A DNA stretch of 64,000 nucleotides, taken from contig CAZTRW010000001.1 in the NCBI GenBank assembly GCA_964616725.1, positions 9,465-73,464 of the forward strand, given 5' to 3'. This stretch comes from an uncultured bacterium. Its GTDB lineage: Bacteria > Cyanobacteriota > Cyanobacteriia > Cyanobacteriales > Desertifilaceae. Position numbers and translations under genes: made by a program. Below, piece after piece: positions 1-64,000 of this stretch. The notes under the pieces were generated by a model. That model searched no databases. It had not been told where the DNA came from and saw only the letters and a list, made by a program, of their open reading frames with translations. Every line of letters starts with the position of its first letter. Position 1 is the first letter of the stretch.

Positions 1-1447
1 AATCCACAGTTTCCACCTCCTTTTGATCGTTACGAAAAGCCAAAGCTGGCAACCGAATTACTGCTCGGCGACTAGAAAGATAGGGAATCAAATAAGTCGT
101 CCCCGAAACACTAGCATCCGCAGGAATTTGGCGCAATAATTGTCGCATTTCTGCCGTTCTTTGCCACTGTTCTGCGGGAGAAACATAAACCCAAGGTTGA
201 ACCGAATCAGGCACCAGGAAATACAGAGTACGATTCGGATTAGCCGTGAGGGTAAAAAACAGAGAAATATGGATACAAGTAATCCAAAACCTTCGGAAAA
301 ATGGCGTAATCTTGCGAGATTCACGAACACTTTGGGGGTGAATAAAATGATAAAATCCTTCGCCAGACCACCATAAAATTGCCCCATAACAGAGACCCGG
401 CACTATCGATAAGGCATGACGAACATTAATTGACAGCAGAGACATCGCCTGACCTAAGAGTAATTTGAGTAAGGGAAATCCGGCAATAATCCAAGCACCT
501 GGAGCCACTACGGGGACAAATGCAAAAGGCAACCATTGACCCACCAAATACTTAACGGTTCTTCCTACAGGAGTGACTAATTGTACAATTAATTGCCAAG
601 GATCATTCAAGATTTCCCAAATAATCTCCAGGGTAGTCGCTTCTGAACCATCCGTATATTGTCCAAACTGTTCTAACATAAACCGCTTGGAAATATCCTC
701 AGAAAATAAAGGCATTACCAGATTGGTTAACACCAACATATAGCCGAGGCTCAGGACACAAACCAGTATTCCCATCTGAGGAAAGCGGCGACTGAGCAGC
801 ATATACATTCCCACCCCAAAGAGAGCAATTCCACTGTCTTCGCGAATCATTAAAATCAGAGGACACATGAGGGCAAAGAGCCACCAGCAACGCTTTTCCA
901 TTGCCAATAGGAGGATAAATATGAACAGGGGAAGCTGAGAATTGTCATGAAAATTAGAGAGAGTAGGACCTATGACGGCATTTGCGCCATAGTAGCTATA
1001 GGTAATCCATCGTGCTGGAAGAGGTTCTAGATATTCTCGTGCGAGTAAATAAAGGACAATTCCTGCTGCGGCAAGCAGGATCACTAGCAAAATTGCCAGG
1101 GTAGTTGCATGAGGAAATAAGGCGTAAAAGGGTAACCAAAGGAGTAAAGCGGGGGTAAAGTGTTGCCCTAAACGGTGATAGCTAACATCCGGGACTTCTC
1201 CGGCATGAATGACATTGGTAGAGAGTTGAGAAGAAAGGGTACTTTGGAAAAATTTACCGTGGGTTCCATTCCAGAGGACTTGGTTAAAAATGCCTTGATC
1301 GTAGGAAGAATAGAAGGTGAAATGACGATGGAGGACAAGAAGCGTGCAGAGGGTGAAGAATATTCCGGCAATGGTGAGGATGGGTTTCCATTCGTCAGGG
1401 TGAAGGGGAGTTTTGCCTGGTTTTATGGTTTCTGGATGGGCGATCAT
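1..1447 (-). CDS. DUF2079-family membrane protein (glycosyltransferase-like), 3' end runs off the window
   Basis: Absent from the ORF track because it has no stop in the window. The ATG at 1447 overlaps the nnr stop (ATGA). Manual reading gives ...FYSSYDQGIFNQVLWNG...HRLGQHFTP...NFHD...IRED...NPNRTLYFLVPDSVQPWVY, typical of DUF2079. Confidence 0.75.
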   Translation of the reverse strand, partial: MIAHPETIKPGKTPLHPDEWKPILTIAGIFFTLCTLLVLHRHFTFYSSYDQGIFNQVLWNGTHGKFFQSTLSSQLSTNVIHAGEVPDVSYHRLGQHFTPALLLWLPFYALFPHATTLAILLVILLAAAGIVLYLLAREYLEPLPARWITYSYYGANAVIGPTLSNFHDNSQLPLFIFILLLAMEKRCWWLFALMCPLILMIREDSGIALFGVGMYMLLSRRFPQMGILVCVLSLGYMLVLTNLVMPLFSEDISKRFMLEQFGQYTDGSEATTLEIIWEILNDPWQLIVQLVTPVGRTVKYLVGQWLPFAFVPVVAPGAWIIAGFPLLKLLLGQAMSLLSINVRHALSIVPGLCYGAILWWSGEGFYHFIHPQSVRESRKITPFFRRFWITCIHISLFFTLTANPNRTLYFLVPDSVQPWVYVSPAEQWQRTAEMRQLLRQIPADASVSGTTYLIPYLSSRRAVIRLPALAFRNDQKEVETVD

Positions 1448-2976
1448 TGGGAAGGAATAACAGAGGTTAAGTAGTGGGTGAGGTGAACGGGATCTACTCC
1501 TAAGATACTGCGATGTTGAGCTGCTAAAATTCCGGCTTGAGCGTGCCACCAAACGGCGGTTTGGGTGAGGGTTTCACTCTGAGAAGTTTGTGCTAAGAGT
1601 CCTCCTAATAAGCCGGTGAGTACGTCTCCACTGCCGCCTCTGGCTAAGGCGGGAGTGCTTTCTGGGTTAATCCAAAGGGTTCCTGTGGGGTGGGAGATGA
1701 GGGTTTTGGCTCCTTTGAGGACAATGATGGCTCCGCTTTCTTGGGCGGCTTGACGAGCGGCTTGAAGGCGATCTAGGCTCAGGTCAAGGTGGGGAAAGAG
1801 GCGCTGAAATTCTCCGGCATGGGGGGTTAAAATGGTGGGTGCTGGGCGTGGTTTGATGGGTGCGATGCCGAGGTGGGCTAAGTGGTTGAGAGCGTCGGCA
1901 TCGAGAATGAGGGGAAGGGGAAGATTGAGGAGGGTTGGGATTAGGGATGGGGTGGAGAGGGTGAGTCCTGGTCCACAGGCGATCGCCTGATATTTCTCCC
2001 AGTTTACCTGATCGGGGAGTTGGGCGATCGCGCCGGTGGCGGTTTCTGGACAAGCTAGGATTAAGGCTTCTGGTAGCTGTGGTACGAGTAGGGGTTTTAA
2101 GGAGGCGGGAACCGCCATCGAGAGCATTCCTACCCCAGAGGCTCTGGCTCCTAAGCCGGTTAAAAGTGCACTCCCAGCATATTGGGCGGAGCCACAGATT
2201 AAGAGTACATGACCGACGGTGTATTTGTGTGAGAGGAGAGGACGGGACAGGGGCAGGGCGGCGATCGCCGTTTCTGGTAGGATTAGATAGGAGCGTGGGC
2301 GATCGCCGACAATAGCTTCAATATCCCCTAGAGGAATATCAAAATTAATTAACTCTGTTTTGCCCAAATATTCTAGGGCTGAGTCTTGAAAGCAGGCTGG
2401 TTTCCACAACCCTAAACAGAAGGTATGGGTAGCGCGGATAGCTGTGCCGAGAATTTGTCCCGTATCCGTGTGTATCCCGGAAGGCAGATCGATCGCAAAA
2501 ACTATTTTTTGGGCTTGATTAATCGCCTCGATTCCTTGAGCTAATTCTCCGGTAATCGGACGCTCTAATCCTAACCCAAATAACCCATCGATCAGGATTT
2601 CGCTAGTATTGAGTAGTTCGGGAATACTTAACCACGATATTCCCAAACTGCGCCCATAGTCAGCATGAGCTTGAGTTAATTCTTTGAGGGGAGTGAGGGG
2701 TTGGGTAATCGCCACCGGATAGCCTTTGAGGAAAAGTTCTCTGGCAATGACTAAAGCATCTCCTCCATTATGACCTGGCCCGACAATTACGCCAATTTTA
2801 GCGGCAGGTAAGCCTAATTTTTGGCATTCCGACTCAATCCGGCGAGCTACTAATCCGGCAACCTTTTCCATCAGAGCAGCTACAGGCATTCCGGCAGCAA
2901 AAATCCGGTTTTCTATGGCTTGCATTGCTGCTGATGTTACCACAATTTGGTGTTTTTTTGGCTGGCGATCGCTCAT
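1444..2976 (-). CDS. nnr: Bifunctional NAD(P)H-hydrate epimerase/dehydratase (YjeF N+C)
   Basis: GPGHNGGDA, DGLFGLG, DLPSG, GPGL, LDADAL, TPHAGEF and GGSGDVL motifs. Confidence 0.92.
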   Translation of the reverse strand: MSDRQPKKHQIVVTSAAMQAIENRIFAAGMPVAALMEKVAGLVARRIESECQKLGLPAAKIGVIVGPGHNGGDALVIARELFLKGYPVAITQPLTPLKELTQAHADYGRSLGISWLSIPELLNTSEILIDGLFGLGLERPITGELAQGIEAINQAQKIVFAIDLPSGIHTDTGQILGTAIRATHTFCLGLWKPACFQDSALEYLGKTELINFDIPLGDIEAIVGDRPRSYLILPETAIAALPLSRPLLSHKYTVGHVLLICGSAQYAGSALLTGLGARASGVGMLSMAVPASLKPLLVPQLPEALILACPETATGAIAQLPDQVNWEKYQAIACGPGLTLSTPSLIPTLLNLPLPLILDADALNHLAHLGIAPIKPRPAPTILTPHAGEFQRLFPHLDLSLDRLQAARQAAQESGAIIVLKGAKTLISHPTGTLWINPESTPALARGGSGDVLTGLLGGLLAQTSQSETLTQTAVWWHAQAGILAAQHRSILGVDPVHLTHYLTSVIPSQ

Positions 2977-3947
2977 AATCGATCCATTAATACATTGCGA
3001 TCATAGGATTGATCAAACTCCAAAAATGGCCCTTTTGGTACAATTCGGGTGGGATTAATCTGGGGATGACTGCGGTAATAATGGCGCTTGATATGGTCAA
3101 AGTTACAAGTTTCTGCTACCCCTGGTACTTGATAGAGTTCCTTGAGATAATTCCACAAATTATAATGATCGGTAATCCGGCTAAGATTACATTTGAAGTG
3201 GCTATAATAAACCAAATCAAAACGTAATAAGGTGGTAAAGAAACACCAATCTGCTTCTGTAATGCGATCGCCGCATAAATAGGGCTGCTGTTCTAGCACC
3301 TGATCCCAGTGTTCCAGAGCTTCAAATAACTCTATCACACTTTGCTCATACGCCTCTTGAGTCGTTGCAAACCCGGCCCGATACACCCCATTATTAATCG
3401 GTTGATAAATCGTATCAATTGTGCTCTCAATAATTCCCTGCAAATCCTCTGGATAAAACGTCACTTGTCGTTCTGTAAACCGCTCAAACTCCGTATCCAA
3501 CATCCGCATAATTTCACGAGACTCATTATTGACAATCGTTTGGTTTTTCTTATCCCATAATACAGGAACCGTTACCCGACCACTATAATTTGGGTCAGCC
3601 TTCAGATAAATTTGCCAGAGATATTGAGCCTGATTTACTGTATCGGGAATACAGCCAGGATTTGCGGAAAACTCCCAACCATTTTGAGCGATTTCCGGAT
3701 CAACTACTGACAAACCAATCGTTGACTCTAGTCCTTTTAAGTTTCTCATAATAGCCGTCCGATGGGCCCAAGGACAAGCCCAAGAAATATACAAATGATA
3801 GCGCCCGCGTTCCGGCTTAAATTCGCTCTCACTACCAGCGCTAATTTTATGCCGAAACGTTGTTTCAGGACGCAGAAACTGTCCTTTCTGATCCGATTGT
3901 TCTCGCTGCGGAACCCACTTACCGTCAATTAATAATCCCAGACCCAT
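2973..3947 (-). CDS. Glutathionyl-hydroquinone reductase (YqjG/ECM4-type GST)
   Basis: CPWAHR active site, TVPVLWDKK, NNESREI, NNGVYRAGFA. Confidence 0.88.
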   Translation of the reverse strand: MGLGLLIDGKWVPQREQSDQKGQFLRPETTFRHKISAGSESEFKPERGRYHLYISWACPWAHRTAIMRNLKGLESTIGLSVVDPEIAQNGWEFSANPGCIPDTVNQAQYLWQIYLKADPNYSGRVTVPVLWDKKNQTIVNNESREIMRMLDTEFERFTERQVTFYPEDLQGIIESTIDTIYQPINNGVYRAGFATTQEAYEQSVIELFEALEHWDQVLEQQPYLCGDRITEADWCFFTTLLRFDLVYYSHFKCNLSRITDHYNLWNYLKELYQVPGVAETCNFDHIKRHYYRSHPQINPTRIVPKGPFLEFDQSYDRNVLMDRL

Positions 3948-4010
3948 ATTTTTTTCCTGATTAATTGAATCACCTATACAACGCCATCAAACTTTCTCTT
4001 GTTTTTTGTC

Positions 4011-4220
4011 TTACCCTTCCGTCATTTTGAGTAAAAACATCAGAGAAACAAAAAACATTAACCCTAACCAGACTAGTAAAACAGTCGTAAAGGTTGTATG
4101 GAAATAACTACAGACGAACAGGACCACAAAAAAGAGAACGACTGTAATCACTAAATAAGCCATCAGTTGGCCCAAACAACCTTGAACCGATCCAGAAAAA
4201 TCATCATGGGGTGGTCTCAT
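4011..4220 (-). CDS. Small membrane protein, hypothetical
   Basis: Two hydrophobic stretches; fills the gap between co-oriented genes. Confidence 0.4.
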   Translation of the reverse strand: MRPPHDDFSGSVQGCLGQLMAYLVITVVLFFVVLFVCSYFHTTFTTVLLVWLGLMFFVSLMFLLKMTEG

Positions 4221-4274
4221 AGCAATGGTATTTTAACAGAAGAGCGGAAAAGAATAGGTAGGCCCTGTTGACCC

Positions 4275-5210
4275 CTAACGACCAAAATAGACTCGTGCAT
4301 TGGTTAAGCCTGCATTCTGCAAGACTAAGCTAATTTCTGTAGCCTTACTCCGGTGAGGATAAGGGCCGATCGCCACATGAGATCCGCGACGAGAGCGCCT
4401 GGCGATCGCATTAGCATTCGGCACAATCTGCCGCACACGATTAGCGATCGCATCAATAGTAGCGTCTGATCCAGGAATCACCACATAGTAACCCCGATCC
4501 GTTATCCCAGTCCTTTCAGCCACAGCCGGAACTCCAGCGGGAGCAGCGGCAACTCGTCCCCCTGACATCGTAACCACCTCGGCGAAAATTCCTCGCGATC
4601 GCAACTGATTTAAACGCTCTCTAGCATTCCCTTCCTCCCGAAAAGCTCCCGCTTGAATCGCCCTTCTACCATCAATTTCCGTCGTAAAAGCATCAGGAAC
4701 AACCTGTTGAATCTGCTGTAACAATAACGGCGAATTCCCATTCACAAACACCCAATATTCCACAGTGCCCCCCGGAAAATTCCCTGGTGGCAGCGGCGGA
4801 AATTGTCCCCGCACCCTCCCCCCATCATTCACTAAACTGGTTCTTCCCACCTCAAAAGGATACCCTCGTTGTCGTAGCCGTTCCGCTTGTTCAAAGGCAG
4901 TTAACTCATCGGGATAAATTCCCGCTTGAATCACCGTTTCCCCCTGATACTGTTGGATTACTGCAGTGGGAACCAGACGGCGAATCGCCTCCAACTGCAT
5001 CGGATTCCCTCGCCAATAAACCAAATAAACTTGATCCCCATTACCGGGAAATGTGGGAGCCACATTAGGAGTCCTCATCCCCTCACGAGGCTGTCCCTCA
5101 ATCAAAGGAGGAGGCAAAGGAGACTGAGCATTAGCAGCCAGAGTGATAATTACAGATAATAGAATCACTCCCGGATAGATCATGGAACAGTGGTTATTGC
5201 TATTCATCAT
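4275..5210 (-). CDS. Secreted protein with three SPOR-like internal repeats
   Basis: Signal peptide (..LAANA). Three repeats of YxV...L..IRQ.VP.A...G...(IQ)AG.(F/Y)....A...L...G. Confidence 0.6.
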   Translation of the reverse strand: MMNSNNHCSMIYPGVILLSVIITLAANAQSPLPPPLIEGQPREGMRTPNVAPTFPGNGDQVYLVYWRGNPMQLEAIRRLVPTAVIQQYQGETVIQAGIYPDELTAFEQAERLRQRGYPFEVGRTSLVNDGGRVRGQFPPLPPGNFPGGTVEYWVFVNGNSPLLLQQIQQVVPDAFTTEIDGRRAIQAGAFREEGNARERLNQLRSRGIFAEVVTMSGGRVAAAPAGVPAVAERTGITDRGYYVVIPGSDATIDAIANRVRQIVPNANAIARRSRRGSHVAIGPYPHRSKATEISLVLQNAGLTNARVYFGR

Positions 5211-5308
5211 TGTCTGAGCATGATATGGCCCCTAACCCTAGGGGAGGTGTTACCTTAGAAGGGTACACAACAATTAGGCATTTGTTGAGAATTTCCTGAG
5301 TCACTTCC

Positions 5309-6364
5309 ATGAAAAAGGTCGTTGTCGGACTCTCCGGAGGGGTAGATAGTTCCACTGCTGCTGCTGTGCTCCATCATCAAGGCTATGAGGTGGTGGGGTT
5401 AACCCTGTGGTTGATGAAGGGTAAGGGACAGTGTTGCTCAGAGGGGATGGTGGATGCCGCGAAGATTTGTGAACAACTGGGAGTTCCTCACCATATTGTG
5501 GATAGTCGTGAGGTGTTTCAGCAAGAGATTGTGGATTATTTGGTGGCGGGTTATCGGGAAGGAATTACGCCATTGCCGTGTTCTCAGTGCAATCGGGCGG
5601 TGAAGTTTGGCCCGATGATTGGGTATGCGCGATCGCACCTGAATATCGATTTTATTGCCACAGGTCATTATGCTCGCGTTGAGTTTGACCCAGAGTTAGG
5701 ACGTTATCAGTTGAAAAAGGCGATCGATCTGCAAAAAGATCAGTCCTATTTCCTGTACGATCTCTCCCAAGAGATTCTCACTGCCACTCTGTTTCCCCTC
5801 GGTGAAACTCCCAAAACGGAAACTCGTCGCCTCGCCGCTCAGTTTAACCTCACAACCGCAGATAAACCCGAAAGCCAAGATTTATGTCTGGTGGAAAGTT
5901 ATGGCTCCATGCAGTCCTTTTTGGATCAATACATCAGCCCAAAAACGGGCGATATTGTTGATCAAACGGGGAAAGTCTTAGGGCAGCATCAAGGGATTCA
6001 TCATTATACCATTGGTCAACGACGGGGGTTAGGAGTGGCCTATTCTGAACCTTTGTATGTGGTCGATCTCGATCCCGTGATGAATCGCGTGATTGTGGGG
6101 ACTCGTGAGAGTGCGGCCGATCCTCACTGTACTGCCAGTCGCGTTAATTGGGTCTCTATTGCTCCCCCAGATGAACCTCTGCGTGCTGAAGTTCGCATCC
6201 GCTATCGGGCTGAACCTGTGCCGGTAACGGTGATTCCTTTGCTAGAGCATCGGGTAGAGTTGCGGTTTGATCAACCTCAGTTTGGGGTTACTCCTGGTCA
6301 AGCGGCGGTTTGGTATGATGGCGATCGCCTCCTCGGTGGCGGTATCATTGAGCGAAAACCCTAG
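5309..6364 (+). CDS. mnmA: tRNA 2-thiouridylase MnmA
   Basis: [45 protein letters not shown]. Confidence 0.97.
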
Positions 6365-6402
6365 AACCATCATCTGTTAGCTGCACCCACCAGCTGAATA
6401 TA

Positions 6403-6427
6403 AGAGACGTTCTGTCGGAACGTCTCT
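6403..6427. terminator. Perfect 10-bp hairpin between convergent mnmA and aroF
   Basis: AGAGACGTTC-TGTCG-GAACGTCTCT. Confidence 0.55.
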
Positions 6428-6436
6428 ATCTCAGAT

Positions 6437-7495
6437 TTAAGCTAAAACTGCTTCGGGTTGGGGCCAGCGCTCCATTACTCGACCTACTATGGCTAATTCT
6501 TGCATGAGTTGATCGAATTGATCGGGAGTGAGGGATTGAGGGCCGTCTGACAGCGCTTTGGCTGGGTTAGGATGGACTTCAATCATGAGGGAATCTGCGC
6601 CTACGGCGATCGCCGCTTTCGCCATCGCTGGTACATACTGAGACCATCCTGTACCATGAGACGGATCGATCATTACTGGCAAATGCGTTAAACTACGCAC
6701 CACAGGAACCACAGATAGATCTAAGGTATTCCTCGTATATTGGCTATCAAATGTCCGAATCCCCCGTTCGCAGAGGATCACCTGAGAATTGCCACCTGCC
6801 AAAATATACTCAGCCGCCATCAACCATTCCTGAATGGTGGCAGACATTCCCCGCTTTAACAATACTGGCTTATCTTGGGCCCCGACTTTTTTCAGAAGGG
6901 CAAAATTCTGCATATTTCTTGCCCCCACCTGAATTACATCAGCCACCTCTGCCACGGCTGGCAAATCTGCCGTATCCATAATTTCTGTAATAATCCCTAA
7001 ACCACTCTTCGCTAGCGCTGCGGCCAGTAATTCTAGGGCACTTTCTCCGTGGCCTTGGAAAGAATAGGGGGAAGTGCGAGGCTTATAGGCTCCTCCCCGT
7101 AAAAATTTAGCCCCTGCGGCTTTCACGCGCAAGGCGGTTTCAATAATCATTTCCTCCGTTTCTACCGAACAAGGCCCGGCCACTACCACTAAGGGATGAT
7201 GCTCCCCAAAGGGAACGGGGCCATTGGGAGTAGCAACAATCACTTCAGACGCTTGGCCGTGGCGGAATTCCCGACTGGCTCGCTTAAAGGGTTGTTCGAC
7301 GCGCAATACTAACTCAATCCAAGGACTGATTTCTTGAATTCTCTCCCGGTCTAGGTCTGCCGTATCTCCGACTAAGCCAATCACGACTTTATGCTGGCCG
7401 ACAATTTTTTCGGGTTTTAGTCCCCAAGTGCTCAGTTCCTCACCCACTCGGTCAATTTCGGCAGAGGGTGTACCGCTTTTCATTACGACAATCAT
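6437..7495 (-). CDS. aroF: DAHP synthase (class I-beta, with N-terminal regulatory domain)
   Basis: AGPCSVE, GGAYKPRTSPYSFQG, QVGARNMQN, LCERGIRTF, DPSHGTG. Confidence 0.95.
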   Translation of the reverse strand: MIVVMKSGTPSAEIDRVGEELSTWGLKPEKIVGQHKVVIGLVGDTADLDRERIQEISPWIELVLRVEQPFKRASREFRHGQASEVIVATPNGPVPFGEHHPLVVVAGPCSVETEEMIIETALRVKAAGAKFLRGGAYKPRTSPYSFQGHGESALELLAAALAKSGLGIITEIMDTADLPAVAEVADVIQVGARNMQNFALLKKVGAQDKPVLLKRGMSATIQEWLMAAEYILAGGNSQVILCERGIRTFDSQYTRNTLDLSVVPVVRSLTHLPVMIDPSHGTGWSQYVPAMAKAAIAVGADSLMIEVHPNPAKALSDGPQSLTPDQFDQLMQELAIVGRVMERWPQPEAVLA

Positions 7496-7530
7496 GGTCT
7501 ATATCCTGACTACTTATGATGATATGGTGG

Positions 7531-8034
7531 CTATTCTGAAGATTTAACCGATCGCCACGCGGCGATCGTTCTGCCTAAATTTTGAGTAAAATCTTGCCAA
7601 CCGATCAATGACCCTACTCGTTCTTCATCCCAAGAGGCAGAAAGTACCCCATAGCTCAAGCCTACTACCCCCAGTCCAAAGCACCCCATACTCACCAAAA
7701 CCACGGCAATATTAGGTAACTCCCAATCTGTTTGGGTCACAATCCAGTAACTGCCAACAAAGGTGAAAATTCCCAAGGCTGTGGGGACTCCAGACAAAAT
7801 GGCCATCCGTCGCATCATGCGCTTGCTCACCGCATCAGGAATCACCCGATCTTCTGGGCGAATCGGTGTTCTCTTTTTTGATCCTGGTGATTTCCGAGAT
7901 TGAGTTTCTTTGGGTTGCGTCTCTTGGGAGACGGATGGGCTGGGAGGACGGTTTTTCTTGCGATTGGGTTTGGGTTCAAACGGTAAGCGTTTTGAGGAAA
8001 CGGCTTCACCCTGGCGATCGGGTTCTGGGGACAT
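7531..8034 (-). CDS. pam68: PAM68-family photosystem II assembly protein
   Basis: LPFEP, IPDAVSKRMMRRM, two TM segments, LSYGVLSASWDEER; sits between rpsO and aroF as is usual in cyanobacteria. Confidence 0.9.
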   Translation of the reverse strand: MSPEPDRQGEAVSSKRLPFEPKPNRKKNRPPSPSVSQETQPKETQSRKSPGSKKRTPIRPEDRVIPDAVSKRMMRRMAILSGVPTALGIFTFVGSYWIVTQTDWELPNIAVVLVSMGCFGLGVVGLSYGVLSASWDEERVGSLIGWQDFTQNLGRTIAAWRSVKSSE

Positions 8035-8045
8035 AGGCAGTTCTA

Positions 8046-8315
8046 CTAGCCTCGAATACTGAGACGACTAATCAAAGTTTTGTAGCGGTCTTGGTCTTGT
8101 TGGTTGATATAACTTAACAGACGTTTCCGCTGGCCGATCATTTTCATCAGACCGCGCTGAGAAGAATAATCTTTCTTGTTTGATTTTAAGTGATTGCTTA
8201 ACCGATTGATCCGTTCAGTTAATACAGCCACTTGCAAATCGGCTGAACCCGTGTCGGTTTCGTGAAGCTGGTATTCAGCCATGATCTGATGTTTTTGGGC
8301 TTGGGTGAGACTCAT
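8046..8315 (-). CDS. rpsO: 30S ribosomal protein S15
   Basis: HETDTGSADLQVAVLTERINRLSNHL, KDYSSQRGL. Start moved to the ATG at 8315, giving 89 aa. Confidence 0.97.
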   Translation of the reverse strand: MSLTQAQKHQIMAEYQLHETDTGSADLQVAVLTERINRLSNHLKSNKKDYSSQRGLMKMIGQRKRLLSYINQQDQDRYKTLISRLSIRG

Positions 8316-8375
8316 AGGTAAGTTTTGCAGGCATCCATAAAATTCAGCGATTTTATAGCATAGCACATTTTGGTT

Positions 8376-9284
8376 TTACTGAAGCCAATGGGAAAGATCA
8401 CGGTTAGTCAACTCCTGAAGCTTGAGAATATCGTCTCGGTAAAAGGCGATCAGAGCTTGCCGCTCGTGGCTAGGGAGCGGAGGGACTTTTTCTTGAGATT
8501 GATTCCAGTTGACTAAGGTGTGCCGGAGGTTACGCACCCAGCCGGTAGGCAAGAGGGTATTCAGGATTTTTGCAGTGGTTTGGCGTAGGGGATTGGGAGT
8601 TTTGAGGATTTGATTGAGGGTATGATTTTTGGGGAGTTGGGCTACCTGAGCTTGGCGAGAAGTGTCTGGCTGAAATGTGACTTCTACTCCAATAAACTCA
8701 TAAATTTTTTGCATGAATTCTAGGGGATTTTTTTTGAGATCTTCGTACCACAATACTTGGATTTGCTGGCGATCAAAGTGCTCATAAAAATAGCTGAGAT
8801 GTTCATAATAAAAGCCTTTTCTGAGATTATCAGACTTCTTGCCTTTATGCACAATTTGCCAGGATAAAGGTCTGGATTTACCGATCGCATCTCGAATCTT
8901 CATCAAATAATCTGAGTAAGCCCGCTCCGCTGGGTCTCGTAAAATCGCTATCAGTTTGGCGTGAGGAATATAGCGTTTAATTTGCTCAGTGACGATTCGA
9001 TAATTGACTAAGTAGTTGGCAGAGGCTTCTCCGATGGCAATCTGGTCAGTGACTTCCTGAAACAAGTCACAATATTTCTCAAACGTATCAATGCGAGTTT
9101 GATGGGCAGATCGAGTCGGTCGAGGGGGAACCGTTCTCTGTGGGTCTCTGGCGAGAAAATTCGGTTCTTTGATCTTGCTCATATACACCTGGGGGTGCTG
9201 CTTGAGATAGTTGTAAACAGAGGTTGTGCCCGCTTTTTGAACGCCAATAATTAAAAAATTAGGCAATTTAATAGGTGTAGACAT
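8376..9284 (-). CDS. Sulfotransferase family protein
   Basis: 5'-PSB motif PNFLIIGVQKAGTTS, KEPNF, GEASANY, 3'-PB motif LRDPAERAYSDY. Confidence 0.87.
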   Translation of the reverse strand: MSTPIKLPNFLIIGVQKAGTTSVYNYLKQHPQVYMSKIKEPNFLARDPQRTVPPRPTRSAHQTRIDTFEKYCDLFQEVTDQIAIGEASANYLVNYRIVTEQIKRYIPHAKLIAILRDPAERAYSDYLMKIRDAIGKSRPLSWQIVHKGKKSDNLRKGFYYEHLSYFYEHFDRQQIQVLWYEDLKKNPLEFMQKIYEFIGVEVTFQPDTSRQAQVAQLPKNHTLNQILKTPNPLRQTTAKILNTLLPTGWVRNLRHTLVNWNQSQEKVPPLPSHERQALIAFYRDDILKLQELTNRDLSHWLQ

Positions 9285-9296
9285 GGGAGCATCTCA

Positions 9297-9941
9297 CTAA
9301 CTTAACCAACTAATAGCTTCTCTAATCCAGTTTTCAGGATCTTGACTCTTCTGGAGATCGGGCTTTTGACTGAGCGCTTGCCAAGCTTGAGTGATTTCTG
9401 TGGGACTATATCCTAAGGCCAAAAGGGTCATTTCCACATCTTCTTGCAAAGCAGATGGAAGGGCGGGTGACGTGGGGAAAGCTGTTCCTGACGTATGCCG
9501 CCATTGAGCTAACTTGGTTTTTAATTCTAGGGCAATCCGTTCTGCTGTTTTACTGCCTACGCCAGGAGTTCTGACCAGTTGTTTAATGTTACCTGTGACG
9601 ATCGCCTGAACTAAATCAGTCAATCCCAAGGTATCCAATAAGGCGATCGCCAACTGAGACCCAATGCCACTGACTCCCACCAACTGACGAAACAGATCTC
9701 GCTCTGCCGCCGAAGGAAACCCATAGAGTAAGGGCTGCTCTTCGCGCACTAGCAAATGGGTAAACACCTGAACTTCCGAGCCACTCGTCTCCAACAAACT
9801 CTGACCCCACCGATTAGTCACTTGGATTTCATACCCAACCCCATGAACCTCCACAACCAGAGTCACCCGGTTAGGCGATCGCTGATGAACCTCAGCTACC
9901 ATACCCCTGAGATAACCCAGCATATACCCTTCCTCTGCCAC
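9297..9941 (-). CDS. ruvA: Holliday junction branch migration protein RuvA
   Basis: GVGYEI, LYGF..ERDLFRQL, HhH motifs GIGSQLA and PGVGSKTAERIALELK. Confidence 0.95.
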   Translation of the reverse strand: MAEEGYMLGYLRGMVAEVHQRSPNRVTLVVEVHGVGYEIQVTNRWGQSLLETSGSEVQVFTHLLVREEQPLLYGFPSAAERDLFRQLVGVSGIGSQLAIALLDTLGLTDLVQAIVTGNIKQLVRTPGVGSKTAERIALELKTKLAQWRHTSGTAFPTSPALPSALQEDVEMTLLALGYSPTEITQAWQALSQKPDLQKSQDPENWIREAISWLS

Positions 9942-10081
9942 TGAGCAAAACTTCTGTAGGAATCCAGCAGAAGTTTTACCCTATGGTATTATCATACGGT
10001 GTTGTGTCAACAACCGATTGGAGCAAGATTGCGAGATCATGTCCCATTGAAGTTGTTGACAAGTCCGGATAGAGAAAACGG

Positions 10082-10912
10082 GTGGACTTAACTAAGATTT
10101 TTCAAACGCCAAACCCCATTATTGGTGTCGTTCATCTCCTCTCCCTACCGACCTCATCGCGGTGGGGAGGAAATCTCAACACTGTGATTGCCCGGGCTGA
10201 GCGAGAAGCAACGGCCTTGGCCTCCGGTGGCGTAGACGGCATCATTGTAGAAAACTTTTTTGACGCGCCCTTTACGAAAGACCGAGTTGATCCCGCAGTG
10301 GTTAGTGCCATGAGCTTAATTGTTGATCGGCTCAAAAATCTGGTCACCTTACCCATTGGGGTCAATGTCTTACGCAATGATGCTCATAGTGCCTTGGCGA
10401 TCGCCTCTTGTCTAGAAGCCGCCTTCATTCGAGTCAACGTCCTCACCGGCATCATGGCCACCGATCAAGGCTTAATCGAAGGCAGAGCCCACGAACTGCT
10501 CCGCTATCGTCGCGAATTAGGCACAGACGTAAAAATCTTTGCCGATGTCCTCGTCAAACACGCTTATCCCCTAGGCGATCAACTGCTCACCCCCACCATT
10601 CAAGAAACCATAGACCGAGGTCTAGCCGATGCCATTATCCTCTCCGGGCCAACCACGGGCACTCCCCCTAAACCAGAAGATCTCCAACTCGCCCGTCAAT
10701 GCACCCAGGCAACCCCCCTATTCATCGGGAGTGGCGCAGATTGGCATAACATTGGTTCCCTGCTGGAAAATGCGGATGGGGTGATTATTGCCAGCGCTCT
10801 CAAGCGCCACGGCCAAATTGACCAACCGATTGATCCGACACGAGTCAATCGGTTTGTGGAAGCAGCTCAACACAGTCTCAAAACTCGTCATTTTCCTGAG
10901 GAGAAACTTTGA
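10082..10912 (+). CDS. btpA: Photosystem I biogenesis protein BtpA
   Basis: IIGVVHL, IVENFFDAPF, GVNVLRND, FIRVNVLTG, ADVLVKHA. Confidence 0.92.
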   Translation: MDLTKIFQTPNPIIGVVHLLSLPTSSRWGGNLNTVIARAEREATALASGGVDGIIVENFFDAPFTKDRVDPAVVSAMSLIVDRLKNLVTLPIGVNVLRNDAHSALAIASCLEAAFIRVNVLTGIMATDQGLIEGRAHELLRYRRELGTDVKIFADVLVKHAYPLGDQLLTPTIQETIDRGLADAIILSGPTTGTPPKPEDLQLARQCTQATPLFIGSGADWHNIGSLLENADGVIIASALKRHGQIDQPIDPTRVNRFVEAAQHSLKTRHFPEEKL

Positions 10913-10965
10913 CTGGGCGATCCTAGTCCATCTCAACACAATCAGTAGAGTTTAGGAATCAAAAT

Positions 10966-11445
10966 ATGGCGATAAAAACAAACATTCGTTCTTTTGTTTC
11001 TGGGTGGCTAGGCTTGACCCTGGGAGGATTGACCCTCATTGGCCCTGTTACTCCCCTGGGAATAGAAAGTTTGCCAGCCCAAGCTCAAGGTACCGTCACG
11101 CCTCAACCAATTAATACCCCTTCTACCCCCGCTAGTTTGGCTCTAGCGGAACATCTCCAGCGACTAGGGGCAAAAATGTATGGCGCGTCTTGGTGTCCCC
11201 ATTGCCAGTCTCAAAAAGAGCGATTTGGAGCAGAGGCGGTGACCCGTTTTTTTTACTCACCTACCCAGGCTGTGTATGTGGAATGTTCTCCGAATGGGCG
11301 GAATACTCCTCAAGCTCCTGTGTGTCAGCAAGCGGAAATTCGAGCCTATCCGACTTGGGTAATCAATGGAGAAAAATATGAGGGAAGTTTATCTCTAGAA
11401 AAGCTGGCTGAATTGTCGGGATATTCAGGTTCGCTACAGTTTTAA
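10966..11445 (+). CDS. Exported stand-alone thioredoxin-like protein, paralog of the VKOR C-terminal domain
   Basis: Signal peptide ending AQA; LAEHL..GAKMYGASWCPHC..QK; YVEC; AYPTW. Confidence 0.78.
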   Translation: MAIKTNIRSFVSGWLGLTLGGLTLIGPVTPLGIESLPAQAQGTVTPQPINTPSTPASLALAEHLQRLGAKMYGASWCPHCQSQKERFGAEAVTRFFYSPTQAVYVECSPNGRNTPQAPVCQQAEIRAYPTWVINGEKYEGSLSLEKLAELSGYSGSLQF

Positions 11446-11535
11446 GGGGTGGATTCCGGGCGGGATATTGGTCAACTCTTGCCTTTTTGTGTTGCAATCA
11501 AAGATAGTAATCCCCATTTACCGCAGAATGAGAGT

Positions 11536-12456
11536 ATGAGACGTAGGCGTTCTATTCCCTGGATTCATCGTTGGTCTCGACCAATTATGGCAGCGATCGC
11601 CACTTTAGGGGCGATCGAAACTGCCTTTTTAACTTGGGCAGAGTTGGCAGGACAAGTAGAAGCTATCTGTCCCACCACTGGCTGTAAACAGGTGTTAGGA
11701 AGTCCCTATGCCATGGTGTTTGGTCAGCCTCTTACCCTGTTTGGCTGTTTAGGCTATACCGCTATGGTGATGCTGGCGATCGCACCCTTATTCCTCAATC
11801 AGGATGAGCAAAAAGAACGACGACTCACCGTAGAGCAATGGACCCAATTTCTCCTCTTTACCACCAGTACCGTCATGGTAGTAGGCAGCGCCTATCTTGT
11901 CTACCTGATGGCCTTTAAAATCGAGGCCTTCTGCCCCTATTGCCTAATTTCTGCCTGCTTGTCCCTCAGTTTATTCGTCCTATCCATCATTGGCCATCCC
12001 TGGGAAGATATCGGACAACTCGCCTTTACCGGCATCACCGTAGGAATGGTTACCCTAGTCGCTACTCTAGGAGTCTATGGTAGTGTCAACAATGCCACTA
12101 ATAATGCCGCCACTCCCCCAGGAACTCCCCCTCTAGTAACCACCCCCTCTGGGCCCGCTGAAATCGCCTTAGCCGAGCATCTCAAGCAAATTGGGGCGAA
12201 AGAATATGGAGCCTATTGGTGTCCCCATTGCCATGAGCAAAAGCAGTTATTTGGCAAAGAAGCGGCTGATCTGATTAACTATGTTGAGTGTGCTGCCGAT
12301 GGGGTAAACTCTCAGATGGCTCAATGCCAGGCCGCAGGAGTGCAAGCCTTTCCCACTTGGGAGATTAAGGGGCAACTTCACGCCGGAACTAAGTCCCTGA
12401 ACGAATTAGCTGATTTATCCGGTTATCAAGGCCCCCGTAATTTCCGACCACAGTGA
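11536..12456 (+). CDS. VKOR-thioredoxin fusion (cyanobacterial disulfide bond formation enzyme)
   Basis: Starts MRRRRSIPWIHRWSR. VKOR cysteines (CPTTGC, FCPYC), VLGSPYA, C-terminal WCPHC thioredoxin domain. Confidence 0.9.
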   Translation: MRRRRSIPWIHRWSRPIMAAIATLGAIETAFLTWAELAGQVEAICPTTGCKQVLGSPYAMVFGQPLTLFGCLGYTAMVMLAIAPLFLNQDEQKERRLTVEQWTQFLLFTTSTVMVVGSAYLVYLMAFKIEAFCPYCLISACLSLSLFVLSIIGHPWEDIGQLAFTGITVGMVTLVATLGVYGSVNNATNNAATPPGTPPLVTTPSGPAEIALAEHLKQIGAKEYGAYWCPHCHEQKQLFGKEAADLINYVECAADGVNSQMAQCQAAGVQAFPTWEIKGQLHAGTKSLNELADLSGYQGPRNFRPQ

Positions 12457-12562
12457 TGGGGATTGCTAGGATTGCTCTCTATGCAAATACCCTTAACTCT
12501 TTCTCCCTGGTCAAGCTAGACTCGCATTTTCCCCCAGGGGGAGTTTTTACCCCAAAGACACA

Positions 12563-12583
12563 TTCATGCCGGACGTAGTCCGA
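12563..12583 (+). repeat. 21-nt hairpin element, copy 1
   Basis: TTCATGCCGGACGTAGTCCGA followed by AA; interrupts CAAAGACACA|AAGGACACTAAG. Confidence 0.8.
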
Positions 12584-12614
12584 AAGGACACTAAGTTTTT
12601 TCTTAAGTACCTGA

Positions 12615-14789
12615 TTGGTAATACTACCGCCCTTGCCTGTGAGCCATATCATTGATTCTTTTTGGACTCAACTGACTCGCCGTTTTTCTAATCGCCATCG
12701 AGTCATTTTTACAGCGTCTGGTATCACTTTAGTCATTCTGGCTCTACGTTCTTTGAGTCTATTCCAATCCCTGGAATTACTAGCCTTTGATGCTTTTATC
12801 CGTCTGCGTCCTCAGTTACCCAAGGATCACCGGATTGTGATTATTGGTATTGATGAGCCTGATCTGCAAAAGTTAGGTTCTCAGATTCCCGATCGCACCC
12901 TAGCGGCTCTCTTGCAAAAAATCCATCAAGGTCAACCGAGTGTGATTGGTTTGGATTTGTACCGGGATCTCCCGATCAATCCTGGTCATGAACAATTACA
13001 AGCCGTGATGAAACAATTACCGAATTTGATCGGTATAGAGCGCATTGAAGATCAAATTTCGCCTCGCGTCCCTCCCCCTCCAGTGTTAGATCCGAAAACT
13101 CAAGTGGGGTTTAATAATGTGGTTCTTGATGTCGATAGTAAGGTGCGCCGAGGATTGCTGTATCTACACGCCGATCAGGTTTTGCACAGAAGTTTTGCTT
13201 TACAAATTGCCCTTCAATACCTAGAACCGTCACAGATACAAGAAAATCCCGCACCGGTTAATCCTCAATACTTGCAGCTAGGAAAAGGGGTTTTTTATCC
13301 CTTTCAACCCCATGATGGCGGTTATGTAAAAGCCGATAATAAAGGGTATCAATTTTTAGCTGATTTTCGTGGCCCGCGGAATACATTTACCACGGTTTCG
13401 ATTTCTGATGTCTTGGAGAATAAAGTAAGTCAGGAGTTATTTCGCGATCGCATCGTCTTAATCGGCTTAACAGCCGTGAGTCTCAAAGATTTTGTGGAAA
13501 TTCCCTACAGTCACCCAGAAAAAGTACCAGGAGTAGAAGCGCAAGCCAATTTGATTAGCTTTATTATCGATGTCGCACAGGGACAACAAACCTTAATCAG
13601 AAGTTTACCCGATCTGCTGGAAGGGCTATGGATTTTTGCTTGGTCTGGTTTGGGAACGGTGTTGGCGTGGAAATTTCGAGTTCCCTATCAGTTTCTGCTG
13701 GTGTCTATATCAGCAATGGCATTGCTCATTACTATAAGCTATATGCTGTTTGTTGATCGCTGGTGGTTTCCCGTGATTCCTCCTGTGGCGGGGTTTGGTG
13801 GTGCTGCGGTGATGATTTTAGCTCATTTTGCCTATCAAGAAGGGGAACTCAAGCGATCCACAGAGTTTCTGCAAGGAATTATTAACACCATTGCTGACCC
13901 CATTTTTGTCAAGGATCAAAACCATCGCTGGATTGTGCTCAATCAAGCCTATGCTCACTTGGTTGGTTATCCTCTTCAGGTGCTGATCGAAAAAACGGAA
14001 TATGAATTGTTTTCCCAAGCCGAAGCAGAGCGGTTTTGGCAGCAAGATGAGCAGATTTTTATTACCCACCAAACGACAGAGCAGGAGGAAGTGTTTACTG
14101 ATGCAGGCGGCATTCGACGAGTAATCGCGACGAAAAGATCCCTCCATCGAGACTCTGGAGGGAATTTGTTCTTGGTGGGGGTGATCCGAGATATTACGCA
14201 GCAAAAGGAACGGGAAGCGGAGTTACAGCGGTTGGCGGAAGAGTTGAAACGACATAATGCGGAACTGCGCCTTTCTGAGGATCAGATGCGTCATCTGGCG
14301 AATCATGATGCGCTGACGGGTTTGGCAAACCGGAAGTTGTTTGAGGAAAAACTCCAAGAGGCTTTGGTGTCTGCTCGCGCTCATGAGAAGATGCTGGCAA
14401 CGTTTTTTCTGGATTTGGATGGCTTTAAGCAAATTAATGATTCCTTGGGCCATGATATGGGGGATGTGGTGATTAAAGAAGTGGCTCAACGACTCAAGCA
14501 TTCTTTGCGGGGGACAGATACGGTGGCTCGATTGGGAGGGGACGAGTTTACCGTAATTTTACCGGAAATTCCGAGTGAATCTGTGGCGATTCGAGTGGCG
14601 GAAAAAATTATTGCGGCAGTGACTCAGCCTCTGATAATTGGCGATCGCCAACTTCATATTACTCTGAGCTTAGGGATTAGTCTTTATCCCGATCACGGGG
14701 AAACCCTGGAAACTCTCGTTAAATCAGCCGATCAGGCCATGTATCAAGCGAAAATTGCCGGTAAAAATCGCTATCTTCTGGCTTCTTGA
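12615..14789 (+). CDS. CHASE2-TM-PAS-GGDEF diguanylate cyclase
   Basis: CHASE2 motifs (IVIIGIDE, IGLDLYRDLP, GFNNV..D.D..VRR, PGVEAQAN), three TM segments, a PAS domain, intact GGDEF with RGTD I-site. Start codon uncertain. Confidence 0.92.
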   Translation: MVILPPLPVSHIIDSFWTQLTRRFSNRHRVIFTASGITLVILALRSLSLFQSLELLAFDAFIRLRPQLPKDHRIVIIGIDEPDLQKLGSQIPDRTLAALLQKIHQGQPSVIGLDLYRDLPINPGHEQLQAVMKQLPNLIGIERIEDQISPRVPPPPVLDPKTQVGFNNVVLDVDSKVRRGLLYLHADQVLHRSFALQIALQYLEPSQIQENPAPVNPQYLQLGKGVFYPFQPHDGGYVKADNKGYQFLADFRGPRNTFTTVSISDVLENKVSQELFRDRIVLIGLTAVSLKDFVEIPYSHPEKVPGVEAQANLISFIIDVAQGQQTLIRSLPDLLEGLWIFAWSGLGTVLAWKFRVPYQFLLVSISAMALLITISYMLFVDRWWFPVIPPVAGFGGAAVMILAHFAYQEGELKRSTEFLQGIINTIADPIFVKDQNHRWIVLNQAYAHLVGYPLQVLIEKTEYELFSQAEAERFWQQDEQIFITHQTTEQEEVFTDAGGIRRVIATKRSLHRDSGGNLFLVGVIRDITQQKEREAELQRLAEELKRHNAELRLSEDQMRHLANHDALTGLANRKLFEEKLQEALVSARAHEKMLATFFLDLDGFKQINDSLGHDMGDVVIKEVAQRLKHSLRGTDTVARLGGDEFTVILPEIPSESVAIRVAEKIIAAVTQPLIIGDRQLHITLSLGISLYPDHGETLETLVKSADQAMYQAKIAGKNRYLLAS

Positions 14790-15069
14790 GATCAACTCAG
14801 TTTCTTGCCGAAAGTTTTAACAATTCTTTATAATTTAGCTCAATTTTCTCCGGTTTAACCCGATAAAGTGAGAATAAAGGAGAAGAATTCCGTAGATTCT
14901 CAGAGTTTTCTGCGCAGAACTCCCGGTTTTTCAGAAAGACAATACAAAATCTTCTGAAAAAAAAAACCGTATATGCACGGAATTTTGCCGAAGGGATGAT
15001 TGACAATCAGTTTTAAATTCGGTAAAACTGCCAGTATAATTGAAAGTAAGTCTCGAATAGGCTAGGGTT

Positions 15070-15303
15070 ATGAGTATGGAAACCGTCTTGGCATTAGAAA
15101 ATATGACCGTTATGTTGGCAAGTGGTTTGTTGGCGATCGCCAGTTTCTCCTCACCTAGCTGGGGAGTAACCAATACGCACGGTAACATTCACGAGATGGC
15201 TGAAGTTCATCAAGCCGTCCCTCCTTTGGCTGTGTTGCTGAAAGGCTATGAACCTCCTGATAATGGGAAACCTGACCATACAGGAGATACAGGGGGGCGT
15301 TAA
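15070..15303 (+). CDS. Small putative secreted peptide precursor with C-terminal PPDNGKP..GGR motif
   Basis: 77 aa; hydrophobic N-region (VMLASGLLAIASFSSPSWG) and Pro/Gly-rich tail ending in Arg; co-oriented 280 nt behind the CHASE2 gene. Confidence 0.55.
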   Translation: MSMETVLALENMTVMLASGLLAIASFSSPSWGVTNTHGNIHEMAEVHQAVPPLAVLLKGYEPPDNGKPDHTGDTGGR

Positions 15304-15654
15304 CTTAATCTAATCTGTTATCCTCACGGGTTAAGGTAAATCAGGGATACAAAAAATTGCCCGATCAAGGGTTTATATTAATTAAAATTACCATATACTC
15401 ATCAAGCTAAGGCAGACTCTATCTAGCCTGTGGGCTGGTGTGCCCTAGAGAAATATCAAGTTTCTTTACGGTTTTGCGTGGGAGAAGTAACTTATCCTTA
15501 AGGATAAAGTGTAGTTGTTCTGAGTTGACAAGAATTAGATTCAACCTTTCTATAGGATAGCACGGGAAATACAGAAGTGAAAACCCAGGGCGATCGCTTC
15601 CTCAGTAACACCAATTCGGAAAATCTCGCAAGACGCTTTTGCTTCTCAGTTCAA

Positions 15655-15888
15655 CATAATAGCGCTTCGCGCTGTATCTCCCTGATTCTCCCGATTTTAA
15701 TCCTATAGAAATGCGGTGGTGTCTTTTGTCTGAGGTTTTGCCCCTACTACCAGTGCTATAATTGATGTTCTTCTGTCCGTAGCTCTGAAGTTGATTGATC
15801 CTGTTCATGTCGGACGAAGTCCGAAAACCTTTAAAAAACTGGTTGACTCATTGTTGTACTGTCCATCATAACAGCGCTAAGCGCTGTA
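15655..15888 (+). repeat. Two copies of a 22-nt palindromic unit CATAAYAGCGCTNNGCGCTGTA
   Basis: Copies at 15655-15676 and 15867-15888; 3 mismatches between them. Confidence 0.7.
15804..15824 (+). repeat. 21-nt hairpin element, copy 2
   Basis: TTCATGTCGGACGAAGTCCGA followed by AA. Confidence 0.8.
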
Positions 15889-16020
15889 GTTCCCCTGCTG
15901 GGGCAGTGAAAAAAAGGGAATGATCGGCTTTTGATCCTGGCGATCGCCACTCTAGACCCTTCTCCATAGATCTGGGACAATCTAAAGAATGCCAAACGCT
16001 AATTCTGATGGTTTCCCAGA

Positions 16021-16968
16021 TTGATCATGAAAATTGCACAAGATATTACCCAATTAGTGGGGCGCACTCCCTTGGTTCGCTTAAACCGAATACCCCCCGC
16101 AGAGGGATGTGTGGCTGAAATTGTGGTAAAGCTCGAAAGTATGAATCCAGCCTCTTCCGTTAAAGATCGGATTGGGGTCAATATGATTAATGCGGCTGAA
16201 CGACAAGGGTTGATTTCTCCCGATAAGACGGTTTTGGTGGAACCCACTTCTGGAAATACGGGGATTGCTTTGGCGATGGTTGCCGCAGCGCGAGGGTATC
16301 GGTTAATTTTGCTGATGCCAGAAACTATGAGTGCGGAACGACGGGCAATGTTAAAAGCCTATGGTGCAGAGTTAATTCTCACACCCGGTTCGGAAGGGAT
16401 GGGGGGATGTATTCGGCGAGCACTGGAAGTGGTGGATACTACGCCTAATGCTTATATGCTACAGCAGTTTCAAAATCCGGCGAATCCTCAGATTCACCGA
16501 CAAACTACAGCCCAGGAAATTTGGTTAGATACTGATGGCATGGTGGATATGGTGGTTGCTGGTGTGGGGACTGGAGGCACGATTACGGGGGTGGCAGAAG
16601 TGCTGAAGCAGAAGAAGGGGACGGTACAGATGATTGCGGTGGAGCCGAAAACCTCGCCGGTGCTATCGGGGGGACAACCGGGACCTCATAAAATTCAAGG
16701 GATTGGTGCAGGATTTATTCCGGAAGTGTTGAGAGTGGATTTAATTGATGAGATTATTACGGTTGGGGACGAGGAGGCGATCGCCTTTAGTCGCCGTTTA
16801 GCCAGGGAGGAAGGGTTGCTATCAGGAATCTCTACGGGGGCGGCTTTGTGTGCAGCGATTCAGGTGGCACAACGGGAAGAAAACCGCGATCGCCTGATTG
16901 TGATGATTCAGCCTAGTTTTGGCGAGCGATACTTGAGTACCCCCTTGTTTCAAGACTTAGAGGTTTGA
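16021..16968 (+). CDS. cysK: Cysteine synthase A
   Basis: NPASSVKDR (PLP lysine), [31 protein letters not shown]. Confidence 0.97.
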
Positions 16969-17072
16969 GGCACAAGGACGGGGGAGGTTCTCCAGTTTCT
17001 CTGGTCTACTACGCCCCTTTTCTCTGTGATATCCTAACCTAGGGAGGTAGTGTTTCCTGATTAGTTACTGAT

Positions 17073-17753
17073 ATGGTAGATGTAAATCCTTATGAAATTT
17101 TGGGGGTAAAACCAACCGCGACGCAAGCACAAATCCATCAGGCTTATCGCCGTTTGGTGAAACGCTATCATCCTGATGTTAATCCCAATCTCGGCGATCG
17201 CGAACAGATTGTACGTCTCAATCTTGCCTATGAAACCCTCAGCGATCCTGACGGTCGTCGGGTTTGTGATCGCCAATTTTATGATCCCCCTGCCTCCCAA
17301 CCTCGGCAAAAACAGAGATCAGCTCGTCGTTCAACCCCTCTAGATCCGGATCAACACTGGCAGCAATGGCTCAAACAAGTGTATTATCCGGTGAGCAGTA
17401 CCCTCGGTCAAATGATTGATTCGATTGAAACGGAAATTGAAGCTCTTTCCGCCGATCCCTTTGATGATGAATTACTGGCTAATTTCCAAACCTATCTCAC
17501 TACCTGTCACTTTCAACTAGAGCAGATTCAAAAACGCTTTCGTTCTCTACCCAATCCTAATCCAGTCGCTAGTATTGCTGCCCATCTCTATTATTGTCTC
17601 AATCAAGTGAGCGATGGTTTAGAAGAATTTTATTGGTTTACCCAAAACTATGACGATCATTATTTACATACAGGTTTAGAACTATTTCGGATTGCCGATG
17701 GACTTCGCCAAGAGGCTCAAGAGGCGTTGCAAGAAGTTTATGCGATCGCCTAA
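17073..17753 (+). CDS. J-domain (DnaJ type III) protein
   Basis: NPYEILGV...YRRLVKRYHPD...LNLAYETLSDP. Confidence 0.87.
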   Translation: MVDVNPYEILGVKPTATQAQIHQAYRRLVKRYHPDVNPNLGDREQIVRLNLAYETLSDPDGRRVCDRQFYDPPASQPRQKQRSARRSTPLDPDQHWQQWLKQVYYPVSSTLGQMIDSIETEIEALSADPFDDELLANFQTYLTTCHFQLEQIQKRFRSLPNPNPVASIAAHLYYCLNQVSDGLEEFYWFTQNYDDHYLHTGLELFRIADGLRQEAQEALQEVYAIA

Positions 17754-17777
17754 TTGCCTGAGATTAACCTGCCTCTG

Positions 17778-17996
17778 CTACTGTTGTTGTGGTGGCGGAG
17801 AAGGGTCTGGAGATGGGGGGGTTTTCTGGGAAGCATGAACCAGCCAACCAATTACCAACACGAGGATTGCGCCTAAAATATATCCTAAACCAGCAAAACC
17901 AAAGCGATCGGCAGCAAAGCTAATCCATTGTCCAAAACCTTGCTTGGGGGGGGGATCGTTCATATCGTTCATAAAGTCTTCCTCATTAGCTTTCAA
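17778..17996 (-). CDS. Small membrane protein, hypothetical
   Basis: One TM segment and a Pro-rich tail; overlaps the stop of the upstream gene. Confidence 0.45.
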   Translation of the reverse strand: MKANEEDFMNDMNDPPPKQGFGQWISFAADRFGFAGLGYILGAILVLVIGWLVHASQKTPPSPDPSPPPQQQ

Positions 17997-18582
17997 ATAA
18001 TTCTGAGAGTTCTTCAGTGCTCGTGCCTAGAATGCGAGCTAATTTAGAGATTTCATTATCGGTAAATCCGTCTCGAATTTGGATCAGTTCTTTGGGCGAT
18101 CGCCCAATAATCCGAGCGATCGCGCCCACTTGTTCATCCGTAATTTCCTTACCTCCATAAATATCTCGCAAATCTTGAGGCGAGAGTTTATAGGAGTCAC
18201 AAAAACGGACAAATTCTTTATCACTAATATCGAGTTGTTCTTGGCGATCGCGCAACATAAACATAATTGCCCGTGAGCCATGATCGGGACGCTTAAACCG
18301 TTCTACATACTGCTTGTAGATCTCGTTAACTTGGGCAGGAGTTCCCCCTACATGCTTAACCAAGTCTGTACAAGCCATTCTCAAGGCCTTAGTTAAGGTT
18401 TTATTGTATTGAGAGAGTTTTTCATTTTCCTGGCGCAACTTTTCTGACTGATTAATCGTATCTACAATACTGGCAGCAAATTCAGGAGTACAGACTCCCA
18501 CATCAGCATCCTCGTAGGAAATGGGGATATAGGATCGATTCGGATTAAATTGCAAGCGTAAAGACGGGTTATTTGGTTCCAT
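17986..18582 (-). CDS. Conserved hypothetical protein, coiled coil plus possible XRE-like HTH repeats
   Basis: Start set at MEPNN (18582). C-terminus has two HTH-like repeats (ITDEQVGAIARIIGRSPKEL / FTDNEISKLARILGTSTEEL). Confidence 0.65.
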   Translation of the reverse strand: MEPNNPSLRLQFNPNRSYIPISYEDADVGVCTPEFAASIVDTINQSEKLRQENEKLSQYNKTLTKALRMACTDLVKHVGGTPAQVNEIYKQYVERFKRPDHGSRAIMFMLRDRQEQLDISDKEFVRFCDSYKLSPQDLRDIYGGKEITDEQVGAIARIIGRSPKELIQIRDGFTDNEISKLARILGTSTEELSELFES

Positions 18583-18603
18583 AAAGTTTGATGTAGTAGC
18601 GCT

Positions 18604-18624
18604 TTCCTGTCGGATGAAGTCCGA
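18604..18624 (+). repeat. 21-nt hairpin element, copy 3
   Basis: TTCCTGTCGGATGAAGTCCGA followed by AA; 2 mismatches to copy 2. Confidence 0.8.
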
Positions 18625-18684
18625 AACCCAGGGCAGTTCAGGCGGCAATGACTGAACCTGGGTCTATTGTAGTTCACCTTGGGG

Positions 18685-19356
18685 CTAAATTCGATTGGAG
18701 GCTAAACGGTCGGCGATGCGAGTGGTTTCGGGTAGGCGATACTGGGGACTACAGGCTAACACATAGGCGATCGCTGTGGCTAGACTGATGCGATGACCAA
18801 CAGAGACATAGAGAGGGTTTACCCCAGTACGAGTTCGCAACACCGCACCAATGGTTTCCTCTCTGTCTTGGAGAGGTTGCCAACTGCCTCGCTCTGGTGC
18901 TAAGTTCTTGTAAGTACCGATAAACCGAGATTTCGCCACTCCAATGGTGGGACAATCGAGGAGGACTCCCAAGTGACAGGCTAACCCAAAACGGCGAGGG
19001 TGAGCGAGTCCTTGCCCATCGCACAGGATTAAATCCGGGAGGGTTTTGAGGGAGCGCAAGGCGGCTAAAATGGGGGGGACTTCCCGAAAGGAGAGAAATC
19101 CGGGAATATAGGGAAAGGCTGTGGGATAAATGGCGATCGCTGTTTCTTCTAGCACCAAGCTAGGAAAACTGAGGACGGCTACGGCGGCTCTGGCGGTTTT
19201 ACCTTGATTTTCAAAGCCCACATCCACTCCTGCCACCCACTCAACTTTCCCTACTGTATCCCAGACAATTACCTGGTTTCGCCCTTGCTCTTGTATTAAT
19301 TGTGCCTCTGATAAGGAGGTGGGCCATGGAGAAGGATCGGGAAGGGTGATCATCAT
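18685..19356 (-). CDS. nfi: Endonuclease V
   Basis: [52 protein letters not shown]. Confidence 0.95.
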
Positions 19357-19357
19357 A

Positions 19358-21124
19358 TCAACGCTGCATCCAGGCTTGAGTGCGATCGCGTAAACCTTGG
19401 GTGAGAAAATAATAGATAATTTTTACACCAATACTGGTACAAACCACTAAGGTGGACATAGCCGCAGCAGCGGCAATATCTCCCGCATCATCCATATTCA
19501 CAATCGCTACAGCGGCGATGGGAAGATTGGGAGGATAAAGAAAAATAATCGCAGACACCGTGATCATGGAATTGACAAAATAGTAAATGCCAATTTCTAA
19601 GATAGCGGGTAAGGAAAGGGGAACAGTGACTCGCCAGAAGGTTTGATAGAAGGGGACTCCTAGGGAAGCAGAGACGGCTTCAAATTCGGGATCAATTTGT
19701 TTGAGAGTTGTATTAGCGGTGAGGAAGCAAACCGTGTAAAAGTGGATGATATTACAGAGGACAAGAATTCCCAAGGTTCCGTATAAGAAGTTTAAGGGAT
19801 TAGGAAGGGATAAGCCGAAGATGTTCCAGGTAGGGTTATTGAAGAAAAAGACGTAGGCTAATCCGAGCACTAAGCCGGGTAAGGCGAGGGGAATGGTGGA
19901 GAGGAAATAATTGAGCGATCGCCATCTCAGTAAGTCTTTACTTTTTTCGATCAAATAAGCACTGATAAAGACAACTATGGTGCCAATTGCTGCTGTCCAC
20001 AGGGACATAGTGATACTGTTCCAGTAAGCTGCATAACCCCCACCACCAACCGTATTAAAGTTATAGTGCCTCCCACTCAGGCTGAAGTTATAGGGCCAAA
20101 CTTTGATCACAGAAGCAAAAATTAAGGTTCCTAATACAATTAATGCTGCTAGGGTAAGTAAGGCACAAAAGGCAAATAATGTCCAGTCTAAAATGGGTTT
20201 CGATTTGGGTTGAAAAGGGACTGACTTGGCACTGACTAAGGCAGTTTGTTGGCGTTGGATAATACGATTGACAATATAAGCAATCACCGTGGGAGTGAGG
20301 AGAAAAACACTAATAGTTGCCCCCATCGAAAAATTCTGCTGACCAATCACTTGTTTATAGATATCAGTCGCCAGAACATTAAAATTTCCGCCTACCACTT
20401 TCGGCACGCCAAAGTCAGTGAAGGCGAGGGTAAAACAAACAAAAATAGCGCTAATTAAGCCATATTTGACGCTCGGTAAAGTCACGGTTAAAAAGGTACG
20501 CAGGGCAGAGGTGCGCAGGGATTCGGCAGCTTCGTACAGTCGCGCATCGGTTAAGCTTAAAGCGGTCAGTAAAATCACGAGGGCTTGGGGAAAACAATAG
20601 AGCACTTCGCCGAGAATAATGCCGTTGGCACCATAGAGGTTAATATTCCAACCGGGCAAAGTATCAAAGAATCCAGTGGTGACGATGCCTTGGTTACCAA
20701 ACAGGTAAATGAGACCGATCGCATGAGCCATGGGAGGCATATACAGGGGTAACATTCCCAAGAGGCGAAATACTCCTTTGCCAATCATACAGGTGCGTGC
20801 GATCGCATAGGCAAAGATAAAGGCTAGGATGACGCAAATGAAGGTACTGGCGATCGCCACATACAAACTATTCGTCAGCGAAACCGCCAAAGCAGGAGTC
20901 GTCAAATATTGGATATAGTTATCTAACCCTACCCACTTACCCGTCTTATCCAGAAAACTACGAGATAAAATAGGCATTAAAGGCAACACTACCCCAATCA
21001 GTAGCCACAGGGTAGCTAACCCCAGTAAACCGCGCATCATCCAATCTTCCCGCGTCACCATCATCGACGCAGGAGAGGAAAAAAACTGTTGATGGAAACG
21101 TTGCCAAGGACTTGATGAAGTCAT
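19358..21124 (-). CDS. Putative 2-aminoethylphosphonate ABC transporter permease (two TM modules)
   Basis: Duplicated EAA loops (LYEAAESL; FEAVSASLG), [23 protein letters not shown]. Confidence 0.82.
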
Positions 21125-21144
21125 GGAGAATAGAAAAATAAAAA

Positions 21145-22344
21145 TTACTCAAAAATCCGAATTAACTCTGGGGGAATTTGAATCGCTAAACGACTGCCAT
21201 GGCGACGGAAATCCAATTGACGGACATCATGAATGGGGACATCAATCATCAATTGCGCCAATTGCGCCTGAGCCTCTCCTGGGAGATTCAGGGTAACCAG
21301 ATAGCTAGAACCCTGAAATTCCAAAGCTTCCACCTCAGCCTGAATGATATTTGGGCGCGAGAGCACTTCTGGATCGAGATGATTTACTTCTCCCAGTAAG
21401 CACAAATCCTCTGGGCGAATCGCCAGAGTTACCTCTGGTATCGTTTGATTCAGCGTTTGAATCACATTCAAGGTAATCTCTCCACATTGTACCTGCTGAG
21501 GAGCAATCACTTTCGCAGGTAAGAAATTCATCACCCCGATAAAATCAGCCACAAAGGGACTGTGGGGCTGTTGATAGACGGCGTGGGGAGTGCCCACTTG
21601 AGCAATATAGCCTTTGTCCATCACCACGACACGGTCAGCCATGGCTAAGGCCTCTGCTTGGTCATGAGTTACCATGACAGTGGTTACCCCTAAACGTTTT
21701 TGCAGTTGGGTCAATTCTGTCCGTAATCTTACTCGGACTTTAGCATCTAAAGCTGACAAAGGTTCATCTAGCAGTAATAACCCTGGGGACTGGGCTAGGG
21801 CGCGAGCGAGAGCTACCCGCTGTTGTTGTCCTCCTGATAGCTGGGCTGGATATTTATGCCCCATCCCCTCTAAACCCACTACGGCTAGTAATTCTTCAAC
21901 TCTAGCACGGACTTGCGATCGCGGCAGTTGGCTATTTTCCAAACCATAACCGATATTTTGGGTCGCCGTTAAATTGGGAAAAAGAGCATAGGATTGAAAA
22001 ACAATGCCAAAATCCCGTTGCGAAGGAGGTAACCAAGATACATCTTTACCCCCTTGAATTACCCTGCCACTACTTTGCTGTTCGAGTCCAGCAATAATGC
22101 GTAGCAGAGTAGTTTTACCACATCCACTTGGCCCAAGCAAACATACAAATTCTCCTGGATAAACATCAAGATAGATATTTTTCAGAGCCACAAAACTCCC
22201 AAAGGTTTTGTGGACATTCTCAATTTGTAGATAGGGTTGGAGTGAGCCGGGAGCATCAGGTTGATTTAACAGCGCCGAGAGATGGCGGGTGTCCTCGCTG
22301 GTGCTAGGAGATTGGGTGGTGGGTGGTTCGGGGGAGGAATTCAT
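21145..22344 (-). CDS. Putative 2-aminoethylphosphonate ABC transporter ATP-binding protein
   Basis: [41 protein letters not shown]. Start set at MNSSP (22344) to avoid overlap with the binding-protein gene. Confidence 0.85.
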
Positions 22345-22354
22345 GATAGAGTAA

Positions 22355-23464
22355 TTAGGATTTCGGTTCCGATTTGGAGTCGTAGCGTTTTGCCCATTCT
22401 GCCAAAATGCGATCGCGATTTTCTGCTGCCCAATTAAAGTCATTTTCAATCAGTTGAGCATTGGGATCGGCAGGAAACCCCTCTGGAATCGCCACATCGG
22501 TTTTAACAGCAGTCACCGCAAAACTTTTAGCATATTCTTTAGCAATCTCTGGCGTAATTGCCCAATCTAAAAAGGTTTTCGCGCCGGGCTTAATGGGGTC
22601 TTTTTTAATCAAGGCATTGGCTTCTATCTCCCATCCTGAACCTTCTGACGGAAAGACAGGTTCAATCGGTTCTCCAGCACTTTTTTGTTTAACCGCACGA
22701 TAGCCAAAGGAAATGCCAATGGGATATTCTCCAGCACCTGCGGCTTTGCAAGGTTTGGAGCCAGAATGCATATATTGGGCAATGTTTTGATGGAGACTAT
22801 CTAAATATTTCCATCCTTCTTCTTCGCCTTTCAATTGCAGAATGGCAGAGACAGAAAGAAACCCAGTTCCTGAAGAGGCAGGGTTAGACATGACGATTTT
22901 GCCTTGATAGACAGGATCGGTTAAATCTGCCCAGGATTTTGGCATGGGGAGATTGTTTTTTTCTAGTTCTACGGTGTTGACACAAAAGGCAGACATCCAC
23001 ACATCAATTCCTACCCAATGGGGAGGATTGCGCTGATCTCTAAATCGGGGATTTACTTGATCTAGTCCTTGAGGAGCGTAGGGTTCTAATAGGCCTTGTT
23101 GGTCGGCAACCAGTAAACTAGAAGCAGCTAATCCCCAGACAACATCGGCTTGGGGATTGTCTTTTTCTGCTAATAGTTTGGCGGTGACAATGCCGGTTGA
23201 GTCCCGGACAACATTGACTTTAATATCGGGATGTTTTTGTTGAAATAGGGGCAAATATCCAGAGAGTTGATCGTCTTCTAGGGCTGTGTAAATGGTAATA
23301 GCTTCGCCGCTGGTTGGTGGTTCGGAAGAGGCTCCAGGTGATGGAGTGGGGCTAGTACCAGTATTATTTGATGTGGTTTGAGAACAGGCGGCAACGACAG
23401 ATATCATGAAGAAAGTTACTACACAAGTGGCAATAAATTTCATCCATTTACGTTTGAGGTGCAT
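22355..23464 (-). CDS. Putative 2-aminoethylphosphonate ABC substrate-binding lipoprotein (PhnS2-like)
   Basis: Lipobox VVAAC; [47 protein letters not shown] match the recalled TIGR03261-type family. Confidence 0.82.
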
Positions 23465-23520
23465 GGGGGACTCCTGTAAGTTGAAGTGTAGGTTTTATCA
23501 TAATTAGGAGGATGAGGAGC

Positions 23521-23576
23521 GCGATCGCCTAGCGACTCCGTAGGAGTATCGCCCAGGGACTCCGTAGGAGTATCGC
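23521..23576 (+). repeat. HIP1-anchored 24-nt hairpin element, 2 tandem units (intergenic)
   Basis: GCGATCGC + CTAGCGACTCCGTAGGAGTATCGC + CCAGGGACTCCGTAGGAGTATCGC. Confidence 0.85.
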
Positions 23577-23642
23577 CCAGCTATTTTCCTCGCCATTGTA
23601 CTGGATAAAACTTCTGTTTCAAGTTATTTTTTTGTCATGGTT

Positions 23643-23707
23643 TGGTTAACGATCTATTAAGAAAATGTCCCGACAAAACTCGACAAAACTTTAGATTGTC
23701 TTAACTT
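23643..23707. promoter_or_regulatory. Candidate SphR (Pho) boxes in the divergent promoter
   Basis: Minus strand CTTAATAG-N3-GTTAACCA (23661-23643) and plus strand CTTTAGAT-N3-CTTAACTT (23689-23707). Both have 11-bp spacing and resemble PyTTAAPyPy(T/A), imperfectly. Confidence 0.45.
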
Positions 23708-23762
23708 AAAATAGTCTACCTATAGGAGAAAATTGCTTCGGCATCCTAATTCTCCCTCGACT

Positions 23763-24485
23763 ATGACCAAGATTCAATTGGTTGTGTTTGATATGGCTGG
23801 CACCACTGTCAAAGATAACAAGGAAGTTGAGCAGTGCTTTTTGCAGGCAGCAGCACAAACTGGATTAACCGCCCCATCTGATCGAGTCGTTGCGATGATG
23901 GGATGGGCAAAGCGATTGGTTTTTGAAACCCTTTGGCGTGAGCAGTTAGGGAAAGATCATCCTGATTACCCGCAAAAGGTTGCCCAGTCTTACGAGCGGT
24001 TTACGGAGATTCTAGAGCACCATTATCTCACTGAGCCGGTTGCAGCGATCGCCAACTGTGCAGAAGTATTTGCATGGCTCAAACTTCAAGGCATCAAAAT
24101 TGCCTTGAATACAGGATTTTATCGTAAAGTTACCAATATTATTCTCCAGCGATTGGGCTGGGATCAGGGCTTAAATCAAAACTATATCGGTTCAGAAAAT
24201 GCCATCATTAGTGCTTCGATTACCCCTTCAGAGATTTATAATCAAGAAGGTCGTCCAGCACCTTATATGATTCAAAAAGCCATGTACCAATTGGGGATTA
24301 AAGATCCTCAAACCGTAATCGCCATTGGAGATACCCCCTCAGATATTCAAGCCGGAAGAAATGCCCATTGCCGCTTTTGCTGTGGAGTAACCTATGGCAC
24401 CCATACCCAGGAACAACTCATACCCTATGGTCCCGATAGATTACTCAATTCTTTATGGGAAATTAAGGAAATGATTGAGCCATGA
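23763..24485 (+). CDS. PhnX-like HAD hydrolase (phosphonatase-like)
   Basis: VFDMAGTTV, cap motif MGWAK (position of the Schiff-base Lys), IALNTGF, GRPAPYMI, AIGDTPSD. Confidence 0.8.
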   Translation: MTKIQLVVFDMAGTTVKDNKEVEQCFLQAAAQTGLTAPSDRVVAMMGWAKRLVFETLWREQLGKDHPDYPQKVAQSYERFTEILEHHYLTEPVAAIANCAEVFAWLKLQGIKIALNTGFYRKVTNIILQRLGWDQGLNQNYIGSENAIISASITPSEIYNQEGRPAPYMIQKAMYQLGIKDPQTVIAIGDTPSDIQAGRNAHCRFCCGVTYGTHTQEQLIPYGPDRLLNSLWEIKEMIEP

Positions 24486-25606
24486 ACAGGGCAGATGTCA
24501 TTATTATTGGGGCAGGAATTGTGGGATTAGCCCATGGTTTAGCAGCGGCGAAAAAAGGATTGAGTGTGGTCATCTTTGAACGCCATCCCCAAGCAGTTGG
24601 GGCATCAATCCGCAATTTTGGCATGATTTGGCCCATTGGTCAACCCCAAGGAAAATTAAGCGATCGCGCCCTTCGTTCTCGCGACATTTGGTTAGAAATT
24701 GCCGCCCAAGCAGGCATTGCTATTGATCCTTGTGGCTCTTTACATCTGGCTTATCGAGAAGATGAATTAGCCGTGTTACAAGAATTTATCGATACAACAG
24801 ATCGCCCCGGCATAGCACTACTCACCCCAGACAAAATATTCGCCAAAAGTCCAGCCGTTAATCCTAAAAAATTGCTGGGTGCTTTGTGGAGTCCCACAGA
24901 AGTCATTGTCGATCCCAGAGAAGCGATCGCCAAAATTCCTCTGTTTCTTACTCAAGCATATCCCCTACAAATCCACTGGAATACAGCAGTCACCGCCATT
25001 AACTTTCCCCAAATTCTCGCAGGCACAGAAATCTGGCAAGCCAATCATCACATTTTCCTCTGTAGCGGCATAGACTTTGAAACCCTTTATCCCTCCCTTT
25101 ATCAAAACAGTGGCTTAACCAAAGTCAAGCTACAAATGATGCGAACTGTACCTCAACCAGAGGGGTTTAAAATCGGCGTACCGCTCTGTGGAGGACTCAC
25201 CCTCACCCATTATAGTGCCTTCAGCCATTGCCCCTCTTTACCAACCCTCAAAAGCCGTATTCAACAAGAAACTCCCCACTTTCCTCAATGGGGTATTCAT
25301 GTGATGATGTCTCAAAATGCCACAGGAGAATTAATCCTAGGAGATTCCCATGAATATGGCTTAAATCTCGATCCCTTCGATCGCAGTGCAATTAATCAGT
25401 ATATCTTAGCCTATTTGCAATCTATGGTACAGGTTCCCACCTTAGAAATTGCCCAAACTTGGCATGGCGTTTATGCTAAGTTAGCCGGGAAAACCGAGTG
25501 GATTGAGACTCCCCAACCAGGAGTAACCCTTGTCAATGCCCTCGGTGGGGCAGGAATGACCTTATCATTCGGATTAGCTGAAGAAATTGTAGGGCGATCG
25601 CTATAA
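24482..25606 (+). CDS. FAD-dependent oxidoreductase of the phosphonate-associated TIGR03364 type
   Basis: GAGIVGLAH, GASIRNFG, ILGDSHEYG, GGAGMTLSFG; ATGA overlap with the HAD gene. Confidence 0.8.
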   Translation: MNRADVIIIGAGIVGLAHGLAAAKKGLSVVIFERHPQAVGASIRNFGMIWPIGQPQGKLSDRALRSRDIWLEIAAQAGIAIDPCGSLHLAYREDELAVLQEFIDTTDRPGIALLTPDKIFAKSPAVNPKKLLGALWSPTEVIVDPREAIAKIPLFLTQAYPLQIHWNTAVTAINFPQILAGTEIWQANHHIFLCSGIDFETLYPSLYQNSGLTKVKLQMMRTVPQPEGFKIGVPLCGGLTLTHYSAFSHCPSLPTLKSRIQQETPHFPQWGIHVMMSQNATGELILGDSHEYGLNLDPFDRSAINQYILAYLQSMVQVPTLEIAQTWHGVYAKLAGKTEWIETPQPGVTLVNALGGAGMTLSFGLAEEIVGRSL

Positions 25607-25703
25607 ACTCCATCAAAACGGCCACCTTTCAGGCATAATCAAAAAAGATCAGAAGAGGTAAGAGATCCATTCCCTCTTTCCCCTTCAACTCAACCAGAAC
25701 ACT

Positions 25704-26474
25704 ATGATGGGATTAAACGGCATTCATACCGCCCAAGCTTTAATTATCGGGGGCAGCGGGGGTATTGGTTTAGGATTTGTGAAAAAACTCTTACTTGATC
25801 AGCAGATATCCAGGATTTACGCTACCTATCGCCGTCCTGAATCTGCGGTTGAACTGTTAGACTTGCAAGAGAGTAACCCGGATTGTCTTCATTGCTTGCC
25901 AATGGATATTACTGACGAATCTCAGATTACCGCAGTTCTGGGAAAGATTCAAGAGCACACCAGTAAACTTCATTTAGTGATTAATGCCGTCGGGATTCTC
26001 TACGAAGGATTGTTACAACCAGAAAAAAGCCTCAAACAAATTAACTCTGAGCATCTATTGCGCTACTTTCAAGTTAACAGTATTGGAGCGGTGCTGCTGG
26101 CAAAACATCTGTTGCCCCTGTTCCATCATGGCGATCGCAGTATTTTCGCTACCCTATCTGCTAAAATTGGCAGTATCGGCGATAATCACATGGGCGGATG
26201 GTACGGTTACCGAGCCTCTAAAGCGGCGTTAAATATGTTCATGCGTACTGTGGCGATCGAATACCAACGCAAAAGTCCCCATACCATCATTGTGCTCCTA
26301 CATCCTGGCACCACCGATACTCCCCTTTCCCAACCCTTCCAAAGAAATGTTCCTCCCGAAAAGTTATTCTCTGTTGATCGTAGCGTTAACCAGCTTTGGG
26401 AGATTATTAACCAGTTAGAGGATAAAGATAAAGGTCATTTTTTCTCTTGGGATGGTACTGTCTTACCCTGGTAA
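25704..26474 (+). CDS. Short-chain dehydrogenase, CsgA/C-factor-like
   Basis: GGSGGIG, SAKIGSIGDN..GGWYGYRASKAALNM, LHPGTTDT. Confidence 0.87.
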   Translation: MMGLNGIHTAQALIIGGSGGIGLGFVKKLLLDQQISRIYATYRRPESAVELLDLQESNPDCLHCLPMDITDESQITAVLGKIQEHTSKLHLVINAVGILYEGLLQPEKSLKQINSEHLLRYFQVNSIGAVLLAKHLLPLFHHGDRSIFATLSAKIGSIGDNHMGGWYGYRASKAALNMFMRTVAIEYQRKSPHTIIVLLHPGTTDTPLSQPFQRNVPPEKLFSVDRSVNQLWEIINQLEDKDKGHFFSWDGTVLPW

Positions 26475-26491
26475 GGAGAGCATTCTCACCA

Positions 26492-26517
26492 CAAAGACAC
26501 AGAGGACACCAAGTTTT
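26492..26517 (+). repeat. CAAAGACACA-GAGGACACCAAG short dispersed repeat (uninterrupted copy)
   Basis: 24/26 identical to 12553-12562 joined to 12584-12599 once the 21-nt element is removed. Confidence 0.65.
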
Positions 26518-26633
26518 CTCCGTAGAAGGGAATTTCGTGTGATTTAAGTCACATTAGCGAGGGGAGTTGATCACGGCTAAAACTATTTTGATCGCTCATA
26601 GTGAAACTATAGGACTCGTGTTTTGACTAATTT

Positions 26634-26918
26634 ATGTTACCCAAACATCAACTCCTGCCTGGGGCTATCTCCGAGATTCTAGTTTCTGCACGAGAAACAG
26701 GGACTTTGACACTTGCCGATCGCTATGGTCTCATGGCTGCTGCCCTAGATGAAACCCTACCTGAAGAAGATCAACGCTCTGTCAATCGGTTGCTGCGATC
26801 AGTGATGCAAGGAAAAATTAAACTCAGCGATGAACTTTCGACTATTCATTGCGGCTCTTATCCTCCCTTATTACCTCTGTGCGGCTCTCCCCACTCCTCT
26901 CTGTTATCCTCCACTTAA
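26634..26918 (+). CDS. Conserved small cyanobacterial hypothetical protein
   Basis: LLPGAISE...TLADRYGLMAA...LLR pattern; the C-terminal tail may be a read-through. Confidence 0.6.
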   Translation: MLPKHQLLPGAISEILVSARETGTLTLADRYGLMAAALDETLPEEDQRSVNRLLRSVMQGKIKLSDELSTIHCGSYPPLLPLCGSPHSSLLSST

Positions 26919-27998
26919 GTTTTCTGGATCTGAAGCTACCAGTTTTTGCGCTTGCTCTGCTGCTAATTTAGGTTGAATATACAGATTTTCTAAGAGGGTT
27001 GCGCCTCCGGCTACCCAAGGCGGCACAATCAAGGCTCCAATAATGCCTAACACTTGAGTACCGCCTAATACGGCTAATAGTTGATAGAGAGGATGCACTC
27101 CTACGGATGATCCAACGAGGAAGGGATCGAGAACATAGGTTTCTAGGTTTTGAATAATCACAAAGAAGATCAGTACCCACAGAAATGTCCAGCCTCCAGA
27201 GGCGATCGCTACAATTAAAGCAGGAACTGCCCCCAACACTGGCCCAATAAATGGAATTAAATTCGTCACTCCCGCAATTACCCCTAACCCTAGGGAAAAT
27301 TCCCTTAATCCCAAAATACCTAATCCCAAGGTAGTCGCCATACCCAGAATAAACGACACCAATAATCTCCCCCGAATATAACTGCCCATCCGATAACTAA
27401 TGGTGGGAATTTGAGCCGCAATTTTTTCTGCCCAGGGTTCTGGAAACAACCGCACCAAGCTTTGAATTAAAGTTTGGCTATCTGCCACCATGTAACCAGA
27501 GATAAACAGGGATAAAATCAGGCTAAAGACTCCCCCAATAATGCCGCGAGTAATGCTATAGGAACGTAATACTAATTGCTGGCTAGAACGAATTAGCCAA
27601 CTGGTGACTTGTTGAATGTCAATCAGGTTAAATAACTCTGGAGGGGTACTGATCCAATTGTCGATCGCATCCGTGGCTAATCGAGACAGAATTTCTATAT
27701 AAGATGGTAATTTTTGTAGCAGACGTTCAATCTGCTGAAATACTGTTGGGCCAATCAGTAAGCCCAATCCTGTTAAGCCAAACAACAATGTCAGATAAAC
27801 TAAAATCACTCCTAGCCATCGGGGAATACGGAGGTTTGCCGCTGCATCCACTAGAGGGGCAATGGAGGCCGCCAGTACAATGGAAATCATCAACAATACC
27901 ACTAATCCTCGTAATTGCCAGAAGAGGATCATCAGCAGGACAGACAGTAAGATGATAAAAACCGTCGAGAAGGAAAATGTAATCGTGTTTTGGCGCAT
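26904..27998 (-). CDS. AI-2E family transporter
   Basis: Polytopic; SYIRGRL, NLIPFIGP, QNLETYVLDP, VGVHP. Confidence 0.88.
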   Translation of the reverse strand: MRQNTITFSFSTVFIILLSVLLMILFWQLRGLVVLLMISIVLAASIAPLVDAAANLRIPRWLGVILVYLTLLFGLTGLGLLIGPTVFQQIERLLQKLPSYIEILSRLATDAIDNWISTPPELFNLIDIQQVTSWLIRSSQQLVLRSYSITRGIIGGVFSLILSLFISGYMVADSQTLIQSLVRLFPEPWAEKIAAQIPTISYRMGSYIRGRLLVSFILGMATTLGLGILGLREFSLGLGVIAGVTNLIPFIGPVLGAVPALIVAIASGGWTFLWVLIFFVIIQNLETYVLDPFLVGSSVGVHPLYQLLAVLGGTQVLGIIGALIVPPWVAGGATLLENLYIQPKLAAEQAQKLVASDPENLSGG

Positions 27999-28031
27999 AG
28001 AAAATGAAATCAGGTTAGGCGCTGATGGTGA

Positions 28032-29498
28032 TTAATTACGGTGCCATTGAGTGAGTCCCCCTGGTTGATCGATCAGGGTAACCCCCAAGCTTTGGAGGTG
28101 GTTCCGAATGCGATCGGCTTCAGCAAAATTTTTGGACTGACGGGCAGTTTGGCGGGCGGCGATCGCCGCTTCAATTTCCTCATTGCTTAATTGAGTCTGT
28201 ACAGACTCAGTTTCTGGAGTAGATAACAGTTCTAATCCCAACACTTGAGATAAGGTAACTAACGTTTGCCACTGCTGATATAGCTGAGGGGGATCAACCT
28301 CGGTTTTCCCTTCATGAATCCAGCGATTTCTTTCTCGATTTAAACCTTTCGCCAACTCAAATAATACCGCTAAGGCCGCGGCTGTATTCAAATCATCATC
28401 CATGGCTAATTCAAAAGCCTCTACACTCTCAGGAGACAACTTCTCCCTGGGAGCGATTGGTTGTAACTCTCCTCCCCAAAGATCTGCCAATTTCCTACCC
28501 CAGGAGAGAGCCTCTTGGAGAGTCTGCCAAGCATTTTGAGCCGAGGCGATCGCCTCTGAGGTAAAATCAATCGGCTTACGATATTGGGCCTGAAGCACAA
28601 ACAACCGCAGCGCCATTGGTTCCGGCCCCCCTTCACTATCGAGCAAATCCCGAATCGTCGTAAAATTACCCAAGGACTTGGACATCTTCTCCCCATTCAC
28701 CGTCACAAACCCATTGTGCAACCAATAGTGAGCTAAAGGTTTCCCCGTCACCGCCTCTGACTGAGCCACCTCATTTTCATGGTGGGGAAACACCAAATCT
28801 GCGCCGCCACAATGAATATCGATAGTTTCCCCTAAAGTATGGCGTACCATCGCCGAACATTCAATATGCCATCCCGGACGGCCCTTTCCCCAGGGAGAAT
28901 CCCAACTTGGTTCATCAGGCTTAGCACCTTTCCAGAGAGCAAAATCAAAGGGATCTTTTTTCTTGGTTTCTTCCCCATCCCCTTCCACTCGGCCTGAAGC
29001 GCCCGCTTGCATCTGATCAAACTTGCGTCCCGAAAGCTTGCCGTAGTCGGGGAACTGGCGCACTTGGTAATAGACATCTCCTTCACAGGCATAGGCATAG
29101 CCTTTGACTTCTAATTCATGAATCAGGCGCACAATGCCATTAAGACTATGGGTGACCTTGGGATATTGATCGGCTGGTAGGATGTTGAGGCGAGCCATAT
29201 CCTCAAAATAGGCTTGGGTAAATTTTTCAGCCACGGCTGCCATAGTGGAGCCGGTTTCGCGGGCCCGCTTCAGGATTTTATCGTCAATGTCGGTAAAGTT
29301 TTGCACGTATCGCACTTGATACCCTCGCCATTGTAGATAGCGGCGGAGGGTATCCCAAGCAATGTAGGAGCGTGCATGGCCGAGGTGGCAGTAGTCGTAA
29401 ACCGTAACTCCACAACAGTAGATCCGCACTTTACCCGGTTCTAGGGACTGAAAGGATTGTTTTTGGCGGGTAAGGGTGTTGGTGAAGGTTAGGGTCAT
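28032..29498 (-). CDS. cysS: Cysteinyl-tRNA synthetase
   Basis: CGVTVYD, HLGH, GRPGWHIECSAM, FPHHENE, KMSKSLGNF. Confidence 0.97.
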   Translation of the reverse strand: MTLTFTNTLTRQKQSFQSLEPGKVRIYCCGVTVYDYCHLGHARSYIAWDTLRRYLQWRGYQVRYVQNFTDIDDKILKRARETGSTMAAVAEKFTQAYFEDMARLNILPADQYPKVTHSLNGIVRLIHELEVKGYAYACEGDVYYQVRQFPDYGKLSGRKFDQMQAGASGRVEGDGEETKKKDPFDFALWKGAKPDEPSWDSPWGKGRPGWHIECSAMVRHTLGETIDIHCGGADLVFPHHENEVAQSEAVTGKPLAHYWLHNGFVTVNGEKMSKSLGNFTTIRDLLDSEGGPEPMALRLFVLQAQYRKPIDFTSEAIASAQNAWQTLQEALSWGRKLADLWGGELQPIAPREKLSPESVEAFELAMDDDLNTAAALAVLFELAKGLNRERNRWIHEGKTEVDPPQLYQQWQTLVTLSQVLGLELLSTPETESVQTQLSNEEIEAAIAARQTARQSKNFAEADRIRNHLQSLGVTLIDQPGGLTQWHRN

Positions 29499-29563
29499 GA
29501 GGCTGCGATGGGGGTTTCGTCGGCCATTATCTTACCAAATTGGGTTTTATGACATACTCAGAT

Positions 29564-30394
29564 TTAGACATCTTCGTGGGCGAAGCGACGATAGAGGAAA
29601 TCGAGGGCGTAGTTTCGCAATTCGTAGAAACGAGGGTCTTCCATAATGCGAGCGCGATCGCGCGGTCGAGGGAAAGGAATATCAATAATATCACCAATGG
29701 TGGCGGATGGCCCATTGGTCATCATCACCAGGCGATCGGCTAAAAACAACGCCTCATCGATATCATGGGTAATCATCAGCACTGTGCAGCGATTGTTTTG
29801 CCAAATAGTGAGCAATTCTTCCTGGAGTTCTTCTTTGGTAATGGCATCGAGAGCGCCAAATGGCTCGTCTAATAAGAGCATACGAGGACTCATGGCTAAG
29901 GCGCGGGCGATCGCCACCCGTTGCTTCATCCCCCCAGACAACTCATGGGGGCGCTTATGAGCCGCGTCACTCAAGCCAACCATGGCCAAATATTCCTGGG
30001 CAATGGCCAACTTTTCCCGTTGAGATTTGCGCTTAAAGGTGGCGTGAACCCCTAGCCACACATTTTCTAGAGCCGTTTTCCAGGGGAGTAGGGAATAATT
30101 TTGGAACACCATCATCCGATCCGGTCCCGGTTGGGTAATGGGGCGATCGCCGAGATAAATGGCTCCTAAAGTGGGTTGGATAAACCCCGCCACCATATTT
30201 AGTAAGGTGGATTTGCCACAGCCTGAATGGCCAATGAGGGTAATAAATTCTCCTTCCTGTACTGCCAGATCCAGATTTTCAATCACAGGATAAGGGCCAT
30301 TTGGGGTGGGATAAATCTTAGAGATATTCTGAACTGACAGCAAGGGCTGGGTAAGCATGGAATGAGATAGAGGAATGGAAGAAAGAGGGGGCAT
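29564..30394 (-). CDS. nrtD: Nitrate/nitrite ABC transporter ATP-binding subunit D
   Basis: GHSGCGKST, PGPDRMMVFQ, LSGGMKQR, MTNGPSATIG; last gene of the operon. Confidence 0.9.
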   Translation of the reverse strand: MPPLSSIPLSHSMLTQPLLSVQNISKIYPTPNGPYPVIENLDLAVQEGEFITLIGHSGCGKSTLLNMVAGFIQPTLGAIYLGDRPITQPGPDRMMVFQNYSLLPWKTALENVWLGVHATFKRKSQREKLAIAQEYLAMVGLSDAAHKRPHELSGGMKQRVAIARALAMSPRMLLLDEPFGALDAITKEELQEELLTIWQNNRCTVLMITHDIDEALFLADRLVMMTNGPSATIGDIIDIPFPRPRDRARIMEDPRFYELRNYALDFLYRRFAHEDV

Positions 30395-30429
30395 GGCAGG
30401 AGAAGAGGATAGGGGGCTGAAAATAGACC

Positions 30430-32430
30430 TTAAGCGGCTTGTCTGGAACCATCGAGGTTCACTTCTTCAATACGCAGATCCCGCTTGATCGGCAATTGGT
30501 ACAAGTAGTCTAAGGGGTTATTAGGATCAAATAGGGTCTGATCAAACACAGAGAAGGGTTTAGGAGTTGGCTCTACGTCTGGCAATCCCAAGTCTCGTGC
30601 TGCCCGGCTGAATAGATCCAAACGGCGAATCCGTTGCAAAGCATCTACCCAGTTTCTGGGGAAGGGAGTGATGCCCCAACGAGCCAGTTGGTTCATGATC
30701 CAGAGCGCTTCTCCTCGGTTGGGACAGTTGGAGCGATCAAAGAAAAATCGGTTGATAGAGGGCAACTTTTCTGATTCTCCCCCTTTTTCTCGCAGGTAAG
30801 GCTCCAGGAAACCCGGAGCGGTATAGACGCGATCGCTACCCACATATTCCGGCAGGCAAAGGAGATCGAGGATTTCTGGGCGATGACGGGGATCGTCACA
30901 ATACTCACAGGCTTCTAAGAGAGCTTTCAGCAGAGCCAGGTGGATATCTGGGTGCTCGTTGGCATAGTCTTCCCGCATTCCGAATACTTTTTCGGGATGA
31001 CTCGGCCACAGGTCTAAGCTAGTCGCGATCGCAAAGCCTAAATCCTCATGGACAGCACGAGAGTTCCACGGCTCACCCACACAGTACCCTTCAATGTTAC
31101 CCGCCTTGAGGTTAGAGACCATTTGGGGAGGGGAAATTACACTGAGGTTGAGATCGCCATCCGGATCAATGCCCCCACAGGCCAACCAATGGCGCAACAG
31201 GAGATTATGCATCGAAGCTGGATGAACCACGCCCAAGGTGTGGGGTCGATCCGGCGTAGCCAAGAAAGCCGCTTTGAGGTCTGCTAGGGTTCTTACGCCC
31301 TGTTGATAGAGTTTTTTGCTCAGGGTAATCGCATTGCCGCCGCGACTGAGAACCAGAGCAGTAACAATGCTGACAGGAGGTTGCTTGCCCAACCCTAGAG
31401 TGAGGGCAATGGGCATCCCCGCCACCATTTGGGCCGCATCAAGGCGGCGGTTGATTACCCCCTCAGCGATCGCCGCCCAACTTGGTTCTCGACTGAGAGT
31501 AACCTGTTCGAGACCCTGTTTTTTGAAAAACCCTTTTTCTTGCGCCACAATGAGAGGGGCACAATCCGTAAGCGGAATAAAACCTATTTCCAGCGGCTTT
31601 TTCAGTCCAGAGGTCACCACCGCCGCCGCCGGGATAGCTTGTCGGCGTTTCGCCCGTTTTTGTTGGTTGAGAAAATAGATAATATCGTTGCGTAGTCCGT
31701 AGTAACTCGGATGATTGACCACTTCTAGGCGTTGGCGAGGGCGGGGGAGGGGAACATCGAGGATTCTACCCACCCGCGATTCTGGCCCATTGGTGAGCAT
31801 GACAATCCGATCGCTTAACAATAAAGCCTCATCCACATCATGGGTAACCATGATACAGGTAGCATGGCTTTCTTCGCAGATTTGCATCAGGCGCTCTTGC
31901 AAGCTAGCGCGCGTGAGCGCATCCAGAGCACCAAAAGGTTCGTCTAAAAGTAACAATTTGGGGCGAATCGCTAGAGCGCGGGCGATCGCCACCCGTTGCT
32001 TCATCCCCCCAGACAACTCATGCGGGAACTTATGCTTAGCAGGGTGCAAGCCTACCCAGTCAATATGTTGGTTAATCACCTCACGCCGCTCACCCGTCGG
32101 CAGATGTTGCATCACCGCATCCACCGCTAAAGCCACATTTTGAAACACCGTTTTCCACGGGAGCAAAGAATAATTTTGGAAAACCACCATCCGATCCGGC
32201 CCCGGTCGCACCACCTCTTTCCCGTCCAAAACCACACCGCCGCTAGAGGCACGATCTAAACCCGCCACAATCCGTAATAAAGTAGACTTACCACAGCCAG
32301 AATGACCGATTAACGAGATAAATTCACCTTTCTCGATAGAGAAATTAATGTTTTTCAGAGCCACATAGGGATCCCCATTCGGTAAAGGAAACACCTTATC
32401 TAAGTGGTCAATCTCAACAAAGTTGTTCAT
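30430..32430 (-). CDS. nrtC: Nitrate/nitrite ABC transporter ATP-binding subunit C with NrtA-like C-terminal regulatory domain
   Basis: ABC domain followed by GFIPLTDCAPL...CVGEPWN. Confidence 0.9.
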   Translation of the reverse strand: MNNFVEIDHLDKVFPLPNGDPYVALKNINFSIEKGEFISLIGHSGCGKSTLLRIVAGLDRASSGGVVLDGKEVVRPGPDRMVVFQNYSLLPWKTVFQNVALAVDAVMQHLPTGERREVINQHIDWVGLHPAKHKFPHELSGGMKQRVAIARALAIRPKLLLLDEPFGALDALTRASLQERLMQICEESHATCIMVTHDVDEALLLSDRIVMLTNGPESRVGRILDVPLPRPRQRLEVVNHPSYYGLRNDIIYFLNQQKRAKRRQAIPAAAVVTSGLKKPLEIGFIPLTDCAPLIVAQEKGFFKKQGLEQVTLSREPSWAAIAEGVINRRLDAAQMVAGMPIALTLGLGKQPPVSIVTALVLSRGGNAITLSKKLYQQGVRTLADLKAAFLATPDRPHTLGVVHPASMHNLLLRHWLACGGIDPDGDLNLSVISPPQMVSNLKAGNIEGYCVGEPWNSRAVHEDLGFAIATSLDLWPSHPEKVFGMREDYANEHPDIHLALLKALLEACEYCDDPRHRPEILDLLCLPEYVGSDRVYTAPGFLEPYLREKGGESEKLPSINRFFFDRSNCPNRGEALWIMNQLARWGITPFPRNWVDALQRIRRLDLFSRAARDLGLPDVEPTPKPFSVFDQTLFDPNNPLDYLYQLPIKRDLRIEEVNLDGSRQAA

Positions 32431-32463
32431 GATGATAGCAAATAAGTAAAGAGTGAACTCAGA

Positions 32464-33306
32464 TTAAGAAGGTTCACCGGGGACAATCCGGTTGGCAATA
32501 AAAACCACCAACTTATCAAGGAGCAAGCCGACAACACCCACATAGACCAGCGCCAGAATAATCTCACTAATCAGAGAACTATTCCAAGCATCCCAGATGA
32601 AAAAGCCGATACCCACACCCCCAATCAGCATCTCCGCTGCCACGATCGCCAACCAAGAAAGACCCACCCCAATTCTTAACCCCGTAAAAATATAGGGCAC
32701 AGTAGCTGGAAAAAGCACCTCAAAGAAATAATCCTTTCCGGACAACTGCAAAACACGCGCCACATTTTTATAGTCCTGGGGAATGCGTTGCACACCCACC
32801 GCCGTATTGATAATGATCGGCCAAATAGCCGTAATAAAAATCACGAAAATGGCAGAAGGTTCACTGTTACTAAAAGCCGCCAAAGAAATAGGCAACCACG
32901 CCAGAGGTGGGACAGTACGCAACACTTGGAACATAGGGTCTAGGGCATCATAGAGTAAACTGCTACACCCAATAGCCATACCGAGAGCAATCCCCGCGAT
33001 CGCCGATAAAGAAAAACCGATCGCCACCCGCCGTAAACTCGCCAGAATCTGCCAAAACAAACCCTTATCAGTACCCCCATTATCAAAGAAAGGATTAATA
33101 ATCAAATCCCACGTATCTTGCAGAACCTTAATCGGGCCAGGTAAAGGAGCTTGTGGACTCGCACACAGCAGTTGCCAAAGCGTTAAAGTAATCAAAAGCG
33201 CGATCGCCGACACAAAAAACTGGCGCGTATTTTCAGAAAACCATACCAACAACACCGCCCCAGGAAAGCGACGCGATCGGCCACGAGAAGAAGAAGAAAG
33301 AGTCAT
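32464..33306 (-). CDS. nrtB: Nitrate/nitrite ABC transporter permease
   Basis: DKGLFWQILASLRRV, LRTVPPLAWLP, AWLAIVAAEM. Confidence 0.9.
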   Translation of the reverse strand: MTLSSSSRGRSRRFPGAVLLVWFSENTRQFFVSAIALLITLTLWQLLCASPQAPLPGPIKVLQDTWDLIINPFFDNGGTDKGLFWQILASLRRVAIGFSLSAIAGIALGMAIGCSSLLYDALDPMFQVLRTVPPLAWLPISLAAFSNSEPSAIFVIFITAIWPIIINTAVGVQRIPQDYKNVARVLQLSGKDYFFEVLFPATVPYIFTGLRIGVGLSWLAIVAAEMLIGGVGIGFFIWDAWNSSLISEIILALVYVGVVGLLLDKLVVFIANRIVPGEPS

Positions 33307-33343
33307 AAAACAGAAAAAAGGAAAATAGAGTAAAGAGAAAAAG

Positions 33344-34687
33344 CTAGACCTTCTTAATGTCTAACGAATCTAGATAAGCTTGAGGATTCTCAGGGTCAAA
33401 AGACTTACCATCAAAGAACGTCTCCACACCCCGCGACGGACTACTGGGAATATCAGCCGCTGAAACCCCCAGCGCTGCCGCAGCCTCCCGCCACAGATCC
33501 TCACGATTCACCTGATCAACCAAAGCCTTAGTATCCAGCGTCGGATCTAACATACCCCAGCGGATATTCTCAGTCAGGAACCAGAGATCATGGCTCTTAA
33601 AAGGATAGGAAGCAAAATCGCGCCAGTATTTTTGCATCAAATCCTGGTTTTCCATCTCTCGCACCCCAAAATTGAACTTACCCAGAGAGCGATCGATAAT
33701 ATCCTCATACGGAACCTTAAACCATTCCCGTTTCGCCAAAATCTGACACATTTCCGGCTTATTCACATCCAAATCACACCATTGCTGAGCCTCCAAAACC
33801 GCCATCAACAACGCTTTAGCCGCCTTCGGATATTTATCCACCCAATCCGCACGCATTCCCAAAGCCTTTTCCGGATGATCTTTCCACAACTCCCCAGTAG
33901 TTAACGCCCCATAACCAACCTCTTGATTCACCGTTTGCAACGGCCAAGGTTCACCCACGCAAAAAGCCTCCATCGTACCCGTTTTCACATTCGCCACCAT
34001 TTGCGGCGGAGGAACCACAATCGTGGACACATCAGCATCAGGATCAATACCACCCGCCGCTAACCAATAGCGGAGCCACACATCATGAGTACCCCCAGGG
34101 AAAGTCATCGCCACTTTAATATCTTTGTTATTCGCTTTCGCTTGCGCAAAGACCCCTTTGAGGGGAGAGCTATCCAGACTCACCTTCAGATCCTTGTAAG
34201 TATTAGCAATTTGAATCCCTTGCCCATTCGTATTCAGCCGGGCCAGAATATACATCGGCACCGGTTTACCATCAGTAACCTTACCCGTGGAAATCAAGTA
34301 AGGCATAGGCGTGAGGATATGTGCCCCATCAATACCGCCCCCGGCAGAACCGAGGACGAGGTTATCACGAGTGGTACCCCAAGAGGCTTGTTTGACAACC
34401 TGTACCTCTGGCATTCCATACTTGGCAAATATCCCTTTTTCTTTGGCAATAATTAGGGGGGCAGAGTCGGTGAGAGCAATAAAGCCTAAAATCGCACTAG
34501 TTACTTCTGGGGTTTCCAGGGCAGCGGTAGGAGAGGGGGAGGCACTCGAGGGAGTCGCAGCAGAGGGGGAAGGGCTGCTAGTTGCTTCAGGAGCGCTGGA
34601 AGTGCCACCACAGCTATGCAAGAGCAAGGCACTGGTGGTAGTAGCTCCAGCCGTGAGTAGAAATTTGCGTCGCGAAAAGTTAGACAT
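33344..34687 (-). CDS. nrtA: Nitrate/nitrite-binding lipoprotein
   Basis: Tat-like SRRKFL signal; QASWGTTRDNLVLG, HILTPMPY, CVGEPWPLQTV, KDHPEK match NrtA rather than CmpA. Confidence 0.88.
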   Translation of the reverse strand: MSNFSRRKFLLTAGATTTSALLLHSCGGTSSAPEATSSPSPSAATPSSASPSPTAALETPEVTSAILGFIALTDSAPLIIAKEKGIFAKYGMPEVQVVKQASWGTTRDNLVLGSAGGGIDGAHILTPMPYLISTGKVTDGKPVPMYILARLNTNGQGIQIANTYKDLKVSLDSSPLKGVFAQAKANNKDIKVAMTFPGGTHDVWLRYWLAAGGIDPDADVSTIVVPPPQMVANVKTGTMEAFCVGEPWPLQTVNQEVGYGALTTGELWKDHPEKALGMRADWVDKYPKAAKALLMAVLEAQQWCDLDVNKPEMCQILAKREWFKVPYEDIIDRSLGKFNFGVREMENQDLMQKYWRDFASYPFKSHDLWFLTENIRWGMLDPTLDTKALVDQVNREDLWREAAAALGVSAADIPSSPSRGVETFFDGKSFDPENPQAYLDSLDIKKV

Positions 34688-34735
34688 GGATTGGTCAATC
34701 TCCTTGGAAGGGGGCGTTTGCCTTACTCCCTTTGT

Positions 34736-34777
34736 AGGGTAGAGATAAAAAATCTAAGATTTCGTGACTAACGTTAC
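34736..34777 (-). promoter_or_regulatory. NtcA-activated promoter of nrtABCD
   Basis: GTAACGTTAGTCAC (GTA-N8-CAC, one mismatch) followed exactly 22 nt later by TACCCT (TAN3T -10 box). Confidence 0.7.
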
Positions 34778-34960
34778 AAAATATTGCTATCTATTGCCAA
34801 TTCAAATAGTCTTATATGCGGTTTTTACATACGGCCCTCAAGACCTAGCCAGACTCAGGGCTGGTATTATGGGAAAAGCTGGTTTGGTCTTGATGTCTAA
34901 TCCCTCCTTGGCGATGCTCCTACTTACGTTCTCTAGCCCCTCCCCTCTCCATTTTCCTGG

Positions 34961-36166
34961 CTAAACGTCCCCAACGGGTGGCATTGTTTCGTGATGATGG
35001 TGATGAGGATCGTGGTGATGATGGTGATGATGGTGGGAGTGCGTAGTAGTTGCTATTCTCGCAGAATTCACCACTAAAGCCTCTTGAGAAAACAGATTTT
35101 CTAAGTGAGGATTTGCCCAATCTGCTGCCATTTTGAGAAACTCTGGATGATCGTTAGCACATTCCATTTGGATATAGGTAATTTCTGGATGCTGGCGCTG
35201 CAAAGCTTCAATAATATGAGCAACATCTAACAGGGTTTCGTGGTTTTCTGTGACAAACCCAATCGGCATAAACAGAATCGCCTTAGCGCCGAGTTTAATC
35301 AGGTTTTCGGCGGCGAGTTTAACAGGGGGTTGAGTCCATTCGATCAAAGGAGTATCATGGTTGAGCCAGCCGATGGAAATGAGGGGATATTTGTCAATTA
35401 ATTCTTCTCGAACTGATTCATAGAGGCTTTGGCTTTCGGTGATTCCAGAGGTAAATCCTTTGGCTTTGTGAGGACAACCGTGGTTCATGAGCACAATTGC
35501 GGTTTGAGAAGGTAAGCAGGAATCTTGCAATTCATGGGCGATTTTTGCTTCTACTAATTGAGCCATCAGCTTAATGTAAGCCGGTTGGTTATAGAAGGAA
35601 GGAATATAACGCTCTCCAGTTACCCAATGGGGAGTCGATTTTTCTTGAGCGAGGGCTTGATTGACTTGCTCGATCGCAATGCCACTAGTGAAAATAGAGT
35701 CAACCACTAATAGGGGATAGATCAGGAGTTTGTCGAAGCCTTCGGCTTTAATTTCCGCTAATACTTGATGGGGCAGGAAGGGAGCACAAAAGTTAAAGGC
35801 TTTGAATACTTTAACGCGATCGCCCCATGTTTGCTGTAAATACTGCTCAATCCCTGCGCGCTGCTTCTCAAAGATGGCATTATGGGGAGAGATAAAATGA
35901 CCATGCTGGTGATTCCACTCGTGAAAGTCAAATATTGCCAGCAGTTTGGCAAGAGGGGGATAAATCCAGGCGGGCACCGGCGCAAATTTGGCAGTCAGCA
36001 GGTTGAGTGCTTGTTCATTATAGTTGGCAAAGTCATCATAACTTTCTACTTCACCATATCCCATGAGCAGGACGGCAACGCGAGAGGCTTGGCGATCGCG
36101 AAGCGACTCCCCAGGAGTATCGTGAAGCGACTGTTGTTGAGACTGTTTTTCAGAAGTGGTAACCAC
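34961..36166 (-). CDS. Ferrochelatase-like class II chelatase with poly-His C-terminus
   Basis: AVLLMGYG, FNFCAP, LIYPL, MNHGCP, GWLNH, PIGFVTENHETLLD; tail HSHHHHHHHDPHHHHH; no CAB domain. Confidence 0.78.
   Translation of the reverse strand: MVTTSEKQSQQQSLHDTPGESLRDRQASRVAVLLMGYGEVESYDDFANYNEQALNLLTAKFAPVPAWIYPPLAKLLAIFDFHEWNHQHGHFISPHNAIFEKQRAGIEQYLQQTWGDRVKVFKAFNFCAPFLPHQVLAEIKAEGFDKLLIYPLLVVDSIFTSGIAIEQVNQALAQEKSTPHWVTGERYIPSFYNQPAYIKLMAQLVEAKIAHELQDSCLPSQTAIVLMNHGCPHKAKGFTSGITESQSLYESVREELIDKYPLISIGWLNHDTPLIEWTQPPVKLAAENLIKLGAKAILFMPIGFVTENHETLLDVAHIIEALQRQHPEITYIQMECANDHPEFLKMAADWANPHLENLFSQEALVVNSARIATTTHSHHHHHHHHDPHHHHHETMPPVGDV
36092..36123 (+). repeat. HIP1-anchored 24-nt element inside the chelatase gene
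   Basis: GCGATCGC + GAAGCGACTCCCCAGGAGTATCGT; adds 8 in-frame residues on the minus strand. Confidence 0.8.
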
Positions 36167-36942
36167 GGTACATTTCCTTAGTTGATTAACAGTCTCTAGA
36201 GTAACATCCCCTGGGGGGGGATAGACAAGGGCAAGGAGGATATAAAAACCCAGTTCCTGGAAAGTACGGAGAGTGCAGAATATCTTGTTTAGACAAAATA
36301 ATCAGTAAAATAACTGGGATAGCTTCAAAAAAATGTCAAAATCAAGTAATTTCCTGGATGAATGAGTAGGCAAAACTCGGTAAAGTAAAATTAGGCTAAA
36401 AAAAGCCGTTGATAAGGGTGTCGCTGTTCTAAATCGCAACTGGCACGGGTGAGGGCAAGGCTATGAAACCAAGAAGTTTATCGGTATCGATGGTGATAGA
36501 ATCCCTGATGGTAACTGTGGCGATCGCGATCGCCCAAGCACCCCTATCACAACTCACCAACAGTTGGTTGGAGAGCAACCCAGCGATCGTTCAGATGGAA
36601 TCTCAATTGGGAATCTATAGTCATTTCAATTAGGAATGAGAAGGTTTTTTGGGTTAAACCTCTCTAAAATCCTCACCGCCGCCCCAGGGAGGGAGAGGGG
36701 AGAGTTGGAGCCAAAAAGCATCTTACTTCCCTTTCTCCTTATTGGGGAGAAAGGGGTATCGGCGATCGCCTACATGAAAGGCGAATAGAGGGCAACTCTC
36801 AGGGGTTATCTCATTCTGATCTGAAATGACTATAACTCTTAGACAGAGCCGTTGGTGAAACACTGCTAGGGCGATGGCTCAATGCAGCCAACGGCGCAAG
36901 CTGGTGTGAGTTACAGTTAAAACTAACGTTAATGCTGCGCCA

Positions 36943-37359
36943 TTAAGAGTCTGAATCAGAATGGCGAGGAGCCGTCAAAATTTCCCAAGCGGCTAAAGCC
37001 GCTTCTGAAAGGCGATCGCCAAAATCTTGGGCTTGTTTTACGATCTTTTCCCAATTAGTTTCTGCGTCTTTTTGCAGCAACTTAATCGAATTTTCAATCC
37101 GCTCTGGATCAAATAGCTTTTCTTGTTCTAAAGCTTCTTTAGCTTTTTTAACTGAGGTAAGATAGGTTTCGAGGGTATAGGTTCCTGCTTTGTGTAATTC
37201 TAATTGGGCACGAGTTTTAATCGCTTCAATCAGAGCCATGGTTTCATTTCTCACTTTTTCGGTGGCATTTTTCAGCCCTTCATCTTCTTCCACCATGGCT
37301 TTGGTTTCCGCGCTCACTTCCACGATGGTCGGTTGTGGGTTCAGATCGGGTTCACTCAT
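36943..37359 (-). CDS. Hypothetical helical protein
   Basis: 138-aa charged amphipathic ORF with an upstream GAG. Confidence 0.6.
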   Translation of the reverse strand: MSEPDLNPQPTIVEVSAETKAMVEEDEGLKNATEKVRNETMALIEAIKTRAQLELHKAGTYTLETYLTSVKKAKEALEQEKLFDPERIENSIKLLQKDAETNWEKIVKQAQDFGDRLSEAALAAWEILTAPRHSDSDS

Positions 37360-37607
37360 GATTTATATTACCTCAATGGGGACTTATTGACCATTTTGGG
37401 AACAACTCCACCACCATTGTACCAATTGGATGTGAGTTCGATGAAATATTGTCTCTCCCGCTCCCTGTTTGAGAGCAGAGGGGATGAGAGCATCAACGTT
37501 AATGGCAGAGATTTTCTCTCTGGGCATAAATTTTATTGACACCCGTGCTAATTCTCGTCTATAATGATCAGCTTGATTTTAAAAAAAGAGATGGAATTCC
37601 AATTCGG

Positions 37608-38324
37608 ATGACAGTTTGGCGATACGAATATCCCCCGTTATATGCCGGAATTCTCAAACGGCGATACAAGCGTTTCTTAGCTGAAATTGAGTTAGCAACG
37701 GGACAAACTATTACAGCCCATTGTGCCAATACTGGGCCAATGGTTGATGTGTGTATATTAGGAGCGCCGGTACAAGTATCTTACCAGAATAATCCCCAGC
37801 GAAAGTTAGCCTATACTTGGGAAATGATTCAACTATGTCAACCGGAACCGATTTGGGTGGGAGTCAACACGAGTTTACCAAATCGTGTGCTCAGATTGGC
37901 ATTGGAGCAGAGAGTTTTTCCAGAGTTAACTAACTATGAAACCATTAAAACAGAAGTAGTTTATGGTCAAGATCGGCGTAGTCGTGTTGATTTTGTGCTG
38001 ACGGGAAATATCCCCATTTATGTGGAAGTGAAAAATACCACTTGGGCGAAAAATAGAGTGGCTTTATTTCCAGATACAGTGACTGAGCGAGGCCAAAAAC
38101 ATCTGTGGGAGTTGATGGCGTTACCGCCACAATCACGGGCGGTGATGCTCTATTTTATTAATCGAGGAGATTGTGAAAAATTTGCCCCTGGGGAGAGTGC
38201 CGATCCAGTGTACGCTGAATTGCTGAAAAAAGCGATCGCCCAAGGGGTAGAAATTCTTCCGTGTCGATTTGAGATTACCCCAGAAGGGATTGAGTATCTA
38301 GGTTTAGCGGAACTGAATCTGTGA
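37608..38324 (+). CDS. sfsA: DNA/RNA nuclease SfsA
   Basis: RYKRFLA, HCANTGPM, SRVDF, YVEVK, FPDTVTERGQKHL. Start set at the ATG at 37608. Confidence 0.93.
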   Translation: MTVWRYEYPPLYAGILKRRYKRFLAEIELATGQTITAHCANTGPMVDVCILGAPVQVSYQNNPQRKLAYTWEMIQLCQPEPIWVGVNTSLPNRVLRLALEQRVFPELTNYETIKTEVVYGQDRRSRVDFVLTGNIPIYVEVKNTTWAKNRVALFPDTVTERGQKHLWELMALPPQSRAVMLYFINRGDCEKFAPGESADPVYAELLKKAIAQGVEILPCRFEITPEGIEYLGLAELNL

Positions 38325-38339
38325 GGTTCCCGCGTGAAT

Positions 38340-39638
38340 TTAATCAGATTCAGGAAAGAGGAATTTAACCACCTCCTCTGGGCCAACAATAGAGATGTAG
38401 GGAGCAGTGAAATAAGTTTGAGCGATCGCCAATATATCATCAATAGTAACCGCCGCGATCGCTTCCTGAAAGTGGTGATCGAAATCAATCCCCAAACCAA
38501 TTGTTTCATACCATCCCAACACCTGAGCAATCTGAGCATTACTCTGTTTTCCCAAAGCATATTGACCCAACAATTTATTTTGGCTCGTGGTTAACTCTTC
38601 AGGAGTCAAAGTAACCTTCGTCAAGCGCTCCACCTCCCCTTGCAGAGAATTTAAGGCAATTTCCGTATTACTAGGAGCCGTTCCCATGTACACCACAAAT
38701 TGGGAGAGATCTTGACGAGTGGGATACAGGGCAGAAACATCATAAGCCAATCCACGTTTTTCTCGCAACTGGACAAATAAACGACTAGATAAGCCATTCC
38801 CCAGATAGGTATTCAGCAGTTTTAAGGCAGCATAATCTCGACTGCAAACAGATGCACCCCAATAGCCTACCATCACAATAGATTGTTGAGTTTCTTGAGC
38901 TTGAATGATGGGAGGAGGACTCTCCCTAGAGGAAATAGACGGAAACACTAATGGGGGAATCGGATCGGCAGGAATTGTCCAATCGCCCCACTCTTGTTTC
39001 ACCAAAGAGAGTACCTCATTGACCGTAATTCGTCCACAAATACTAATCACGAGATTATCGGGGCGAAAATAAGTTTGATGAAAGATTTTTAAGTCTTCTG
39101 GAGTAATTTGAGAGACACTTTCTGGAGTTCCTAAAGCCGAATTGCCATAAGGATGACTCAGATACATTGCCTCCCGTAACCCTTTAAAGGCTACGGAAAA
39201 AGGTTGTTCTTGTGCTTGACGAATACCTTGCAGGACGAGGCGTTTTTCTAATTCTACTTCGGCCGGGGGAAAACTGGGCGATCGCATCAATTGAGCCAGC
39301 AGTGCAAATAGGGGGGGGAAATCACCAGAAACCGTCTTCAAACTCACCAGAAAATAATCTGCCGCCGCATCTGCTCCACAACTGGCTCCCACTGACTCAA
39401 TTTGTTCCGCAATTTGTGCTGAACTCAACTGAGAAGTTCCTTTGGTGAGCAACGCCGCCACTAAATTTGCCACCCCTGGTTTATCGATCGGATCGCAACT
39501 ACTCCCGGATCTGAGAAAACACCGTGTGGCAATAATGTCAGCGACTGGGTTTTCTACCACCAATATAATGATGCCATTATCGAGTTGTAGGCGATAGATA
39601 TGATGCTGTTTCAGCAAAGAGGGAAGAGTTACAGTCAT
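38340..39638 (-). CDS. M16 (pitrilysin-family) peptidase, non-catalytic subunit
   Basis: LDNG, KGT, SSRLFVQLREKRGLAY; the HxxEH motif is replaced by NLVAA. Confidence 0.85.
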   Translation of the reverse strand: MTVTLPSLLKQHHIYRLQLDNGIIILVVENPVADIIATRCFLRSGSSCDPIDKPGVANLVAALLTKGTSQLSSAQIAEQIESVGASCGADAAADYFLVSLKTVSGDFPPLFALLAQLMRSPSFPPAEVELEKRLVLQGIRQAQEQPFSVAFKGLREAMYLSHPYGNSALGTPESVSQITPEDLKIFHQTYFRPDNLVISICGRITVNEVLSLVKQEWGDWTIPADPIPPLVFPSISSRESPPPIIQAQETQQSIVMVGYWGASVCSRDYAALKLLNTYLGNGLSSRLFVQLREKRGLAYDVSALYPTRQDLSQFVVYMGTAPSNTEIALNSLQGEVERLTKVTLTPEELTTSQNKLLGQYALGKQSNAQIAQVLGWYETIGLGIDFDHHFQEAIAAVTIDDILAIAQTYFTAPYISIVGPEEVVKFLFPESD

Positions 39639-39701
39639 TAGTTAAAGTTACATTGGGGAGTAGAGCCACCCCTAAGAAAGAATAGAAATTGGATCGCGTC
39701 A

Positions 39702-40091
39702 CTACCCCGGATTTAAGTCCGGTCTGAGTTGTTTGGCCCCTCGGAGATAGGGATGATAAACGGCTGTTCCCTCCAGAGGATAATAAGCATGGATCAAAAA
39801 TCGGATACAGTAAGGGAGAGCACCTTCTACGTGCATTTGCTGAACATCGAGTAAAGGAACCTGATCCCATCCGGGGCGCTGCCGGGCGATCGCCGCCGGA
39901 AACACCGCATCTAAGTCCCGCGTTACCGAAAAGGTCACACTAATCAGTTGGTGAGGATCAAGATGATTTTTTCGGTCTAGCTCATCGAGTAACTCCGTCA
40001 CCGCCTCTTGGATCGCCTCAACCGTATTCTCTGCTGCGGTGGTCGCTCCACGAATGGCGCGGACTTGCCAACCTCCGTTCCTATTCTCCAT
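39702..40091 (-). CDS. aroH: Chorismate mutase, AroH class
   Basis: RAIRGATT, DLDAVFPA, CIRFLIH, YLRGAKQLRPDL. Confidence 0.93.
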   Translation of the reverse strand: MENRNGGWQVRAIRGATTAAENTVEAIQEAVTELLDELDRKNHLDPHQLISVTFSVTRDLDAVFPAAIARQRPGWDQVPLLDVQQMHVEGALPYCIRFLIHAYYPLEGTAVYHPYLRGAKQLRPDLNPG

Positions 40092-40142
40092 GCTTATCGA
40101 TCATTGCTGGTCATTGGTGGATACAGACAACTTACCGCTCAT

Positions 40143-40970
40143 TCAGGGTCGATATAGCCACAAGGGCAACCCATTGGTTGACGCTTCAAACTCAAGCCAG
40201 TGAATAGCTGCGGGTACTCCTAATTTTACCCGATTATCGCCTCCAAGAATACGGTTCCATAGCGGTTTGGGTTCTTCAATGGTGCGACACTCGGCTTTCT
40301 GAGGATCGAGTCCCACCAGTTCAGCCGCCCAGCGTCGGGCTTCTTCTTCCGTGCCCAGGCGATCGACAATGCCTAAGGCTAATGCCTGTTGCCCCGTAAA
40401 AATCCGACCATCGGCAAAACTTTTCACCTGCTCAACCGGCAATTTTCGCGATTGTGCCACCGTTTCCACAAACTGTTGATAGCTGGTATCAATCATCTGC
40501 TGGAGAATTTCTGTTTCGGCATCAGTTAATTCTCGGTCAAAGGCGAGAATGTCCTTGTAGGGGCCAGATTTAATTACTTTGAACGATACCCCAATTTTTT
40601 CTAAGAGCCGTTCGATATTGTTCCCGCGAAGAATCACGCCAATACTGCCGGTAATCGTGCCTGGATTGGCCATGATATACTCGGCTCCCATGCCAATATA
40701 AACTCCTCCAGAGGCAGAAATATTGCCGAAACTGGCGACAATTTTGACTTTTTCCCGCAGGCGCATTAATCCGGCGTAAATTTCTTGGGAATCCCCCACA
40801 GTTCCGCCAGGAGAATCGATCCGTAGGAGTAGGGCTGGAAATTTTTTTTCTTCTACGGTTTTGAGGGCTTCTAAAACTCGTTTGCGAGTGCCAGAGGCGA
40901 TCGCGCCACTAACTTCAATCCGCGCAATCTGTTTTCGTGCTTTCGACTTAAAAAACCAAATCATAGCCAA
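40143..40970 (-). CDS. sppA: Signal peptide peptidase SppA (short form)
   Basis: IDSPGGTV, SASGGVY, TITGSIGV, ADGRIFTG. Confidence 0.92.
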   Translation of the reverse strand: MAMIWFFKSKARKQIARIEVSGAIASGTRKRVLEALKTVEEKKFPALLLRIDSPGGTVGDSQEIYAGLMRLREKVKIVASFGNISASGGVYIGMGAEYIMANPGTITGSIGVILRGNNIERLLEKIGVSFKVIKSGPYKDILAFDRELTDAETEILQQMIDTSYQQFVETVAQSRKLPVEQVKSFADGRIFTGQQALALGIVDRLGTEEEARRWAAELVGLDPQKAECRTIEEPKPLWNRILGGDNRVKLGVPAAIHWLEFEASTNGLPLWLYRP

Positions 40971-41117
40971 CCCTAGGTACTTTTCGCTCTCTTAACTTCT
41001 CTAGTGTGCCTGATTCCAGAGGACATCAGAACAGACATAGCTTTACAAATCTTTATACATTACAATAGACCCTAATCATTCGCCAAGGCCCGCACGCCTC
41101 TATTAACCCAAGCCTCC

Positions 41118-42098
41118 ATGTCTCTCAAATCATCACCACCTCAATCCCTTTGGTCTTCCTTACTTCTGATTGCGCCCTTTTTCTTTTGGGGCACAGCCAT
41201 GGTAGCCATGAAAGGTGTGCTCCCGGAAACCACCCCCTTGTTTATGGCAGGGGTGCGCTTGGTTCCTGCCGGTATGCTGATTCTACTGGTAGGTTGGCTC
41301 ACCGGACGACCCCAACCCCAAGGGCGGAAAGCTTGGCTAGGGATTATTGCCTTCGCGCTGGTAGATGGCACTCTATTTCAAGGGTTTTTGGCAGAAGGAT
41401 TAGTGAGAACGGATGCGGGATTAGGTTCGGTGATGATTGATTCCCAACCTCTCGCGGTAGCAATTTTGGCATGGTGGCTCTTTGGGGAGCACATCGGTGT
41501 GTGGGGTGTGATGGGACTCCTCTTAGGGATTGGGGGGATTAGTTTGATTGGATTGCCCCCAGAGGGGATGGCGGCAGGGCTAGAAATCCCCCATTTCAGT
41601 GCGATTTTCGCAAATGGCCAGGGGTTAATGCTCTTGGCAGCCCTATCTATGGCGGTGGGGACGGTGTTGATTCGTTTTGTCAGTCGTTATGCCGATCCAG
41701 TGATGGCGACGGGTTGGCATATGATAGTCGGGGGGTTACCTTTGTTGGGTGGCTCTTGGTGGTGGGAGGTGCATCAGTGGGATCAAATTGGGGGGAGCGG
41801 TTGGCTGGCGATCGCCTATGCCACTACCTTCGGCAGTGCCATCTCTTATGGTCTGTTCTTTTACTTCGCCGTCTCCGGCAACCTCACCAGTCTCAGTGCC
41901 ATGACATTTCTCACTCCCGTGTTTGCCCTATTATTCGGGAATCTGATTCTCCATGAAGTGCTTACCCCCCTGCAATGGCTGGGAGTTATTCTTACCTTAG
42001 GCAGTATCTATCTAATCAATCAGCGGGAGAAAATTGGGGCAAACCTGAAATCTACCAGCGATCGCGAATTAGCCTCCGCACCGATGGAGGTGGATTAA
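41118..42098 (+). CDS. DMT/EamA family transporter
   Basis: About ten TM segments in two EamA repeats. Confidence 0.88.
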   Translation: MSLKSSPPQSLWSSLLLIAPFFFWGTAMVAMKGVLPETTPLFMAGVRLVPAGMLILLVGWLTGRPQPQGRKAWLGIIAFALVDGTLFQGFLAEGLVRTDAGLGSVMIDSQPLAVAILAWWLFGEHIGVWGVMGLLLGIGGISLIGLPPEGMAAGLEIPHFSAIFANGQGLMLLAALSMAVGTVLIRFVSRYADPVMATGWHMIVGGLPLLGGSWWWEVHQWDQIGGSGWLAIAYATTFGSAISYGLFFYFAVSGNLTSLSAMTFLTPVFALLFGNLILHEVLTPLQWLGVILTLGSIYLINQREKIGANLKSTSDRELASAPMEVD

Positions 42099-42214
42099 CT
42101 GCTCCCTGGTCTCCATTTTGATCAATTGATTCACTTGCCAGACAGAACAATCCAGGGTATCAAAGTCTCATAGCCTTATTCCTAACTCTGTCTACCGACA
42201 GGGGTTCACTGTAA

Positions 42215-43777
42215 ATGTCCTATCCCTTGTCCCTGTTGATATTTACTGTTGTTGCTGGTGGGATAATCATGCCGCCGCCAGCGGTGAGTCCTTCCCTCTC
42301 CCTTACTGCTCTGGCGGTGAAGGGAAAACCAGCCAATGCCCCCCACTTTCTCCTCGCACAGAGCCACCCAGAAAATGCCTGCGCCGAGGGACTCGCCCTA
42401 GCTCAAGCCGCAGTGAAAGAAGGAGAGCAGGCAACCACTGCCCAACAATGGACTCAGATTGCCCAAAAATGGCAACAAGCATCGGACTTAATGGTCAAAG
42501 TCTCCCCAGAAAATAGCTGTTACGCCCAGGCTCAAGAACGGATCGAATTCTATCGCCGCAATAGTGAAATTGCCCTAGAGGAAGCGCAAAAAAAAGCCTC
42601 TATTCCCCTCCCTAATCTCGCCATAGGTGCAGAAGGGAAAGAAGTTCAGCAACTTCAGCAACGGCTCAAAGAACTGGGTTATTTTTCCGAAACTGTCAAT
42701 GGCATTTATGGAGAAACCACGGCTACCGCTGTCACAAATTTTCAAAGAGCTACGGGACTAGCAGCAGATGGTCAAGTCGGACAAAACACTTGGGATAAAT
42801 TACAATCAGCTAGTCCTATCATCTCTTCTCCTTCCCCCACTCCGCCAGAGAGTTTAGCCGCCAAACCCAGACAGAGAAGGAATCAAAAGAAGCGTTCTTT
42901 TACCGAGGGGTTAGTGGGTTGGGTGATGATGGGTTTAGGGGGATTAACCGTTTTAGGGGGGACAGTTTTTATTCTCCTGAAGCTCTTAAATCGGACGGAA
43001 GATGAGGAAGACTTAGAAGAGGAAGAACCAGAAGCGTTGGTGACTTCAGATTTGCCAGAGAATGTAGCATCTCAAGCCTTGGTAGCTTCTGGGGATGGAG
43101 AATCTGTCGAATCATCAACGAATGGTCATCCAGAAGTTGTTTTGGGGGGGGCGAACTCTCAGTCAGATCTAGAGCCAAGTTCTGGTACGGTGGAGTTGCC
43201 AAAAGAGATGCCTTCTCCAGAGAATCCTGTCTCTTCTGGGGAGTTGGTGCCGGTGAATGAAACGACTCGTCTGCCAAAGATGGGTATTATTGATGATTTG
43301 ATTAAGGATTTACAAAGTGCCGATCATCAAAAACGCCGTCAGGCAATTTGGGAGTTGGGACAACGGGGAAATTCTTTGGCAGTACAACCTTTGTTGAATT
43401 TATTGTTGGATTCTGATTCGGGACAGCGGACGTTAATTTTGTCGGCGCTTTCGGAAATTGGGGTGAAAACGATAAAGCCGATGAATCGGGCTTTATCGTT
43501 ATCGTTGCAGGATGATAATCCAGAAGTGAGAAAAAATGCGATTCGGGATTTTACGCGGATGTATGAGTTGATTGCGACGGTGAGTCATATGATGTGTCAT
43601 GCGGTCGATGATCCGGATCGGGAGGTGCAAGAGGTGGCAGAGTGGGCGGTGCGCCAGTTGCGACGGATTAGTGCTGCGTCAAATTTGGTTAAACTGAAAG
43701 AGGATCGGTCTTCGCGATCGCGCAGCGACTCCGCCGGAGGAGCACCTGATGAGTTTTTAGAAGACGAAGAGAGTTGA
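42215..43777 (+). CDS. Membrane protein: peptidoglycan-binding domain + TM + HEAT/PBS-lyase repeats
   Basis: VQQLQQRLKELGY..NGIYGETT..AVTNFQR..GL.ADGQVGQNTW; TM at about aa 235-258; RRQAIWELG, VRKNAIRD. Confidence 0.8.
   Translation: MSYPLSLLIFTVVAGGIIMPPPAVSPSLSLTALAVKGKPANAPHFLLAQSHPENACAEGLALAQAAVKEGEQATTAQQWTQIAQKWQQASDLMVKVSPENSCYAQAQERIEFYRRNSEIALEEAQKKASIPLPNLAIGAEGKEVQQLQQRLKELGYFSETVNGIYGETTATAVTNFQRATGLAADGQVGQNTWDKLQSASPIISSPSPTPPESLAAKPRQRRNQKKRSFTEGLVGWVMMGLGGLTVLGGTVFILLKLLNRTEDEEDLEEEEPEALVTSDLPENVASQALVASGDGESVESSTNGHPEVVLGGANSQSDLEPSSGTVELPKEMPSPENPVSSGELVPVNETTRLPKMGIIDDLIKDLQSADHQKRRQAIWELGQRGNSLAVQPLLNLLLDSDSGQRTLILSALSEIGVKTIKPMNRALSLSLQDDNPEVRKNAIRDFTRMYELIATVSHMMCHAVDDPDREVQEVAEWAVRQLRRISAASNLVKLKEDRSSRSRSDSAGGAPDEFLEDEES
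43714..43745 (+). repeat. HIP1-anchored 24-nt element (diverged) in the 3' end of the PG-binding/HEAT gene
   Basis: GCGATCGC + GCAGCGACTCCGCCGGAGGAGCAC, encoding RSDSAGGA. Confidence 0.65.
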
Positions 43778-43798
43778 GTCCCCATTATCAATCGCCCC

Positions 43799-45337
43799 AT
43801 GCAGAAATCACCCCTGACTATTAAACAATATGGATTGCTATTTTTAACAGCGATCGCCGTTAGTCTCATTAGTCTATTTCTCTATAACAGTTGGAGTCAA
43901 CCCCAGTTTCAAGGTCAGTTGCAACTGTATGAAACGAATCTGTTGCTTAATGCTGCTACTTGGGAGGACCAATCTTTAGACGATGACACTAAAGCACTGG
44001 TGCAACAAGCTCTCTTGGGTAAGCAGCCGTTGTTAACGGCACGGCAACAATATCAGCAAGGACTGCGAGAGACAGAAATGAGACTGGAAAAAAAGCGCCA
44101 GGAACTAGAAAATCTCCAGGTTCAACCCTTCCCGAATCCACAGGAGCAGCAACGGTTGCAACAGGAGATTGCCTCGTTACAGCAGTCTTGGCAAAGTTTA
44201 GGGCTACAACTGGGATTGTTGCATACTCAGATCGGTGAAGTGCCTCAAGCTTTGGCTCTCTGGCAAAGGGTGGCTGAGGAGGCTGAGTCTACCCGAGGGG
44301 ATGCGGCGGTGGGGTTAAGTGGATTATGGGCTAATCCCCCTTATGTTGAAATTGATACAGAGATAACCTTAAAAACTGAATTATCTGGATGGTTTCGCTA
44401 TCAGGGATTATCGCGACTGTATGAGATTGAAGGGAAGGACTTAGAGCTTGAGAAAATCCAGGAAAAACAAGGGGCGATCGCCTCTAGAGCAATACAAAAG
44501 TTACTCATAGTGGCAGGAATCCAAACTTTGGGCATTGTCTTGGGGTGCGGATTATTCCTATTTGCTATTCTCCAATGGCTCAGGCAACGGCAAGACTCTT
44601 GGTTAGGCAAACAATCTCCCTGGATGCCGGAAGTTCCTTGGAATTGGGAAACTATTTTATTAGTGATTGTGGCCGGATTTTTCTTCATCGGTCAACTCAT
44701 TTTCCCGGTGGTTTTTCGACAGATATTAACCCTATTTGCCTGGACACGGGGGATGGGAGTGCGAGCAGATGCCATCATCATTCTCTGTTCCTATTTGGTG
44801 AGTAGTGCGGGAGCTTTAAGTATTCTTTATTTGGGGGTAAGCCCCTTTCGTCCCCTCCCCCAAGGCTGGTTTCGGTTGGAGGGAAAATGGTCAGCAATAG
44901 GCTGGGGAATAGGAGGATTTTTGGTAGCGATTCCGGTAGTATTAGTGGTATCTTTAGTGAATCAAGCTCTGTGGCAAGGTCAAGGCGGTAGTAATCCGAT
45001 TTTACCCCTGGCACTGGAAGGAAACGATCCCGTGGCGATCGCCTGTTTCGTCTTTACCGCTTCTGTGGCTGCACCTGTATTTGAAGAGATTATGTTTCGG
45101 GGGTTTTTACTCCCTTCCCTCACTCGCTATGTGCCTCTAGGGTTAGCGATTACCTTGAGCGGCTTAACTTTTGCGATCGCCCATTTGAGCCTCTCTGAAG
45201 TCATTCCCCTCACCACTCTAGGGATGATCATGGGATTAGTCTACACCCGCTCAGGCAGCCTACTGGCTCCTATTTTGCTCCATAGCCTATGGAATGGCAA
45301 TACTCTCTTAAGTTTATTCCTGTTAGGCAGTAACTGA
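43799..45337 (+). CDS. CPBP (Abi/CAAX) family intramembrane metalloprotease
   Basis: APVFEEIMFRGFL, FAIAH, HSLWN. Confidence 0.88.
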   Translation: MQKSPLTIKQYGLLFLTAIAVSLISLFLYNSWSQPQFQGQLQLYETNLLLNAATWEDQSLDDDTKALVQQALLGKQPLLTARQQYQQGLRETEMRLEKKRQELENLQVQPFPNPQEQQRLQQEIASLQQSWQSLGLQLGLLHTQIGEVPQALALWQRVAEEAESTRGDAAVGLSGLWANPPYVEIDTEITLKTELSGWFRYQGLSRLYEIEGKDLELEKIQEKQGAIASRAIQKLLIVAGIQTLGIVLGCGLFLFAILQWLRQRQDSWLGKQSPWMPEVPWNWETILLVIVAGFFFIGQLIFPVVFRQILTLFAWTRGMGVRADAIIILCSYLVSSAGALSILYLGVSPFRPLPQGWFRLEGKWSAIGWGIGGFLVAIPVVLVVSLVNQALWQGQGGSNPILPLALEGNDPVAIACFVFTASVAAPVFEEIMFRGFLLPSLTRYVPLGLAITLSGLTFAIAHLSLSEVIPLTTLGMIMGLVYTRSGSLLAPILLHSLWNGNTLLSLFLLGSN

Positions 45338-45406
45338 AATTTCCCCAGGACTGGTCTAATGATTCTGTATAATCAAAGAATCTATTGAAGAATATTAGGA
45401 CGTTCC

Positions 45407-46843
45407 ATGCGTGTTGCGATCATTGGGGCAGGTTTAGCAGGTTTAGCAACTGCCATTGAGTTAGTGGATGCAGGTTATCAAGTGGAGATTTTTGAATCTC
45501 GCGCTTTTGTAGGGGGGAAAGTAGGTAGTTGGGTGGATGGGGATGGTAATTCCATTGAAATGGGATTGCACGTTTTTTTTGGTTGCTATTACAATCTGTT
45601 TGATTTGATGCGGAAAGTAGGAGCCTTTGAACATCTCCTCTTGAAAGAACATACCCATATCTTTGTGAATCGCGGCGGAGTTTTAGGCGCGCTAGATTTT
45701 CGGTTTCCTTTGGGCGCACCTTTTAATGGATTAAAGGCATTTTTTACCACTTCTCAGTTGTCGGTTCAAGATAAAGCAATGAATGCGATCGCCCTGGGAA
45801 CTAGCCCCATTGTCCGTGGTTTAGTAGACTTTGAAGGAGCGATGAAAACCATCCGCAATTTAGATAGCATTAGTTTTGCTGATTGGTTTCGTCAACAAGG
45901 CGGCTCGGAAGGCAGCCTCAAACGGATGTGGAATCCCATCGCTTATGCTTTAGGGTTTATCGACACAGAAAATATTTCCGCTCGCTGTATGTTGACAATT
46001 TTCCAGTTTTTTGCTGCGAAAACGGAAGCATCTGTATTGCGAATGTTAGCCGGTTCCCCTCATGAATATCTCCATAAACCGATTGTCAATTATTTGGAAG
46101 CACGGGGAACAAAAATCTATACTCGTCAACGAGTTCGGGAGATTCAGTGTACAGAAAACCAAGGCAAAATAGCAATCACTGGATTAGTAGTAGCGGCGGG
46201 AGACAAGGAGGAGACAATTACAGCAGATACCTATGTGGCGGCTTGTGATGTGCCTGGAATTCAAAAGCTTTTACCGGAGAGTTGGCGAAAATTTCCAGAA
46301 TTTGATCGGATCTACAAACTCGATACCGTGCCAGTGGCAACGGTACAGTTGCGCTTTGATGGTTGGGTGACTGAATTAAACGATGAAAATCAGCGGCGGC
46401 AGTTACAAAAGGCGGTGGGAATTGATAACTTGTTGTACAGTGCGGATGCGGATTTTTCTTGTTTTGCGGACTTAGCGTTGGCAAGTCCTGGAGATTATTA
46501 TCGCGAGGGACAGGGATCTTTATTGCAGTTGGTGTTAACTCCGGGCGATCCGTTTATTCGGCAAAATAATGAGGCGATCGCCCATCACGTCCTCAAACAA
46601 GTTCACGATCTTTTTCCCTCTTCTCGTTCCTTAAACATGACTTGGTACTCAGTAGTCAAACTGGCTCAATCTCTCTATCGAGAAGGGCCGGGTATGGATG
46701 TTTATCGTCCCACACAAATCACCCCTATCCCTAACTTTTTCCTCGCAGGCAGCTATACCCAACAAGACTATATTGATAGTATGGAAGGAGCAACCCTTTC
46801 GGGACGACAAGCCGCGCGAGCCATTTTGTCTCAGGGAAGTTAA
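45407..46843 (+). CDS. zds: 9,9'-di-cis-zeta-carotene desaturase
   Basis: [43 protein letters not shown]. Confidence 0.93.
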
Positions 46844-48069
46844 GCAAGATAGTCCATGGGATCGACAGGAGTACCATTTTCGCGGACTTCAAAATGCAAA
46901 TGGGGTCCTGTAGACAGTCCAGTTGATCCCGTCGTCGCCATGGGATCGCCTTGATTGACGCTCTCTCCTTCTTGCACATAAATCAGATCGGTATGACCAT
47001 AAAGGGTAGTAATGCCATTGCCATGATCGAGAATCACCGTATTGCCATAACCCCCGTACCATCCCGCAAAGATGACTAATCCGGTTTGAGCCGCATAAAT
47101 GGGACTGCCATAATCAGCCGCAAAGTCGAGACCTCCATGAAATCGCTCATAGCCAAAAATGGGGTGGGTTCGCCACCCAAAGGTGCTAGAGAGAGGTGCG
47201 TGACTGGGAGCAAGCATTTTTCCAGGTTTTAGTTTCAGGAGGTTACGCAAAGATACGGAGGAGGTGGCAATGCGATCGCGAATGAGGTATTCTAAATTAT
47301 GGGAATCTTCTTGTAATTGCGCATAAGCTGCTTCAAGGGCTCGGCGATCCTGATTCAGTCGTTTGATCAGTTGTCCCTGGACTTGGCTTTGGTTTTGATA
47401 GTCCTGTTTTTGATAAATTAAATGTTGATTCATCAACAAGAGTTGATTATACTCGCGCTCTACAACCAAGGCTTGTTGTTGGGATTGTTCAAAAGCGGTT
47501 TTCACCTTCAGGAGTAGTTGGCGATCTGCTAGGGCTAATTGTTGCAAACGATGGCGACGACTGAGAAAATCGGTGAGAGATTGGCTTTGCAAGAGGATGG
47601 CCCAACCGGAAGGGCGAGGGTGACGCTGAAGAAGACGAAATCGGGCGATCGCTGCTCTCGCTATTTCTTGATACTCCTGTTTTTTCTGGCGGCGTTGAGT
47701 ATTCAGAAACTTAAGATTTTGGGTTGTTTGATCAATTTGACGTTTGAGGTCTTGGAGTTCGCGATCCGTCGTTTTCAGAGAACTTTGGAGACCTTTAAGG
47801 CGATTTTCTGCTAATTTCTCCAGGGTTTTCAATCGCTCTTGTTCCACAGAAAGCTGTTTTTGATTTTGTTGCAATTGTTCTTTCTGCTCATACAATTGAT
47901 CAATGGATGCGTTGGCATGGGACGAAACGCCTAGGAGTATCCAAAAGCACAGTATGATCACCCCAACCCAGAGTAAGGCTCTCCATCCTGTCTCGATCTG
48001 CTGTGGCTCCTGGGAAGAATCATGCCCCATAGTAATAATGTCATTTGGCGTTTTCTTGTGATCTATCAT
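46840..48069 (-). CDS. EnvC-like coiled-coil + M23 peptidase
   Basis: TM segment, long coiled coil, [26 protein letters not shown]. Confidence 0.88.
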
Positions 48070-48152
48070 ATCAATAGAGAAACTCCAGGTAACAGAGAAA
48101 TGCTATGTTTAGAAAAAAGCATTTACAATCACCAACATCTGGAGAGTATACC

Positions 48153-48602
48153 ATGGGCTTATTTGATGCGTTTCGCCAAGGCAGCGTCGAAAAGAAGGCT
48201 GTAACCCTGGGCCCAGCCGAAGGGTTTGCCGCTATTATGCTGCTGGTGGTGGCAGCAGATGGGTATTTAGCGGATGATGAAGTGCGTCTGTTGAATACGA
48301 CGTTGAGTCGGATGAAGCTCTTTCGGAGCTATTCTGATGATGTGATGCGGCGGATGTTTGACAATCTCTGCGGTACATTGCGGCGGGAGGGCGGGAAGTC
48401 CCTGTTCGATGCCGCGATCGCCACTCTGCCTCACGATCTCTATGATACCACCTTTGCGATCGCCACGGACCTGGTACTAGCCGATGGCCAAGTCACCAAA
48501 GAAGAAGAAGACCTCTTAAGTAGTTTATGCCGTGCCCTAGACTTACCCGACCCCCTCGTTCACCAAATCATCCAAGTGATGATGATCAAAAACAAGGGAT
48601 AA
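48153..48602 (+). CDS. TerB-family (tellurite resistance-like) protein
   Basis: AADGY...E, DLVLADG.V..EE..LL; start set at MGLFD. Confidence 0.8.
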   Translation: MGLFDAFRQGSVEKKAVTLGPAEGFAAIMLLVVAADGYLADDEVRLLNTTLSRMKLFRSYSDDVMRRMFDNLCGTLRREGGKSLFDAAIATLPHDLYDTTFAIATDLVLADGQVTKEEEDLLSSLCRALDLPDPLVHQIIQVMMIKNKG

Positions 48603-48675
48603 CTGCCACTGCCAGCCCTAGGGAAAGAAATACCCTGTTTTTCCCTAGGATCAACCCTAAAGTGAGGGAAACCCG

Positions 48676-48957
48676 ATGAAAGATGTCACAATTTTACCGA
48701 TTAAAGTCATGCCCTCTGCCTCCCAAACGGCGATCGCCGGATGGCTAGGCGATACCTTAAAAATTCGCGTTCAAGCTCCTCCAGAGCGAGGGAAAGCAAA
48801 CGCCGCCGTTTTAAAATTAATGGCCCGAACCCTCAGTATTCCCCTCGAATCCATCACCCTCCTCCAAGGAGAAACCTCCCCCCAGAAAATTCTCTCCATC
48901 CAGGATTTAACCCTCGATCAAATCCAACAAAAAATCCCACCTCACCCTCCTCAATGA
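48676..48957 (+). CDS. DUF167/YggU family protein
   Basis: LKIRVQAPPERGKANAA, GETSPQK. Confidence 0.85.
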   Translation: MKDVTILPIKVMPSASQTAIAGWLGDTLKIRVQAPPERGKANAAVLKLMARTLSIPLESITLLQGETSPQKILSIQDLTLDQIQQKIPPHPPQ

Positions 48958-50093
48958 CGGAACGTGCTTTTTGGTTAGCCTGGTCACAACTCCCCCAAAT
49001 AGGCCCTATTCTCCTACAGCGAATAGAGCGAACCTTTGGTAGTCTAGCCACTGCTTGGGAAGCCTCGGCGATCGCCCTCAGTCAAGTGGAAGGAGTGGGA
49101 TTAAAAACTGCTGAATCGGTAGTCTCTGCACGCCAGAAAATTGACGCGATCGCCCTCTTAGAACAACACTTAAAAACCAACCCCTATTTTTGGACTCCCT
49201 GTGATCCAGACTACCCTCGATTACTCCTAGAAATTCCCAATCCACCTCCCGTCTTATACTATCGAGGCATCGTCGAGCCACAAGAAAACCAAGGACTCAA
49301 GCCAATGATCGCGATCGTGGGCACTCGCGAACCCACCGATTATGGCAAACGATGGACCTACAAACTCAGCCGACAACTCGCCGAACACGGATTTACCATC
49401 ATCTCTGGCATGGCTCAAGGCATTGATGCCCAAGCCCATCGCGGATGCCTAGACGGAGGCGGCAGAACCATCGCCGTTCTCGGCACTGGAGTAGATCTCA
49501 TCTATCCACCCTCCAACCGTTCCCTCTATCCCCAAATCTTAGAACAAGGACTAGCCATCAGCGAATACCCCACCAGCACCCAACCCAACCGCGCCCATTT
49601 TCCCCGGCGCAATCGCATCATTGCCGGATTAAGTCGAGCCACCTTAATCACAGAAGCGCCCGTACAATCTGGAGCCTTAATAACCGCACGATTAGCCAAT
49701 GAATTTGGTCGAGATATCTATATCCTACCCGGCCGTTTAGATGATATCACCTCCAGAGGATGTCTCAGCTTACTAAGTCAAGGCGCACAAGTTATTATCC
49801 ACGAACAATACCTCCTAGAACTTTTAGGAACAATCCCCCAACTCGATTCTCCTTCAGTCCCCAACCGGGCGGGTTGGAAACCACGCCCCTCTCCCTCTCC
49901 CCAGTTACCCCCCGCACAGCAACAAGTGCTCACAGCAGTCAAAGACACAGCCACTTCCCTCGATATCATTGTTGCCGAAACCCAGTTAAGTTCTGCTACA
50001 GTAATGTCCACCTTGACAGAATTAGAGCTATTGGGATTAATCTCTCAGTTACCGGGCATGAGATATCAGCTAACAGAGAACAGGAATTACTGA
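48954..50093 (+). CDS. dprA: DNA-protecting protein DprA
   Basis: AIVGTR, ISGMAQGIDAQAH, FPRRNRIIAGLS, SGALITA, C-terminal wHTH. Start at the ATG at 48954 (ATGA overlap). Confidence 0.95.
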   Translation: MTERAFWLAWSQLPQIGPILLQRIERTFGSLATAWEASAIALSQVEGVGLKTAESVVSARQKIDAIALLEQHLKTNPYFWTPCDPDYPRLLLEIPNPPPVLYYRGIVEPQENQGLKPMIAIVGTREPTDYGKRWTYKLSRQLAEHGFTIISGMAQGIDAQAHRGCLDGGGRTIAVLGTGVDLIYPPSNRSLYPQILEQGLAISEYPTSTQPNRAHFPRRNRIIAGLSRATLITEAPVQSGALITARLANEFGRDIYILPGRLDDITSRGCLSLLSQGAQVIIHEQYLLELLGTIPQLDSPSVPNRAGWKPRPSPSPQLPPAQQQVLTAVKDTATSLDIIVAETQLSSATVMSTLTELELLGLISQLPGMRYQLTENRNY

Positions 50094-50363
50094 TAGCCGA
50101 TTACCCCAGGGTGACAGCAGCAAAAAAGTCCACAGGGTTGGCGCAGGAGAAAGTTATCCTGAGCACAGTCAAGCAAGGATGAAGGTGAGGTGTGATCGCT
50201 AGATCAATCTGGAACCCTCTTGGTGCTTGGCCGTCAGAGGGGGTGTGCCAAAGGAAATAGTGGCGATAAGTTCGGAACAAAAGGTGACTAATATTTTTAG
50301 GGTAATAGTAGATAAGTTGCCAAAGGGCATTATGCCGAGTCAGACTTATCCGAAACTTAGTTT

Positions 50364-51029
50364 TTGAGGAATGATCCCATGAATTTTAAGTCCTTTCTGA
50401 CTTTAGGTTTAGTTTCGTTATCTTCAGCCGTGTGGACTTGGGGAATGGTTAATCCAGCCAATGCTCAGTCTCTGGAGTCCTATTGGGCAGCTAATCCCAC
50501 AGTATTAGAAAAGTTTCAACCCGATCAACCGGTGACTTCTTTAGATGTTAGTCCGAGGGGGGATTTTGTGGTGAGTGGGACTGAAAGTGCAGCTTTACAT
50601 ATCTGGGATTTAAGAGCACAACGGGTAATGCGGACGTTGCAAAGTCATACGGAAAAAGTTACGTCGGTGATGTTTAGTCCTAATGGTCAAACTTTTGTGA
50701 GTGCTAGTACGGATAAAACGATTAAGATTTGGAATTTAGCGATGTTAAGGCTAAGGATGACTATCTATACTAATAGTGAGATTTATTCGGTGGCGGTTAG
50801 TCCTCATGGTCAAACGTTTGCGAGTGGCAATGCTGAGGGAAAGGTGGAAATTTGGAATTTGAATACGGGCAAAAAAAGACGGGAGTTTAGTACGCCGATG
50901 CAGTCAGTGGTGCGGGTAGCCTATAGTCCAGATGGGGAGCGGTTAGCAACTAGCTATCCCCATACTGCTACAGTCCATTTCTGGAATCCGTTAACGGGGG
51001 AGTTTTTGGGAACGGGGAGTCCAGAGTGA
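50364..51029 (+). CDS. Secreted WD40-repeat protein
   Basis: Signal peptide ending ANA; repeats SASTDKTIKIWN, ASGNAEGKVEIWN. Confidence 0.82.
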   Translation: MRNDPMNFKSFLTLGLVSLSSAVWTWGMVNPANAQSLESYWAANPTVLEKFQPDQPVTSLDVSPRGDFVVSGTESAALHIWDLRAQRVMRTLQSHTEKVTSVMFSPNGQTFVSASTDKTIKIWNLAMLRLRMTIYTNSEIYSVAVSPHGQTFASGNAEGKVEIWNLNTGKKRREFSTPMQSVVRVAYSPDGERLATSYPHTATVHFWNPLTGEFLGTGSPE

Positions 51030-51051
51030 AGTGATCTGTTTTTATGGTAAA

Positions 51052-54000
51052 TTAGTGGGAATTGAGGATGATAGGTTCAATGATCTTAATAATCCCCATG
51101 TCATCGAAGTTTTGGGCTAATTGTAAAAGGCGATCGCCAAAAGCATGATAATCTTGATGCAAGGATTGCAAATACCGAGCCTGTTTTTCTATCTCGTCAA
51201 TATCTCCAATCTTAGCCGCCTGATAAAGTCCCCTTAATTGATCGGCAGGAGGATAAATTAGGTGGGTTGGCAGAGTGGCTGTAGAAATTGGCGGGTGTGA
51301 TACTTCTTCGTACAGCCATTGCAGTTGCAAATGGCGTTTCAGAGAGGCTAACAGCTGTTCCACCTTGACTGGTTTAGGAATAAAGTCATTACATCCTGCG
51401 GCTAAAGCTCGGTTTTGATCTCCTTGAGAAACACTTGCCGAAGAAGCAATAATCGGTAGAGACTGATAACCCGGTAATTCTCGGATAAATTGAGTCATTT
51501 CATAACCATCTAATTCCGGCATCATTAGATCGGTGATAATTAAATCAGGATTTAATTCTTGCAACAGCAGTAAAGCGCCTTGGCCATTTTCTGCTTCTAC
51601 CACAGTAAAACCAAGGGTTTTTAAGAGAGCACTGAGCACTAATCGATTGGTGCTTAAATCATCCACTACCATAATTTTCCGTTGTTTGCCACGATAACCG
51701 ATCACTTTTCCCTGGTAATCAGTGGGATCGAAATCTGATTGTGAAGAGAGGGGAAAATCTATCTCAAACCAAAAGGTACTGCCTTCGCCAAGAATACTGT
51801 CTACCTGAATGGTACTTCCCATCATTTGCACAATTTGTTGACAAATGGCTAATCCTAGTCCCGTGCCTTCAGCTTGTTTTGATTTTTCGCCTACTTGTTC
51901 AAAAGGAAGAAAGATTTTTTGTAGATCTTCAGGAGTCATGCCTACCCCTGTGTCTTGAATGGCAAATTTTATTGTGACTGAGTTCGGCGTTTCTGAAGGA
52001 GTGGGAGTGATGATAAATTTCACTTCTCCTCGTTCTGTGAATTTGACGGAATTGCCGAGTAAGTTAATTAATATTTGACGGAGACGTTTTTGATCAGCAA
52101 TGATGCCAAGAGGGAGGTTTTCATCCGGTAAATAATGGAAATCAAGTCCTTTTTCTTCGGCTCTAATGCGGATGATTTCTGCCACACTTAATAAAAGAGT
52201 GTGGAGGTGAAAGGATTGGGGGATGAGTTCTAGTTTACGGGCTTCAATTTTGGATAAGTCGAGAATATCATTAATCAAGTTTAACAGATAAGAACCAGCT
52301 TGTTGAATGACTTCTACGCCTCTACGATGATCGTTGAGATCGTTGGCGCGTTGGAGAATTTGAGCATAGCCTAAAATGCCATTGAGAGGGGTGCGGAGTT
52401 CATGGCTCATGTTGGCGAGAAAATCGGTTTTCGCCTGGTTGGCGCGATCGGCGGCTTCTTTGGCTTCTTGTAGGGATTGTTCGATGTGCTTGTGATGGGT
52501 GATATTGATAGAAATCCCTAAAATTAGGGGGCGATTGGTATCAGGAGTTAGAAAGGGAGTTTTAATGCTTTCAAAATAAAGCACTTCTCCGTTGGGTTGG
52601 GTAAATTTTTCTTCAAATACAACGGTAACATTTTTTTCTAGGATTTGACGATCATTTTTTTGGTATTCTTCTAGATCCTCTAAATTGGGAATTAAGTCAG
52701 TTTCTTTCTTACCGATAATTTTGGTAATGGGAAAACCGAGGAGTTGGGCGAGACTTTGATTGACTAAAATCAGATGACCGTCAGCGTCTTTGATATAAAT
52801 TAAGTTGGGATCGGTGTCAATTATTTTCCTCAAAAAATCTTGCTGTTTTTGGAGTTCGGCGGTGCGTTGCTGTACTCGTTTTCCTAGAGATTGATTCATG
52901 GCTTTTAGTTCATCAATTGACTTTTTTAGGTGGTTTGCCATGAGATTAAAACATTGCCCTAGAAAATCAAATTCTTGGATTTTTTTAGGGCCAATAATTT
53001 GATTGAGACTGCCTTGGGCGATCGCCTGGGATGCTTTGGAGAGATCGAGAATCGGTTCTGTAATCCATTGGGCGGTCAAAACTGCTAAAGAAATGGTAAT
53101 TCCCGGGGCTAAAAACGAGAGTAAAATGGTTCTGCGAGTATTATCATAAATGGGAGACATGAACTCAGATTCTGGCACTACTAGCACAATTAGCCAATCA
53201 ATTCCTAGATCGTTAGCAAAAGAGGTCACTTTGACTAAGTGCTGTTCTTTTCGGAAGTAAAAGCTAAGTTTTTGGGGGTCTTGAATTTGATCGAATGTAC
53301 TAAACTGCTCGGTTAAATATTGGGCGGTTTCTCGAATAATAGCATGGTCGCTTTCAATGGCTTTTCGTTGCAAACTATCAGGATGATGGGATAATCGTAG
53401 GGTTTCGGGAAGGGAAGAAGCCATGAGTGAACCGGAGCGATCAATAATAAAAGTTGCTCCAGTTTGACCAATACTGAGTTGGGTGAGAAAATAACTAATT
53501 TGTCCCAGGGCGATATCAACCCTAATGACTCCTAAAAATTCACCTTGGGAAGTATAGAGGGATTGATGGGCAGAAATGACCGGCCATTGAGTAGTGGTCA
53601 AAAAATGGACATTACTCCACTGGTCTTTTCTAGTAACTTTTAATACTTTGTATATGGGGTTAGTGCGCGGATCTTGATTGGGAAGCGATCGCAACTTTCT
53701 GATTCGCTTTCCCTGCTCGTTTGTTTCCCATTCTTCTAAACTAAAGTCAGTTTTAGAGGTGGCAATATTAATCGTGATTTCGCCATCTTTATGTCGTTCC
53801 GCTCCGATAAAATCTCCCTCTTTTGTGGTTAAACTGACTAAGGCTAACTCCTCAAACTGGTGTAGTTGATTCCAGAAATAACGCTCTAATGTGGGTAAAT
53901 CTTGAGGATTCAAAAGATTCAGACGAATTGATTGGGCGTTGTTCTGATTGACTCTGATGGGTATTTTCAGCAGAGAAAGAAGCTTGTCTTCAATATAGCC

Positions 54001-54177
54001 AACCACTTCACTATGCAACTGATGAGTCACATCATTAACAGCTTCTTCTCCATTGCGTAAGGCTAACCAATTGGTGAGTCCAACCACCCCTAAGAGTTGA
54101 ATGGTAAATAAAATCACCAAAAACCAGCGCAAGGGAAGTTGGGAAGAACGGATGCGGGTAGAGAAGGGTGGTGACAT
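51052..54177 (-). CDS. Hybrid sensor histidine kinase (Cache-HAMP-PAS-HisKA-HATPase-REC)
   Basis: [36 protein letters not shown], receiver MVVDD...TDLMMP...KP. Confidence 0.92.
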
Positions 54178-54284
54178 GGAACTTTATGTAAAATTGACTA
54201 CGTTTTGAACAAGGATAACTCTGTCCTCAGTTGTGTAAATTTTATTTTACCTATCTTCATATTGTTGGTAAATCTTCATACTTT

Positions 54285-54617
54285 TTACGGGATCAGGCCA
54301 CATTCAAACATTCGGTTTGCCATGGGTCCAGCAACTCGGTTGATGAATTCTTCCCGCATTTGGGGATCATTGCGTAACATTTCTAGGGCTTTTTTTTCTA
54401 AGGCAGCACCAGGTCCAGTTCCTTCTCCTGGTTTGGTTTTCTGCATTTGCACTAATTGCTCGCAAGAGGAGTTGACAAATTTTTGGGTCACCAAATTAGT
54501 GGCTACATCCATTAACATTTCTTTGGTGGGTTGAGGTTGGGATAGGGAAGCACAACTATAGAGATAAAGTAATGCTGTGGAGAAGACAAATAGAGTCACA
54601 GAGAAATATTTTTTCAT
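54285..54617 (-). CDS. Conserved hypothetical lipoprotein
   Basis: Lipobox LYSC; C-terminal MANRMFECGLIP. Confidence 0.65.
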   Translation of the reverse strand: MKKYFSVTLFVFSTALLYLYSCASLSQPQPTKEMLMDVATNLVTQKFVNSSCEQLVQMQKTKPGEGTGPGAALEKKALEMLRNDPQMREEFINRVAGPMANRMFECGLIP

Positions 54618-54705
54618 GGTCTGGTTTGGGAAGGTTATTGTTGACAGTATAGGCCGAGTGACTAAGAATTGGGGAAATCGTCAATGATTTGGTAATCTGA
54701 GATAC

Positions 54706-55338
54706 TTACTTGGTACCAAATAGGCGATCGCCGGCATCTCCTAAGCCGGGTAGAATGTATCCATGATCGTCTAAGGTTTCATCAATAGCAGCCGTATAAA
54801 TGGGGATATCAGGATGTTCTAATTGGACATGATCTAAGCCTTGGGGAGCCGCCAATAAGCAAACAAACTTAATCGATTTTGGGTTTAGCTCTTTTAACCG
54901 ACTAATGGCAGCAATAGCTGTATTTCCTGTGGCTAACATGGGATCAACAATAAACATATCCCGATCCTCAACATCATGGGGTACTTTCAAATAATATTCA
55001 ATCGGAATCAGGGTTCTGGGATCTCGATATAAGCCAATATGTCCCACTCTTGCAGAAGGAATCAGCTCCAGCATTCCATCTAAAATGCCTTGTCCGGCTC
55101 GCATAATAGAAACCACCACCATTTTTTTATCTGGCGCTAACACGGGCGCTTGCATCACAGTTAAAGGTGTGGTGATTTCTTGTTGCTTTAGGGGTAAATC
55201 TCGCGTCACTTCATAGGCAAGCAGCAAACTAATTTCTTTGAGGAGAGAGCGAAATTTTGCTGTGCTAGTTTCTTGCCGTCTCATCAGAGTCAGTTTATGT
55301 AAAATTAAGGGATGGTTGATGACGGTAACGTTAGACAT
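54706..55338 (-). CDS. upp: Uracil phosphoribosyltransferase
   Basis: [39 protein letters not shown]. Confidence 0.97.
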
Positions 55339-55360
55339 AAATCCAGGGTATTGATGGGGG

Positions 55361-56005
55361 TTACTGCTGGTCTAGTTGTTGCTGGCATAATTGTTTGATT
55401 TTGCCAGGAACTACCGAGAGATTGATGATTTTGATTAATAAATCAGGGGCGAGAGGTTCTTGGCAATAGAGGTTAATAATATCGGAGACGGTGACGGGGT
55501 GTGGTTCCCGTTGAAGGATTATAATTTCATCTCCGAGTTGAATTTCTCCTGGTTGTAGCACAGATAGATAAAAGCCTAATAAGCGGCTATGCCAAAACTG
55601 CTCTACCATATCCTCTTGGTTAAATTTTAAGTTGAGTTTATAGCAGGGACGGCGAGGTTGAATGACTTGAAATTTGGCCGTACCAATCTGGAGGCGATCG
55701 CCAATACAAATATCCGTTTCTCTTAACTCTTCAGTTGTCAAATTTTCTCCAAACATTCCCCAGGGTAACCTCTGCCATTCTGGTAATTTTTTCTGCCAGT
55801 AGCTATAATGTTCAGAAGGATAAACATAGACTGATTTTTCTAACCCACCATGGACTTTTAAATCTGCTTGTTCATCCCCTTCTAAATGATCTGCATGAAC
55901 TCTGACTAATTGTTGAACAGGAGATTTAAAAATCCCCGTCTTCACGGTCTGATTTTGCCAGATGACAGTTTTTGCTAGTCCCACATTCACAGAGACTACA
56001 TGCAT
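55361..56005 (-). CDS. MOSC-domain protein (YiiM-like)
   Basis: [34 protein letters not shown], 3-alpha tail. Confidence 0.87.
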
Positions 56006-56016
56006 CTCCGATTCTC

Positions 56017-57225
56017 CTAAAATACAGTACCATCACTCTGAATCAACAGAGGAGGAGTTCCCCCTCGCCATTGCGTGGCAATTTTTCGTCCTGCTGTCCA
56101 AGTTCCGCCTTGTAAAACTTTCACTAAGGGTAATTCTTCTGGAGTCATGTCTAACTTTTCTCGGATGATTTCGGCTAGGCGATCGAGTAAGATAATGGTT
56201 AAAGCACGCCATTCGATTATTGCTTCTGCATCCACGGGATGAGCAATCTCTAATTGGGTAGGATCTTTAACCTCTAAAACTCCCAAATCTAGAAATAATC
56301 CGCCATTACGATATTCGGCTAACCCTGTTAATTGGTTTAAGTCGGTGATGATTAATCCGAGATCTTGTAAGGGTTCTAAGAGGGAATAGGTGAGCCATTG
56401 CGATAGTTTGTGAAAGGGGATCAGTTGGGAGCCGATTCCTGTGTTTGGTAAGGCGGAATGAGACCAGACATCACCTAAGTTTACACCATTGAGGGTAAGT
56501 CGTCCTGGCCAGATGTCGCTCAGGCTGGCAAGAATGGTCTGGAACACGGTTACGGCGGATAAATGAGAATTTTGAGATTGAGTGAGCCAATAGTTGACTA
56601 AATGACCAGGACGGGCGGGATCTGAGCCAAAATAGTGGGGGGATGCGGCTAGGATTTTACCCAGTTTTTGGAGTAATTCCAGTCTTCCTGATAAACCCAC
56701 TACAGGGTTTTCTGGGGTAACTTGCAAGAGGCTGGCGAGGGTAGACTCGGTGAAGGTTTGCAATGCTAATCCATCGACTTGATAGGGATAGTCTGGATGG
56801 CTGGAAAATTGCCCTTGCATAAAGGCTTGAAAACTGGCGATCGCCAATCCTTCCGAACGAGTATAAATTTTGCCAGTGCTGGGGTCTCGATACTGCCATT
56901 GGGAGCCGGAACCGGCATCTAAGAGGACGCTGATCGTTGCCAAATCTATTTTGGCTTGGCTTTGTGCTAGGGGTGAATCCTTGGATAAGGTGAGTTCTAA
57001 TTGATCTAAGTGGGAACCAAAATGTCGCCATCGGGAATGAAAGGGAATCTGCAAATCGGGGTAATTAGTGCGGATGACTTCAATGACGTAATCGGCGACG
57101 AGGGGTAGGTGAGATAAATGGCAACGAAAGGTGGATCGTTGATCGGATAGGGCCCAATGGAATAAAATGGAGGCACGATCGCGGATTGTCTCAGGCGATC
57201 GCAACTGAGCAACTACCCTCTCCAT
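56017..57225 (-). CDS. URC4/urg3 family protein (DUF1688)
   Basis: IPFHSRWRHF, SVLLDAGSG, RSEGLA, FHKLSQWLTYSL, TGLAEYRNGGL, VLQGGTW.AGR, SDGTVF. Confidence 0.88.
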   Translation of the reverse strand: MERVVAQLRSPETIRDRASILFHWALSDQRSTFRCHLSHLPLVADYVIEVIRTNYPDLQIPFHSRWRHFGSHLDQLELTLSKDSPLAQSQAKIDLATISVLLDAGSGSQWQYRDPSTGKIYTRSEGLAIASFQAFMQGQFSSHPDYPYQVDGLALQTFTESTLASLLQVTPENPVVGLSGRLELLQKLGKILAASPHYFGSDPARPGHLVNYWLTQSQNSHLSAVTVFQTILASLSDIWPGRLTLNGVNLGDVWSHSALPNTGIGSQLIPFHKLSQWLTYSLLEPLQDLGLIITDLNQLTGLAEYRNGGLFLDLGVLEVKDPTQLEIAHPVDAEAIIEWRALTIILLDRLAEIIREKLDMTPEELPLVKVLQGGTWTAGRKIATQWRGGTPPLLIQSDGTVF

Positions 57226-58485
57226 TCAATCTAACCCCCGACCCAGAGTTTCTTCCAGTAGCTCTTTAGAGACTTCCTCTTCGCTATAATAGCCTGCCGC
57301 CTTTTTCGCCATAATTTCCACCAGAGCATCTTTAGGAATTAACTCTGGGGGAATCGCCACCCGCTCCCGTACCTCAATACCCCCGTTGGTAATCGCATCG
57401 TACTTCATATTACTCATGGACACGAGACGATCAATCCGAGTGATGCCTAACCAATGGAGAACATCGGGCATAAATTCTTGAAAGCGCATATCTTGCACGC
57501 CAGCCACACATTCAGTGCGTTCAAAATAGGCAGTAGGGCGATCGCCTCCCTCTTGACGCTTGCGGGCATTATACACCAAAAACTTCGTTACCTCTCCCAA
57601 GGCGCGACCTTCCTTGCGGAAATACACAATTACTCCCAATCCTCTTTCCTGAGCCGTGCGAATACATACCTCAATGCCATGGGCGAGATAGGGGCGACAG
57701 GTACAAATATCCGAGCCAAACACATCCGAGCCATTACACTCATCATGCACTCGAACGGCGATGGGGCGATCTTGATCCGTAATCGCCCTTAAATCCCCAA
57801 TCAAATACACCGTCGCTCCCCCAATTGGCGGCAAATAGAGCACCAAATCCGGGCGAGTCACTAACTCTGGAAACATTCCCCCCGTTTGCTCAAACAAGGC
57901 ATGGCGCAACTCCATCTCCTCTACCCCAATCCGCTTGGCAATACCGGGAAGATACCACACCGGCTCAATGGCAGCTTTCATCACCACCAAATCCCCACCC
58001 TCTTTCAGGATAGCACCATCCACCGTTAACCGCCCCTTGGCGATCGCCTCCTGAAGTTCGGGCATATTAATATGAGCTTGGGTAATGGCGATTGTCGGTC
58101 GAATATCAATGCCGCGATCGTACAATGAACTATAAACCTCTCCCACCCGCGCGCCAAACGGATCAAGAGACACAATCTTATCCGGATCATACCAACTCGG
58201 ATGGGGTCCAATCTCCGCCACCGGTGCTGTATTCGTCAAATCCGGGCGATGATTAGGATTAAGCGCTTGACGAGCCACCGCCAAAGCCCGATAAATCGCA
58301 TAAGATCCTGAATGAGTACCAATCACATTCCGATGCGCCGGATTCGTTAATGTCGCGACAACAGCACCTCTTTTGAGAGGATCCGGATTTCCCCAATCAA
58401 TCGGAATCGGCTTTACCCCACTCTGACGAGGATGAGACGTAAGCACAATCGGTTTAGACTTAGAACGACGAGTCGGATCGGCCAT
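57226..58485 (-). CDS. GTP cyclohydrolase II-like protein of the URC1/urg1 type
   Basis: N-terminal RNVIGTHSGSYAIYRALA domain; RVHDECNGSDVFGSDICTCRPYL; RKEGRALGEVTK. Confidence 0.88.
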   Translation of the reverse strand: MADPTRRSKSKPIVLTSHPRQSGVKPIPIDWGNPDPLKRGAVVATLTNPAHRNVIGTHSGSYAIYRALAVARQALNPNHRPDLTNTAPVAEIGPHPSWYDPDKIVSLDPFGARVGEVYSSLYDRGIDIRPTIAITQAHINMPELQEAIAKGRLTVDGAILKEGGDLVVMKAAIEPVWYLPGIAKRIGVEEMELRHALFEQTGGMFPELVTRPDLVLYLPPIGGATVYLIGDLRAITDQDRPIAVRVHDECNGSDVFGSDICTCRPYLAHGIEVCIRTAQERGLGVIVYFRKEGRALGEVTKFLVYNARKRQEGGDRPTAYFERTECVAGVQDMRFQEFMPDVLHWLGITRIDRLVSMSNMKYDAITNGGIEVRERVAIPPELIPKDALVEIMAKKAAGYYSEEEVSKELLEETLGRGLD

Positions 58486-58843
58486 ACTCTTAAACCCATA
58501 ACAGTTGGAGATTACCGTATTTTGTCATAACTTGGGTTATTCCTGGCCCAGTGCGCCAGGAAAAACACCATCAAACTAAGAGTCGTTGAGTCATCATGAC
58601 TTCAGCGTATTTTTGTATCCGGCGTGTTATGGCGATCACCGCATAACACCTAATTAGCCCTCAGACCTTCTATGGGGCAGGTGACAGAGAGTTGTCTGTC
58701 GGCATTGGGATTCAGAAACCATAAATTTGCTGGTGGAAAAGCATCTTGAGCAGTGATGCAGTGTTTCAGCTTGCTCAATGGAATGAATAGGAATCAGGCT
58801 ATACTAGAGAGTAAAGTTGGAAGACCCAGAGGCGGTAAGTGCA

Positions 58844-59908
58844 ATGGTTCAAAAAATTGCCCTTTTCAATCACAAAGGTGAAGTTAGCAAAACTACAACT
58901 ACTTTCAACCTTGGGTGGATGCTTGCCTCAAAAGGGAAAAAGGTAATTCTTGTCGATACTGATCCACAATGTAACCTAACTGGCATGGCTTTGGGAGAAG
59001 AAACAGAGGATGATGAAGCAAGAATAGCAGCAATTTACAATACACGCTCGAATATAAAAACAGGTCTAGCACCAGCTTTTGAGTCGCAACCAAAAGCTAT
59101 TGAGGCAGTGGACTGTATTCCTATTGAAGGGCGAGATGGGCTATTTCTACTACCTGGTCATGTTGGTTTCGCAGAATATGAAGTTACACTAGGCATTGCT
59201 CAAGAGCTAAGTGGCTCAATCCAGGCTCTCAAGAATTTACCTGGTTCCATCACGGATTTGTTAGAGAAAACTGCCCAAAAATTTGATGCAGATTATATTC
59301 TGATCGATATGAGTCCTAGCTTGGGAGCAATCAACCAGAATCTTCTGATGACCAGCGACTTTTTCATAGTGCCTACTACTGCTGATTTCTTTTCTGTAAT
59401 GGCAATTGACTCTTTGGCTAAAGTGTTGCCGAAATGGTATGCGTGGGCAGAATCAGCTAGTTCGCTCCAAATTTTGAAAGACGCTACATATCCGTTTCCT
59501 GACGTTACACTTCGTTTTTTGGGAATCATCATTCAGAATTATCGAATCATTCGCGGTAAAGAGACTGCTGCGTTTGAGACATGGATTCAGAAAATTGAGG
59601 AAGATGTTTCCTCTAAGCTAGTTCCGGTACTTCATAAGAGGAATATGATGCTACCTGAGCAGGTATATACTGAACAAGGTATTGGTAGCAGTTTTTGTCT
59701 AACAAAAATTTCCAACTTCAATAGCCTTATTGCGCTTTCTCAAGAGCATCGCACTCCAATCTATGCTCTTACTGCTCAGCAATTAAGGCAAACAGGAGTA
59801 GTGCTACAAAATAATCAGGCAAAGCAAGCTGAGTTTCAGCAAATGTTTGAAGACCTGGCAGATAAGATCATCGGATTAACCTCTGTTTCCTATGCTGTCA
59901 GCGCTTAA
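58844..59908 (+). CDS. ParA/Soj-like ATPase with altered Walker A (KGEVSKT)
   Basis: IALFNHKGEVSKTTT, LVDTDPQCNLT, ILIDMSPSLG; start set at MVQKI. Confidence 0.82.
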   Translation: MVQKIALFNHKGEVSKTTTTFNLGWMLASKGKKVILVDTDPQCNLTGMALGEETEDDEARIAAIYNTRSNIKTGLAPAFESQPKAIEAVDCIPIEGRDGLFLLPGHVGFAEYEVTLGIAQELSGSIQALKNLPGSITDLLEKTAQKFDADYILIDMSPSLGAINQNLLMTSDFFIVPTTADFFSVMAIDSLAKVLPKWYAWAESASSLQILKDATYPFPDVTLRFLGIIIQNYRIIRGKETAAFETWIQKIEEDVSSKLVPVLHKRNMMLPEQVYTEQGIGSSFCLTKISNFNSLIALSQEHRTPIYALTAQQLRQTGVVLQNNQAKQAEFQQMFEDLADKIIGLTSVSYAVSA

Positions 59909-60275
59909 TCAATTCCGAATCAGTATTACTCGTGTTCGAGATCTGATTTCTATCCATAACTCTGTTAAAGCTCAGTCTACTCCTGCATTGGATTTATCAG
60001 ATATATTGAGAGCCGCTCTAGTTCTAGCTGTGAGTGCCTTAGATTACTATGTTCATGAAGTTGTAACGCTAGGAATATTGGAGATTCATAGAGGGCAACG
60101 TTCTGAACCTAACCCTCCGCCGAATAGTTCTCAATCCACATTTTCTCGCTTTCAGGTTTCATTGGGTAGCGCACGACAAGAAAGATTGATAGCAATGGAT
60201 ATAGCTTCTTGGCTAGAGAATGAAATCCAGCAAAGTCAAGGCTCTTTATTTTTGCAGCAGTTCTACACTGACTAA
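59892..60275 (+). pseudogene. Truncated HEPN-like (RiboL-PSP-type) protein
   Basis: LRAALVLAVSALDYYVHE matches the N-terminal half of this family as I recall it. The ORF ends at 127 aa with no RxxxxH motif, and I found no continuation downstream. Confidence 0.6.
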
Positions 60276-60417
60276 AATCCAAATCTTTAACCCGTAGTCG
60301 TAAGCCCTCTATTATTCGCAACTCTGCCCCATAGAGTATCCCTCTTCTGTCACTCTCCGGTTTTTTCTATGATTAATAATTTCCAGATCTAAGGTATACT
60401 CAGGGATGCAGAGTGTG

Positions 60418-60449
60418 GCGATCGCGCAGCGACGGAGCAGGAGTATTGC
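60418..60449 (+). repeat. HIP1-anchored 24-nt element (intergenic)
   Basis: GCGATCGC + GCAGCGACGGAGCAGGAGTATTGC; 1 mismatch to unit 3 at 61560. Confidence 0.8.
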
Positions 60450-60595
60450 CGTTTAGCCCCTGGGCAGACTCTGAGGAATTAAGATTCAGAAAGAATGGCG
60501 CGATCGCCTGCCTTATCTACACTCTCAGATTCCGAAAAGCTTTAGGTTTTCGGAAAGTGACAGCAGAGGGTTATGTTGCCTGAACTGAGCGAGTG

Positions 60596-60634
60596 AAGAA
60601 AAAGATCGCATTCTGAACCCATCAGAATGCGATC
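60596..60634 (-). terminator. Rho-independent terminator
   Basis: 13-bp perfect stem GATCGCATTCTGA/TCAGAATGCGATC followed on the minus strand by TTTTTCTT. Confidence 0.7.
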
Positions 60635-60759
60635 GTGCGTGTTTCCAATTCTCTTGTTGAGACCCAATGACTTGGACTTCACTTAGCGTTGCTGGTACTG
60701 AGAGAATCTACTCACTCTTTGGGCAAACTTCTCGCTCAGTGAATGAATAGCGCTGTTCA

Positions 60760-60873
60760 TCAAGCATTAGATGCTTCCCTTGCTGCAACCAGCAGATCTG
60801 ACAAGGCTTGAACGGATGCACTATCGGTCTGAGGTGACTGTAGAACGAACACCTTGAGTTTTCTCTGTTGCAT
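60760..60873 (-). CDS. 37-aa small protein, hypothetical
   Basis: MQQRKLKVFVLQSPQTDSASVQALSDLLVAAREASNA; AAGGAG 6 nt upstream of the ATG; terminator downstream. Confidence 0.4.
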   Translation of the reverse strand: MQQRKLKVFVLQSPQTDSASVQALSDLLVAAREASNA

Positions 60874-60891
60874 TCGCTTCTCCTTGAATAA

Positions 60892-61128
60892 CTAACCTAC
60901 CGCCACGATAGAGTGTCGCTCGGGCCGAACTATTTCCTCCACGCATCCGGGTTGAATTGTTAGTATCCACCTGGGAAGAGGTTTCTGGTTGTGCGTAACT
61001 TGCACGGCGACTTTGTGCTGTAGCTTGATTGGTGGAAGTTGACAGTAATAAGGCGATAATAAGGCGATCGCTGCTGCTGATAATGTAGTAAGGTATTTCT
61101 TGTGGATTGGATTGAGATTAAATCTCAT
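60892..61128 (-). CDS. Small hypothetical protein, possibly exported
   Basis: 78 aa with a hydrophobic N-region, but only 29 nt from the divergent ndhS start. Confidence 0.3.
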   Translation of the reverse strand: MRFNLNPIHKKYLTTLSAAAIALLSPYYCQLPPIKLQHKVAVQVTHNQKPLPRWILTIQPGCVEEIVRPERHSIVAVG

Positions 61129-61157
61129 GATATGGATAACTTACGAGGTAATTAACC

Positions 61158-61343
61158 ATGATTTTACCAGGTGTGGCAGTTCGCGTGAAAAATATCGGTG
61201 ATACCTACTATGGGTTTACAGGACAAGTACAACGGGTGACAGATGGCAAAGCCGCCGTGTTATTTGAAGGCGGGAATTGGGATAAATTAGTCACCTTTCG
61301 CTTGGCTGAGTTGGAAATTGTCGATCCGACGACGAAGAAATAG
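61158..61343 (+). CDS. ndhS: NDH-1 complex subunit NdhS
   Basis: [39 protein letters not shown]. Confidence 0.93.
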
Positions 61344-61351
61344 ATCGGGCT

Positions 61352-62122
61352 ATGCGTTTACCCTTACCTTTGGTTAATTCTAGCGATCGCCCCAAAAACC
61401 ACATCGCTGAGGTGATTGAAACAGCCACCACGGAGTTTTTAGCCGAATGTCTGGAACCCGAAAGCCTGAGTTTTCCCATCATGCCTGCTTTCGGAACTTT
61501 TGTGCGATCGCGCAGCGACTCCCCAGGAGTATCGCGCAGCGACTCCCCAGGAGTATCGCGCAGCGACGGAGCAGGAGTATCGCGTAGTGACTCCCTAGGA
61601 GTATCACTCTCTGAAGAACCTGACTCTCCCTATTGGGTATATGCGGTAGTATATCACGCCACTACCACCCCCATTGATTCCATCCATCGCGCCAGAGCAT
61701 TAGGATTATCCTTAGAACAACTGCGGGAAGAACAACCCCAAATCTTCGCCATGCTCAAAACAGAATTTAGAGCCGCCATTGTCGGATTTGAAACCCTCGA
61801 AAATCTTGGTACTTCTACCCCTCGTTCCCGCATTTACCAGCACTTACCCCCTCGTCCCCCTCAAATTCACCAGGCAATTTATCAATGTACTCCTGAAGAA
61901 GTCCTCCGATTTACTCATCAAGTAGATTTTATCCGCATTCTCCTAGAAATTCCCGGTACTCCTGTCGATGCCTTGATTGCCGCCACCTTGAGATCCATTT
62001 ATCAATTTAGACCCACAGAACGATCTTGGCTCGTACAAGCGGGACGACATTTAAGCTTATTAGTCAAAGATGATTATGACCGGCTACGCTATATTTTGAG
62101 TCAGGTTTATCTGGCCAATTAA
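61352..62122 (+). CDS. HAS-barrel domain protein carrying a 32-aa repeat insertion
   Basis: HIAEVIET.TTEFLAEC, PIDSIHRARALG, EQPQIFAMLKTEF, KDDYDRLR. Confidence 0.82.
   Translation: MRLPLPLVNSSDRPKNHIAEVIETATTEFLAECLEPESLSFPIMPAFGTFVRSRSDSPGVSRSDSPGVSRSDGAGVSRSDSLGVSLSEEPDSPYWVYAVVYHATTTPIDSIHRARALGLSLEQLREEQPQIFAMLKTEFRAAIVGFETLENLGTSTPRSRIYQHLPPRPPQIHQAIYQCTPEEVLRFTHQVDFIRILLEIPGTPVDALIAATLRSIYQFRPTERSWLVQAGRHLSLLVKDDYDRLRYILSQVYLAN
61504..61607 (+). repeat. HIP1 plus four tandem 24-nt elements, in frame
   Basis: Units at 61512, 61536, 61560 and 61584 encode RSDSPGVS, RSDSPGVS, RSDGAGVS, RSDSLGVS. Confidence 0.92.
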
Positions 62123-62135
62123 CCTCCATTGGAAT

Positions 62136-62753
62136 TCATTCTAGTTGTATTTGTCTCCAAGATTGAGATAGCACTTGACCAGCTGATTTGGCAAACACAA
62201 AAGTCAATAACAAGCCTACCGCTAAATCAGGAAGCACAGAATTGGTAAGAAAGACTAACCCGGCTGCTACCAGTACAGAAACATTGGCAATAATATCATT
62301 GCGCGAGCATAGCCATACAGAAGACATATTGAGGTTGTCGTTGCGGTGACGGGTGAGCAAAAATAGGCAGCACAAATTGGCCAGTAAGACCACAATTCCC
62401 ACCATACCAATTAGAATCGGTTCAGGATGAGCGCCCCTTATTAGCTGATAGATAGCTCTGGCAAATACTGCCACAGCAGATAGAAACATAATCATGCCTT
62501 TGAAGAGTGCCGATCCGGCTTGGGCCTTAGGACCTTTGTTGATAACGTATAGACTGGTGGCATAAACAAGGGCATCACCGAGCATATCTAAGGAGTCAGC
62601 GGTTAAAGAGAGAGATTGGGCTTGAATTCCAGACCACAATTCTATGAAAAACATGAAGCTGTTGATCCATAGAACTGTCCACAGGACATTGGCTTGCTCT
62701 TTTTTGAGTTGGGATAACTGACAGGCTTTATCGTGACAGCAGCGATCGCTCAT
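62136..62753 (-). CDS. Cation diffusion facilitator (Co/Zn/Cd efflux-like, no C-terminal domain)
   Basis: SLTADSLDMLGDA, NMSSVWLCSRNDIIAN. Confidence 0.85.
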   Translation of the reverse strand: MSDRCCHDKACQLSQLKKEQANVLWTVLWINSFMFFIELWSGIQAQSLSLTADSLDMLGDALVYATSLYVINKGPKAQAGSALFKGMIMFLSAVAVFARAIYQLIRGAHPEPILIGMVGIVVLLANLCCLFLLTRHRNDNLNMSSVWLCSRNDIIANVSVLVAAGLVFLTNSVLPDLAVGLLLTFVFAKSAGQVLSQSWRQIQLE

Positions 62754-62860
62754 GGGGAGATCAGTTGATCGGGTATTTTTCGATTATATCCTCTTAGGGG
62801 TTTATTTCTCCCCAAAAGTATGATTTTCTTAACAGCAGCATCCATCTCAAGAGGAAGACT

Positions 62861-63223
62861 ATGGCAGGCAAATTAACCACTCATGTACTGGATACGGCGC
62901 AAGGTTGTCCAGCCGTGGGGATGACGTTAGAATTGTGGGCAGTGAATCCCAGTTCTCTGGGTAGGACTTTGCTAAAAAAAACACGGACAAATCATCAAGG
63001 CCGTACTGAGGTTCCTCTCTTGGAGAATGGAGATTTAAAAAAAGGAAGGTATGAGTTGCTGTTTTGGGTTGGAGATTATTTTCGGGGTTGTGGGCAGGAT
63101 TTGGCTGATCCTGTGTTTTTAGATCGAGTGCCGATTCAATTTGGTGTGGCTGATCCTGAAGATCATTATCATGTGCCGTTGTTAGTTTCTCCTTGGTGTT
63201 ATACAACTTATCGGGGGAGTTAG
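62861..63223 (+). CDS. uraH: 5-hydroxyisourate hydrolase
   Basis: LTTHVLD, TNHQGR, HYHVPLL, terminal YRGS. Confidence 0.95.
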   Translation: MAGKLTTHVLDTAQGCPAVGMTLELWAVNPSSLGRTLLKKTRTNHQGRTEVPLLENGDLKKGRYELLFWVGDYFRGCGQDLADPVFLDRVPIQFGVADPEDHYHVPLLVSPWCYTTYRGS

Positions 63224-63228
63224 GGGGT

Positions 63229-63735
63229 ATGGAAATGGTAGATCGGGTAAAAGCGCTGAACGAGATGAGTCAGGAAGCTTTTGTGGAGGCGTTGGAGGGT
63301 GTTTTTGAGGAAACTCCAACCATTGCAGCTCAGGCTTGGGATAAACGTCCTTTCTGTGATGGGGAACATCTCTTTGAAGTGCTGGTTGCTCAGATGTGGG
63401 CAATGAGTGCTGAGGAGCAATTGGCTTTGATTCGTCGGCATCCTGATTTAGGGAGTCGAGTTAGAATGGGGGTTTGTTCTGTGGCAGAACAGGCTAGTGC
63501 GGGATTGGATCGGTTAACGCCGCAGGAATTCGATCGCTTTCTGGGGTTGAATCAGGCTTATCAAGAGCGGTTTGGTTTTCCGTTTATTATGGCAGTAAAG
63601 GATCAAACTAAGGAGACTATTTTAGGGGCTTTTGCGGCAAGGTTGTACTCTTCTGTGTCGGTGGAGCATCAGAAGGCTTTGGAGGAAATTACGAAAATTG
63701 TACGATTTCGGTTGCGCGATCGCCATTTGATCTAG
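63229..63735 (+). CDS. uraD: OHCU decarboxylase
   Basis: LIRRHPDLG, SVAEQASAGL, LNQAYQERFGFPFIMAVK; start set at the ATG at 63229. Confidence 0.92.
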   Translation: MEMVDRVKALNEMSQEAFVEALEGVFEETPTIAAQAWDKRPFCDGEHLFEVLVAQMWAMSAEEQLALIRRHPDLGSRVRMGVCSVAEQASAGLDRLTPQEFDRFLGLNQAYQERFGFPFIMAVKDQTKETILGAFAARLYSSVSVEHQKALEEITKIVRFRLRDRHLI

Positions 63736-63742
63736 TTGGTTG

Positions 63743-64000
63743 TTAAAACTCAAAGCCTAGGGATATTCCGAAAAGATTTTTTACCCATTTACTCAGGGTT
63801 TTAGGTAGGGGCGAACTGGGTTCTTGCAGGAAAGTTTTCCAGCTAATTTTTCCTTCATGGAAGGCTTTTACAAAATCTCGAATATCTTGGAGTTGTTGTT
63901 TACGGATTTTCGCATCTACCATGATAGACTCCATGGGATCAATATTTTTTTTCTTGAGACTTTGATAGCGTTTGATCGTTTTTCCCTCTGGAGTTTCGGT
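63743..64000 (-). CDS. 3' end of an unidentified CDS running in from beyond the window
   Basis: The frame of the 63-aa track ORF stays open to the window edge (TETPEGKTIKRYQSLKKKNIDPMES...). Confidence 0.5.
   Translation of the reverse strand, partial: TETPEGKTIKRYQSLKKKNIDPMESIMVDAKIRKQQLQDIRDFVKAFHEGKISWKTFLQEPSSPLPKTLSKWVKNLFGISLGFEF

Follow-up and report, generated by a model that had tools for sequence, protein, structure and literature searches.

A 21-nt hairpin of Roseofilum and a hot-spring relative as a probable SDR-like insertion module

Within 6 kb of a 64,000-nucleotide stretch of DNA (the window), a 21-nt hairpin occurs three times, which raises the question whether this sequence is a small mobile element or a palindromic operator of the adjacent genes. 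The host is a hot-spring relative of Roseofilum and belongs to the Desertifilales. The analysis makes it quite probable that the hairpins belong to a family of SDR-like, non-autonomous insertion modules with a low copy number. Relatives carry the unit as a discrete block at other sites, and it is therefore regarded as an insertion repeat and not as a gene switch.

The hairpin unit and its surroundings

The unit, TTCMTGYCGGAYGWAGTCCGA followed by AA, was found on the plus strand at positions 12563, 15804 and 18604, with the copies 3.2 and 2.8 kb apart in direct orientation. This agrees with the first-pass annotation in number, position, orientation and trailing AA. When up to three mismatches were allowed, the 64 kb contained exactly these three matches, compared to a mean of 0.01 in shuffled sequences, none of which reached three in 100 shuffles. 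A search of the window with the core alone (YCGGAYNNNGTCCGA, one mismatch permitted) yielded no additional full copy. The family is built from a 5' head, TTCATG or TTCCTG, and a 15-nt palindrome (6-3-6) in which a 6-bp stem, TCGGAC/GTCCGA, encloses three loop nucleotides that vary. Both the TTCATG tail and the AA that trails the unit, AA(A) in the window copies, are conserved, asymmetric and non-palindromic, and the 21 nt have no coding capacity.

As DNA, the window copies fold into stems of 5-6 bp with loops of 3-5 nt (-4 to -5 kcal/mol). Copy 1 (TTCATGCCGGACGTAGTCCGA, 12563-12583, +, then AA) forms only five stem pairs because its first stem base is a C. Copy 2 (TTCATGTCGGACGAAGTCCGA, 15804-15824, +, then AA) has a perfect 6-bp stem closed by a GAA loop and agrees base for base with three Roseofilum copies (L002, L021 and L033), and copy 3 (TTCCTGTCGGATGAAGTCCGA, 18604-18624, +, then AA) contains one T-G mismatch in its stem. 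Stems of the unit are either invariant or altered on one side only (C in copy 1, T in copy 3 and A in the copy at L023:5812). Two-sided changes were absent among the copies compared in the window and the related loci, and because such compensatory changes were never seen, covariation lends no support to a selected structure. All three window copies are solo, with boundaries exactly at the 21-nt unit.

Copy 1 is located 3' of a terminator-like hairpin (12528-12548) that follows the VKOR gene, and upstream of a CHASE2-PAS-GGDEF gene. The first codon of the CHASE2 ORF, TTG at 12615, follows the copy at a distance of 29 nt, and the GTG at 12639, where the database gene call (716 aa) starts, at 53 nt. 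A non-coding stretch of 717 nt (15304-16020), in which synteny with Roseofilum stops, contains copy 2 about 200 nt upstream of a CysK-like gene. Copy 3 is positioned between the genes for endonuclease V (18685-19356, minus strand) and an HTH-like protein (17986-18582, minus strand), antisense to both and 21 nt from the ATG at 18582 of the latter. The distances given in the first-pass annotation for copy 1 (to the TTG) and copy 3 were reproduced. Its placement of all copies outside genes holds with the start at ATG 18582, but not for copy 3 if the HTH-like ORF instead began at TTG 18648, which would make this copy intragenic. The HTH-like protein shows a marginal match to HTH_26 (E 8e-5) and no NCBIfam match. 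The genes neighbouring the copies have no function in common. A role of the unit in opening upstream ORFs was considered and rejected: in copies 1 and 2 its ATG is the start of short ORFs, copy 3 has a CTG, and the frames are not conserved in relatives.

Filled and empty sites

Copy 1 splits the flanks CAAAGACACA and AAGGACACTAAGTTTT of a site (12553-12599, +) that has an uninterrupted paralogue, CAAAGACACAGAGGACACCAAGTTTT, in the same window (26492-26517, +). Excision of copy 1 (12563-12583) leaves CAAAGACACAAAGGACACTAAGTTTT, in which 24 of 26 positions agree with the paralogue (blastn-short E 9.8e-5), as the first-pass annotation had described for a filled and an empty site. The similarity extends, more weakly, for about 15 nt on each side. 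The empty-type site lies 18 nt past the stop codon of a short-chain dehydrogenase gene and is the sole sequence of its type in the 311 kb of cyanobacterial DNA searched. The pair is real but paralogous and not orthologous, and a precise 21-nt deletion could in principle have given rise to the same difference.

An orthologous pair is provided by an AAA-ATPase gene. In Roseofilum acuticapitatum (L033), R. halophilum (L021) and an ENA metagenome contig (L162/P0241), the unit is located inside this gene, antisense and in frame, where it accounts for seven residues (..LQTRI[SDFVRHE]NDK..). The codons for SDFVRHE are the exact reverse complement of the 21-nt unit. Precisely these residues are missing from all 33 of the other aligned homologues, among them the nearest ones, P0242 and P0243 of R. 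casamattae. These orthologous filled and empty sites are the decisive evidence for insertion. Three independent measures of length, namely the indel between 12553 and 26492, the period of a tandem pair in R. halophilum and the seven-codon insertion, all give 21 nt. The gain amounts to exactly 21 nt, as one block and with no duplication of the target site, and the unit has landed in intergenic DNA, in other repeats, beside itself as a tandem and in frame in a coding sequence.

The tandem pair (L008) consists of two units with a 21-nt period; no clean empty site was obtained for this locus because the upstream neighbour of the shikimate kinase orthologues differs in every relative. Five copies in R. 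halophilum are located directly 3' of another mini-hairpin unit (TCCGCTTCGCGGACATG). At L002, L003, L008, L009 and L028, the TCCGCTTCGCGGA hairpin unit is joined to copies of the 21-mer, and some hairpin-joined copies of R. halophilum also adjoin repeat units of about 70 nt, which are in tandem at L028. The copies at L011 and L015 are solo, and nothing similar to the partner hairpin or the ~70-nt unit was found in the window. In Hormoscilla, the motif lies within a duplicated segment of 140-560 nt. The 5' flanks of the unit vary (ACA, CTG, GCT, ATG, ATT, AGG and CCA). Its position is kept between close species in one group of loci (L011, L017 and L031) and at the nifU-like locus of Hormoscilla, where the flanks are equally conserved.

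The comparison of orthologous intergenic regions proposed in the first-pass annotation revealed that the position of copy 1 is not conserved. No unit is present in 22 kb of the Roseofilum loci in which BtpA, VKOR and CHASE2 are syntenic (L035-L037), and the spacer between VKOR and CHASE2 carries a different hairpin (CAGGATATGCCATCCTG) at about the position of copy 1. This spacer DNA is too diverged to place an exact empty site, and the gene shares 73% amino-acid identity. The three direct copies had also brought an integron-like cassette into consideration, which was rejected as the order VKOR-CHASE2 is syntenic in Roseofilum without the motif.

The distribution of the unit is narrow. In an exact-motif scan of 185,579 species, each represented by one genome, cyanobacterial matches were confined to Roseofilum species, the MAG UBA2566, in which the flanks of the unit match Roseofilum, and one Hormoscilla locus family. 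The hosts belong to the Desertifilales and possibly the Gomontiellales. Representative genomes with the unit harbor two to seven exact copies each (seven on seven contigs in R. halophilum, two in R. acuticapitatum and two in UBA2566), and R. casamattae, if among the representatives, gave no exact match. One extra copy with a single mismatch (L023:5812) was located in 273 kb of related DNA; diverged copies were absent from this DNA, and the family is therefore considered tight. A scan of viral contigs for the motif gave no match. A metagenome scan was discarded as a source of copies, since most of the matches listed fall in a single conserved gene of contigs from gut metagenomes (TTCCTGCCGGACCAAGTCCGAA), and neither the cyanobacterial form of the motif nor HIP1-rich surroundings occurred among those listed. 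In the source metagenome, the contigs that cover positions 12000-19000 stem from one genome only (about 7x depth), and because only the same genome is present, no presence/absence polymorphism could be read in this region.

Operator, transcript element or fragment of a larger repeat

If TCGGAC-N3-GTCCGA were bound by a dimeric factor, for example the HTH-like protein, the copies could control the CHASE2-GGDEF gene, the CysK-like gene and that of the HTH-like protein itself. The unit resembles the palindromic operators bound by dimeric HTH regulators in its 15-bp 6-3-6 core and in the location of some copies near start codons, here 29-53 nt before CHASE2 and 21 nt before the HTH-like gene, and in relatives 8-9 nt upstream of the start codon (ATG) of a nifU-like and a PAS-cyclase gene. 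Moreover, three of 11 independent contexts adjoin nucleotide-cyclase signalling genes, and a regulon would fit the low copy number. However, the conserved flanks are asymmetric and lie outside the palindrome, tandem copies and nested arrays exist, and one copy is an antisense in-frame insertion within a coding sequence. The orthologous CHASE2 gene of Roseofilum has no motif upstream, and among the ORFs inspected no copy in Roseofilum or Hormoscilla adjoins a homologue of the HTH-like gene, whose own domain match is marginal. The neighbouring genes vary between lineages without a shared function, and the copy before the HTH-like gene is oriented opposite to the two copies that precede plus-strand genes. 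Control by such a factor, which the first-pass annotation had offered as its alternative, is thus not supported and appears quite unlikely.

An activity of the hairpin in the transcript, as terminator, stabiliser, processing site or mask of the ribosome binding site, is very improbable. The hairpin is stable for its size, eight of the 11 contexts are co-oriented with the flanking genes, and several copies lie immediately 5' of start codons, but copy 3, that at L008 and that in the coding sequence are antisense to transcription. The hairpin is not followed by a T-run, an Rfam search of 10-30 kb of the window with E up to 1 gave no family match, and the stems, which are weakened in two window copies, show no compensatory changes. 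We also regard it as unlikely that the 21-mer is what remains of the end of some larger repeat, for example of a MITE or IS terminus or of the composite arrays of Roseofilum, and was spread by recombination or decay of such elements. The constant association of five of the seven R. halophilum copies with a second hairpin unit, some of these copies also adjoining the ~70-nt repeats, and the duplicated segment in Hormoscilla would agree with such an origin. Against this, the copies in the window, in the coding sequence and at L011 and L015 are solo with exact 21-nt boundaries, and the window contains neither anything like the partner units nor a recognised transposase.

Relation to known repeats and possible mobilisation

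The SDR-like mobile hairpin unrelated to HIP1 that the first-pass annotation had suggested is supported by the insertion in the AAA-ATPase gene, the tandem and nested copies and the absence of the unit from the VKOR-CHASE2 locus of Roseofilum. The SDR1-SDR8 families of Nostoc punctiforme and other heterocyst-forming cyanobacteria were reportedly described by Elhai and co-workers in Genome Res in 2008, and compensatory changes are said to occur in the hairpins of SDR4-6. To our knowledge, descriptions of block-inserting repeats of about 21 nt are limited to cyanobacteria that form heterocysts, and their movement has been unexplained since 2008. SDRs and REPs usually occur in tens to hundreds of copies per genome. 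Further details of SDRs are given in PMC5861425, PMC4390886 and bioRxiv 10.64898/2026.06.24.733823, and according to PMC5861425 (citing Elhai 2008) SDR-like repeats were not found outside Nostocaceae.

With 21 nt, the unit falls into the size class of the SDRs (21-27 nt, SDR5 being described as 21 nt). Like several SDR families it forms a hairpin, and like SDRs it is inserted as a precise block and lacks coding capacity. Tandem arrangement and nesting within other repeats, both known from SDRs, are seen for the unit in Roseofilum, whereas the window copies are solo. SDR5 is nested with HIP1 in Nostoc and the window genome likewise possesses a HIP1-nested hairpin repeat, but the unit described here is not tied to HIP1. 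It further differs from SDRs in its low copy number, its in-frame insertion in a coding sequence and its host lineage, Desertifilales; the exact 21-nt pattern was matched in none of the Nostocales representative genomes. Given this absence and the hosts in the Desertifilales and possibly the Gomontiellales, the unit would be a new family of the SDR kind, set apart from SDR1-8 by its distribution.

REP and REPIN sequences are mobilised by RAYT enzymes (TnpA-REP, HUH Y1) and begin with a conserved 5' GTAG head, behind which lies an imperfect palindrome of about 20-40 nt. They share with the unit a short hairpin with an asymmetric 5' tail, a mostly intergenic location, non-autonomy and the absence of target-site duplication, and a mechanism involving single-stranded DNA is plausible for both. 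In contrast to REPs, the unit has no GTAG head, a much shorter stem and far fewer copies. Inverted pairs, as in REPINs, were found neither in the window nor at any locus (311 kb), and the window showed no RAYT gene with copies on its flanks. The subterminal hairpins of IS200/IS605 elements and of their miniature derivatives resemble the unit in combining a hairpin with a short guide-like 5' tail and in causing no target duplication, and the uniform orientation of the window copies adds to this likeness. These elements insert 3' of a fixed target of 4-5 nt, whereas the 5' flanks compared for the unit vary and show no such conserved target, and the unit consists of a single hairpin instead of two different ends.

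No recognised transposase or HUH/Y1 protein was detected among 55 ORFs of the window in Pfam and NCBIfam scans, and neither the window nor the ORFs inspected around the locus copies contained a tnpA or tnpB gene. We infer that the insertion module is copied or moved by a factor whose gene lies elsewhere in the genome. Our preferred guess is that this factor would read the single-stranded hairpin together with the asymmetric 5' tail, as HUH/Y1 enzymes do with hairpins of the REP or IS200 type; a route through RNA, which has been proposed for SDRs, is rated equal. The three window copies, two of which carry uncompensated stem changes, are probably passive relics, and if they influence the neighbouring genes (CHASE2-GGDEF, CysK-like and HTH-like) at all, they would do so incidentally. 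Points that speak against an insertion module are the low copy number, the confinement of all three window copies to 6 kb, the varied 5' flanks, which differ from those of IS200/IS605, and a mechanism that we infer in its entirety.

It is conceivable, though doubtful, that the 21-mer is actively mobile and among the smallest such elements, and that a trans-acting, hairpin-recognising factor common to the Desertifilales serves several co-resident mini-hairpin families. These families would be the 21-mer itself and two others, one of 21 nt (the ACAGCGCT-hairpin family) and one of 24 nt that is nested with HIP1. All of these lengths are multiples of three, because of which short peptide insertions would be tolerated in genes.

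For the annotation of the window, the three hairpins should not be labelled operators. The AAA-ATPase shows that 21-nt units are able to add seven residues to a protein, and it contributes a clean orthologous filled and empty site within a conserved gene. An unrelated sequence family with SDR behaviour in the Desertifilales extends the phenomenon beyond the Nostocales. The contrast between R. halophilum with its expanded copies and R. casamattae, in which the one examined site is empty, could be used to seek the mobilising gene. If a shared factor does exist, the Desertifilales would represent a second lineage besides the Nostocales, and the enzyme that mobilises SDRs would become findable by phyletic comparison.

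Three copies of the hairpin unit and their surroundings

The window consists of HIP1-rich cyanobacterial DNA with a G+C content of ~47%, and near-identical DNA was found only in contigs from hot-spring metagenome runs. Roseofilum proteins are the nearest relatives of its CHASE2-PAS-GGDEF protein (73% identity), and the Roseofilum contigs L035-L037 share the gene order DAHP synthase, DUF3464, sulfotransferase, RuvA, BtpA, hypothetical, VKOR, CHASE2 and a small ORF. The source thus belongs to a relative of Roseofilum at the genus level (Desertifilales).

A motif search reproduced the three copies of a 21-nt unit reported in the first-pass annotation, with their common orientation and trailing AA. 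Copy 1 (12563, TTCATGCCGGACGTAGTCCGA), copy 2 (15804, TTCATGTCGGACGAAGTCCGA) and copy 3 (18604, TTCCTGTCGGATGAAGTCCGA) all lie on the plus strand and are each followed directly by AA(A). They are the only matches in the window at up to three mismatches, whereas none of 100 dinucleotide-preserving shuffles contained three or more (shuffle mean 0.01). Searching for the palindromic core by itself revealed no additional full copy in the window; thus, the core is always accompanied there by a TTCMTG head and an AA tail. Each copy is predicted to fold, as single-stranded DNA, into a stem of 5-6 bp with a loop of 3-5 nt (-4 to -5 kcal/mol). Two copies carry one-sided stem changes without compensation, as would be expected of decaying relics.

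Copy 1 is situated between the genes for VKOR (11449-12456, +) and the CHASE2-PAS-GGDEF protein (12639-14789, +), 3' of a terminator-like hairpin that trails VKOR. This hairpin with its T-run (TTTCCCCCAGGGGGAG TTTTT, 12528-12548) is located just 3' of VKOR and directly 5' of the flank split by copy 1. Copy 2 lies within a 717-nt non-coding stretch (15304-16020), which contains three mini-hairpins and forms the endpoint of Roseofilum synteny. Beyond it, the window harbors genes for a CysK-like (16021-16968, +) and a DnaJ-domain protein (17073-17753, +), in place of which Roseofilum has PsbU and an FHA-cyclase gene. Copy 3 is found between two minus-strand genes, encoding a weakly HTH-like protein (17986-18582) and endonuclease V (18685-19356), and is antisense to both. 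A scan of 55 window ORFs gave no match to transposase, HUH or reverse-transcriptase families. Direct repeats of ~80% identity at 29708-30131 and 31783-32206, 2075 nt apart, fall inside two neighbouring genes for ABC-transporter ATPases (29564-30394 and 30430-32430) and represent the usual paralogy within an NMT1-type (nitrate/bicarbonate-like) transporter operon.

Filled and empty sites

Deletion of copy 1 (12563-12583) creates the junction CAAAGACACAAAGGACACTAAGTTTT, which is identical to 26492-26517 at 24 of 26 positions, as the first-pass annotation had noted. The match was recovered by blastn-short with a 130-nt query against the window (E 9.8e-5), and by a rough calculation the chance of one 26-mer at two or fewer mismatches in 128 kb is ~1e-7. 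Thus, the homology of the two sites is real, and the indel between them is exactly the 21-nt unit. The 26-mer has no other copy in 311 kb of cyanobacterial DNA searched. The Roseofilum loci syntenic to the copy 1 region (L035-L037) contain no copy of the unit in 22 kb; a different hairpin, CAGGATATGCCATCCTG, occurs roughly at the position of copy 1, and divergence of the spacer prevents an exact empty site from being placed.

In Roseofilum, one copy (L033:1956-1978 and L021:2352-2374) is located inside a gene for a 664-residue AAA-ATPase belonging to a contractile-injection-like cluster. Translations of the two loci were aligned at their N-termini with 34 database homologues. The sequence ...LQTRI-SDFVRHE-NDK... 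is found in R. acuticapitatum, R. halophilum and the metagenome protein P0241 (96% identical), whereas all 33 other aligned homologues show a gap of exactly seven residues at SDFVRHE, the nearest being P0242 and P0243 of R. casamattae (76% identity). The inserted codons, TCG GAC TTC GTC CGA CAT GAA, correspond exactly to the 21-nt unit read in reverse complement and in frame, and the R. casamattae DNA (L161) reads ...CAG GCG ATC | GCC AAA... at the empty site. The two alleles form an orthologous filled/empty pair, which by parsimony reflects a gain of the unit in the acuticapitatum/halophilum lineage. The length given by the seven residues agrees with two independent measures, the window indel and the 21-nt period of a tandem pair in R. 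halophilum locus L008 (TTCATGTCGGACGCAGTCCGA-TTCATGTCGGACGCAGTCCGA-AA). A target-site duplication was detected neither at the window pair nor at the AAA-ATPase insertion. The empty R. casamattae allele overlaps a HIP1 site (GGCGATCGCC, L161:3076-3090); since HIP1 is missing from the filled alleles at this point, a link to HIP1 cannot be claimed.

Distribution and neighbouring repeats

One genome per species was scanned for the pattern TTCMTGYCGGAYNNNGTCCGAAA in 185,579 species, a set that does not include the window's own genome; as only exact matches were counted, copy numbers per genome are lower bounds. About half of the 34 loci are isolated single matches across unrelated phyla, as chance predicts for this pattern. 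R. halophilum harbors seven loci, R. acuticapitatum two and the MAG UBA2566 two, one of which has flanks closely matching the R. halophilum/R. acuticapitatum loci L031 and L017. No Nostocales genome in the scan was matched. The cyanobacterial matches also include several Hormoscilla MAGs, all representing a single locus family with the motif 8 nt 5' of the ATG of a nifU-like gene, in a duplicated segment. They were therefore counted as one event, which may be of chance origin. In the segment (L034, L001, L014, L023, L025, L027, L005), the motif is accompanied by the 3' end of one gene and the 5' end of the nifU-like gene. Its duplicates in L034 (321-879 and 1766-2324) are 559 nt each and 99.6% identical, and a 140-nt version exists elsewhere, with one of the duplicates resulting in a truncated nifU-like ORF. 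Desertifilales-type genomes provide 11 independent contexts (three in the window, eight in Roseofilum). When up to four substitutions were tolerated in a fuzzy search of 273 kb of related DNA, one copy with a single mismatch was added (L023:5812) and none more diverged. The family is thus tight and of low copy number.

Five R. halophilum copies (L002, L003, L008, L009, L028) lie directly 3' of a mini-hairpin unit, (A/T)TCCGCTTCGCGGACAT(G/T), which is itself tandem in L028; some also adjoin ~70-nt repeat units containing GGGAGCGTCTCGCTCCC, likewise tandem in L028. Exact counterparts of these five copies are absent from the representative genomes of R. acuticapitatum and UBA2566. In mat-metagenome contigs, the two-unit 42-nt unitig of L008 has a k-mer depth 9.5x (X4) and ~6x (X5) that of single-copy flanks, which suggests collapsed arrays. 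This depth implies that the assembly underrepresents the tandem junctions, and we infer either a longer array at L008 or further arrays elsewhere. In the R. halophilum intergenic arrays at L008:4129-4172, L028:4400-4735 and L003:1156-1300, the 21-mer is combined with two further repeat types, a 19-21-nt TCCGCTTCGCGGACATG unit and a GGGAGCG..CGCTCCC unit of ~70 nt (tandem in L028).

Two other hairpin families were observed in the window. Members of a second 21-nt family, ATAAYAGCGCTNNGCGCTGTA, flank copy 2 on either side in its non-coding stretch (15656-15676 and 15868-15888, both +), and their match number was reached in none of 100 shuffles. Roseofilum loci contain variants that differ at 2-3 positions (L002:4334, L009:3158, L011:2248, L033:3939), so this family also seems to be shared with that genus. 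A 24-nt unit (about GCAGCGACTCCCCAGGAGTATCGC) is found at 23497-23605, 36092-36152, 43717-43745, 60421-60449 and 61480-61612, where tandem copies directly abut HIP1 (GCGATCGC) as though nested within it. It resembles Nostoc SDR5 in its HIP1 association but is 24 rather than 21 nt long.

Insertion module or regulatory site

The first-pass annotation had proposed an SDR-like mobile hairpin, with a palindromic operator as the alternative. A regulatory role might be suggested by nucleotide-cyclase signalling genes, which adjoin the unit in three of the 11 independent contexts: CHASE2-GGDEF (window 12563), a PAS-adenylate/guanylate cyclase (L011:3606) and a GAF-PAS-cyclase (L008:4129). However, filamentous cyanobacteria carry many genes of this kind, and the adjacency is therefore probably coincidental. 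Taken together, the neighbours are functionally unrelated; they comprise a diguanylate cyclase, PAS-cyclases, CysK, HTH-like plus endonuclease V, D27-like, ABC ATPase plus TrkH, PfkB plus YceD, DUF2887, and FtsX plus NdhH. The unit's conserved head and tail lack symmetry, and orientation relative to transcription is mixed (eight sense, three antisense, one ambiguous). One copy is antisense within the AAA-ATPase coding sequence and another is tandem, the stem changes of two window copies are uncompensated, and an Rfam search returned no match. The operator reading is thus not supported. The AAA-ATPase pair, the window indel and the tandem period instead favour the mobile hairpin, and the unit is quite probably an insertional SDR-like module. 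It behaves as a discrete block without coding capacity, gained without target duplication and tolerated in many kinds of context.

Mobilisation would occur in trans. The hairpin with its asymmetric 5' tail, the lack of duplication and the shared orientation in the window resemble REP/RAYT and IS200/IS605 substrates, so a HUH/Y1-type route may be considered. The unit, however, has no GTAG head, no inverted pairs and no fixed target. An RNA-mediated route, reportedly proposed for SDRs by Elhai and colleagues, would be equally open, and any particular enzymology is doubtful.

The unit lacks the defining features examined of both REP/RAYT elements and operators. SDR5 of Nostoc is likewise a 21-nt sequence (bioRxiv 10.64898/2026.06.24.733823), which inserts precisely within HIP1 (PMC4390886), and the passage of PMC5861425 citing Elhai et al. 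states that no SDR-like repeat was found outside Nostocaceae. Going by these SDR descriptions, the present family is set apart in that its sequence, copy number and host order differ and it is independent of HIP1. In size, hairpin, block insertion, nesting and the lack of a known mobiliser it resembles the Nostoc small dispersed repeats, its closest known systems.

Follow-up and report, generated by a model that had tools for sequence, protein, structure and literature searches.

The short open reading frame (ORF) that follows a CHASE2-TM-PAS-GGDEF receptor gene in the window, that is, in the whole 64,000-nucleotide stretch of cyanobacterial DNA analysed here, is a genuine, widely conserved and unannotated cyanobacterial gene. 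Selection on this gene is concentrated in the C-terminal tail of its product. The small protein most probably acts in the periplasm, as a partner or ligand of the CHASE2 domain of the receptor, a role in which it would be exported, bind the domain and influence c-di-GMP.

CHASE2 is a widespread extracytoplasmic sensor domain of cyclases, kinases, and GGDEF enzymes. Its ligands are stated to be unknown, including that of Dgc2 from Leptolyngbya boryana (PMC10581220), and no input is named for All1219 of Anabaena (PMC13075795). Compared by domain layout, both proteins have an architecture identical to that of the window receptor. Receptors built in this way are physiologically important. All1219 counts among the two principal diguanylate cyclases of Anabaena, where a strain mutated in both all1219 and cdgS could not be recovered (PMC13075795). 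In Leptolyngbya, motility and biofilm formation are shut down by Dgc2, and the authors of that work expressly recommend looking for its ligands or binding partners (PMC10581220). A neighbouring small gene is mentioned in neither paper (PMC13075795, PMC10581220). The small gene provides a concrete candidate for the partner or ligand of a CHASE2 domain. The sole conserved element of its product is common to DUF928 proteins that pair with other CHASE2 receptors, which opens the ligand question to direct experiment.

The receptor and the small gene downstream

The features of the region are collected in Table 1. The window originates from a hot-spring metagenome, for which a look for RNA runs gave no match.

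Table 1. Features of the receptor gene, the spacer and the small ORF (positions in the window)
Feature	Position	Strand	Remarks
CHASE2-TM-PAS-GGDEF diguanylate cyclase (activity predicted)	12615..14789	+	TTG start, 724 aa; Pfam CHASE2, PAS, GGDEF
CHASE2 sensor domain, predicted periplasmic (aa 38-348)	12726..13658	+	Pfam PF05226, E 3.7e-66
PAS domain, predicted cytoplasmic (aa 417-531)	13863..14207	+	Pfam PAS_4 and PAS
GGDEF catalytic domain (aa 562-719)	14298..14771	+	Pfam PF00990, E 5.3e-53
RxxD I-site and GGDEF	14508-14549	+	motif RGTDTVARLGGDEF
TTCCGT box related to the inverted repeat	14888-14897		in the spacer
Inverted repeat CCGTATATGCACGG(AATT)	14967..14984	.	in the spacer; conserved between window and Roseofilum; flagged as a weak hairpin; putative element
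Promoter-like site of the small ORF (TTTAAA, 17 nt, TATAAT)	15012..15040	+	consensus scan, 10/12 matches; candidate
Small ORF: leader, linker and C-terminal motif	15070..15303	+	77 aa; 75 aa from 15076
Predicted Sec-type leader or membrane anchor METVLALENMTVMLASGLLAIASFSSPSWG	15076..15165	+	hydrophobic core, then a small-residue site; leaders of 33 relatives are homologous
Conserved C-terminal motif YEPPDNGKPDHTGDTGGR	15247..15300	+	ends at the stop codon; tail HMM E 2.4e-10; aligns to the DUF928 N-terminal motif

Judged by its residues, the receptor is a GGDEF diguanylate cyclase with an intact I-site and active site (RGTD-TVARL-GGDEF, aa 632-645, with the I-site five residues upstream), and it is predicted to be active. 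This part of an earlier reading made from the sequence alone is confirmed by these motifs and by the Pfam domains. Hydrophobic helices are found at aa 29-58 and aa 354-405, a layout that would leave CHASE2 on the periplasmic side of the membrane and PAS-GGDEF on the cytoplasmic side. Homologs of the receptor occur across cyanobacteria (n = 1295 at E<1e-60, 50-74% identity), those of the Nostocales sharing about 50% identity over 97% of the length.

The sequence-only reading had described a 77-aa ORF on the strand of the receptor, and its coordinates, sequence and tail were recovered exactly. The start common with relatives is the second ATG. The product reads ...LLKGYEPPDNGKPDHTGDTGGR-stop, with the tail YEPPDNGKPDHTGDTGGR at its C-terminus, and it is built of an N-terminal leader, a variable low-complexity linker of about 25-50 residues and an 18-residue C-terminal motif. 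Neither Pfam nor NCBIfam contains a family that matches the small ORF, and an Rfam search of the region returned nothing.

The N-terminus carries a hydrophobic core, VMLASGLLAIASF, followed by SPSWG. The same reading had called this N-terminus signal-peptide-like, which holds in part. The h-region (mean Kyte-Doolittle 2.1 over 12 residues) and the small residues at -3/-1 looked for in a Sec/SPase I leader are present. The positively charged n-region is lacking in the window copy, whose n-region (METVLALEN) is devoid of basic residues and, with its net charge of -2, atypical. In the other 33 relatives this charge ranges from 0 to +3, so that the window copy is the sole acidic case among 34. At the predicted cleavage site, the SWG of the window is replaced by AEA, SLA, ANA or SWA in relatives. 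A lipoprotein reading was rejected, as the L-x-x-C lipobox is absent and the window sequence LAIASF has no Cys. LAAC, LAGC or IASC stands at the leader end in some relatives only (Microcoleus-like, Roseofilum). A RiPP precursor was rejected as well, since no RiPP enzyme families occur in any locus, the neighbours being BtpA, VKOR, nadB, psbU, cysK, and others.

The spacer between the receptor and the small ORF measures 100-1080 nt across loci, and the promoter-like site sits in a block that is almost invariant between the window and Roseofilum. A spacer of this kind, together with conserved promoter-like blocks, argues for a separate transcription unit rather than a tight operon, and suggests that the small ORF is transcribed separately from the receptor.

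Family breadth, selection, and the DUF928 proteins

Protein-database searches, performed with the single sequence and with a six-sequence profile, returned Roseofilum-type relatives only, and DUF928 proteins were absent from the results. Taken alone, these searches suggested a genus-restricted orphan, a reading that was overturned by the DNA 3′ of distant receptor orthologs. Indeed, divergent versions with a hydrophobic leader, a variable linker and the same tail were found there, and the gene lies downstream of receptor orthologs in Roseofilum, a TARA contig, Aerosakkonema, Gloeocapsa PCC 7428, Nodularia, and Microcoleus. The family consensus is [YF]xPPxxGxPxxxxGxG[TG]R, nearly always ending at the stop. 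A profile search gave 371 protein clusters; among the matches listed (120 of 371), all were labelled "hypothetical" and none carried a Pfam or NCBIfam family. The kinship of these proteins is invisible to ordinary sequence searches. The back-translated tail pattern PPDNGxPxxxGDxGG had three matches in 185,579 species genomes, all in Roseofilum, because it is too strict for the wider family. Literature searches gave nothing relevant for the motif strings and nothing for the presumed Anabaena locus tags beside all1219.

Three methods served to call the tails at the loci: a neutral scan for GxGxR-stop, an HMM, and inspection by eye. In 26,227 six-frame segments (about 0.9 Mb), the tail HMM matched only proteins of the small-ORF type and DUF928 proteins. 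All matches at E<=4e-5 are on the strand of the receptor, 360-1320 nt beyond its stop.

The tail had been singled out beforehand as the conserved element of the product, and it does show the lowest dN/dS. Pooled over 16 pairs from five clades, the ratio rises from 0.19 in the tail to 0.39 in the leader and 0.47 in the linker. When the window is compared with Roseofilum, the tail has a pS of 0.39-0.65 and a pN of 0.04-0.12. The frame, the leader, and the position of the stop are kept across cyanobacterial orders despite indels in the linker.

DUF928 proteins (PF06051) encoded beside CHASE2 adenylate/guanylate cyclases resemble the product of the small ORF in having a Sec-type leader followed by [FY]xPPxxxxPxxxxGxGxR, and in both cases the gene adjoins that of a CHASE2 receptor. 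DUF928 genes (Pfam E 4e-28 to 2e-50) flank 16 of the 22 sampled non-GGDEF CHASE2 paralogs, on either side, and in every one of these 16 neighbours the motif stands just after the leader. The profiles of the small ORF and of DUF928 align with a probability of 95.5% (hhalign, E 1.4e-8, 28 columns). A link between the motif, DUF928 and CHASE2 had been stated in the sequence-only reading, and these results bear it out. The two families differ in what follows the motif. The small ORF stops at the Arg, at the point where the DUF928 domain would begin, and lacks the ensuing domain of about 180 residues (R-G-x-C...); indeed, the DUF928 domain (184 positions) has no match at E<=1 in the window ORF or in 27 relatives. 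They differ also in their receptors, which have a PAS-GGDEF output in the case of the small ORF and a cyclase output in the case of DUF928. The mature part of a DUF928 protein begins with the motif, and proteins of this family are usually encoded next to other CHASE2 receptors, so that the small protein amounts to a motif-only DUF928 N-terminus. Since the motif occurs in both families, each encoded beside CHASE2 genes, it would represent one secreted motif, its export being predicted, associated with two classes of CHASE2 receptors.

Gene neighbourhood and alternative explanations

The order BtpA-VKOR-receptor-small ORF-nadB-psbU is conserved from Roseofilum to the Nostocales, and the small ORF is found in 27 of the 30 metagenomic receptor loci with this ancestral neighbourhood. 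The tie to CHASE2 genes, expected from the earlier reading, extends well beyond the genus of the window. As the whole neighbourhood from BtpA to psbU is conserved, part of the adjacency is plain inherited synteny. In this regard, the small ORF could encode a conserved envelope protein with a function unrelated to the receptor, the two genes being adjacent only through co-inheritance of the block. This explanation, which is considered doubtful, accords with the presence of functionally unrelated genes in the neighbourhood and with the seemingly independent promoter of the small ORF. It accords also with the break points between receptor and small ORF in four syntenic loci that have no adjacent copy (L013, L020, L045, and L083), and with the 17 non-syntenic CHASE2-PAS-GGDEF loci, receptor-type genes in other contexts, that have none either. 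Several receptor clades have no adjacent copy, and the pair is therefore not obligatorily linked. However, the small ORF stays with the receptor when either flank is replaced: it persists in loci whose downstream side no longer has nadB and psbU (the window, L077, and L098/L099) and in loci whose upstream side no longer has BtpA-VKOR (L012 and L024). Moreover, co-inheritance leaves unexplained the motif on DUF928 proteins, which adjoin a different class of CHASE2 genes in 16 of 22 loci.

The loci without an adjacent small ORF fall in a few clades, among them those of Phormidesmis, Leptolyngbya and Coleofasciculus type.

The motif might instead be a processing or targeting tag read by some further component, for example a periplasmic protease specific for Arg or a factor of export or sorting. 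DUF928 and the small proteins would then be its substrates, and the link with CHASE2 would be indirect. The invariant Arg at the end of the motif and its flexible, low-complexity context in both families are in keeping with a tag; in DUF928 proteins the motif is followed by G-x-C, so that a cut after the Arg would yield the exact C-terminus of the small ORF. Conversely, these neighbourhoods share no conserved gene for a protease or a sorting factor, and the motif is confined to two families in the six-frame translation of about 0.9 Mb. Classical C-terminal sorting signals have a transmembrane segment after the motif, whereas none follows that of the small ORF. Such a tag is regarded as unlikely.

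Like the product of the small ORF, the precursors PatS, PatX, and HetN are short, hydrophobic at the N-terminus, and rich in Gly at a C-terminus that ends in Arg. An analogy with PatS/PatX (RGSGR) had been drawn in the sequence-only reading, and this similar shape is what favours a morphogen precursor whose C-terminal end would act, as a peptide, on cytoplasmic HetR in adjacent cells. The analogy fails, as RGSGR or RGTGR is found in none of the 34 members and the family is present in the non-filamentous Gloeocapsa PCC 7428. The tails are GSGTR, GTGTR, DTGGR or GGGGR, without a leading Arg, and the conserved unit is not a pentapeptide but 18 residues including PPxxGxP. The motif is common to periplasmic DUF928 proteins, and the target proposed here is periplasmic CHASE2 rather than cytoplasmic HetR. 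Members of the family occur outside the heterocyst formers as well, and no hetR gene is found among the called neighbours of the loci. A morphogen of this kind is very improbable.

That the ORF is spurious, or a decaying DUF928 remnant whose conservation derives from a non-coding element, is hardly credible: it is short, has no curated family match and no transcript support (the sole RNA contig spans only the 3′ end of the receptor), but synonymous changes in the tail far exceed replacements, the reading frame with its leader and stop persists across orders despite linker indels, and the Rfam search gave no match.

A possible action on the CHASE2 domain and comparison with known systems

The peptide-receptor pair conceived in the sequence-only reading has withstood these comparisons, in that the tail is kept in homologs, the gene is associated with CHASE2 neighbourhoods, and selection acts at the protein level. 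According to the mechanism proposed here, the small protein would be exported, or anchored facing the periplasm. Its exposed tail would meet the CHASE2-PAS-GGDEF receptor encoded next to it and dock on the CHASE2 domain in the periplasm. Docking would alter signalling through the membrane helices and PAS to GGDEF and would thereby tune the synthesis of c-di-GMP. The effect might be of either sign, and the action might take place in cis (tethered or autocrine) or between cells. As a whole, this is the best explanation of the data, and the balance of belief for and against it is about even.

A broader proposal is put forward tentatively, as a reasonable possibility rather than a probable one. 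The motif [YF]xPPxxGxPxxxxGxGxR may be the cognate peptide ligand or docking element of CHASE2 in general, presented in two ways. In DUF928 co-receptors of CHASE2 cyclases it would form the tip. In the small secreted protein it would be a free C-terminus, through which the protein would act back on the major CHASE2-PAS-GGDEF cyclase, either inside one filament or from cell to cell, and thereby set c-di-GMP, cell size, and motility.

A sequence search found no solved CHASE2 structure. In the CHASE2 ectodomain (aa 60-335 of the window receptor), the surface residues D93, G112-L113-D114, R117, N137, N167-N168, D172, D174, and R178-R179 are invariant. Two AF2 models of CHASE2 (pLDDT 91) had no significant match in the PDB by Foldseek, and in this comparison no solved analogue pointed to a peptide-binding site. 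A subtilisin-like fold recurred among the Foldseek results; this similarity was rejected as evidence because its scores are at chance level.

Among known systems, YfiR-YfiN (DgcN) of Pseudomonas and E. coli is one in which a small periplasmic protein controls a membrane diguanylate cyclase via its periplasmic domain. The pair in the window would resemble it in its logic: next to the gene of a membrane GGDEF enzyme lies one for a small exported protein, which would act on the periplasmic sensor of that enzyme and set its c-di-GMP output. YfiR is a folded protein, its target is a periplasmic PAS-like domain, and the genes form one operon; in contrast, the window pair has a short linear motif on a flexible tail, a CHASE2 sensor and seemingly separate transcription, and the small ORF is unrelated to YfiR in sequence. 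The likeness, as proposed, is a functional analogy only. In S. meliloti, the CHASE2 cyclases CyaD1, CyaD2, and CyaK detect a proteinaceous signal with the aid of NsrA, a protein of the outer membrane (PMC13001267, PMC7529298). As in the present proposal, CHASE2 receptors respond there to a protein signal via a separate envelope protein. Unlike the small ORF product, NsrA forms a beta-barrel in the outer membrane, and a ribosomal protein of the plant serves as the signal.

The receptor and the gene downstream of it

The receptor is a diguanylate cyclase whose CHASE2 domain is flanked on both sides by hydrophobic helices, and for this reason the CHASE2 domain is predicted to be periplasmic and the PAS-GGDEF part cytoplasmic. 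The I-site and the active site are found in the stretch RGTD-TVARL-GGDEF (receptor aa 632-645). Homologs of the receptor number 1295 at E<1e-60, with 50-53% identity in Coleofasciculus, Microcoleus, Nodularia, Calothrix, Gloeocapsa, and others. For the CHASE2 ectodomain, AF2 gave two confident models (pLDDT 91.5 and 91.2), and the model of window 12798-13610 (pLDDT 91, pTM 0.91) has an alpha/beta fold. Neither ectodomain model has a significant neighbour in the PDB, and no solved CHASE2 structure was found there by sequence. Subtilisin-like proteases (PagA, PatA, and subtilisin) repeatedly came out on top of the PDB comparison and were rejected, their scores being at chance level (TM <= 0.26, E >= 0.3). 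A 236-nt contig from a metatranscriptome labelled leaf litter is about 96% identical to window 14623-14858, that is, the 3′ end of the receptor plus 69 nt past its stop; the receptor of a close relative is therefore present in that RNA library.

Features of the receptor, the small ORF and its spacer, and C-terminal ends (tails) of distant small ORFs
Feature	Position	Strand	Details
Receptor ORF, 724 aa	window 12615-14789	+	Pfam CHASE2, PAS, GGDEF matches
CHASE2 domain	receptor aa 38-348	+	Pfam, E 3.7e-66
PAS domain	receptor aa 417-531	+	Pfam
GGDEF domain	receptor aa 562-719	+	Pfam, E 5.3e-53
Small ORF	window 15070-15303	+	280-nt spacer after receptor; ends ...LLKGYEPPDNGKPDHTGDTGGR-stop
TTCCGT box	window 14888-14897		spacer; kept between window and Roseofilum
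Inverted repeat CCGTATATGCACGG(AATT)	window 14967-14984		spacer; kept between window and Roseofilum
Promoter-like site TTTAAA-17-TATAAT	window 15012-15040		in block shared with Roseofilum
TARA contig tail			YVPPDKGGPDDSTGTGTR, then 12 more residues
Gloeocapsa PCC 7428 tail			FIPPRKGAPKSTQGSGTR-stop
Nodularia tail			YIPPNNGGPDSQHGSGTR-stop
Microcoleus tail			YEPAPNGNPKSDGTGTR-stop
Aerosakkonema tail			YQPSCQEKCDAPDSSTGSGTR-stop

On sequence evidence, the small ORF is a genuine gene. Both it and the receptor had been located and translated correctly in the sequence-only reading. It has no match in Pfam or NCBIfam, and the start codon common to its relatives is the second ATG (window 15076). An initial protein search gave five relatives of 68-70 aa that are about 50% identical; those with a name come from Roseofilum. 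One more, of 62 aa, came from an exhaustive profile search over 1.84 billion representative proteins. In Roseofilum-type relatives, the last 22 residues are near-invariant despite DNA change (tail pS 0.45-0.65 vs pN 0.04-0.10). Across the wider family, the dN/dS pooled over 16 pairs from five clades is 0.19 for the tail, 0.39 for the hydrophobic N-terminal leader, and 0.47 for the linker between them.

Distribution and anatomy of the small protein

The gene is spread much further than sequence searches reveal. Indeed, a back-translated tail pattern searched over 185,579 species genomes was found in Roseofilum only; the distant receptor loci listed in the table carry, directly 3′ of the receptor, a small same-strand ORF whose hydrophobic leader is homologous and whose tail is of this type. 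A less biased sample of 80 loci was obtained by using an alignment of the receptor's CHASE2 part to scan metagenome contigs, and a tail HMM was run on the 26,227 six-frame segments of 97 loci and the window. All matches at E<=4e-5 are small ORFs that share the receptor's strand and lie 360-1320 nt beyond the stop codon of a GGDEF-type receptor, and in all but one the motif reaches the ORF's own stop codon. In four syntenic loci lacking a match, the gene is there as well and its tail varies (...PKDGGAGGGR-stop, ...EGGGGRLR-stop, ...DTGAGGGRYY-stop). Two expectations of the earlier reading, homologs conserving the tail and an association with CHASE2 genes, were borne out. A profile of 27 diverse members retrieves 371 protein clusters at E<=10. 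Among the 120 matches listed of these 371, all are 68-128 aa long and have no Pfam domain, the names given are "hypothetical protein", and those with a named source are mostly Nostocales. Family members have no match in curated families. In the reverse approach, starting from one profile-retrieved protein, a CHASE2-PAS-GGDEF gene was found directly before it in Nostoc FACHB strains; in these, other genes stand in place of nadB and psbU.

For GGDEF-type loci that extend 1.4 kb or more downstream, the small ORF is present in 27 of the 30 that keep any ancestral neighbour (BtpA, VKOR, nadB, or psbU) and in none of the 17 that keep none. In the receptor tree, the loci lacking it are confined to a few clades, a pattern indicating that the gene was lost or relocated in particular lineages. 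One of them, L087 (receptor at about 4001-6154), lies within the Nostocales clade, and its surroundings in the genome differ, which points to a recent relocation or duplication of the receptor copy.

In 34 unique sequences, the n-region is short with a net charge of 0 to +3, the window copy (-2) being the sole exception. The hydrophobic core of 12-16 residues, often ...T.ATLL.G.QLF, is followed by a helix-breaking Pro or Gly and small residues (AEA, SLA, ANA, SWG, SWA), and a lipobox-like Cys ends the leader in some clades, the window not among them. The leader would be either a cleaved signal or a membrane anchor. The linker is rich in Ser, Thr, and Asn and variable in length and sequence, and the protein ends in [YF]-x-P-P-x-x-G-x-P-x-x-x-x-G-x-G-[TG]-R. 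One clade has the two-Cys motif YxPSCQxKCDxPDxSxGSGTR (L012 8438-8653, L024 6821-7039), which suggests a disulfide-constrained variant. Two ends are atypical: L028 (3991-4338) keeps YEPKDNGGPK and has lost the GxGxR end, and L011 (8326-8601) has 12 extra residues beyond the Arg; a free Arg at the C-terminus is therefore the rule but has exceptions. The GxGxR-stop end is mimicked by a btpA antisense frame, e.g., window 10132-10377 (-), which ends ...PPQRGEVGSGSR-stop in many loci and RFPPHRDEVGRERR in the window and recurs in L052, L065, and L067 some 4.5 kb before the receptor's stop codon; it was rejected as a mechanical artefact of the opposite strand of a conserved gene.

Proposed partnership with CHASE2 receptors

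Adjacency alone is weak evidence of partnership, because conservation extends to all of BtpA-VKOR-receptor-small ORF-nadB-psbU; in addition, receptor and small ORF are separated in L013, L020, L045, and L083. Two observations lift the association above plain synteny. Loss of the downstream flank (the window, where cysK follows, L077, and L098/L099) or of the upstream flank (L012 and L024) leaves the small ORF beside the receptor. The more important one is that the same motif, with export predicted, occurs independently on a different protein, in variable orientation, beside a second CHASE2 receptor class. About 0.9 Mb of six-frame translation held the motif in no other kind of ORF.

This different protein is DUF928. 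Weak tail-HMM matches fall inside longer ORFs adjoining CHASE2 genes without GGDEF; these ORFs are DUF928 by Pfam (E 4e-28 to 1.7e-50), and their neighbours combine CHASE2 with an adenylate/guanylate cyclase domain. In a tblastn survey, 16 of the 22 non-GGDEF CHASE2 loci have a DUF928 gene as their immediate upstream or downstream neighbour, and all 16 of these DUF928 neighbours have [FY]xPPxxxxPxx[ST]xG[GST]G[ST]R-G-x-C shortly after the leader. The small-ORF tail and the DUF928 segment align by profile-profile comparison (95.5% probability, E 1.4e-8). The DUF928 resemblance named in the original proposal is verified by this alignment and by the motif in every neighbour. The small ORFs stop exactly where DUF928 continues, and the most fitting description of the small protein is a motif-only counterpart of the DUF928 N-terminus. 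Among the papers searched, DUF928 is mentioned in one alone, briefly, where its gene neighbours one for CHASE2 (PMC5587647).

In the best-supported model, we infer that the small protein would be exported or membrane-anchored and its C-terminal motif would be exposed to the CHASE2 domain in the periplasm, a contact that would modulate GGDEF output. It may act as a diffusible intercellular signal, or as a regulator that is cis-acting or tethered. The original proposal of an exported peptide sensed by CHASE2 is partly supported, in its comparative predictions, and its analogy with PatS/PatX fails on the defining pentapeptide. The small ORF and the receptor are best classed, from sequence comparison, as a putative small exported partner or ligand with its membrane second-messenger enzyme. 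The protein family was previously undescribed, and the shared motif is a concrete candidate ligand for CHASE2.

YfiR is the periplasmic regulator of a membrane cyclase, YfiN, and this pair is a functional analogue of the small ORF and the receptor. Another is NsrA-CyaD/CyaK of S. meliloti, whose CHASE2 cyclases sense a proteinaceous signal. The domain architecture of the receptor is shared with Dgc2 of L. boryana, which suppresses motility and biofilm formation and whose authors regard CHASE2 ligands as unknown and a partner search as warranted (PMC10581220). It is also shared with All1219, one of two primary diguanylate cyclases in Anabaena, where a double deletion of all1219 and cdgS was unobtainable (PMC13075795; bioRxiv 2025.11.04.686522). 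A neighbouring small gene goes unmentioned in the reports on Dgc2 and All1219 (PMC10581220; PMC13075795).

Spacer and flanking DNA

Blocks of the spacer are near-invariant between the window and Roseofilum. The TTCCGT box and the inverted repeat may serve as a binding site for a regulator or act as a weak bidirectional terminator. In the gene-free stretch of about 700 nt from the small ORF to cysK, a 34-nt direct repeat of 79% identity (window 15649-15682 and 15861-15894) has the palindromic core AGCGCTnnGCGCT; it occurs in two copies only within the 64 kb, and its region has no match in Rfam. Upstream, the receptor is preceded by BtpA, a secreted thioredoxin-like ORF (WCPHC), and a VKOR-thioredoxin fusion (window 10082-12456). 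BtpA and VKOR hold this position from Roseofilum to Nostocales, and periplasmic disulfide-forming proteins adjoin a periplasmic sensor here.

Follow-up and report, generated by a model that had tools for sequence, protein, structure and literature searches.

The 64-kb stretch of cyanobacterial DNA analysed here as a whole, called the window, contains, within HIP1 sites at five loci, what appear to be copies of an SDR5-type small dispersed repeat, 24 nt long and non-autonomous; to this reading we assign a probability of roughly 70%. Nine units are present (Table 1), every locus opens within a HIP1 site and all loci follow the layout GCG^[ATCGC-NNA-GCG-ACTCC-NNN-GGAGT]n^ATCGC. One unit is made up of ATCGC, a triplet NNA (mostly GNA), GCG and the 13-nt hairpin ACTCC-NNN-GGAGT. 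It is placed between nucleotides 3 and 4 of the HIP1 octamer GCGATCGC, so that an intact HIP1 is regenerated on the 5' side and ATCGC alone is left on the 3' side. The tandem period is 24 nt and the conserved core GCGACTCCNNNGGAGTATCGC is 21 nt long.

Table 1. Loci and 24-nt units of the HIP1-associated repeat in the 64-kb window
Feature	Position	Strand	Remarks
Locus 23521: HIP1 + two units, then ATCGC	23521..23576; HIP1 23521-23528	+	divergent intergenic region
Locus 23521: unit pair	23524-23547, 23548-23571	+	
Locus 36092: HIP1 + one unit, then ATCGT + 14-nt partial unit-start repeat (36119-36132)	36092..36132; HIP1 36092-36099	+	
Locus 36092: single unit	36095-36118	+	
Locus 43714: HIP1 + one decayed unit	43714..43745; HIP1 43714-43721	+	GGAGG for GGAGT, AGCAC for ATCGC
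Locus 43714: single unit	43717-43740	+	3' half degenerate
Locus 60418: HIP1 + one variant unit ATCGCGCAGCGACGGAGCAGGAGT, then ATTGC	60418..60449; HIP1 60418-60425	+	5' stem arm replaced
Locus 60418: single variant unit	60421-60444	+	GACGGAGCAGGAGT, without hairpin
Locus 61504: HIP1 + four tandem units, then ATCAC	61504..61607; HIP1 61504-61511	+	
Locus 61504: four units	61507-61530, 61531-61554, 61555-61578 (= GACGGAGCAGGAGT variant), 61579-61602	+	

Searching the window with the pattern AGCGACTCCNNAGGAGTATCGC gave seven matches at up to three mismatches, where shuffled sequences lead one to expect 0.00, and all nine units at up to four mismatches; every match was on the plus strand. The five loci of the original prediction were all confirmed. 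Tandem Repeats Finder reported period-24 arrays at 23524-23581 and 61507-61605, and the 24-nt family was the top-ranked and largest dispersed repeat in a repeat search of the window. HIP1 itself occurs 99 times in the 64 kb (0.62 expected) and five of these 99 sites are occupied by units. No Rfam family matched any part of the window at gathering thresholds. The anchoring of the units on HIP1, as originally predicted, holds, but their start had been set immediately after GCGATCGC, whereas the natural phase is ATCGC-NNA-GCG-ACTCC-NNN-GGAGT following the GCG of HIP1; the two descriptions differ only in the 5-nt ATCGC overlap. Because the boundary is ambiguous within these 5 nt, ATCGC is not demonstrably the target-site duplication that had been proposed.

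Three loci lie in genes, as had been predicted. The 36092 unit is antisense in the N-terminal linker of ferrochelatase HemH (34961-36166, minus strand), where it encodes TPGESLRD and makes the linker 8 aa longer than those of Roseofilum casamattae and BLCC-M154. The gene of a PG-binding/HEAT-repeat protein (42215-43777, plus strand) holds the 43714 unit in sense and in frame, in the part that encodes the C-terminal tail; this tail has 8 aa (24 nt) more than four Roseofilum-type orthologs, which are without HIP1 there. Also sense and in frame, the 61504 array forms (SRSDSPGV)x4, with variants, in a variable loop of a HAS-barrel protein (61352-62122, plus strand) of 256 aa versus 218-226 aa in its orthologs. 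Since 24 is a multiple of 3 and a unit can be open in all six frames, copies would persist in variable, hydrophilic protein regions whichever way they are oriented. Concerning the other loci, the 23521 array lies between a solute-binding-protein gene (22355-23464, minus strand) and a HAD hydrolase gene (23733-24485, plus strand). A promoter-like site at 23622-23595 on the minus strand, a consensus match only, would mean that this array belongs to the binding-protein gene's 5' leader. The 60418 locus is found in a 1.2-kb variable stretch flanked by a ParA-like gene and ndhS; the stretch is probably non-coding and the 56-aa ORF around the unit found no support as a gene.

Alignment with orthologs shows the units to be additions to HIP1 sites that were already there. 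The nearest relatives of the window belong to Roseofilum, order Desertifilales, and all three genic copies appear as gains of a multiple of 24 nt with respect to the Roseofilum orthologs (6 nt more at one locus). At two of the three sites the orthologous position is an intact, empty HIP1, so that the empty sites looked for in sister genomes were seen for both the 61504 array and the 36092 unit. Two HAS-barrel orthologs have the empty HIP1 at the same codon as the array: to GTGCG[24 nt]x4ATCACTC of the window corresponds GTG CGA TCG CTC in the Roseofilum-type orthologs, and a relative in one run (X2) is 102 nt shorter over this array. At the 36092 site, GGCGATCGC is followed by TAA in R. casamattae, by CAA in BLCC-M154 and by the unit in the window. 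Three Roseofilum genomes carry copies at other loci. These copies, the empty orthologous sites and the third genic locus at +24 nt are evidence of mobility, as in SDR5. Because the closest available relatives stand at 58-82% amino-acid identity, these insertions are derived but need not be recent. Units are evidently copied from other copies, since an identical aberrant 24-mer is present at two window loci, at 60421 and at 61555 (unit 3 of the 61504 array). Loops are common to the units of one array, though copies overall show 27 different loop-2 triplets.

Enrichment beyond the five loci was found both in other genomes and in the source metagenome. In a genome scan whose copies were ascertained with a fixed stem, species-representative genomes of other cyanobacteria gave more than 106 stretches with an exact match to the 21-nt core, loop bases being free. 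Carriers include Nostoc PCC 7120 and Anabaena variabilis as well as non-Nostocales (Oscillatoriales, Crinalium, Roseofilum, Alkalinema and others), with exact copies in Oscillatoriales M59 (16 stretches), Crinalium, Microcoleus, Alkalinema, Petrachloros, Nodosilinea, Elainellaceae and Coleofasciculaceae. The element is also present on plasmids, among them those of Nostoc PCC 7120 and A. variabilis, and HIP1 sites of Nostoc PCC 7120 plasmid beta and of A. variabilis hold copies identical in the conserved positions. A relaxed search yielded 151 matches versus four borderline ones in reversed-sequence controls. Many further contigs of the source metagenome carry exactly HIP1, unit and ATCGC; contig depth rises there from about 5-10 to 100-150 exactly across the element, whose ends are sharp, the flanks being unrelated from the first HIP1 base and past ATCGC. 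Among 115 copies in other genomes, 43 have GCGATCGC and 19 have GCGTTCGC as their 5' octamer, and most of the remainder have near variants. The presence of GCGTTCGC at the left HIP1 of these 19 copies counts against our preferred reading.

Across many genera, unrelated loci share the same 19 fixed positions, whether a copy is intergenic or coding, and in coding copies whatever the orientation and frame. This recurrence makes it very improbable that the units are not mobile, that is, that they arose by independent slippage at each locus or are kept as a protein-coding or regulatory motif. Tandem arrays with shared loops do show that local duplication occurs, and the encoded peptides are hydrophilic and lie in tolerant regions, but a non-mobile origin is also contradicted by the empty orthologous sites and by the aberrant unit at two loci. 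Of 136 events, 75 are inside long ORFs (34 sense and 41 antisense); intergenic copies occur too. All window units lie on the plus strand, as originally noted, which for five loci is at chance level (p = 1/16) and is not a property of the family: neighbouring copies in other genomes have the same orientation in 7 cases and the opposite one in 10. On the Calothrix NIES-3974 chromosome, the copies at 3.19, 3.50, 3.71, 4.36 and 5.40 Mb are oriented -, +, -, + and -.

Tandem arrays are polar. The most canonical unit adjoins the intact HIP1 and the 3' units are decayed: in 12 genuine arrays the first unit is nearer to the consensus than the last in nine, equal in three and farther in none, which suggests that arrays grow from the intact-HIP1 side. 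This polarity could also be produced without any dedicated enzyme, if a break or nick in HIP1 were mended by short-patch templated synthesis from an occupied HIP1 elsewhere; with the 8-nt HIP1 and the 5-nt ATCGC as microhomologies, the unit would spread as a by-product of HIP1-centred repair or recombination. HIP1 stands at 1.5 per kb, so microhomology is available everywhere, and the unit boundaries fall exactly at HIP1 and ATCGC. We nevertheless regard such a by-product as unlikely: 5-8 nt of microhomology is very little for ectopic templating, there would be no reason for only this kind of insert to accumulate in HIP1, and the compensatory conservation of the pairing and the GNA loop would be left without explanation.

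Base pairing in the hairpin is conserved through compensatory changes, and the 5-bp stem covaries strongly between subfamilies. When the stem was left free in a search, 15 of 26 contigs of cyanobacterial type had all 5 bp paired, in 13 different versions, versus 1 of 94 high-GC chance matches. Paired cells reached 83.8% (48.9% in shuffles), double-sided changes 44 (16 in shuffles) and the covariation score 0.847 (0.236 shuffled), values attained by none of 500 shuffles; single compensated copies were found in three cases. Loop 1 has the form G-N-A in 90 of 115 copies (78%) and so makes the GCGNAGC motif, which as DNA is a mini-hairpin of extraordinary stability and as RNA is far less stable (PMC13037366; PMC3201870). 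The predicted folds have modest energies (-6 to -8 kcal/mol, z about -2), a point against the preferred reading, and the fold put forward originally is among the predicted ones, as one of two that are nearly equal. In loop 2, R-N-A and its complement T-N-Y are about equally frequent; this even split does not fit a single functional strand and, on the copies aligned, counts against the preferred reading.

Elhai and colleagues reportedly proposed an RNA intermediate, in which the unit would be transcribed, fold as RNA, be reverse-transcribed and integrate at HIP1. Genic copies are transcribed within host mRNAs, the 32-mer also folds as RNA (-10.7 kcal/mol) and covariation cannot tell RNA from DNA. 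We consider this route improbable, however, as the RNA z-scores are weak (-0.3 to -1.4), loop 2 is strand-symmetric, copies are sense and antisense to long ORFs and intergenic too, the window (64 kb only) has no reverse transcriptase and the loop-1 GCGNAGC has in DNA an exceptional stability that is much reduced in RNA (PMC13037366).

For the SDR5-type repeat that we favour, we infer a HIP1 nick and a single-stranded DNA intermediate. A trans-acting host or transposon enzyme would nick or cut HIP1, a folded single strand would be recognised, the unit would be copied into HIP1 and the regenerated HIP1 could be reused, giving polar arrays. Since loop 1 takes the form of the GCGNAGC DNA mini-hairpin, the folded strand is more probably DNA than RNA. 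The 64-kb window has no gene for a transposase, a reverse transcriptase or an HUH nuclease, which counts against the preferred reading. The original prediction, an SDR-like family spreading at HIP1 with no transposase of its own, is supported by the empty sites and the wide enrichment. In a specific version of the same reading, a REP/REPIN-like element would be moved by a RAYT or an IS200/IS605-type Y1 HUH transposase acting on single-stranded hairpins. The element is indeed a short hairpin repeat with a conserved foot, several Y1 HUH subclasses exist in cyanobacteria, some of them restricted to this phylum (PMC6006769), and the DNA mini-hairpin motif fits single-stranded DNA recognition (PMC13037366). 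However, REPs are extragenic, have a 5' GT[AG]G or CGTC foot and form inverted doublets beside a RAYT gene (PMC6006769), whereas here the foot is ATCGC-NNA-GCG, with GTAG only where loop 1 is GTA (24 of 115 copies), more than half of the events are inside long ORFs, and the arrays are direct tandems with no inverted doublets. Orientation is not linked to replication, as the alternation in Calothrix NIES-3974 and the mixed neighbours indicate, and no Y1 HUH gene is present in the one 64-kb window; this version appears quite improbable.

A broader idea, which we hold possible though doubtful, is that HIP1 is the dedicated target of a phylum-wide, structure-specific insertion system working on single-stranded DNA, whose putative HIP1-nicking enzyme would install and re-install 24-nt two-hairpin modules (the GCGNAGC mini-hairpin plus a 5-bp/3-nt hairpin with a stem that varies by subfamily). 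If true, these would be the smallest mobile DNAs known and HIP1 would gain a concrete molecular partner.

Cyanobacterial MITEs such as Nezha are, like the element described here, non-autonomous, dispersed and variably present between relatives, but they exceed 100 nt, have terminal inverted repeats and make target duplications through a known transposase family. SDR4 and SDR6 are reportedly small, with predicted secondary structure as in SDR5, and are said to differ from it in sequence and to have no tie to HIP1. REPs and REPINs are likewise short, hairpin-forming, non-autonomous, high-copy repeats, for which mobilisation in trans, in single-stranded form, is the current view; in contrast, the present element is 24 nt long, often intragenic and in frame, seated on an 8-bp palindrome, arranged in direct tandems and without a RAYT nearby. 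CGC-GNA-GCG of loop 1 holds, in those 78% of copies, the exact GCGNAGC mini-hairpin of Hirao and colleagues, and hairpin 2 (5-bp stem, 3-nt loop) resembles the N4 virion RNA polymerase promoter hairpins (PMC13037366), yet the mini-hairpin is a structural motif and not mobile, and the analogy does not in itself amount to a role in priming or transcription. HIP1 serves the element as an anchor and is regenerated by it, yet the element is an insertion into HIP1, which is itself thought to spread by substitution and not by insertion (2026 preprint).

SDR5 (Elhai, Kato, Cousins, Lindblad, Costa, Genome Res 2008) belongs to a 21-27 nt class of dispersed repeats, lies in HIP1 and has a predicted hairpin with compensatory changes; the present family has a 24-nt period and a 21-nt core at five window loci, and its fold is conserved over 13 fully paired stems with covariation. 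For SDR5 the published insertion point is exactly between nucleotides 3 and 4 of HIP1 (PMC4390886), and here five of five loci begin GCG^ATCGC, with the empty ortholog sites in agreement. The original caveat that the family might match a published SDR therefore applies, by this geometry and by the copies, identical in the conserved positions, in Nostoc PCC 7120 and A. variabilis, where the present element also occurs. A 2026 preprint gives SDR5 as a 21-nt sequence, which the 21-nt core may reconcile with the 24-nt period. PMC5861425 names HIP1 as the SDR5 insertion site and states that SDRs were not found outside the Nostocaceae, whereas the host here is a Roseofilum-like hot-spring cyanobacterium (Desertifilales) and many carriers are non-Nostocales; that limit to Nostoc and close relatives is a statement of distribution from 2008 data and not a structural criterion. 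The element is thus probably SDR5-type, a known kind in a new host and with a range wider than that in the published accounts, the likeness being drawn from insertion geometry and host genomes.

All five loci of the original prediction, which described a family of 24-nt units seated in the HIP1 octamer (GCGATCGC), were found at their exact positions in the window (see table). A search with the consensus AGCGACTCCNNAGGAGTATCGC, allowing up to three mismatches, gave seven matches, every one of them on the + strand, with an expectation of 0.00 in shuffled sequences; at four mismatches all nine units were recovered, again on the + strand only. The family is the top-ranked dispersed direct repeat of the window, and direct repeats D3-D5 (spacing 2075 nt) are due to the paralogous ATPase genes of an ABC transporter cluster. 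In its simplest form each locus can be written GCG^[ATCGC-NNA-GCG-ACTCC-NNN-GGAGT]n^ATCGC, the unit consensus also being ATCGC-NNA-GCGACTCC-NNN-GGAGT, so that an intact HIP1 lies on the left side and only the last five HIP1 bases on the right. The period is 24 nt and the conserved core 21 nt; exactly two triplets are variable and all other positions are able to pair. No octamer is more over-represented in cyanobacteria than HIP1, whose function has been under debate for some 30 years. HIP1 occurs at 99 sites in the 64 kb of the window (0.62 expected; 1.5 per kb), five of which are occupied by units.

The DNA comes from a hot-spring metagenome, and the window (46.6% GC) is ordinary core chromosome whose approximately 55 ORFs are housekeeping genes according to a Pfam scan, including RuvA, endonuclease V, DprA, an nrt/cmp-type transporter and CysS. 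None of these ORFs corresponds to a transposase, a reverse transcriptase or an HUH nuclease, and the search among them for an enzyme co-located with the units gave housekeeping genes only. No Rfam family matched across the 64-kb window. Roseofilum species are the nearest named relatives for three window proteins (72-82%, 58-59% and 62% identity), and Desertifilum follows as named genus for two of the three; the order of both genera is Desertifilales, not Nostocales. Three copies lie within real genes, all in poorly conserved, hydrophilic segments. Insertions of 24 nt in frame account for indels of 8 aa and for repeated octapeptides in the proteins of cyanobacteria.

Repeat loci and other features of the window
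Feature	Position	Strand	Setting or composition	Remark
Two-unit locus	23521 (HIP1 start)	+	Intergenic, flanked by divergent genes	
Period-24 array (Tandem Repeats Finder)	23524-23581		2.4 copies, consensus ATCGCGCAGCGACTCCCCAGGAGT	
One-unit locus	36092 (HIP1 start)	+	Ferrochelatase N-terminal linker, antisense	Reads TPGESLRD
One-unit locus	43714 (HIP1 start)	+	C-terminal tail of a peptidoglycan-binding HEAT-repeat protein	
Damaged unit	43717-43740	+	3' half gone	
One-unit locus	60418 (HIP1 start)	+	Variable stretch, probably non-coding	
Damaged unit	60421-60444	+	GACGGAGCAGGAGT replaces GACTCCNNNGGAGT	Folding lost
Four-unit locus	61504 (HIP1 start)	+	Variable loop of a HAS-barrel protein	Reads (SRSDSPGV)x4
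Period-24 array (Tandem Repeats Finder)	61507-61605		4.1 copies, consensus ATCGCGCAGCGACTCCCCAGGAGT	
Unit lookalike	618-640	-	GAAGCGACTACCCTGGAGATTAT	Weak match without HIP1
Promoter-like site	23595-23622	-	TTGAAA-16-TACAAT	Consensus match only
nrt/cmp-type ABC transporter cluster	29564-34687			Paralogous ATPase genes
His-rich ferrochelatase tail	within 34961-35040		HSHHHHHHHHDPHHHHH	
Repeat encoding the tail	34991-35035		9-nt/3-nt repeat	Ortholog tails similar but variable
Repeat of unit start	36119-36132		ATCGTGAAGCGACT, 14 nt, 3' of the ferrochelatase copy	
HEPN (RiboL-PSP)-like ORF	59892-60275		Short ORF in the 1.2-kb stretch from a ParA-like gene to ndhS	
Region of the 1.2-kb stretch	60276-61157		ParA-like gene to ndhS	Stretch absent from two Roseofilum-type contigs (L107, L109)
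Recurring segment	60443-60574		About 130 nt	Elsewhere in source metagenome, about 88-91% identity

Several of these features deserve comment. Given the promoter-like site, the 23521 array would sit in the 5' leader of a solute-binding-protein mRNA, antisense to the unit. Despite the repeat of the unit start, the ferrochelatase gene exceeds its Roseofilum counterparts by only 24 nt, and the repeat may be a partial second unit or a similarity of the target; partial ends of this kind were also seen at 23572-23581 and in a stretch of another genome (L074). The lookalike resembles a decayed unit and is probably a chance match, the other reading being an old remnant.

Empty HIP1 sites were found in relatives at the HAS-barrel and ferrochelatase loci. 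The HAS-barrel protein has 256 aa in the window versus 218-226 aa in about 100 orthologs, and the excess is exactly the repeat. At this locus the Roseofilum-type contigs L107 and L109 read GTG CGA TCG CTC, an empty HIP1, and the window reads GTGCG, four units and ATCACTC; a more distant relative from another hot-spring run is shorter by 102 nt over the length of the array. The ferrochelatase linker has 21 aa in the window and 13 aa in Roseofilum casamattae and Roseofilum BLCC-M154, whose sites are empty (GGCGATCGC before TAA and before CAA), and in the window GGCGATCGC is followed by one unit. The tail of the HEAT protein exceeds that of four orthologs by 8 aa, and these have no HIP1 there. 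Judged by these alignments, the HIP1 sites existed first and the units were added to them, and their presence and absence among Roseofilum relatives is the pattern of a mobile repeat. Copies of the element in Roseofilum genomes lie at other loci (L064, L094, L104); the stretch of the window corresponding to the BLCC-M154 locus (L094) is not syntenic. Since the relatives are distant (58-82% amino acid identity), we call the insertions derived, with no claim of recency.

The family is enriched far past the five loci. A scan of species-representative genomes for GCGACTCCNNNGGAGTATCGC gave at least 106 stretches, with hosts among the matches listed in Nostoc, Calothrix, Tolypothrix, Scytonema, Fischerella and Anabaena as well as Crinalium, Microcoleus, Microseira, Alkalinema, Petrachloros, Nodosilinea, Elainellaceae, Coleofasciculaceae and Roseofilum; 16 of the listed stretches belong to Oscillatoriales M59_W2019_021. 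In the plasmid collection, a copy was found within a DUF6884 gene of Nostoc PCC 7120 plasmid pCC7120beta (gcgatcgc-aca-gcgactcc-gca-ggagt-atcgc), and others in Anabaena variabilis ATCC 29413 and further Nostocaceae, while the viral contigs searched held no copy. Many contigs of the source metagenome with unrelated flanks match from the first base of HIP1 to the end of ATCGC, and a contig depth of about 5-10 gives way to 100-150 precisely across each element. The assembler contigs of this sample break at the arrays, and insertions of this type break short-read assemblies at their sites. The distribution of copies contradicts an independent local origin of the units or their selection as a peptide motif.

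The limits of the inserted unit were considered next to its HIP1 target. The original prediction likened the right-hand ATCGC to a target-site duplication; ATCGC is indeed at the right end, but its boundary is ambiguous and no duplication was found past it. An 8-bp duplication (ATCGC plus NNA) was rejected because loop 1 recurs as the triplet after ATCGC in just 5 of 106 copies, versus 1.6 by chance, and at 61504 the left loop is GCA versus TCT on the target side. We also rejected a 13-nt hairpin that moves into a pair of HIP1 sites separated by 3 nt, at the second site: [A/T]TCGC-NNA lies upstream in almost all copies, the arrays repeat every 24 nt, and an empty GCGATCGC-NNA-GCGATCGC precursor is absent from the window. 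Among 115 exact copies in the matches listed, the octamer upstream reads GCGATCGC in 43 cases and GCGTTCGC in 19 (other genomes, e.g. L003, L041, L057, L063, L067, L083), most others being near variants. The GCGTTCGC variant is absent from window copies, occurs solely at the left edge of arrays and is linked to GGA in loop 1, which suggests that the copied unit includes position 4 of HIP1; the published insertion point, between nucleotides 3 and 4, fits this (PMC4390886). A 22-nt insert with a 2-bp AT duplication, left by a symmetric staggered cut, is possible but less favoured, as this position-4 A-to-T variant seems to travel with the unit.

Copying within and between loci left recognizable traces. 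Positions 60421 and 61555, 1.1 kb apart, carry the same aberrant 24-mer, ATCGCGCAGCGACGGAGCAGGAGT, an identity that evidently reflects templated copying. Units of one array have loop bases in common although 27 loop-2 triplets exist across copies in the matches listed; local duplication is therefore the main way in which arrays grow. Of 12 genuine arrays with several units, nine have the unit adjoining the intact HIP1 nearer to the consensus than the last one and three have both equally near, the reverse never being seen (sign test about 0.004), and the window's own arrays obey this polarity, which points to events beginning at an intact HIP1. The common orientation of the five window copies, all +, is at chance level (p = 1/16), and no such rule holds elsewhere: among the matches listed, 34 copies are sense and 41 antisense to genes, with every frame used, and neighbouring copies have the same orientation in 7 cases and the opposite in 10. 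As orientation is unrelated to genes and neighbours, the five + copies are a chance-level coincidence. Replication-linked insertion as an explanation of same-strand orientation was rejected on these neighbour counts and on the five copies of the Calothrix NIES-3974 chromosome, which alternate between strands; GC skew in the window was uninformative on this point.

The unit has two predicted folds of similar energy (-6 to -8 kcal/mol as DNA, z about -2): the long bulged hairpin of the original prediction, beside a self-paired HIP1, and a Y-shaped fold in which GCGAT/ATCGC pairing closes two mini-hairpins, CGC-NNA-GCG and ACTCC-NNN-GGAGT. We scanned metagenome contigs with GCGATCGC-NNA-GCG-N13-ATCGC, which avoids the bias of a fixed stem, and used as control the chance matches in high-GC soil contigs, the majority of all matches. 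A fully paired 5-bp stem was present in 1 of 94 control matches; in contigs of up to 58% GC, 15 of 26 were fully paired and 21 had at least four pairs. These comprised 13 different stems, including TCTCC/GGAGA, TGTGG/CCACA, TACCT/AGGTA, TAGGC/GCCTA, TCGCC/GGCGA and ACTCG/CGAGT. Pairing was found in 83.8% of cells of the stem alignment, versus 48.9% in shuffles and 32-48% with the partner slid, and double-sided changes numbered 44 versus 16; none of 500 shuffles attained the observed values. Pairing of the hairpin is thus conserved, and the 13 covarying stems place the ACTCC/GGAGT of the window, as one widespread subfamily, within a larger set of hairpin modules embedded in HIP1. Other 24-nt-class modules in HIP1 or nested in loop 1 (CAAAGGCGGGGCTTTGCCC, TTTTAGCGTGCCGTAGGCAT, GTTGGCGTAGCCCGTC..GGAC and GCGTCTCCGTCAGGAGAA; stretches L013, L025, L061, L002/L021/L093, L052/L054/L087 and L235), together with a Nostoc C052 array having TCTCC/GGAGA and GCTCC/GGAGC stems, suggest a superfamily with nested insertions. 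Non-pairing variants also recur: GCGACGGAGCAGGAGT is present twice in the window (60421-60444 and 61555-61578) and GCGACGACCYRGGAGT in three stretches of two MAGs, Oscillatoriales M59 (L047, L093) and MFD02581 (L101). They may be dead subfamilies, yet still copied.

In the exact copies of the matches listed, loop 1 is G-N-A in 90 of 115, forming GCGNAGC with its closing pairs, an extraordinarily stable mini-hairpin as DNA whose RNA counterpart is much weaker (PMC13037366; PMC3201870). Loop 2 is R-N-A in 52/115 and the complement T-N-Y in 48/115, compared with 25% by chance. It is constrained yet symmetric between strands, and one possibility is that the loop flips via the palindromic stem.

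We consider a non-autonomous element mobilised in trans the most likely explanation of the spread. HIP1 would be nicked or cut, a folded single strand recognised and the unit copied into the opened site; HIP1 would be regenerated on the 5' side and then reused, such reuse giving rise to polar arrays. We infer that a dedicated enzyme for insertion exists. In our view the folded strand is likelier to be DNA than RNA because of the GCGNAGC motif. Elhai and colleagues reportedly proposed an RNA intermediate in 2008, which the weakness of this motif as RNA makes less likely. A rival to mobilisation in trans is that the spread is a by-product of HIP1-centred break repair via microhomology. Several features speak against mobilisation by a RAYT or an IS200-type Y1 transposase: there is no GT[AG]G foot, copies occur inside genes, their tandem arrangement is direct, and they show no orientation bias.

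The SDR-like reading of the original prediction therefore describes a real feature and interprets it correctly, with insertion at HIP1 and templated copying both apparent from the comparisons. To our knowledge, no sequences other than SDR5-type units insert specifically into HIP1. The window adds little that is new in kind, but its analysis makes the problem easier to approach, with free loops, array polarity, covarying stems and the DNA mini-hairpin motif as concrete handles for tests. The loop bases, being free, could serve as tags of the donor copy, the DNA-specific motif provides a testable preference for a DNA over an RNA intermediate, and the presence of the family beyond Nostocaceae makes comparative profiling across the phylum usable for finding the enzyme.

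According to the summary of Xu et al. (2018, PMC5861425), SDR5 inserts at HIP1 in Nostocaceae, and SDRs were not found beyond this lineage. SDR5 is called a 21-nt sequence in a 2026 preprint, whereas the window element has a core of 21 nt and a period of 24. Both have in common the insertion geometry, size class and structural conservation, and the window element occurs in the very genomes studied for SDR5 in 2008. It is therefore SDR5-type, matched to SDR5 by description and not by consensus; a full-text literature search for the core sequence gave no relevant match. In contrast to the published range of SDR5, that of the window element clearly exceeds the Nostocaceae, a restriction that reflects the genomes available in 2008 and is not a defining property. 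The window element is thus of a known kind, in a new host lineage and with a taxonomic range wider than published.

Follow-up and report, generated by a model that had tools for sequence, protein, structure and literature searches.

The locus described here raises the question of whether a MOSC gene found inside an operon for uracil catabolism takes part in the pathway. The window, a stretch of 64,000 nucleotides from a Roseofilum genome, carries on its minus strand four co-oriented genes in the 5' to 3' order URC1-URC4-MOSC-upp, with gaps of 0, 11 and 22 nt (Table 1). This layout, first proposed from the letters alone, is borne out by the list of open reading frames and a direct reading of the junctions, and Pfam and NCBIfam matches bear out the four gene identities. 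The genome is a metagenome-assembled genome (MAG) of 315 contigs, so the operon structure rests on one assembly. We read the locus as a standard, widely conserved bacterial URC operon in which the MOSC gene is a lineage-specific insertion and not a pathway step, and we give this reading a probability of about 0.68.

Table 1. Features of the URC locus, in coordinates of the window.
Feature	Position	Strand	Remarks
Conserved 15-nt motif TGACAAAATACGGTA	58513..58527	(-)	28-42 nt 5' of URC1 start
URC1/UrcA-type cyclohydrolase	57226..58485	(-)	419 aa; first gene of the operon
URC4 (DUF1688), predicted N-glycosidase of ribosylurea nucleotide	56017..57225	(-)	402 aa; second gene
YiiM-like MOSC protein	55361..56005	(-)	214 aa; between URC4 and upp
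upp, uracil phosphoribosyltransferase, URC6 equivalent	54706..55338	(-)	210 aa; last gene of the operon

The three genes of the core are well identified. URC1 fuses a GTP_CH_N domain (PF12471, 286 bits) to a GTP cyclohydrolase II-like domain (PF00925, 62 bits), scores 717 bits against NF005536 (cut-off 403), and aligns over residues 8-418 with the bacterial structures PDB 7EJ3/7EEV at 568 bits. We take these structures to be those of a 2021 ACS Catalysis paper on a "UTP cyclohydrolase". That paper is cited in the literature for the URC pathway, and the view of the sequence-only reading that the URC1 reaction is unresolved is outdated. URC4 matches PF07958 (DUF1688) with 479.5 bits and has no sequence-level match in PDB. 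The top Foldseek matches of its AlphaFold2 model (pLDDT 94.9) are Qng1/DUF2419 structures, such as 7U07 (E 5e-10, probability 1.0, TM 0.61-0.74), and from this Qng1-like fold URC4 is predicted to be an N-glycosidase. The upp product scores 271 bits against TIGR01091 (cut-off 208) and 282 bits against NF001097.

In the published outline of the pathway, URC1 and URC6 give ribosylurea and 3-hydroxypropionate, and URC4 gives urea (PMC7530994). For the operon of the window, we infer the substrates and all of the chemistry. Upp would convert uracil to UMP, UMP would be phosphorylated to UTP, and the URC1/UrcA-type cyclohydrolase would open the pyrimidine ring hydrolytically, leaving a three-carbon acid and a ribosylurea nucleotide. 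Acting as a Qng1-like N-glycosidase, URC4 would free urea, which the genome's urease (its alpha subunit is encoded) could use as a nitrogen source. With URC1 resembling UTP cyclohydrolase and URC4 resembling the Qng1 fold, no N-reductive step is needed in the reconstructed route. The sequence-only reading had proposed, as the first of two alternatives, that the MOSC protein performs such a step, which would make it an obligatory reduction of the bacterial URC pathway. Only the position in the operon speaks for that proposal. A wholly hydrolytic chemistry stands against it, as does the lack of a MOSC protein among the yeast pathway genes (PMC7530994), and so does the distribution of the genes in other genomes.

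For comparison we examined a non-redundant set of 133 URC4 loci drawn from Cyanobacteria, Alpha- and Gammaproteobacteria, Myxococcota and Bdellovibrionota. URC1 lies upstream of URC4 in 111 loci and upp downstream in 93. All three genes occur together in 86 independent loci, in the same order and co-oriented, so the gene order is not due to chance. Homologous URC clusters in bacteria, mentioned by the sequence-only reading, are thus common, and their conserved core is URC1-URC4-upp, the chemistry of which is explicable by hydrolysis alone. In none of the 133 loci does a MOSC gene turn up within 7-8 kb, either by phmmer (E<=1e-3) or by an HMM that combines the window's MOSC protein with 119 YiiM-like homologues (E<=0.1). 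A survey of MOSC genes inside URC clusters, which the earlier reading had suggested as a check, therefore finds no recurrence, and the arrangement is apparently unique to this strain.

The search from the side of the MOSC protein agrees. Of 400 other genomes of the phylum, all searched whole with the window's protein as query, 24 yield a YiiM-like MOSC, and wherever this gene and URC4 occur in one genome (6 cases) the two are unlinked. None of the 13 cyanobacterial YiiM-like loci that we examined has URC1, URC4 or upp within about 6 kb. Neighbours in these loci include alpha/beta hydrolase, Zn-ADH, SDR and FAD oxidoreductase genes (ten scanned, from seven loci).

Closer relatives show what the junction looks like when the MOSC gene is absent. 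In the six congeners, the other genomes of the genus, the neighbourhood DprA-WD40-upp-(Uma2 or spacer)-URC4 is preserved; between URC4 and upp, in place of MOSC, they have either a gene for a Uma2 endonuclease or a spacer alone. No YiiM-like MOSC is detected in 13 genomes of the same family (the 6 congeners and 7 others) using the window's protein as query, and a relaxed tblastn (E<=10) of the congeners' URC4-upp spacers finds nothing meaningful as a MOSC remnant. The upp gene is 91-92% identical to the congeners' copies and in the syntenic position. URC1 is 88-89% identical to copies that sit at a different locus in the congeners, and within the genus it adjoins URC4 only in this genome. The congeners without a detected YiiM-like MOSC still keep URC1, URC4 and upp. 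Together with the 133 other URC4 loci, they leave us with very little belief in an obligatory reduction by the MOSC protein. Because the gene is inside the URC operon in this one Roseofilum only, we regard it as a local insertion and not as a missing pathway step: one YiiM-family gene has entered the URC4-upp junction in this single lineage.

Insertions of other kinds are found in the gaps of cyanobacterial URC clusters, including toxin-antitoxin pairs, Uma2, transposases and DUF4360. These gaps often hold unrelated genes, so gene content does not amount to pathway membership without a check of conservation. A different case is found in Microcoleus genomes, in which a gene for a nucleotide cyclase-domain protein is truly conserved between URC1 and URC4.

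Several of the inserts in other URC clusters lie on the opposite strand, whereas the MOSC gene is co-oriented and tightly packed. At the junctions, the URC1 stop TGA abuts the URC4 ATG, and 6 nt 5' of the MOSC ATG there is a GGAGA; upp is co-oriented with URC4, yet the 645-bp MOSC gene stands between them. A consensus scan finds no promoter- or terminator-like sites between the operon genes above shuffle expectation. One hairpin with a poor T-tract, at 56066-56049 within the 3' end of URC4, is no more than chance would give, and the codons GGG GGA ACT CCT CCT account for it. A scan of the whole window with Rfam gives no riboswitch and no other RNA family. With 11 and 22 nt separating it from its neighbours and a GGAGA of its own, the MOSC gene sits close enough to them for transcription from the URC1 promoter, and from the spacing it is probably transcribed together with the operon. 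The sequence-only reading had held that its proposal would fail for a MOSC gene both unique to the strain and not co-transcribed; the uniqueness is what we find, and the lack of co-transcription probably does not apply.

The region upstream of URC1 has a conserved motif, TGACAAAATACGGTA, which may serve the operon as a promoter or operator. Its full pattern occurs a single time in the window's genome and is present upstream of URC1 in four of five congeners, despite their URC1 being elsewhere; the fifth has only its first 10 nt. The motif is absent upstream of URC4 in the congeners and therefore defines no shared regulon. No NtcA-type sites (GTA-N8-TAC) are found upstream of URC1.

The tight packing leaves room for a functional tie in this strain. 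The MOSC protein could be a strain-specific addition, in line with the second alternative of the sequence-only reading. By reducing N-hydroxylated pyrimidines or ureides (N4-hydroxycytosine, N4-hydroxycytidine, N-hydroxyurea, N-hydroxylated ribosylurea), it would supply normal pyrimidines or urea to the URC/urease route, widen the nitrogen sources, and protect upp from activating mutagenic analogues. The co-oriented position between URC4 and upp, unlike that of other URC inserts, and the gene's own ribosome-binding site argue for it. So does the known chemistry of the family: YiiM, YcbX and mARC reduce 6-HAP and N4-hydroxycytosine or N4-hydroxycytidine (PMC5818509, PMC10637980), and mARC1 reduces N-hydroxyurea (PMC10637980). 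Against it, the linkage is not conserved in either direction (0 of 133 URC loci, 0 of 13 YiiM-like loci), selection for it cannot be shown from one genome, there is no adjacent electron-donor gene, and the natural occurrence of such substrates is questioned in the literature (PMC10637980). We consider this addition unlikely.

The MOSC protein matches PF03473 with 125 bits and PDB 5YHH YiiM with E 1.5e-36, and its score of 125 bits against NF008577 (6-hydroxyaminopurine reductase) is under the cut-off of 294. Among 5.8 billion proteins none comes closer to it than 56% identity, and PADLOC gives no match. The invariant Cys is C121 in QPRRPC, which aligns with the Cys of 5YHH and 5YHI (ecYiiM C120, gsYiiM C119). 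Compared with the ecYiiM set of Moco-cavity residues (R55, A56, N87, Q115, R117, W201), K57, N88, Q116 and R118 are kept, and two positions are altered, A58S and W203I. In E. coli YiiM both altered sites have been modelled as touching Moco, and the protein may therefore have changed or lost its cofactor binding or its specificity. The Trp at position 203 is present in 119 of 119 homologues compared and at the equivalent site in gsYiiM and ecYiiM, and this family-invariant residue has been modelled as holding the Moco phosphate. MoaC and MoeA are encoded in the genome. The AlphaFold2 model has a pLDDT of 88, with helices 173-180, 187-194 and 201-213 above 90, and the Pfam model of the C-terminal 3-alpha domain (PF03475), which matches most homologues, does not match this protein.

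In its divergence the protein is an extreme outlier of the family. Its terminal branch of 1.07 is the longest of 120 members (median 0.04, next longest 0.52), and it deviates at 17 of 96 conserved columns, where the median for the other members is 1 and the highest count 12. These values would fit a decaying passenger, a gene that was captured by the operon, drifts, and contributes nothing, the loss of the Trp having already impaired cofactor binding. The replacement of a residue shared by all 119 homologues and both crystallised YiiMs fits such decay, as does the 3-alpha domain that Pfam no longer recognises. What counts against it is that the frame of 214 codons is unbroken, native in its codon usage and provided with a good Shine-Dalgarno sequence, that the catalytic Cys and the QPR motif remain, that the fold is confidently predicted, and that 82% of the conserved columns are retained versus 33% agreement at variable columns. 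This last difference argues for constraint over most of the branch's length. Decay is in our judgement improbable; with C121, Q116, R118 and N88, the conserved columns, the confident fold and the native codons all in place, the protein looks functional.

The same long branch and the changes A58S and W203I could alternatively mean a shift of substrate, and the conserved columns are still the ones preferentially retained. In this Roseofilum lineage a fast-evolving YiiM-type enzyme with a remodelled cavity for cofactor and substrate might have been recruited into the URC operon, where N-hydroxylated pyrimidines or ureides such as N4-hydroxycytosine or N-hydroxyurea would be its substrates for reduction. 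We hold such a recruitment to be distinctly improbable; if true, this would be the first case of a MOSC enzyme tied into pyrimidine catabolism and nitrogen scavenging.

[quoted passage not shown] It would then clean the base pool during base uptake and phosphoribosylation. A detoxification of base analogues, also suggested by the sequence-only reading, could at most be a peculiarity of this strain. As for where the gene came from, recent horizontal transfer is given no support by composition (GC z = -1.6, normal codon adaptation), and with such native-like codon usage the donor cannot be named.

The result disposes of an attractive but mistaken idea, namely that the MOSC protein supplies a redox step lacking in the URC pathway. 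Beyond annotation it matters little, apart from the protein being an extreme family outlier that offers a natural test of the weight of the invariant Trp in Moco binding, and from the conserved extra gene of Microcoleus.

Three known systems can be set beside this locus. The URC pathway of Lachancea kluyveri (URC1, URC4, URC6), with urg1-3 of S. pombe, and the bacterial operon use the same three families. Bacterial URC1(UrcA)-URC4-upp operons share order and orientation with the window's copy, which alone among the loci surveyed has the extra MOSC gene. YiiM, the Moco-dependent 6-N-hydroxylaminopurine resistance protein of E. coli and Geobacillus stearothermophilus (5YHI, 1O65, 5YHH), shares with the window's protein the invariant Cys of QPRxPC and the FGEN and HGG motifs, and the AlphaFold2 model of the window's protein has the MOSC beta-barrel and three predicted helices at the C-terminus. 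The identity to the crystallised YiiMs is about 30-40%. The window's gene sits in a pyrimidine operon, whereas its cyanobacterial relatives are in hydrolase/dehydrogenase neighbourhoods. Finally, Qng1 (DUF2419; 7U07, 7UGK) is the queuosine-5'-monophosphate N-glycosidase of queuine salvage, and the predicted fold of URC4 covers nearly the whole Qng1 chain. URC4 differs in having about 80 extra residues, only 16-18% identity and a different Pfam family, and its predicted Qng1-like fold fits an N-glycosidic cleavage of the ribosylurea nucleotide.

The URC1, URC4, MOSC and upp genes run in the same direction with gaps of 0, 11 and 22 nts, as the sequence-only reading had described, and ORF calls, junctions and profile searches all bear this out. 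The URC1 stop TGA is followed directly by the URC4 ATG, GGAGA lies 6 nts upstream of the MOSC ATG, and the 22-nt spacer precedes upp. The gene call is correct, and the URC cluster is a known, widespread operon. In a consensus scan, promoter- or terminator-like sites in the operon region do not rise above the level of shuffled sequence, and the single hairpin ahead of MOSC (56066-56049) falls within Gly-Gly-Thr-Pro-Pro codons of URC4 and its T-tract is poor. Transcription would probably start in the URC1 promoter region, where the motif TGACAAAATACGGTA, which occurs once in the whole window genome, may be a promoter or operator. Four of five congeners have the full pattern ahead of URC1 (the fifth, only its first 10 nts); congener URC1 sits at another locus, yet the motif is retained. 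The URC-linked upp may be a dedicated copy, because the genome has a second uracil phosphoribosyltransferase paralogue outside the window, 40% identical to it. Divergent from the operon, a ParA/AAA_31-type ATPase gene (363 aa) overlaps a 127-aa ORF that weakly matches RiboL-PSP HEPN; PADLOC matches to the pair are faint only (PDC-M28B, 25 bits), and the two might form a small module for conflict or partition.

Features of the URC region (window positions) and of related loci; L numbers are URC loci fetched from other genomes, and G000 is the window's own genome
Feature	Location	Strand	Evidence or remark
URC1-type cyclohydrolase	57226-58485	minus	PF12471 286 bits, PF00925 62 bits, NF005536 717 bits (profile search)
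URC4/DUF1688	56017-57225	minus	DUF1688 479.5 bits (profile search)
MOSC protein	55361-56005	minus	PF03473 125 bits; NF008577 125 bits, under cut-off 294
upp, uracil phosphoribosyltransferase	54706-55338	minus	TIGR01091 271 bits
15-nt motif TGACAAAATACGGTA	58513-58527	minus	28-42 nt upstream of URC1 start codon
Hybrid histidine kinase and 110-aa ORF	51052-54617	minus	between WD40 gene and upp
ParA/AAA_31-type ATPase and 127-aa ORF	58817-60275	plus	
Second uracil phosphoribosyltransferase	G000 contig C14:9652-10284		
Selfish or unrelated inserts (toxin-antitoxin pairs, Uma2, transposases)	L018:8654-9329; L020:10673-11455; L024:10911-11357; L028:11223-11801; L078:8526-10178; L058:9843-11123		
360-370-aa gene between URC1 and URC4	L062:8744-9826	minus	likewise L052-L054, L057-L060, L063, L065-L069, L071, L073, L075, L077
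URC locus L083	G090:C165:50500-66500		broken URC4

DUF1688 is encoded in 14/41 close relatives and in 52/401 genomes sampled across the phylum. For each URC4 locus we fetched flanks of 7-9 kb on each side, or to the contig end, and a 41-sequence URC4 alignment added 80 loci from a species-level genome collection, including Legionella, Methylobacterium, Microvirga, Kaistia, Corallococcus, Archangium, Marinobacterium and Bdellovibrionota. Once duplicates are removed, 133 loci are left. A co-oriented URC1 precedes URC4 in 111 of them, a co-oriented upp follows it in 93, and 86 carry the complete set of three. How often a MOSC gene lies inside such clusters was the check proposed with the sequence-only reading. 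Given the relatedness of the genomes and a sample short of exhaustive, we say that no MOSC ORF turned up in the 133 loci searched, either by phmmer with the window protein (E<=1e-3) or with an HMM of that protein and 119 YiiM-like homologues (E<=0.1).

Against two solved structures from bacteria, 7EJ3 and 7EEV, whose deposited name is 'GTP cyclohydrolase II', the window URC1 scores 568 bits. The claim of an unresolved URC1 reaction is out of date. In yeast, URC1 and URC6 yield ribosylurea and 3-hydroxypropionate, and URC4 turns ribosylurea into urea (PMC7530994). The predicted URC4 fold (pLDDT 94.9) resembles Qng1/DUF2419, a queuosine-5'-monophosphate N-glycosidase and the only match (Foldseek E 5e-10, probability 1.0, TM 0.61-0.74). 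Uracil would thus be phosphoribosylated, its ring hydrolysed and the glycosidic bond cleaved to give urea, which would be handled by the urease present in the genome. Given the URC1 structure match, the yeast scheme and the Qng1-like URC4 model, this route is explained without N-O reduction, which is not required in it. That the MOSC protein is nevertheless a missing step of the pathway in whose operon it sits is highly improbable.

The extra MOSC gene is real and is confined to one assembly; therefore the pathway role claimed for it is not supported. Its protein is a one-member cluster among 5.8 billion proteins, where the top match is 56% identical. With the window protein as query, homologues are found in 0/13 same-family genomes, in only 3/40 relatives and in 24/400 other genomes of the phylum. 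Six genomes carry URC4 as well as a YiiM-like gene, always on separate contigs or 148 kb from each other, and none of URC1, URC4 and upp lies within ~6 kb of 13 YiiM-like cyanobacterial loci. The neighbourhood of these genes has a xenobiotic or redox flavour (10 neighbours scanned, from 7 of the 13 loci), including alpha/beta hydrolases, a Zn-dependent dehydrogenase, an SDR, an FAD oxidoreductase and DUF302.

The window genome (3.9 Mb, 315 contigs, 93.65% complete) has its nearest URC4 locus, within the genome collection, in Roseofilum halophilum BLCC-M91. Three of five congeners compared (G001, G002, G005) share the order DprA-WD40-upp-URC4, with 71-83% of nucleotides identical to the window, and in the remaining two URC4 alone aligns. 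In those three, the URC4-upp junction is occupied by a 377-bp spacer or by a Uma2 endonuclease gene on the opposite strand, and congener URC1, 88-89% identical to that of the window, is on a separate contig. The window differs in that URC1 abuts URC4, the arrangement of most other cyanobacteria, in that a hybrid histidine kinase and a 110-aa ORF, both absent from the congeners' syntenic stretch, are inserted between WD40 and upp, and in that the MOSC gene occupies the URC4-upp junction. A relaxed search of the congeners' spacers for remains of a MOSC gene found none. The kinase has 1041 aa (dCache, HAMP, PAS, HisKA, HATPase, receiver), and the 110-aa ORF has a signal-peptide-like N-terminus.

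The window MOSC protein aligns to Geobacillus YiiM (5YHH, E 1.5e-36) and to E. coli YiiM (5YHI, 1O65). The family-invariant cysteine, C120 in ecYiiM (PMC5818509), is present as C121 in QPRRPC, and K57, N88, Q116 and R118 are also retained. Among 120 family members it diverges the most, with a mean identity of 51% to the others (67% among those others), a terminal branch of 1.07 substitutions per site (median 0.04, next-longest 0.52), and deviations at 17/96 columns conserved at >=90% (other members, median 1, maximum 12). Two changes, A58S (ecA56, pterin) and W203I (ecW201, phosphate), affect positions for which a Moco contact has been modelled in the E. coli YiiM, an equivalence checked via a canonical homologue aligned to 5YHI and 5YHH; Trp occupies the W203 column in 119/119 homologues compared and in both crystallised YiiMs. 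That the protein is drifting and cofactor-impaired we consider improbable: the intact frame, the native-like codon usage, the agreement at 82% of conserved columns versus 33% at variable ones, and the confident AlphaFold2 fold (barrel and three C-terminal helices, mean pLDDT 88) argue against plain decay. MoaC and MoeA are encoded in the genome, so Moco can be made.

YiiM, YcbX and mARC are reductases of N-hydroxylated bases (PMC5818509, PMC10637980), and by analogy the likeliest activity of the MOSC protein is a two-electron, Moco-dependent reduction of amidoximes or N-hydroxylated bases. It would make sense for such an enzyme to be expressed together with base uptake and phosphoribosylation. 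That in this strain it supplies the URC route with reduced pyrimidines or ureides we regard as unlikely. We favor, at about two chances in three, a passenger reductase that is specific to this lineage and not obligatory for URC.

Inserts are frequent between the genes of cyanobacterial URC clusters: toxin-antitoxin genes (DUF433/DUF5615 and PIN), Uma2, transposases of the DDE and IS605 types, and DUF4360. The URC4-upp gap exceeds 600 nts in 21/93 loci with upp downstream. Among 19 sampled genomes of one genus, for which the matching named records are Microcoleus spp., 18 loci have a co-oriented 360-370-aa gene fixed between URC1 and URC4; in the one copy scanned, that of L062, the domain is a class III nucleotide cyclase (PF00211, 72 bits), with only weak PycC matches. 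This gene adjoins one for a UTP-using enzyme. Locus L083, from the same genus, has URC4 broken by a TAG and a fragmentary URC1, and looks like a decayed URC cluster. The window MOSC gene is one more insert in a URC cluster, differing from the other inserts in being co-oriented and tightly packed, and from the Microcoleus-type cyclase-domain gene in that the latter is conserved.
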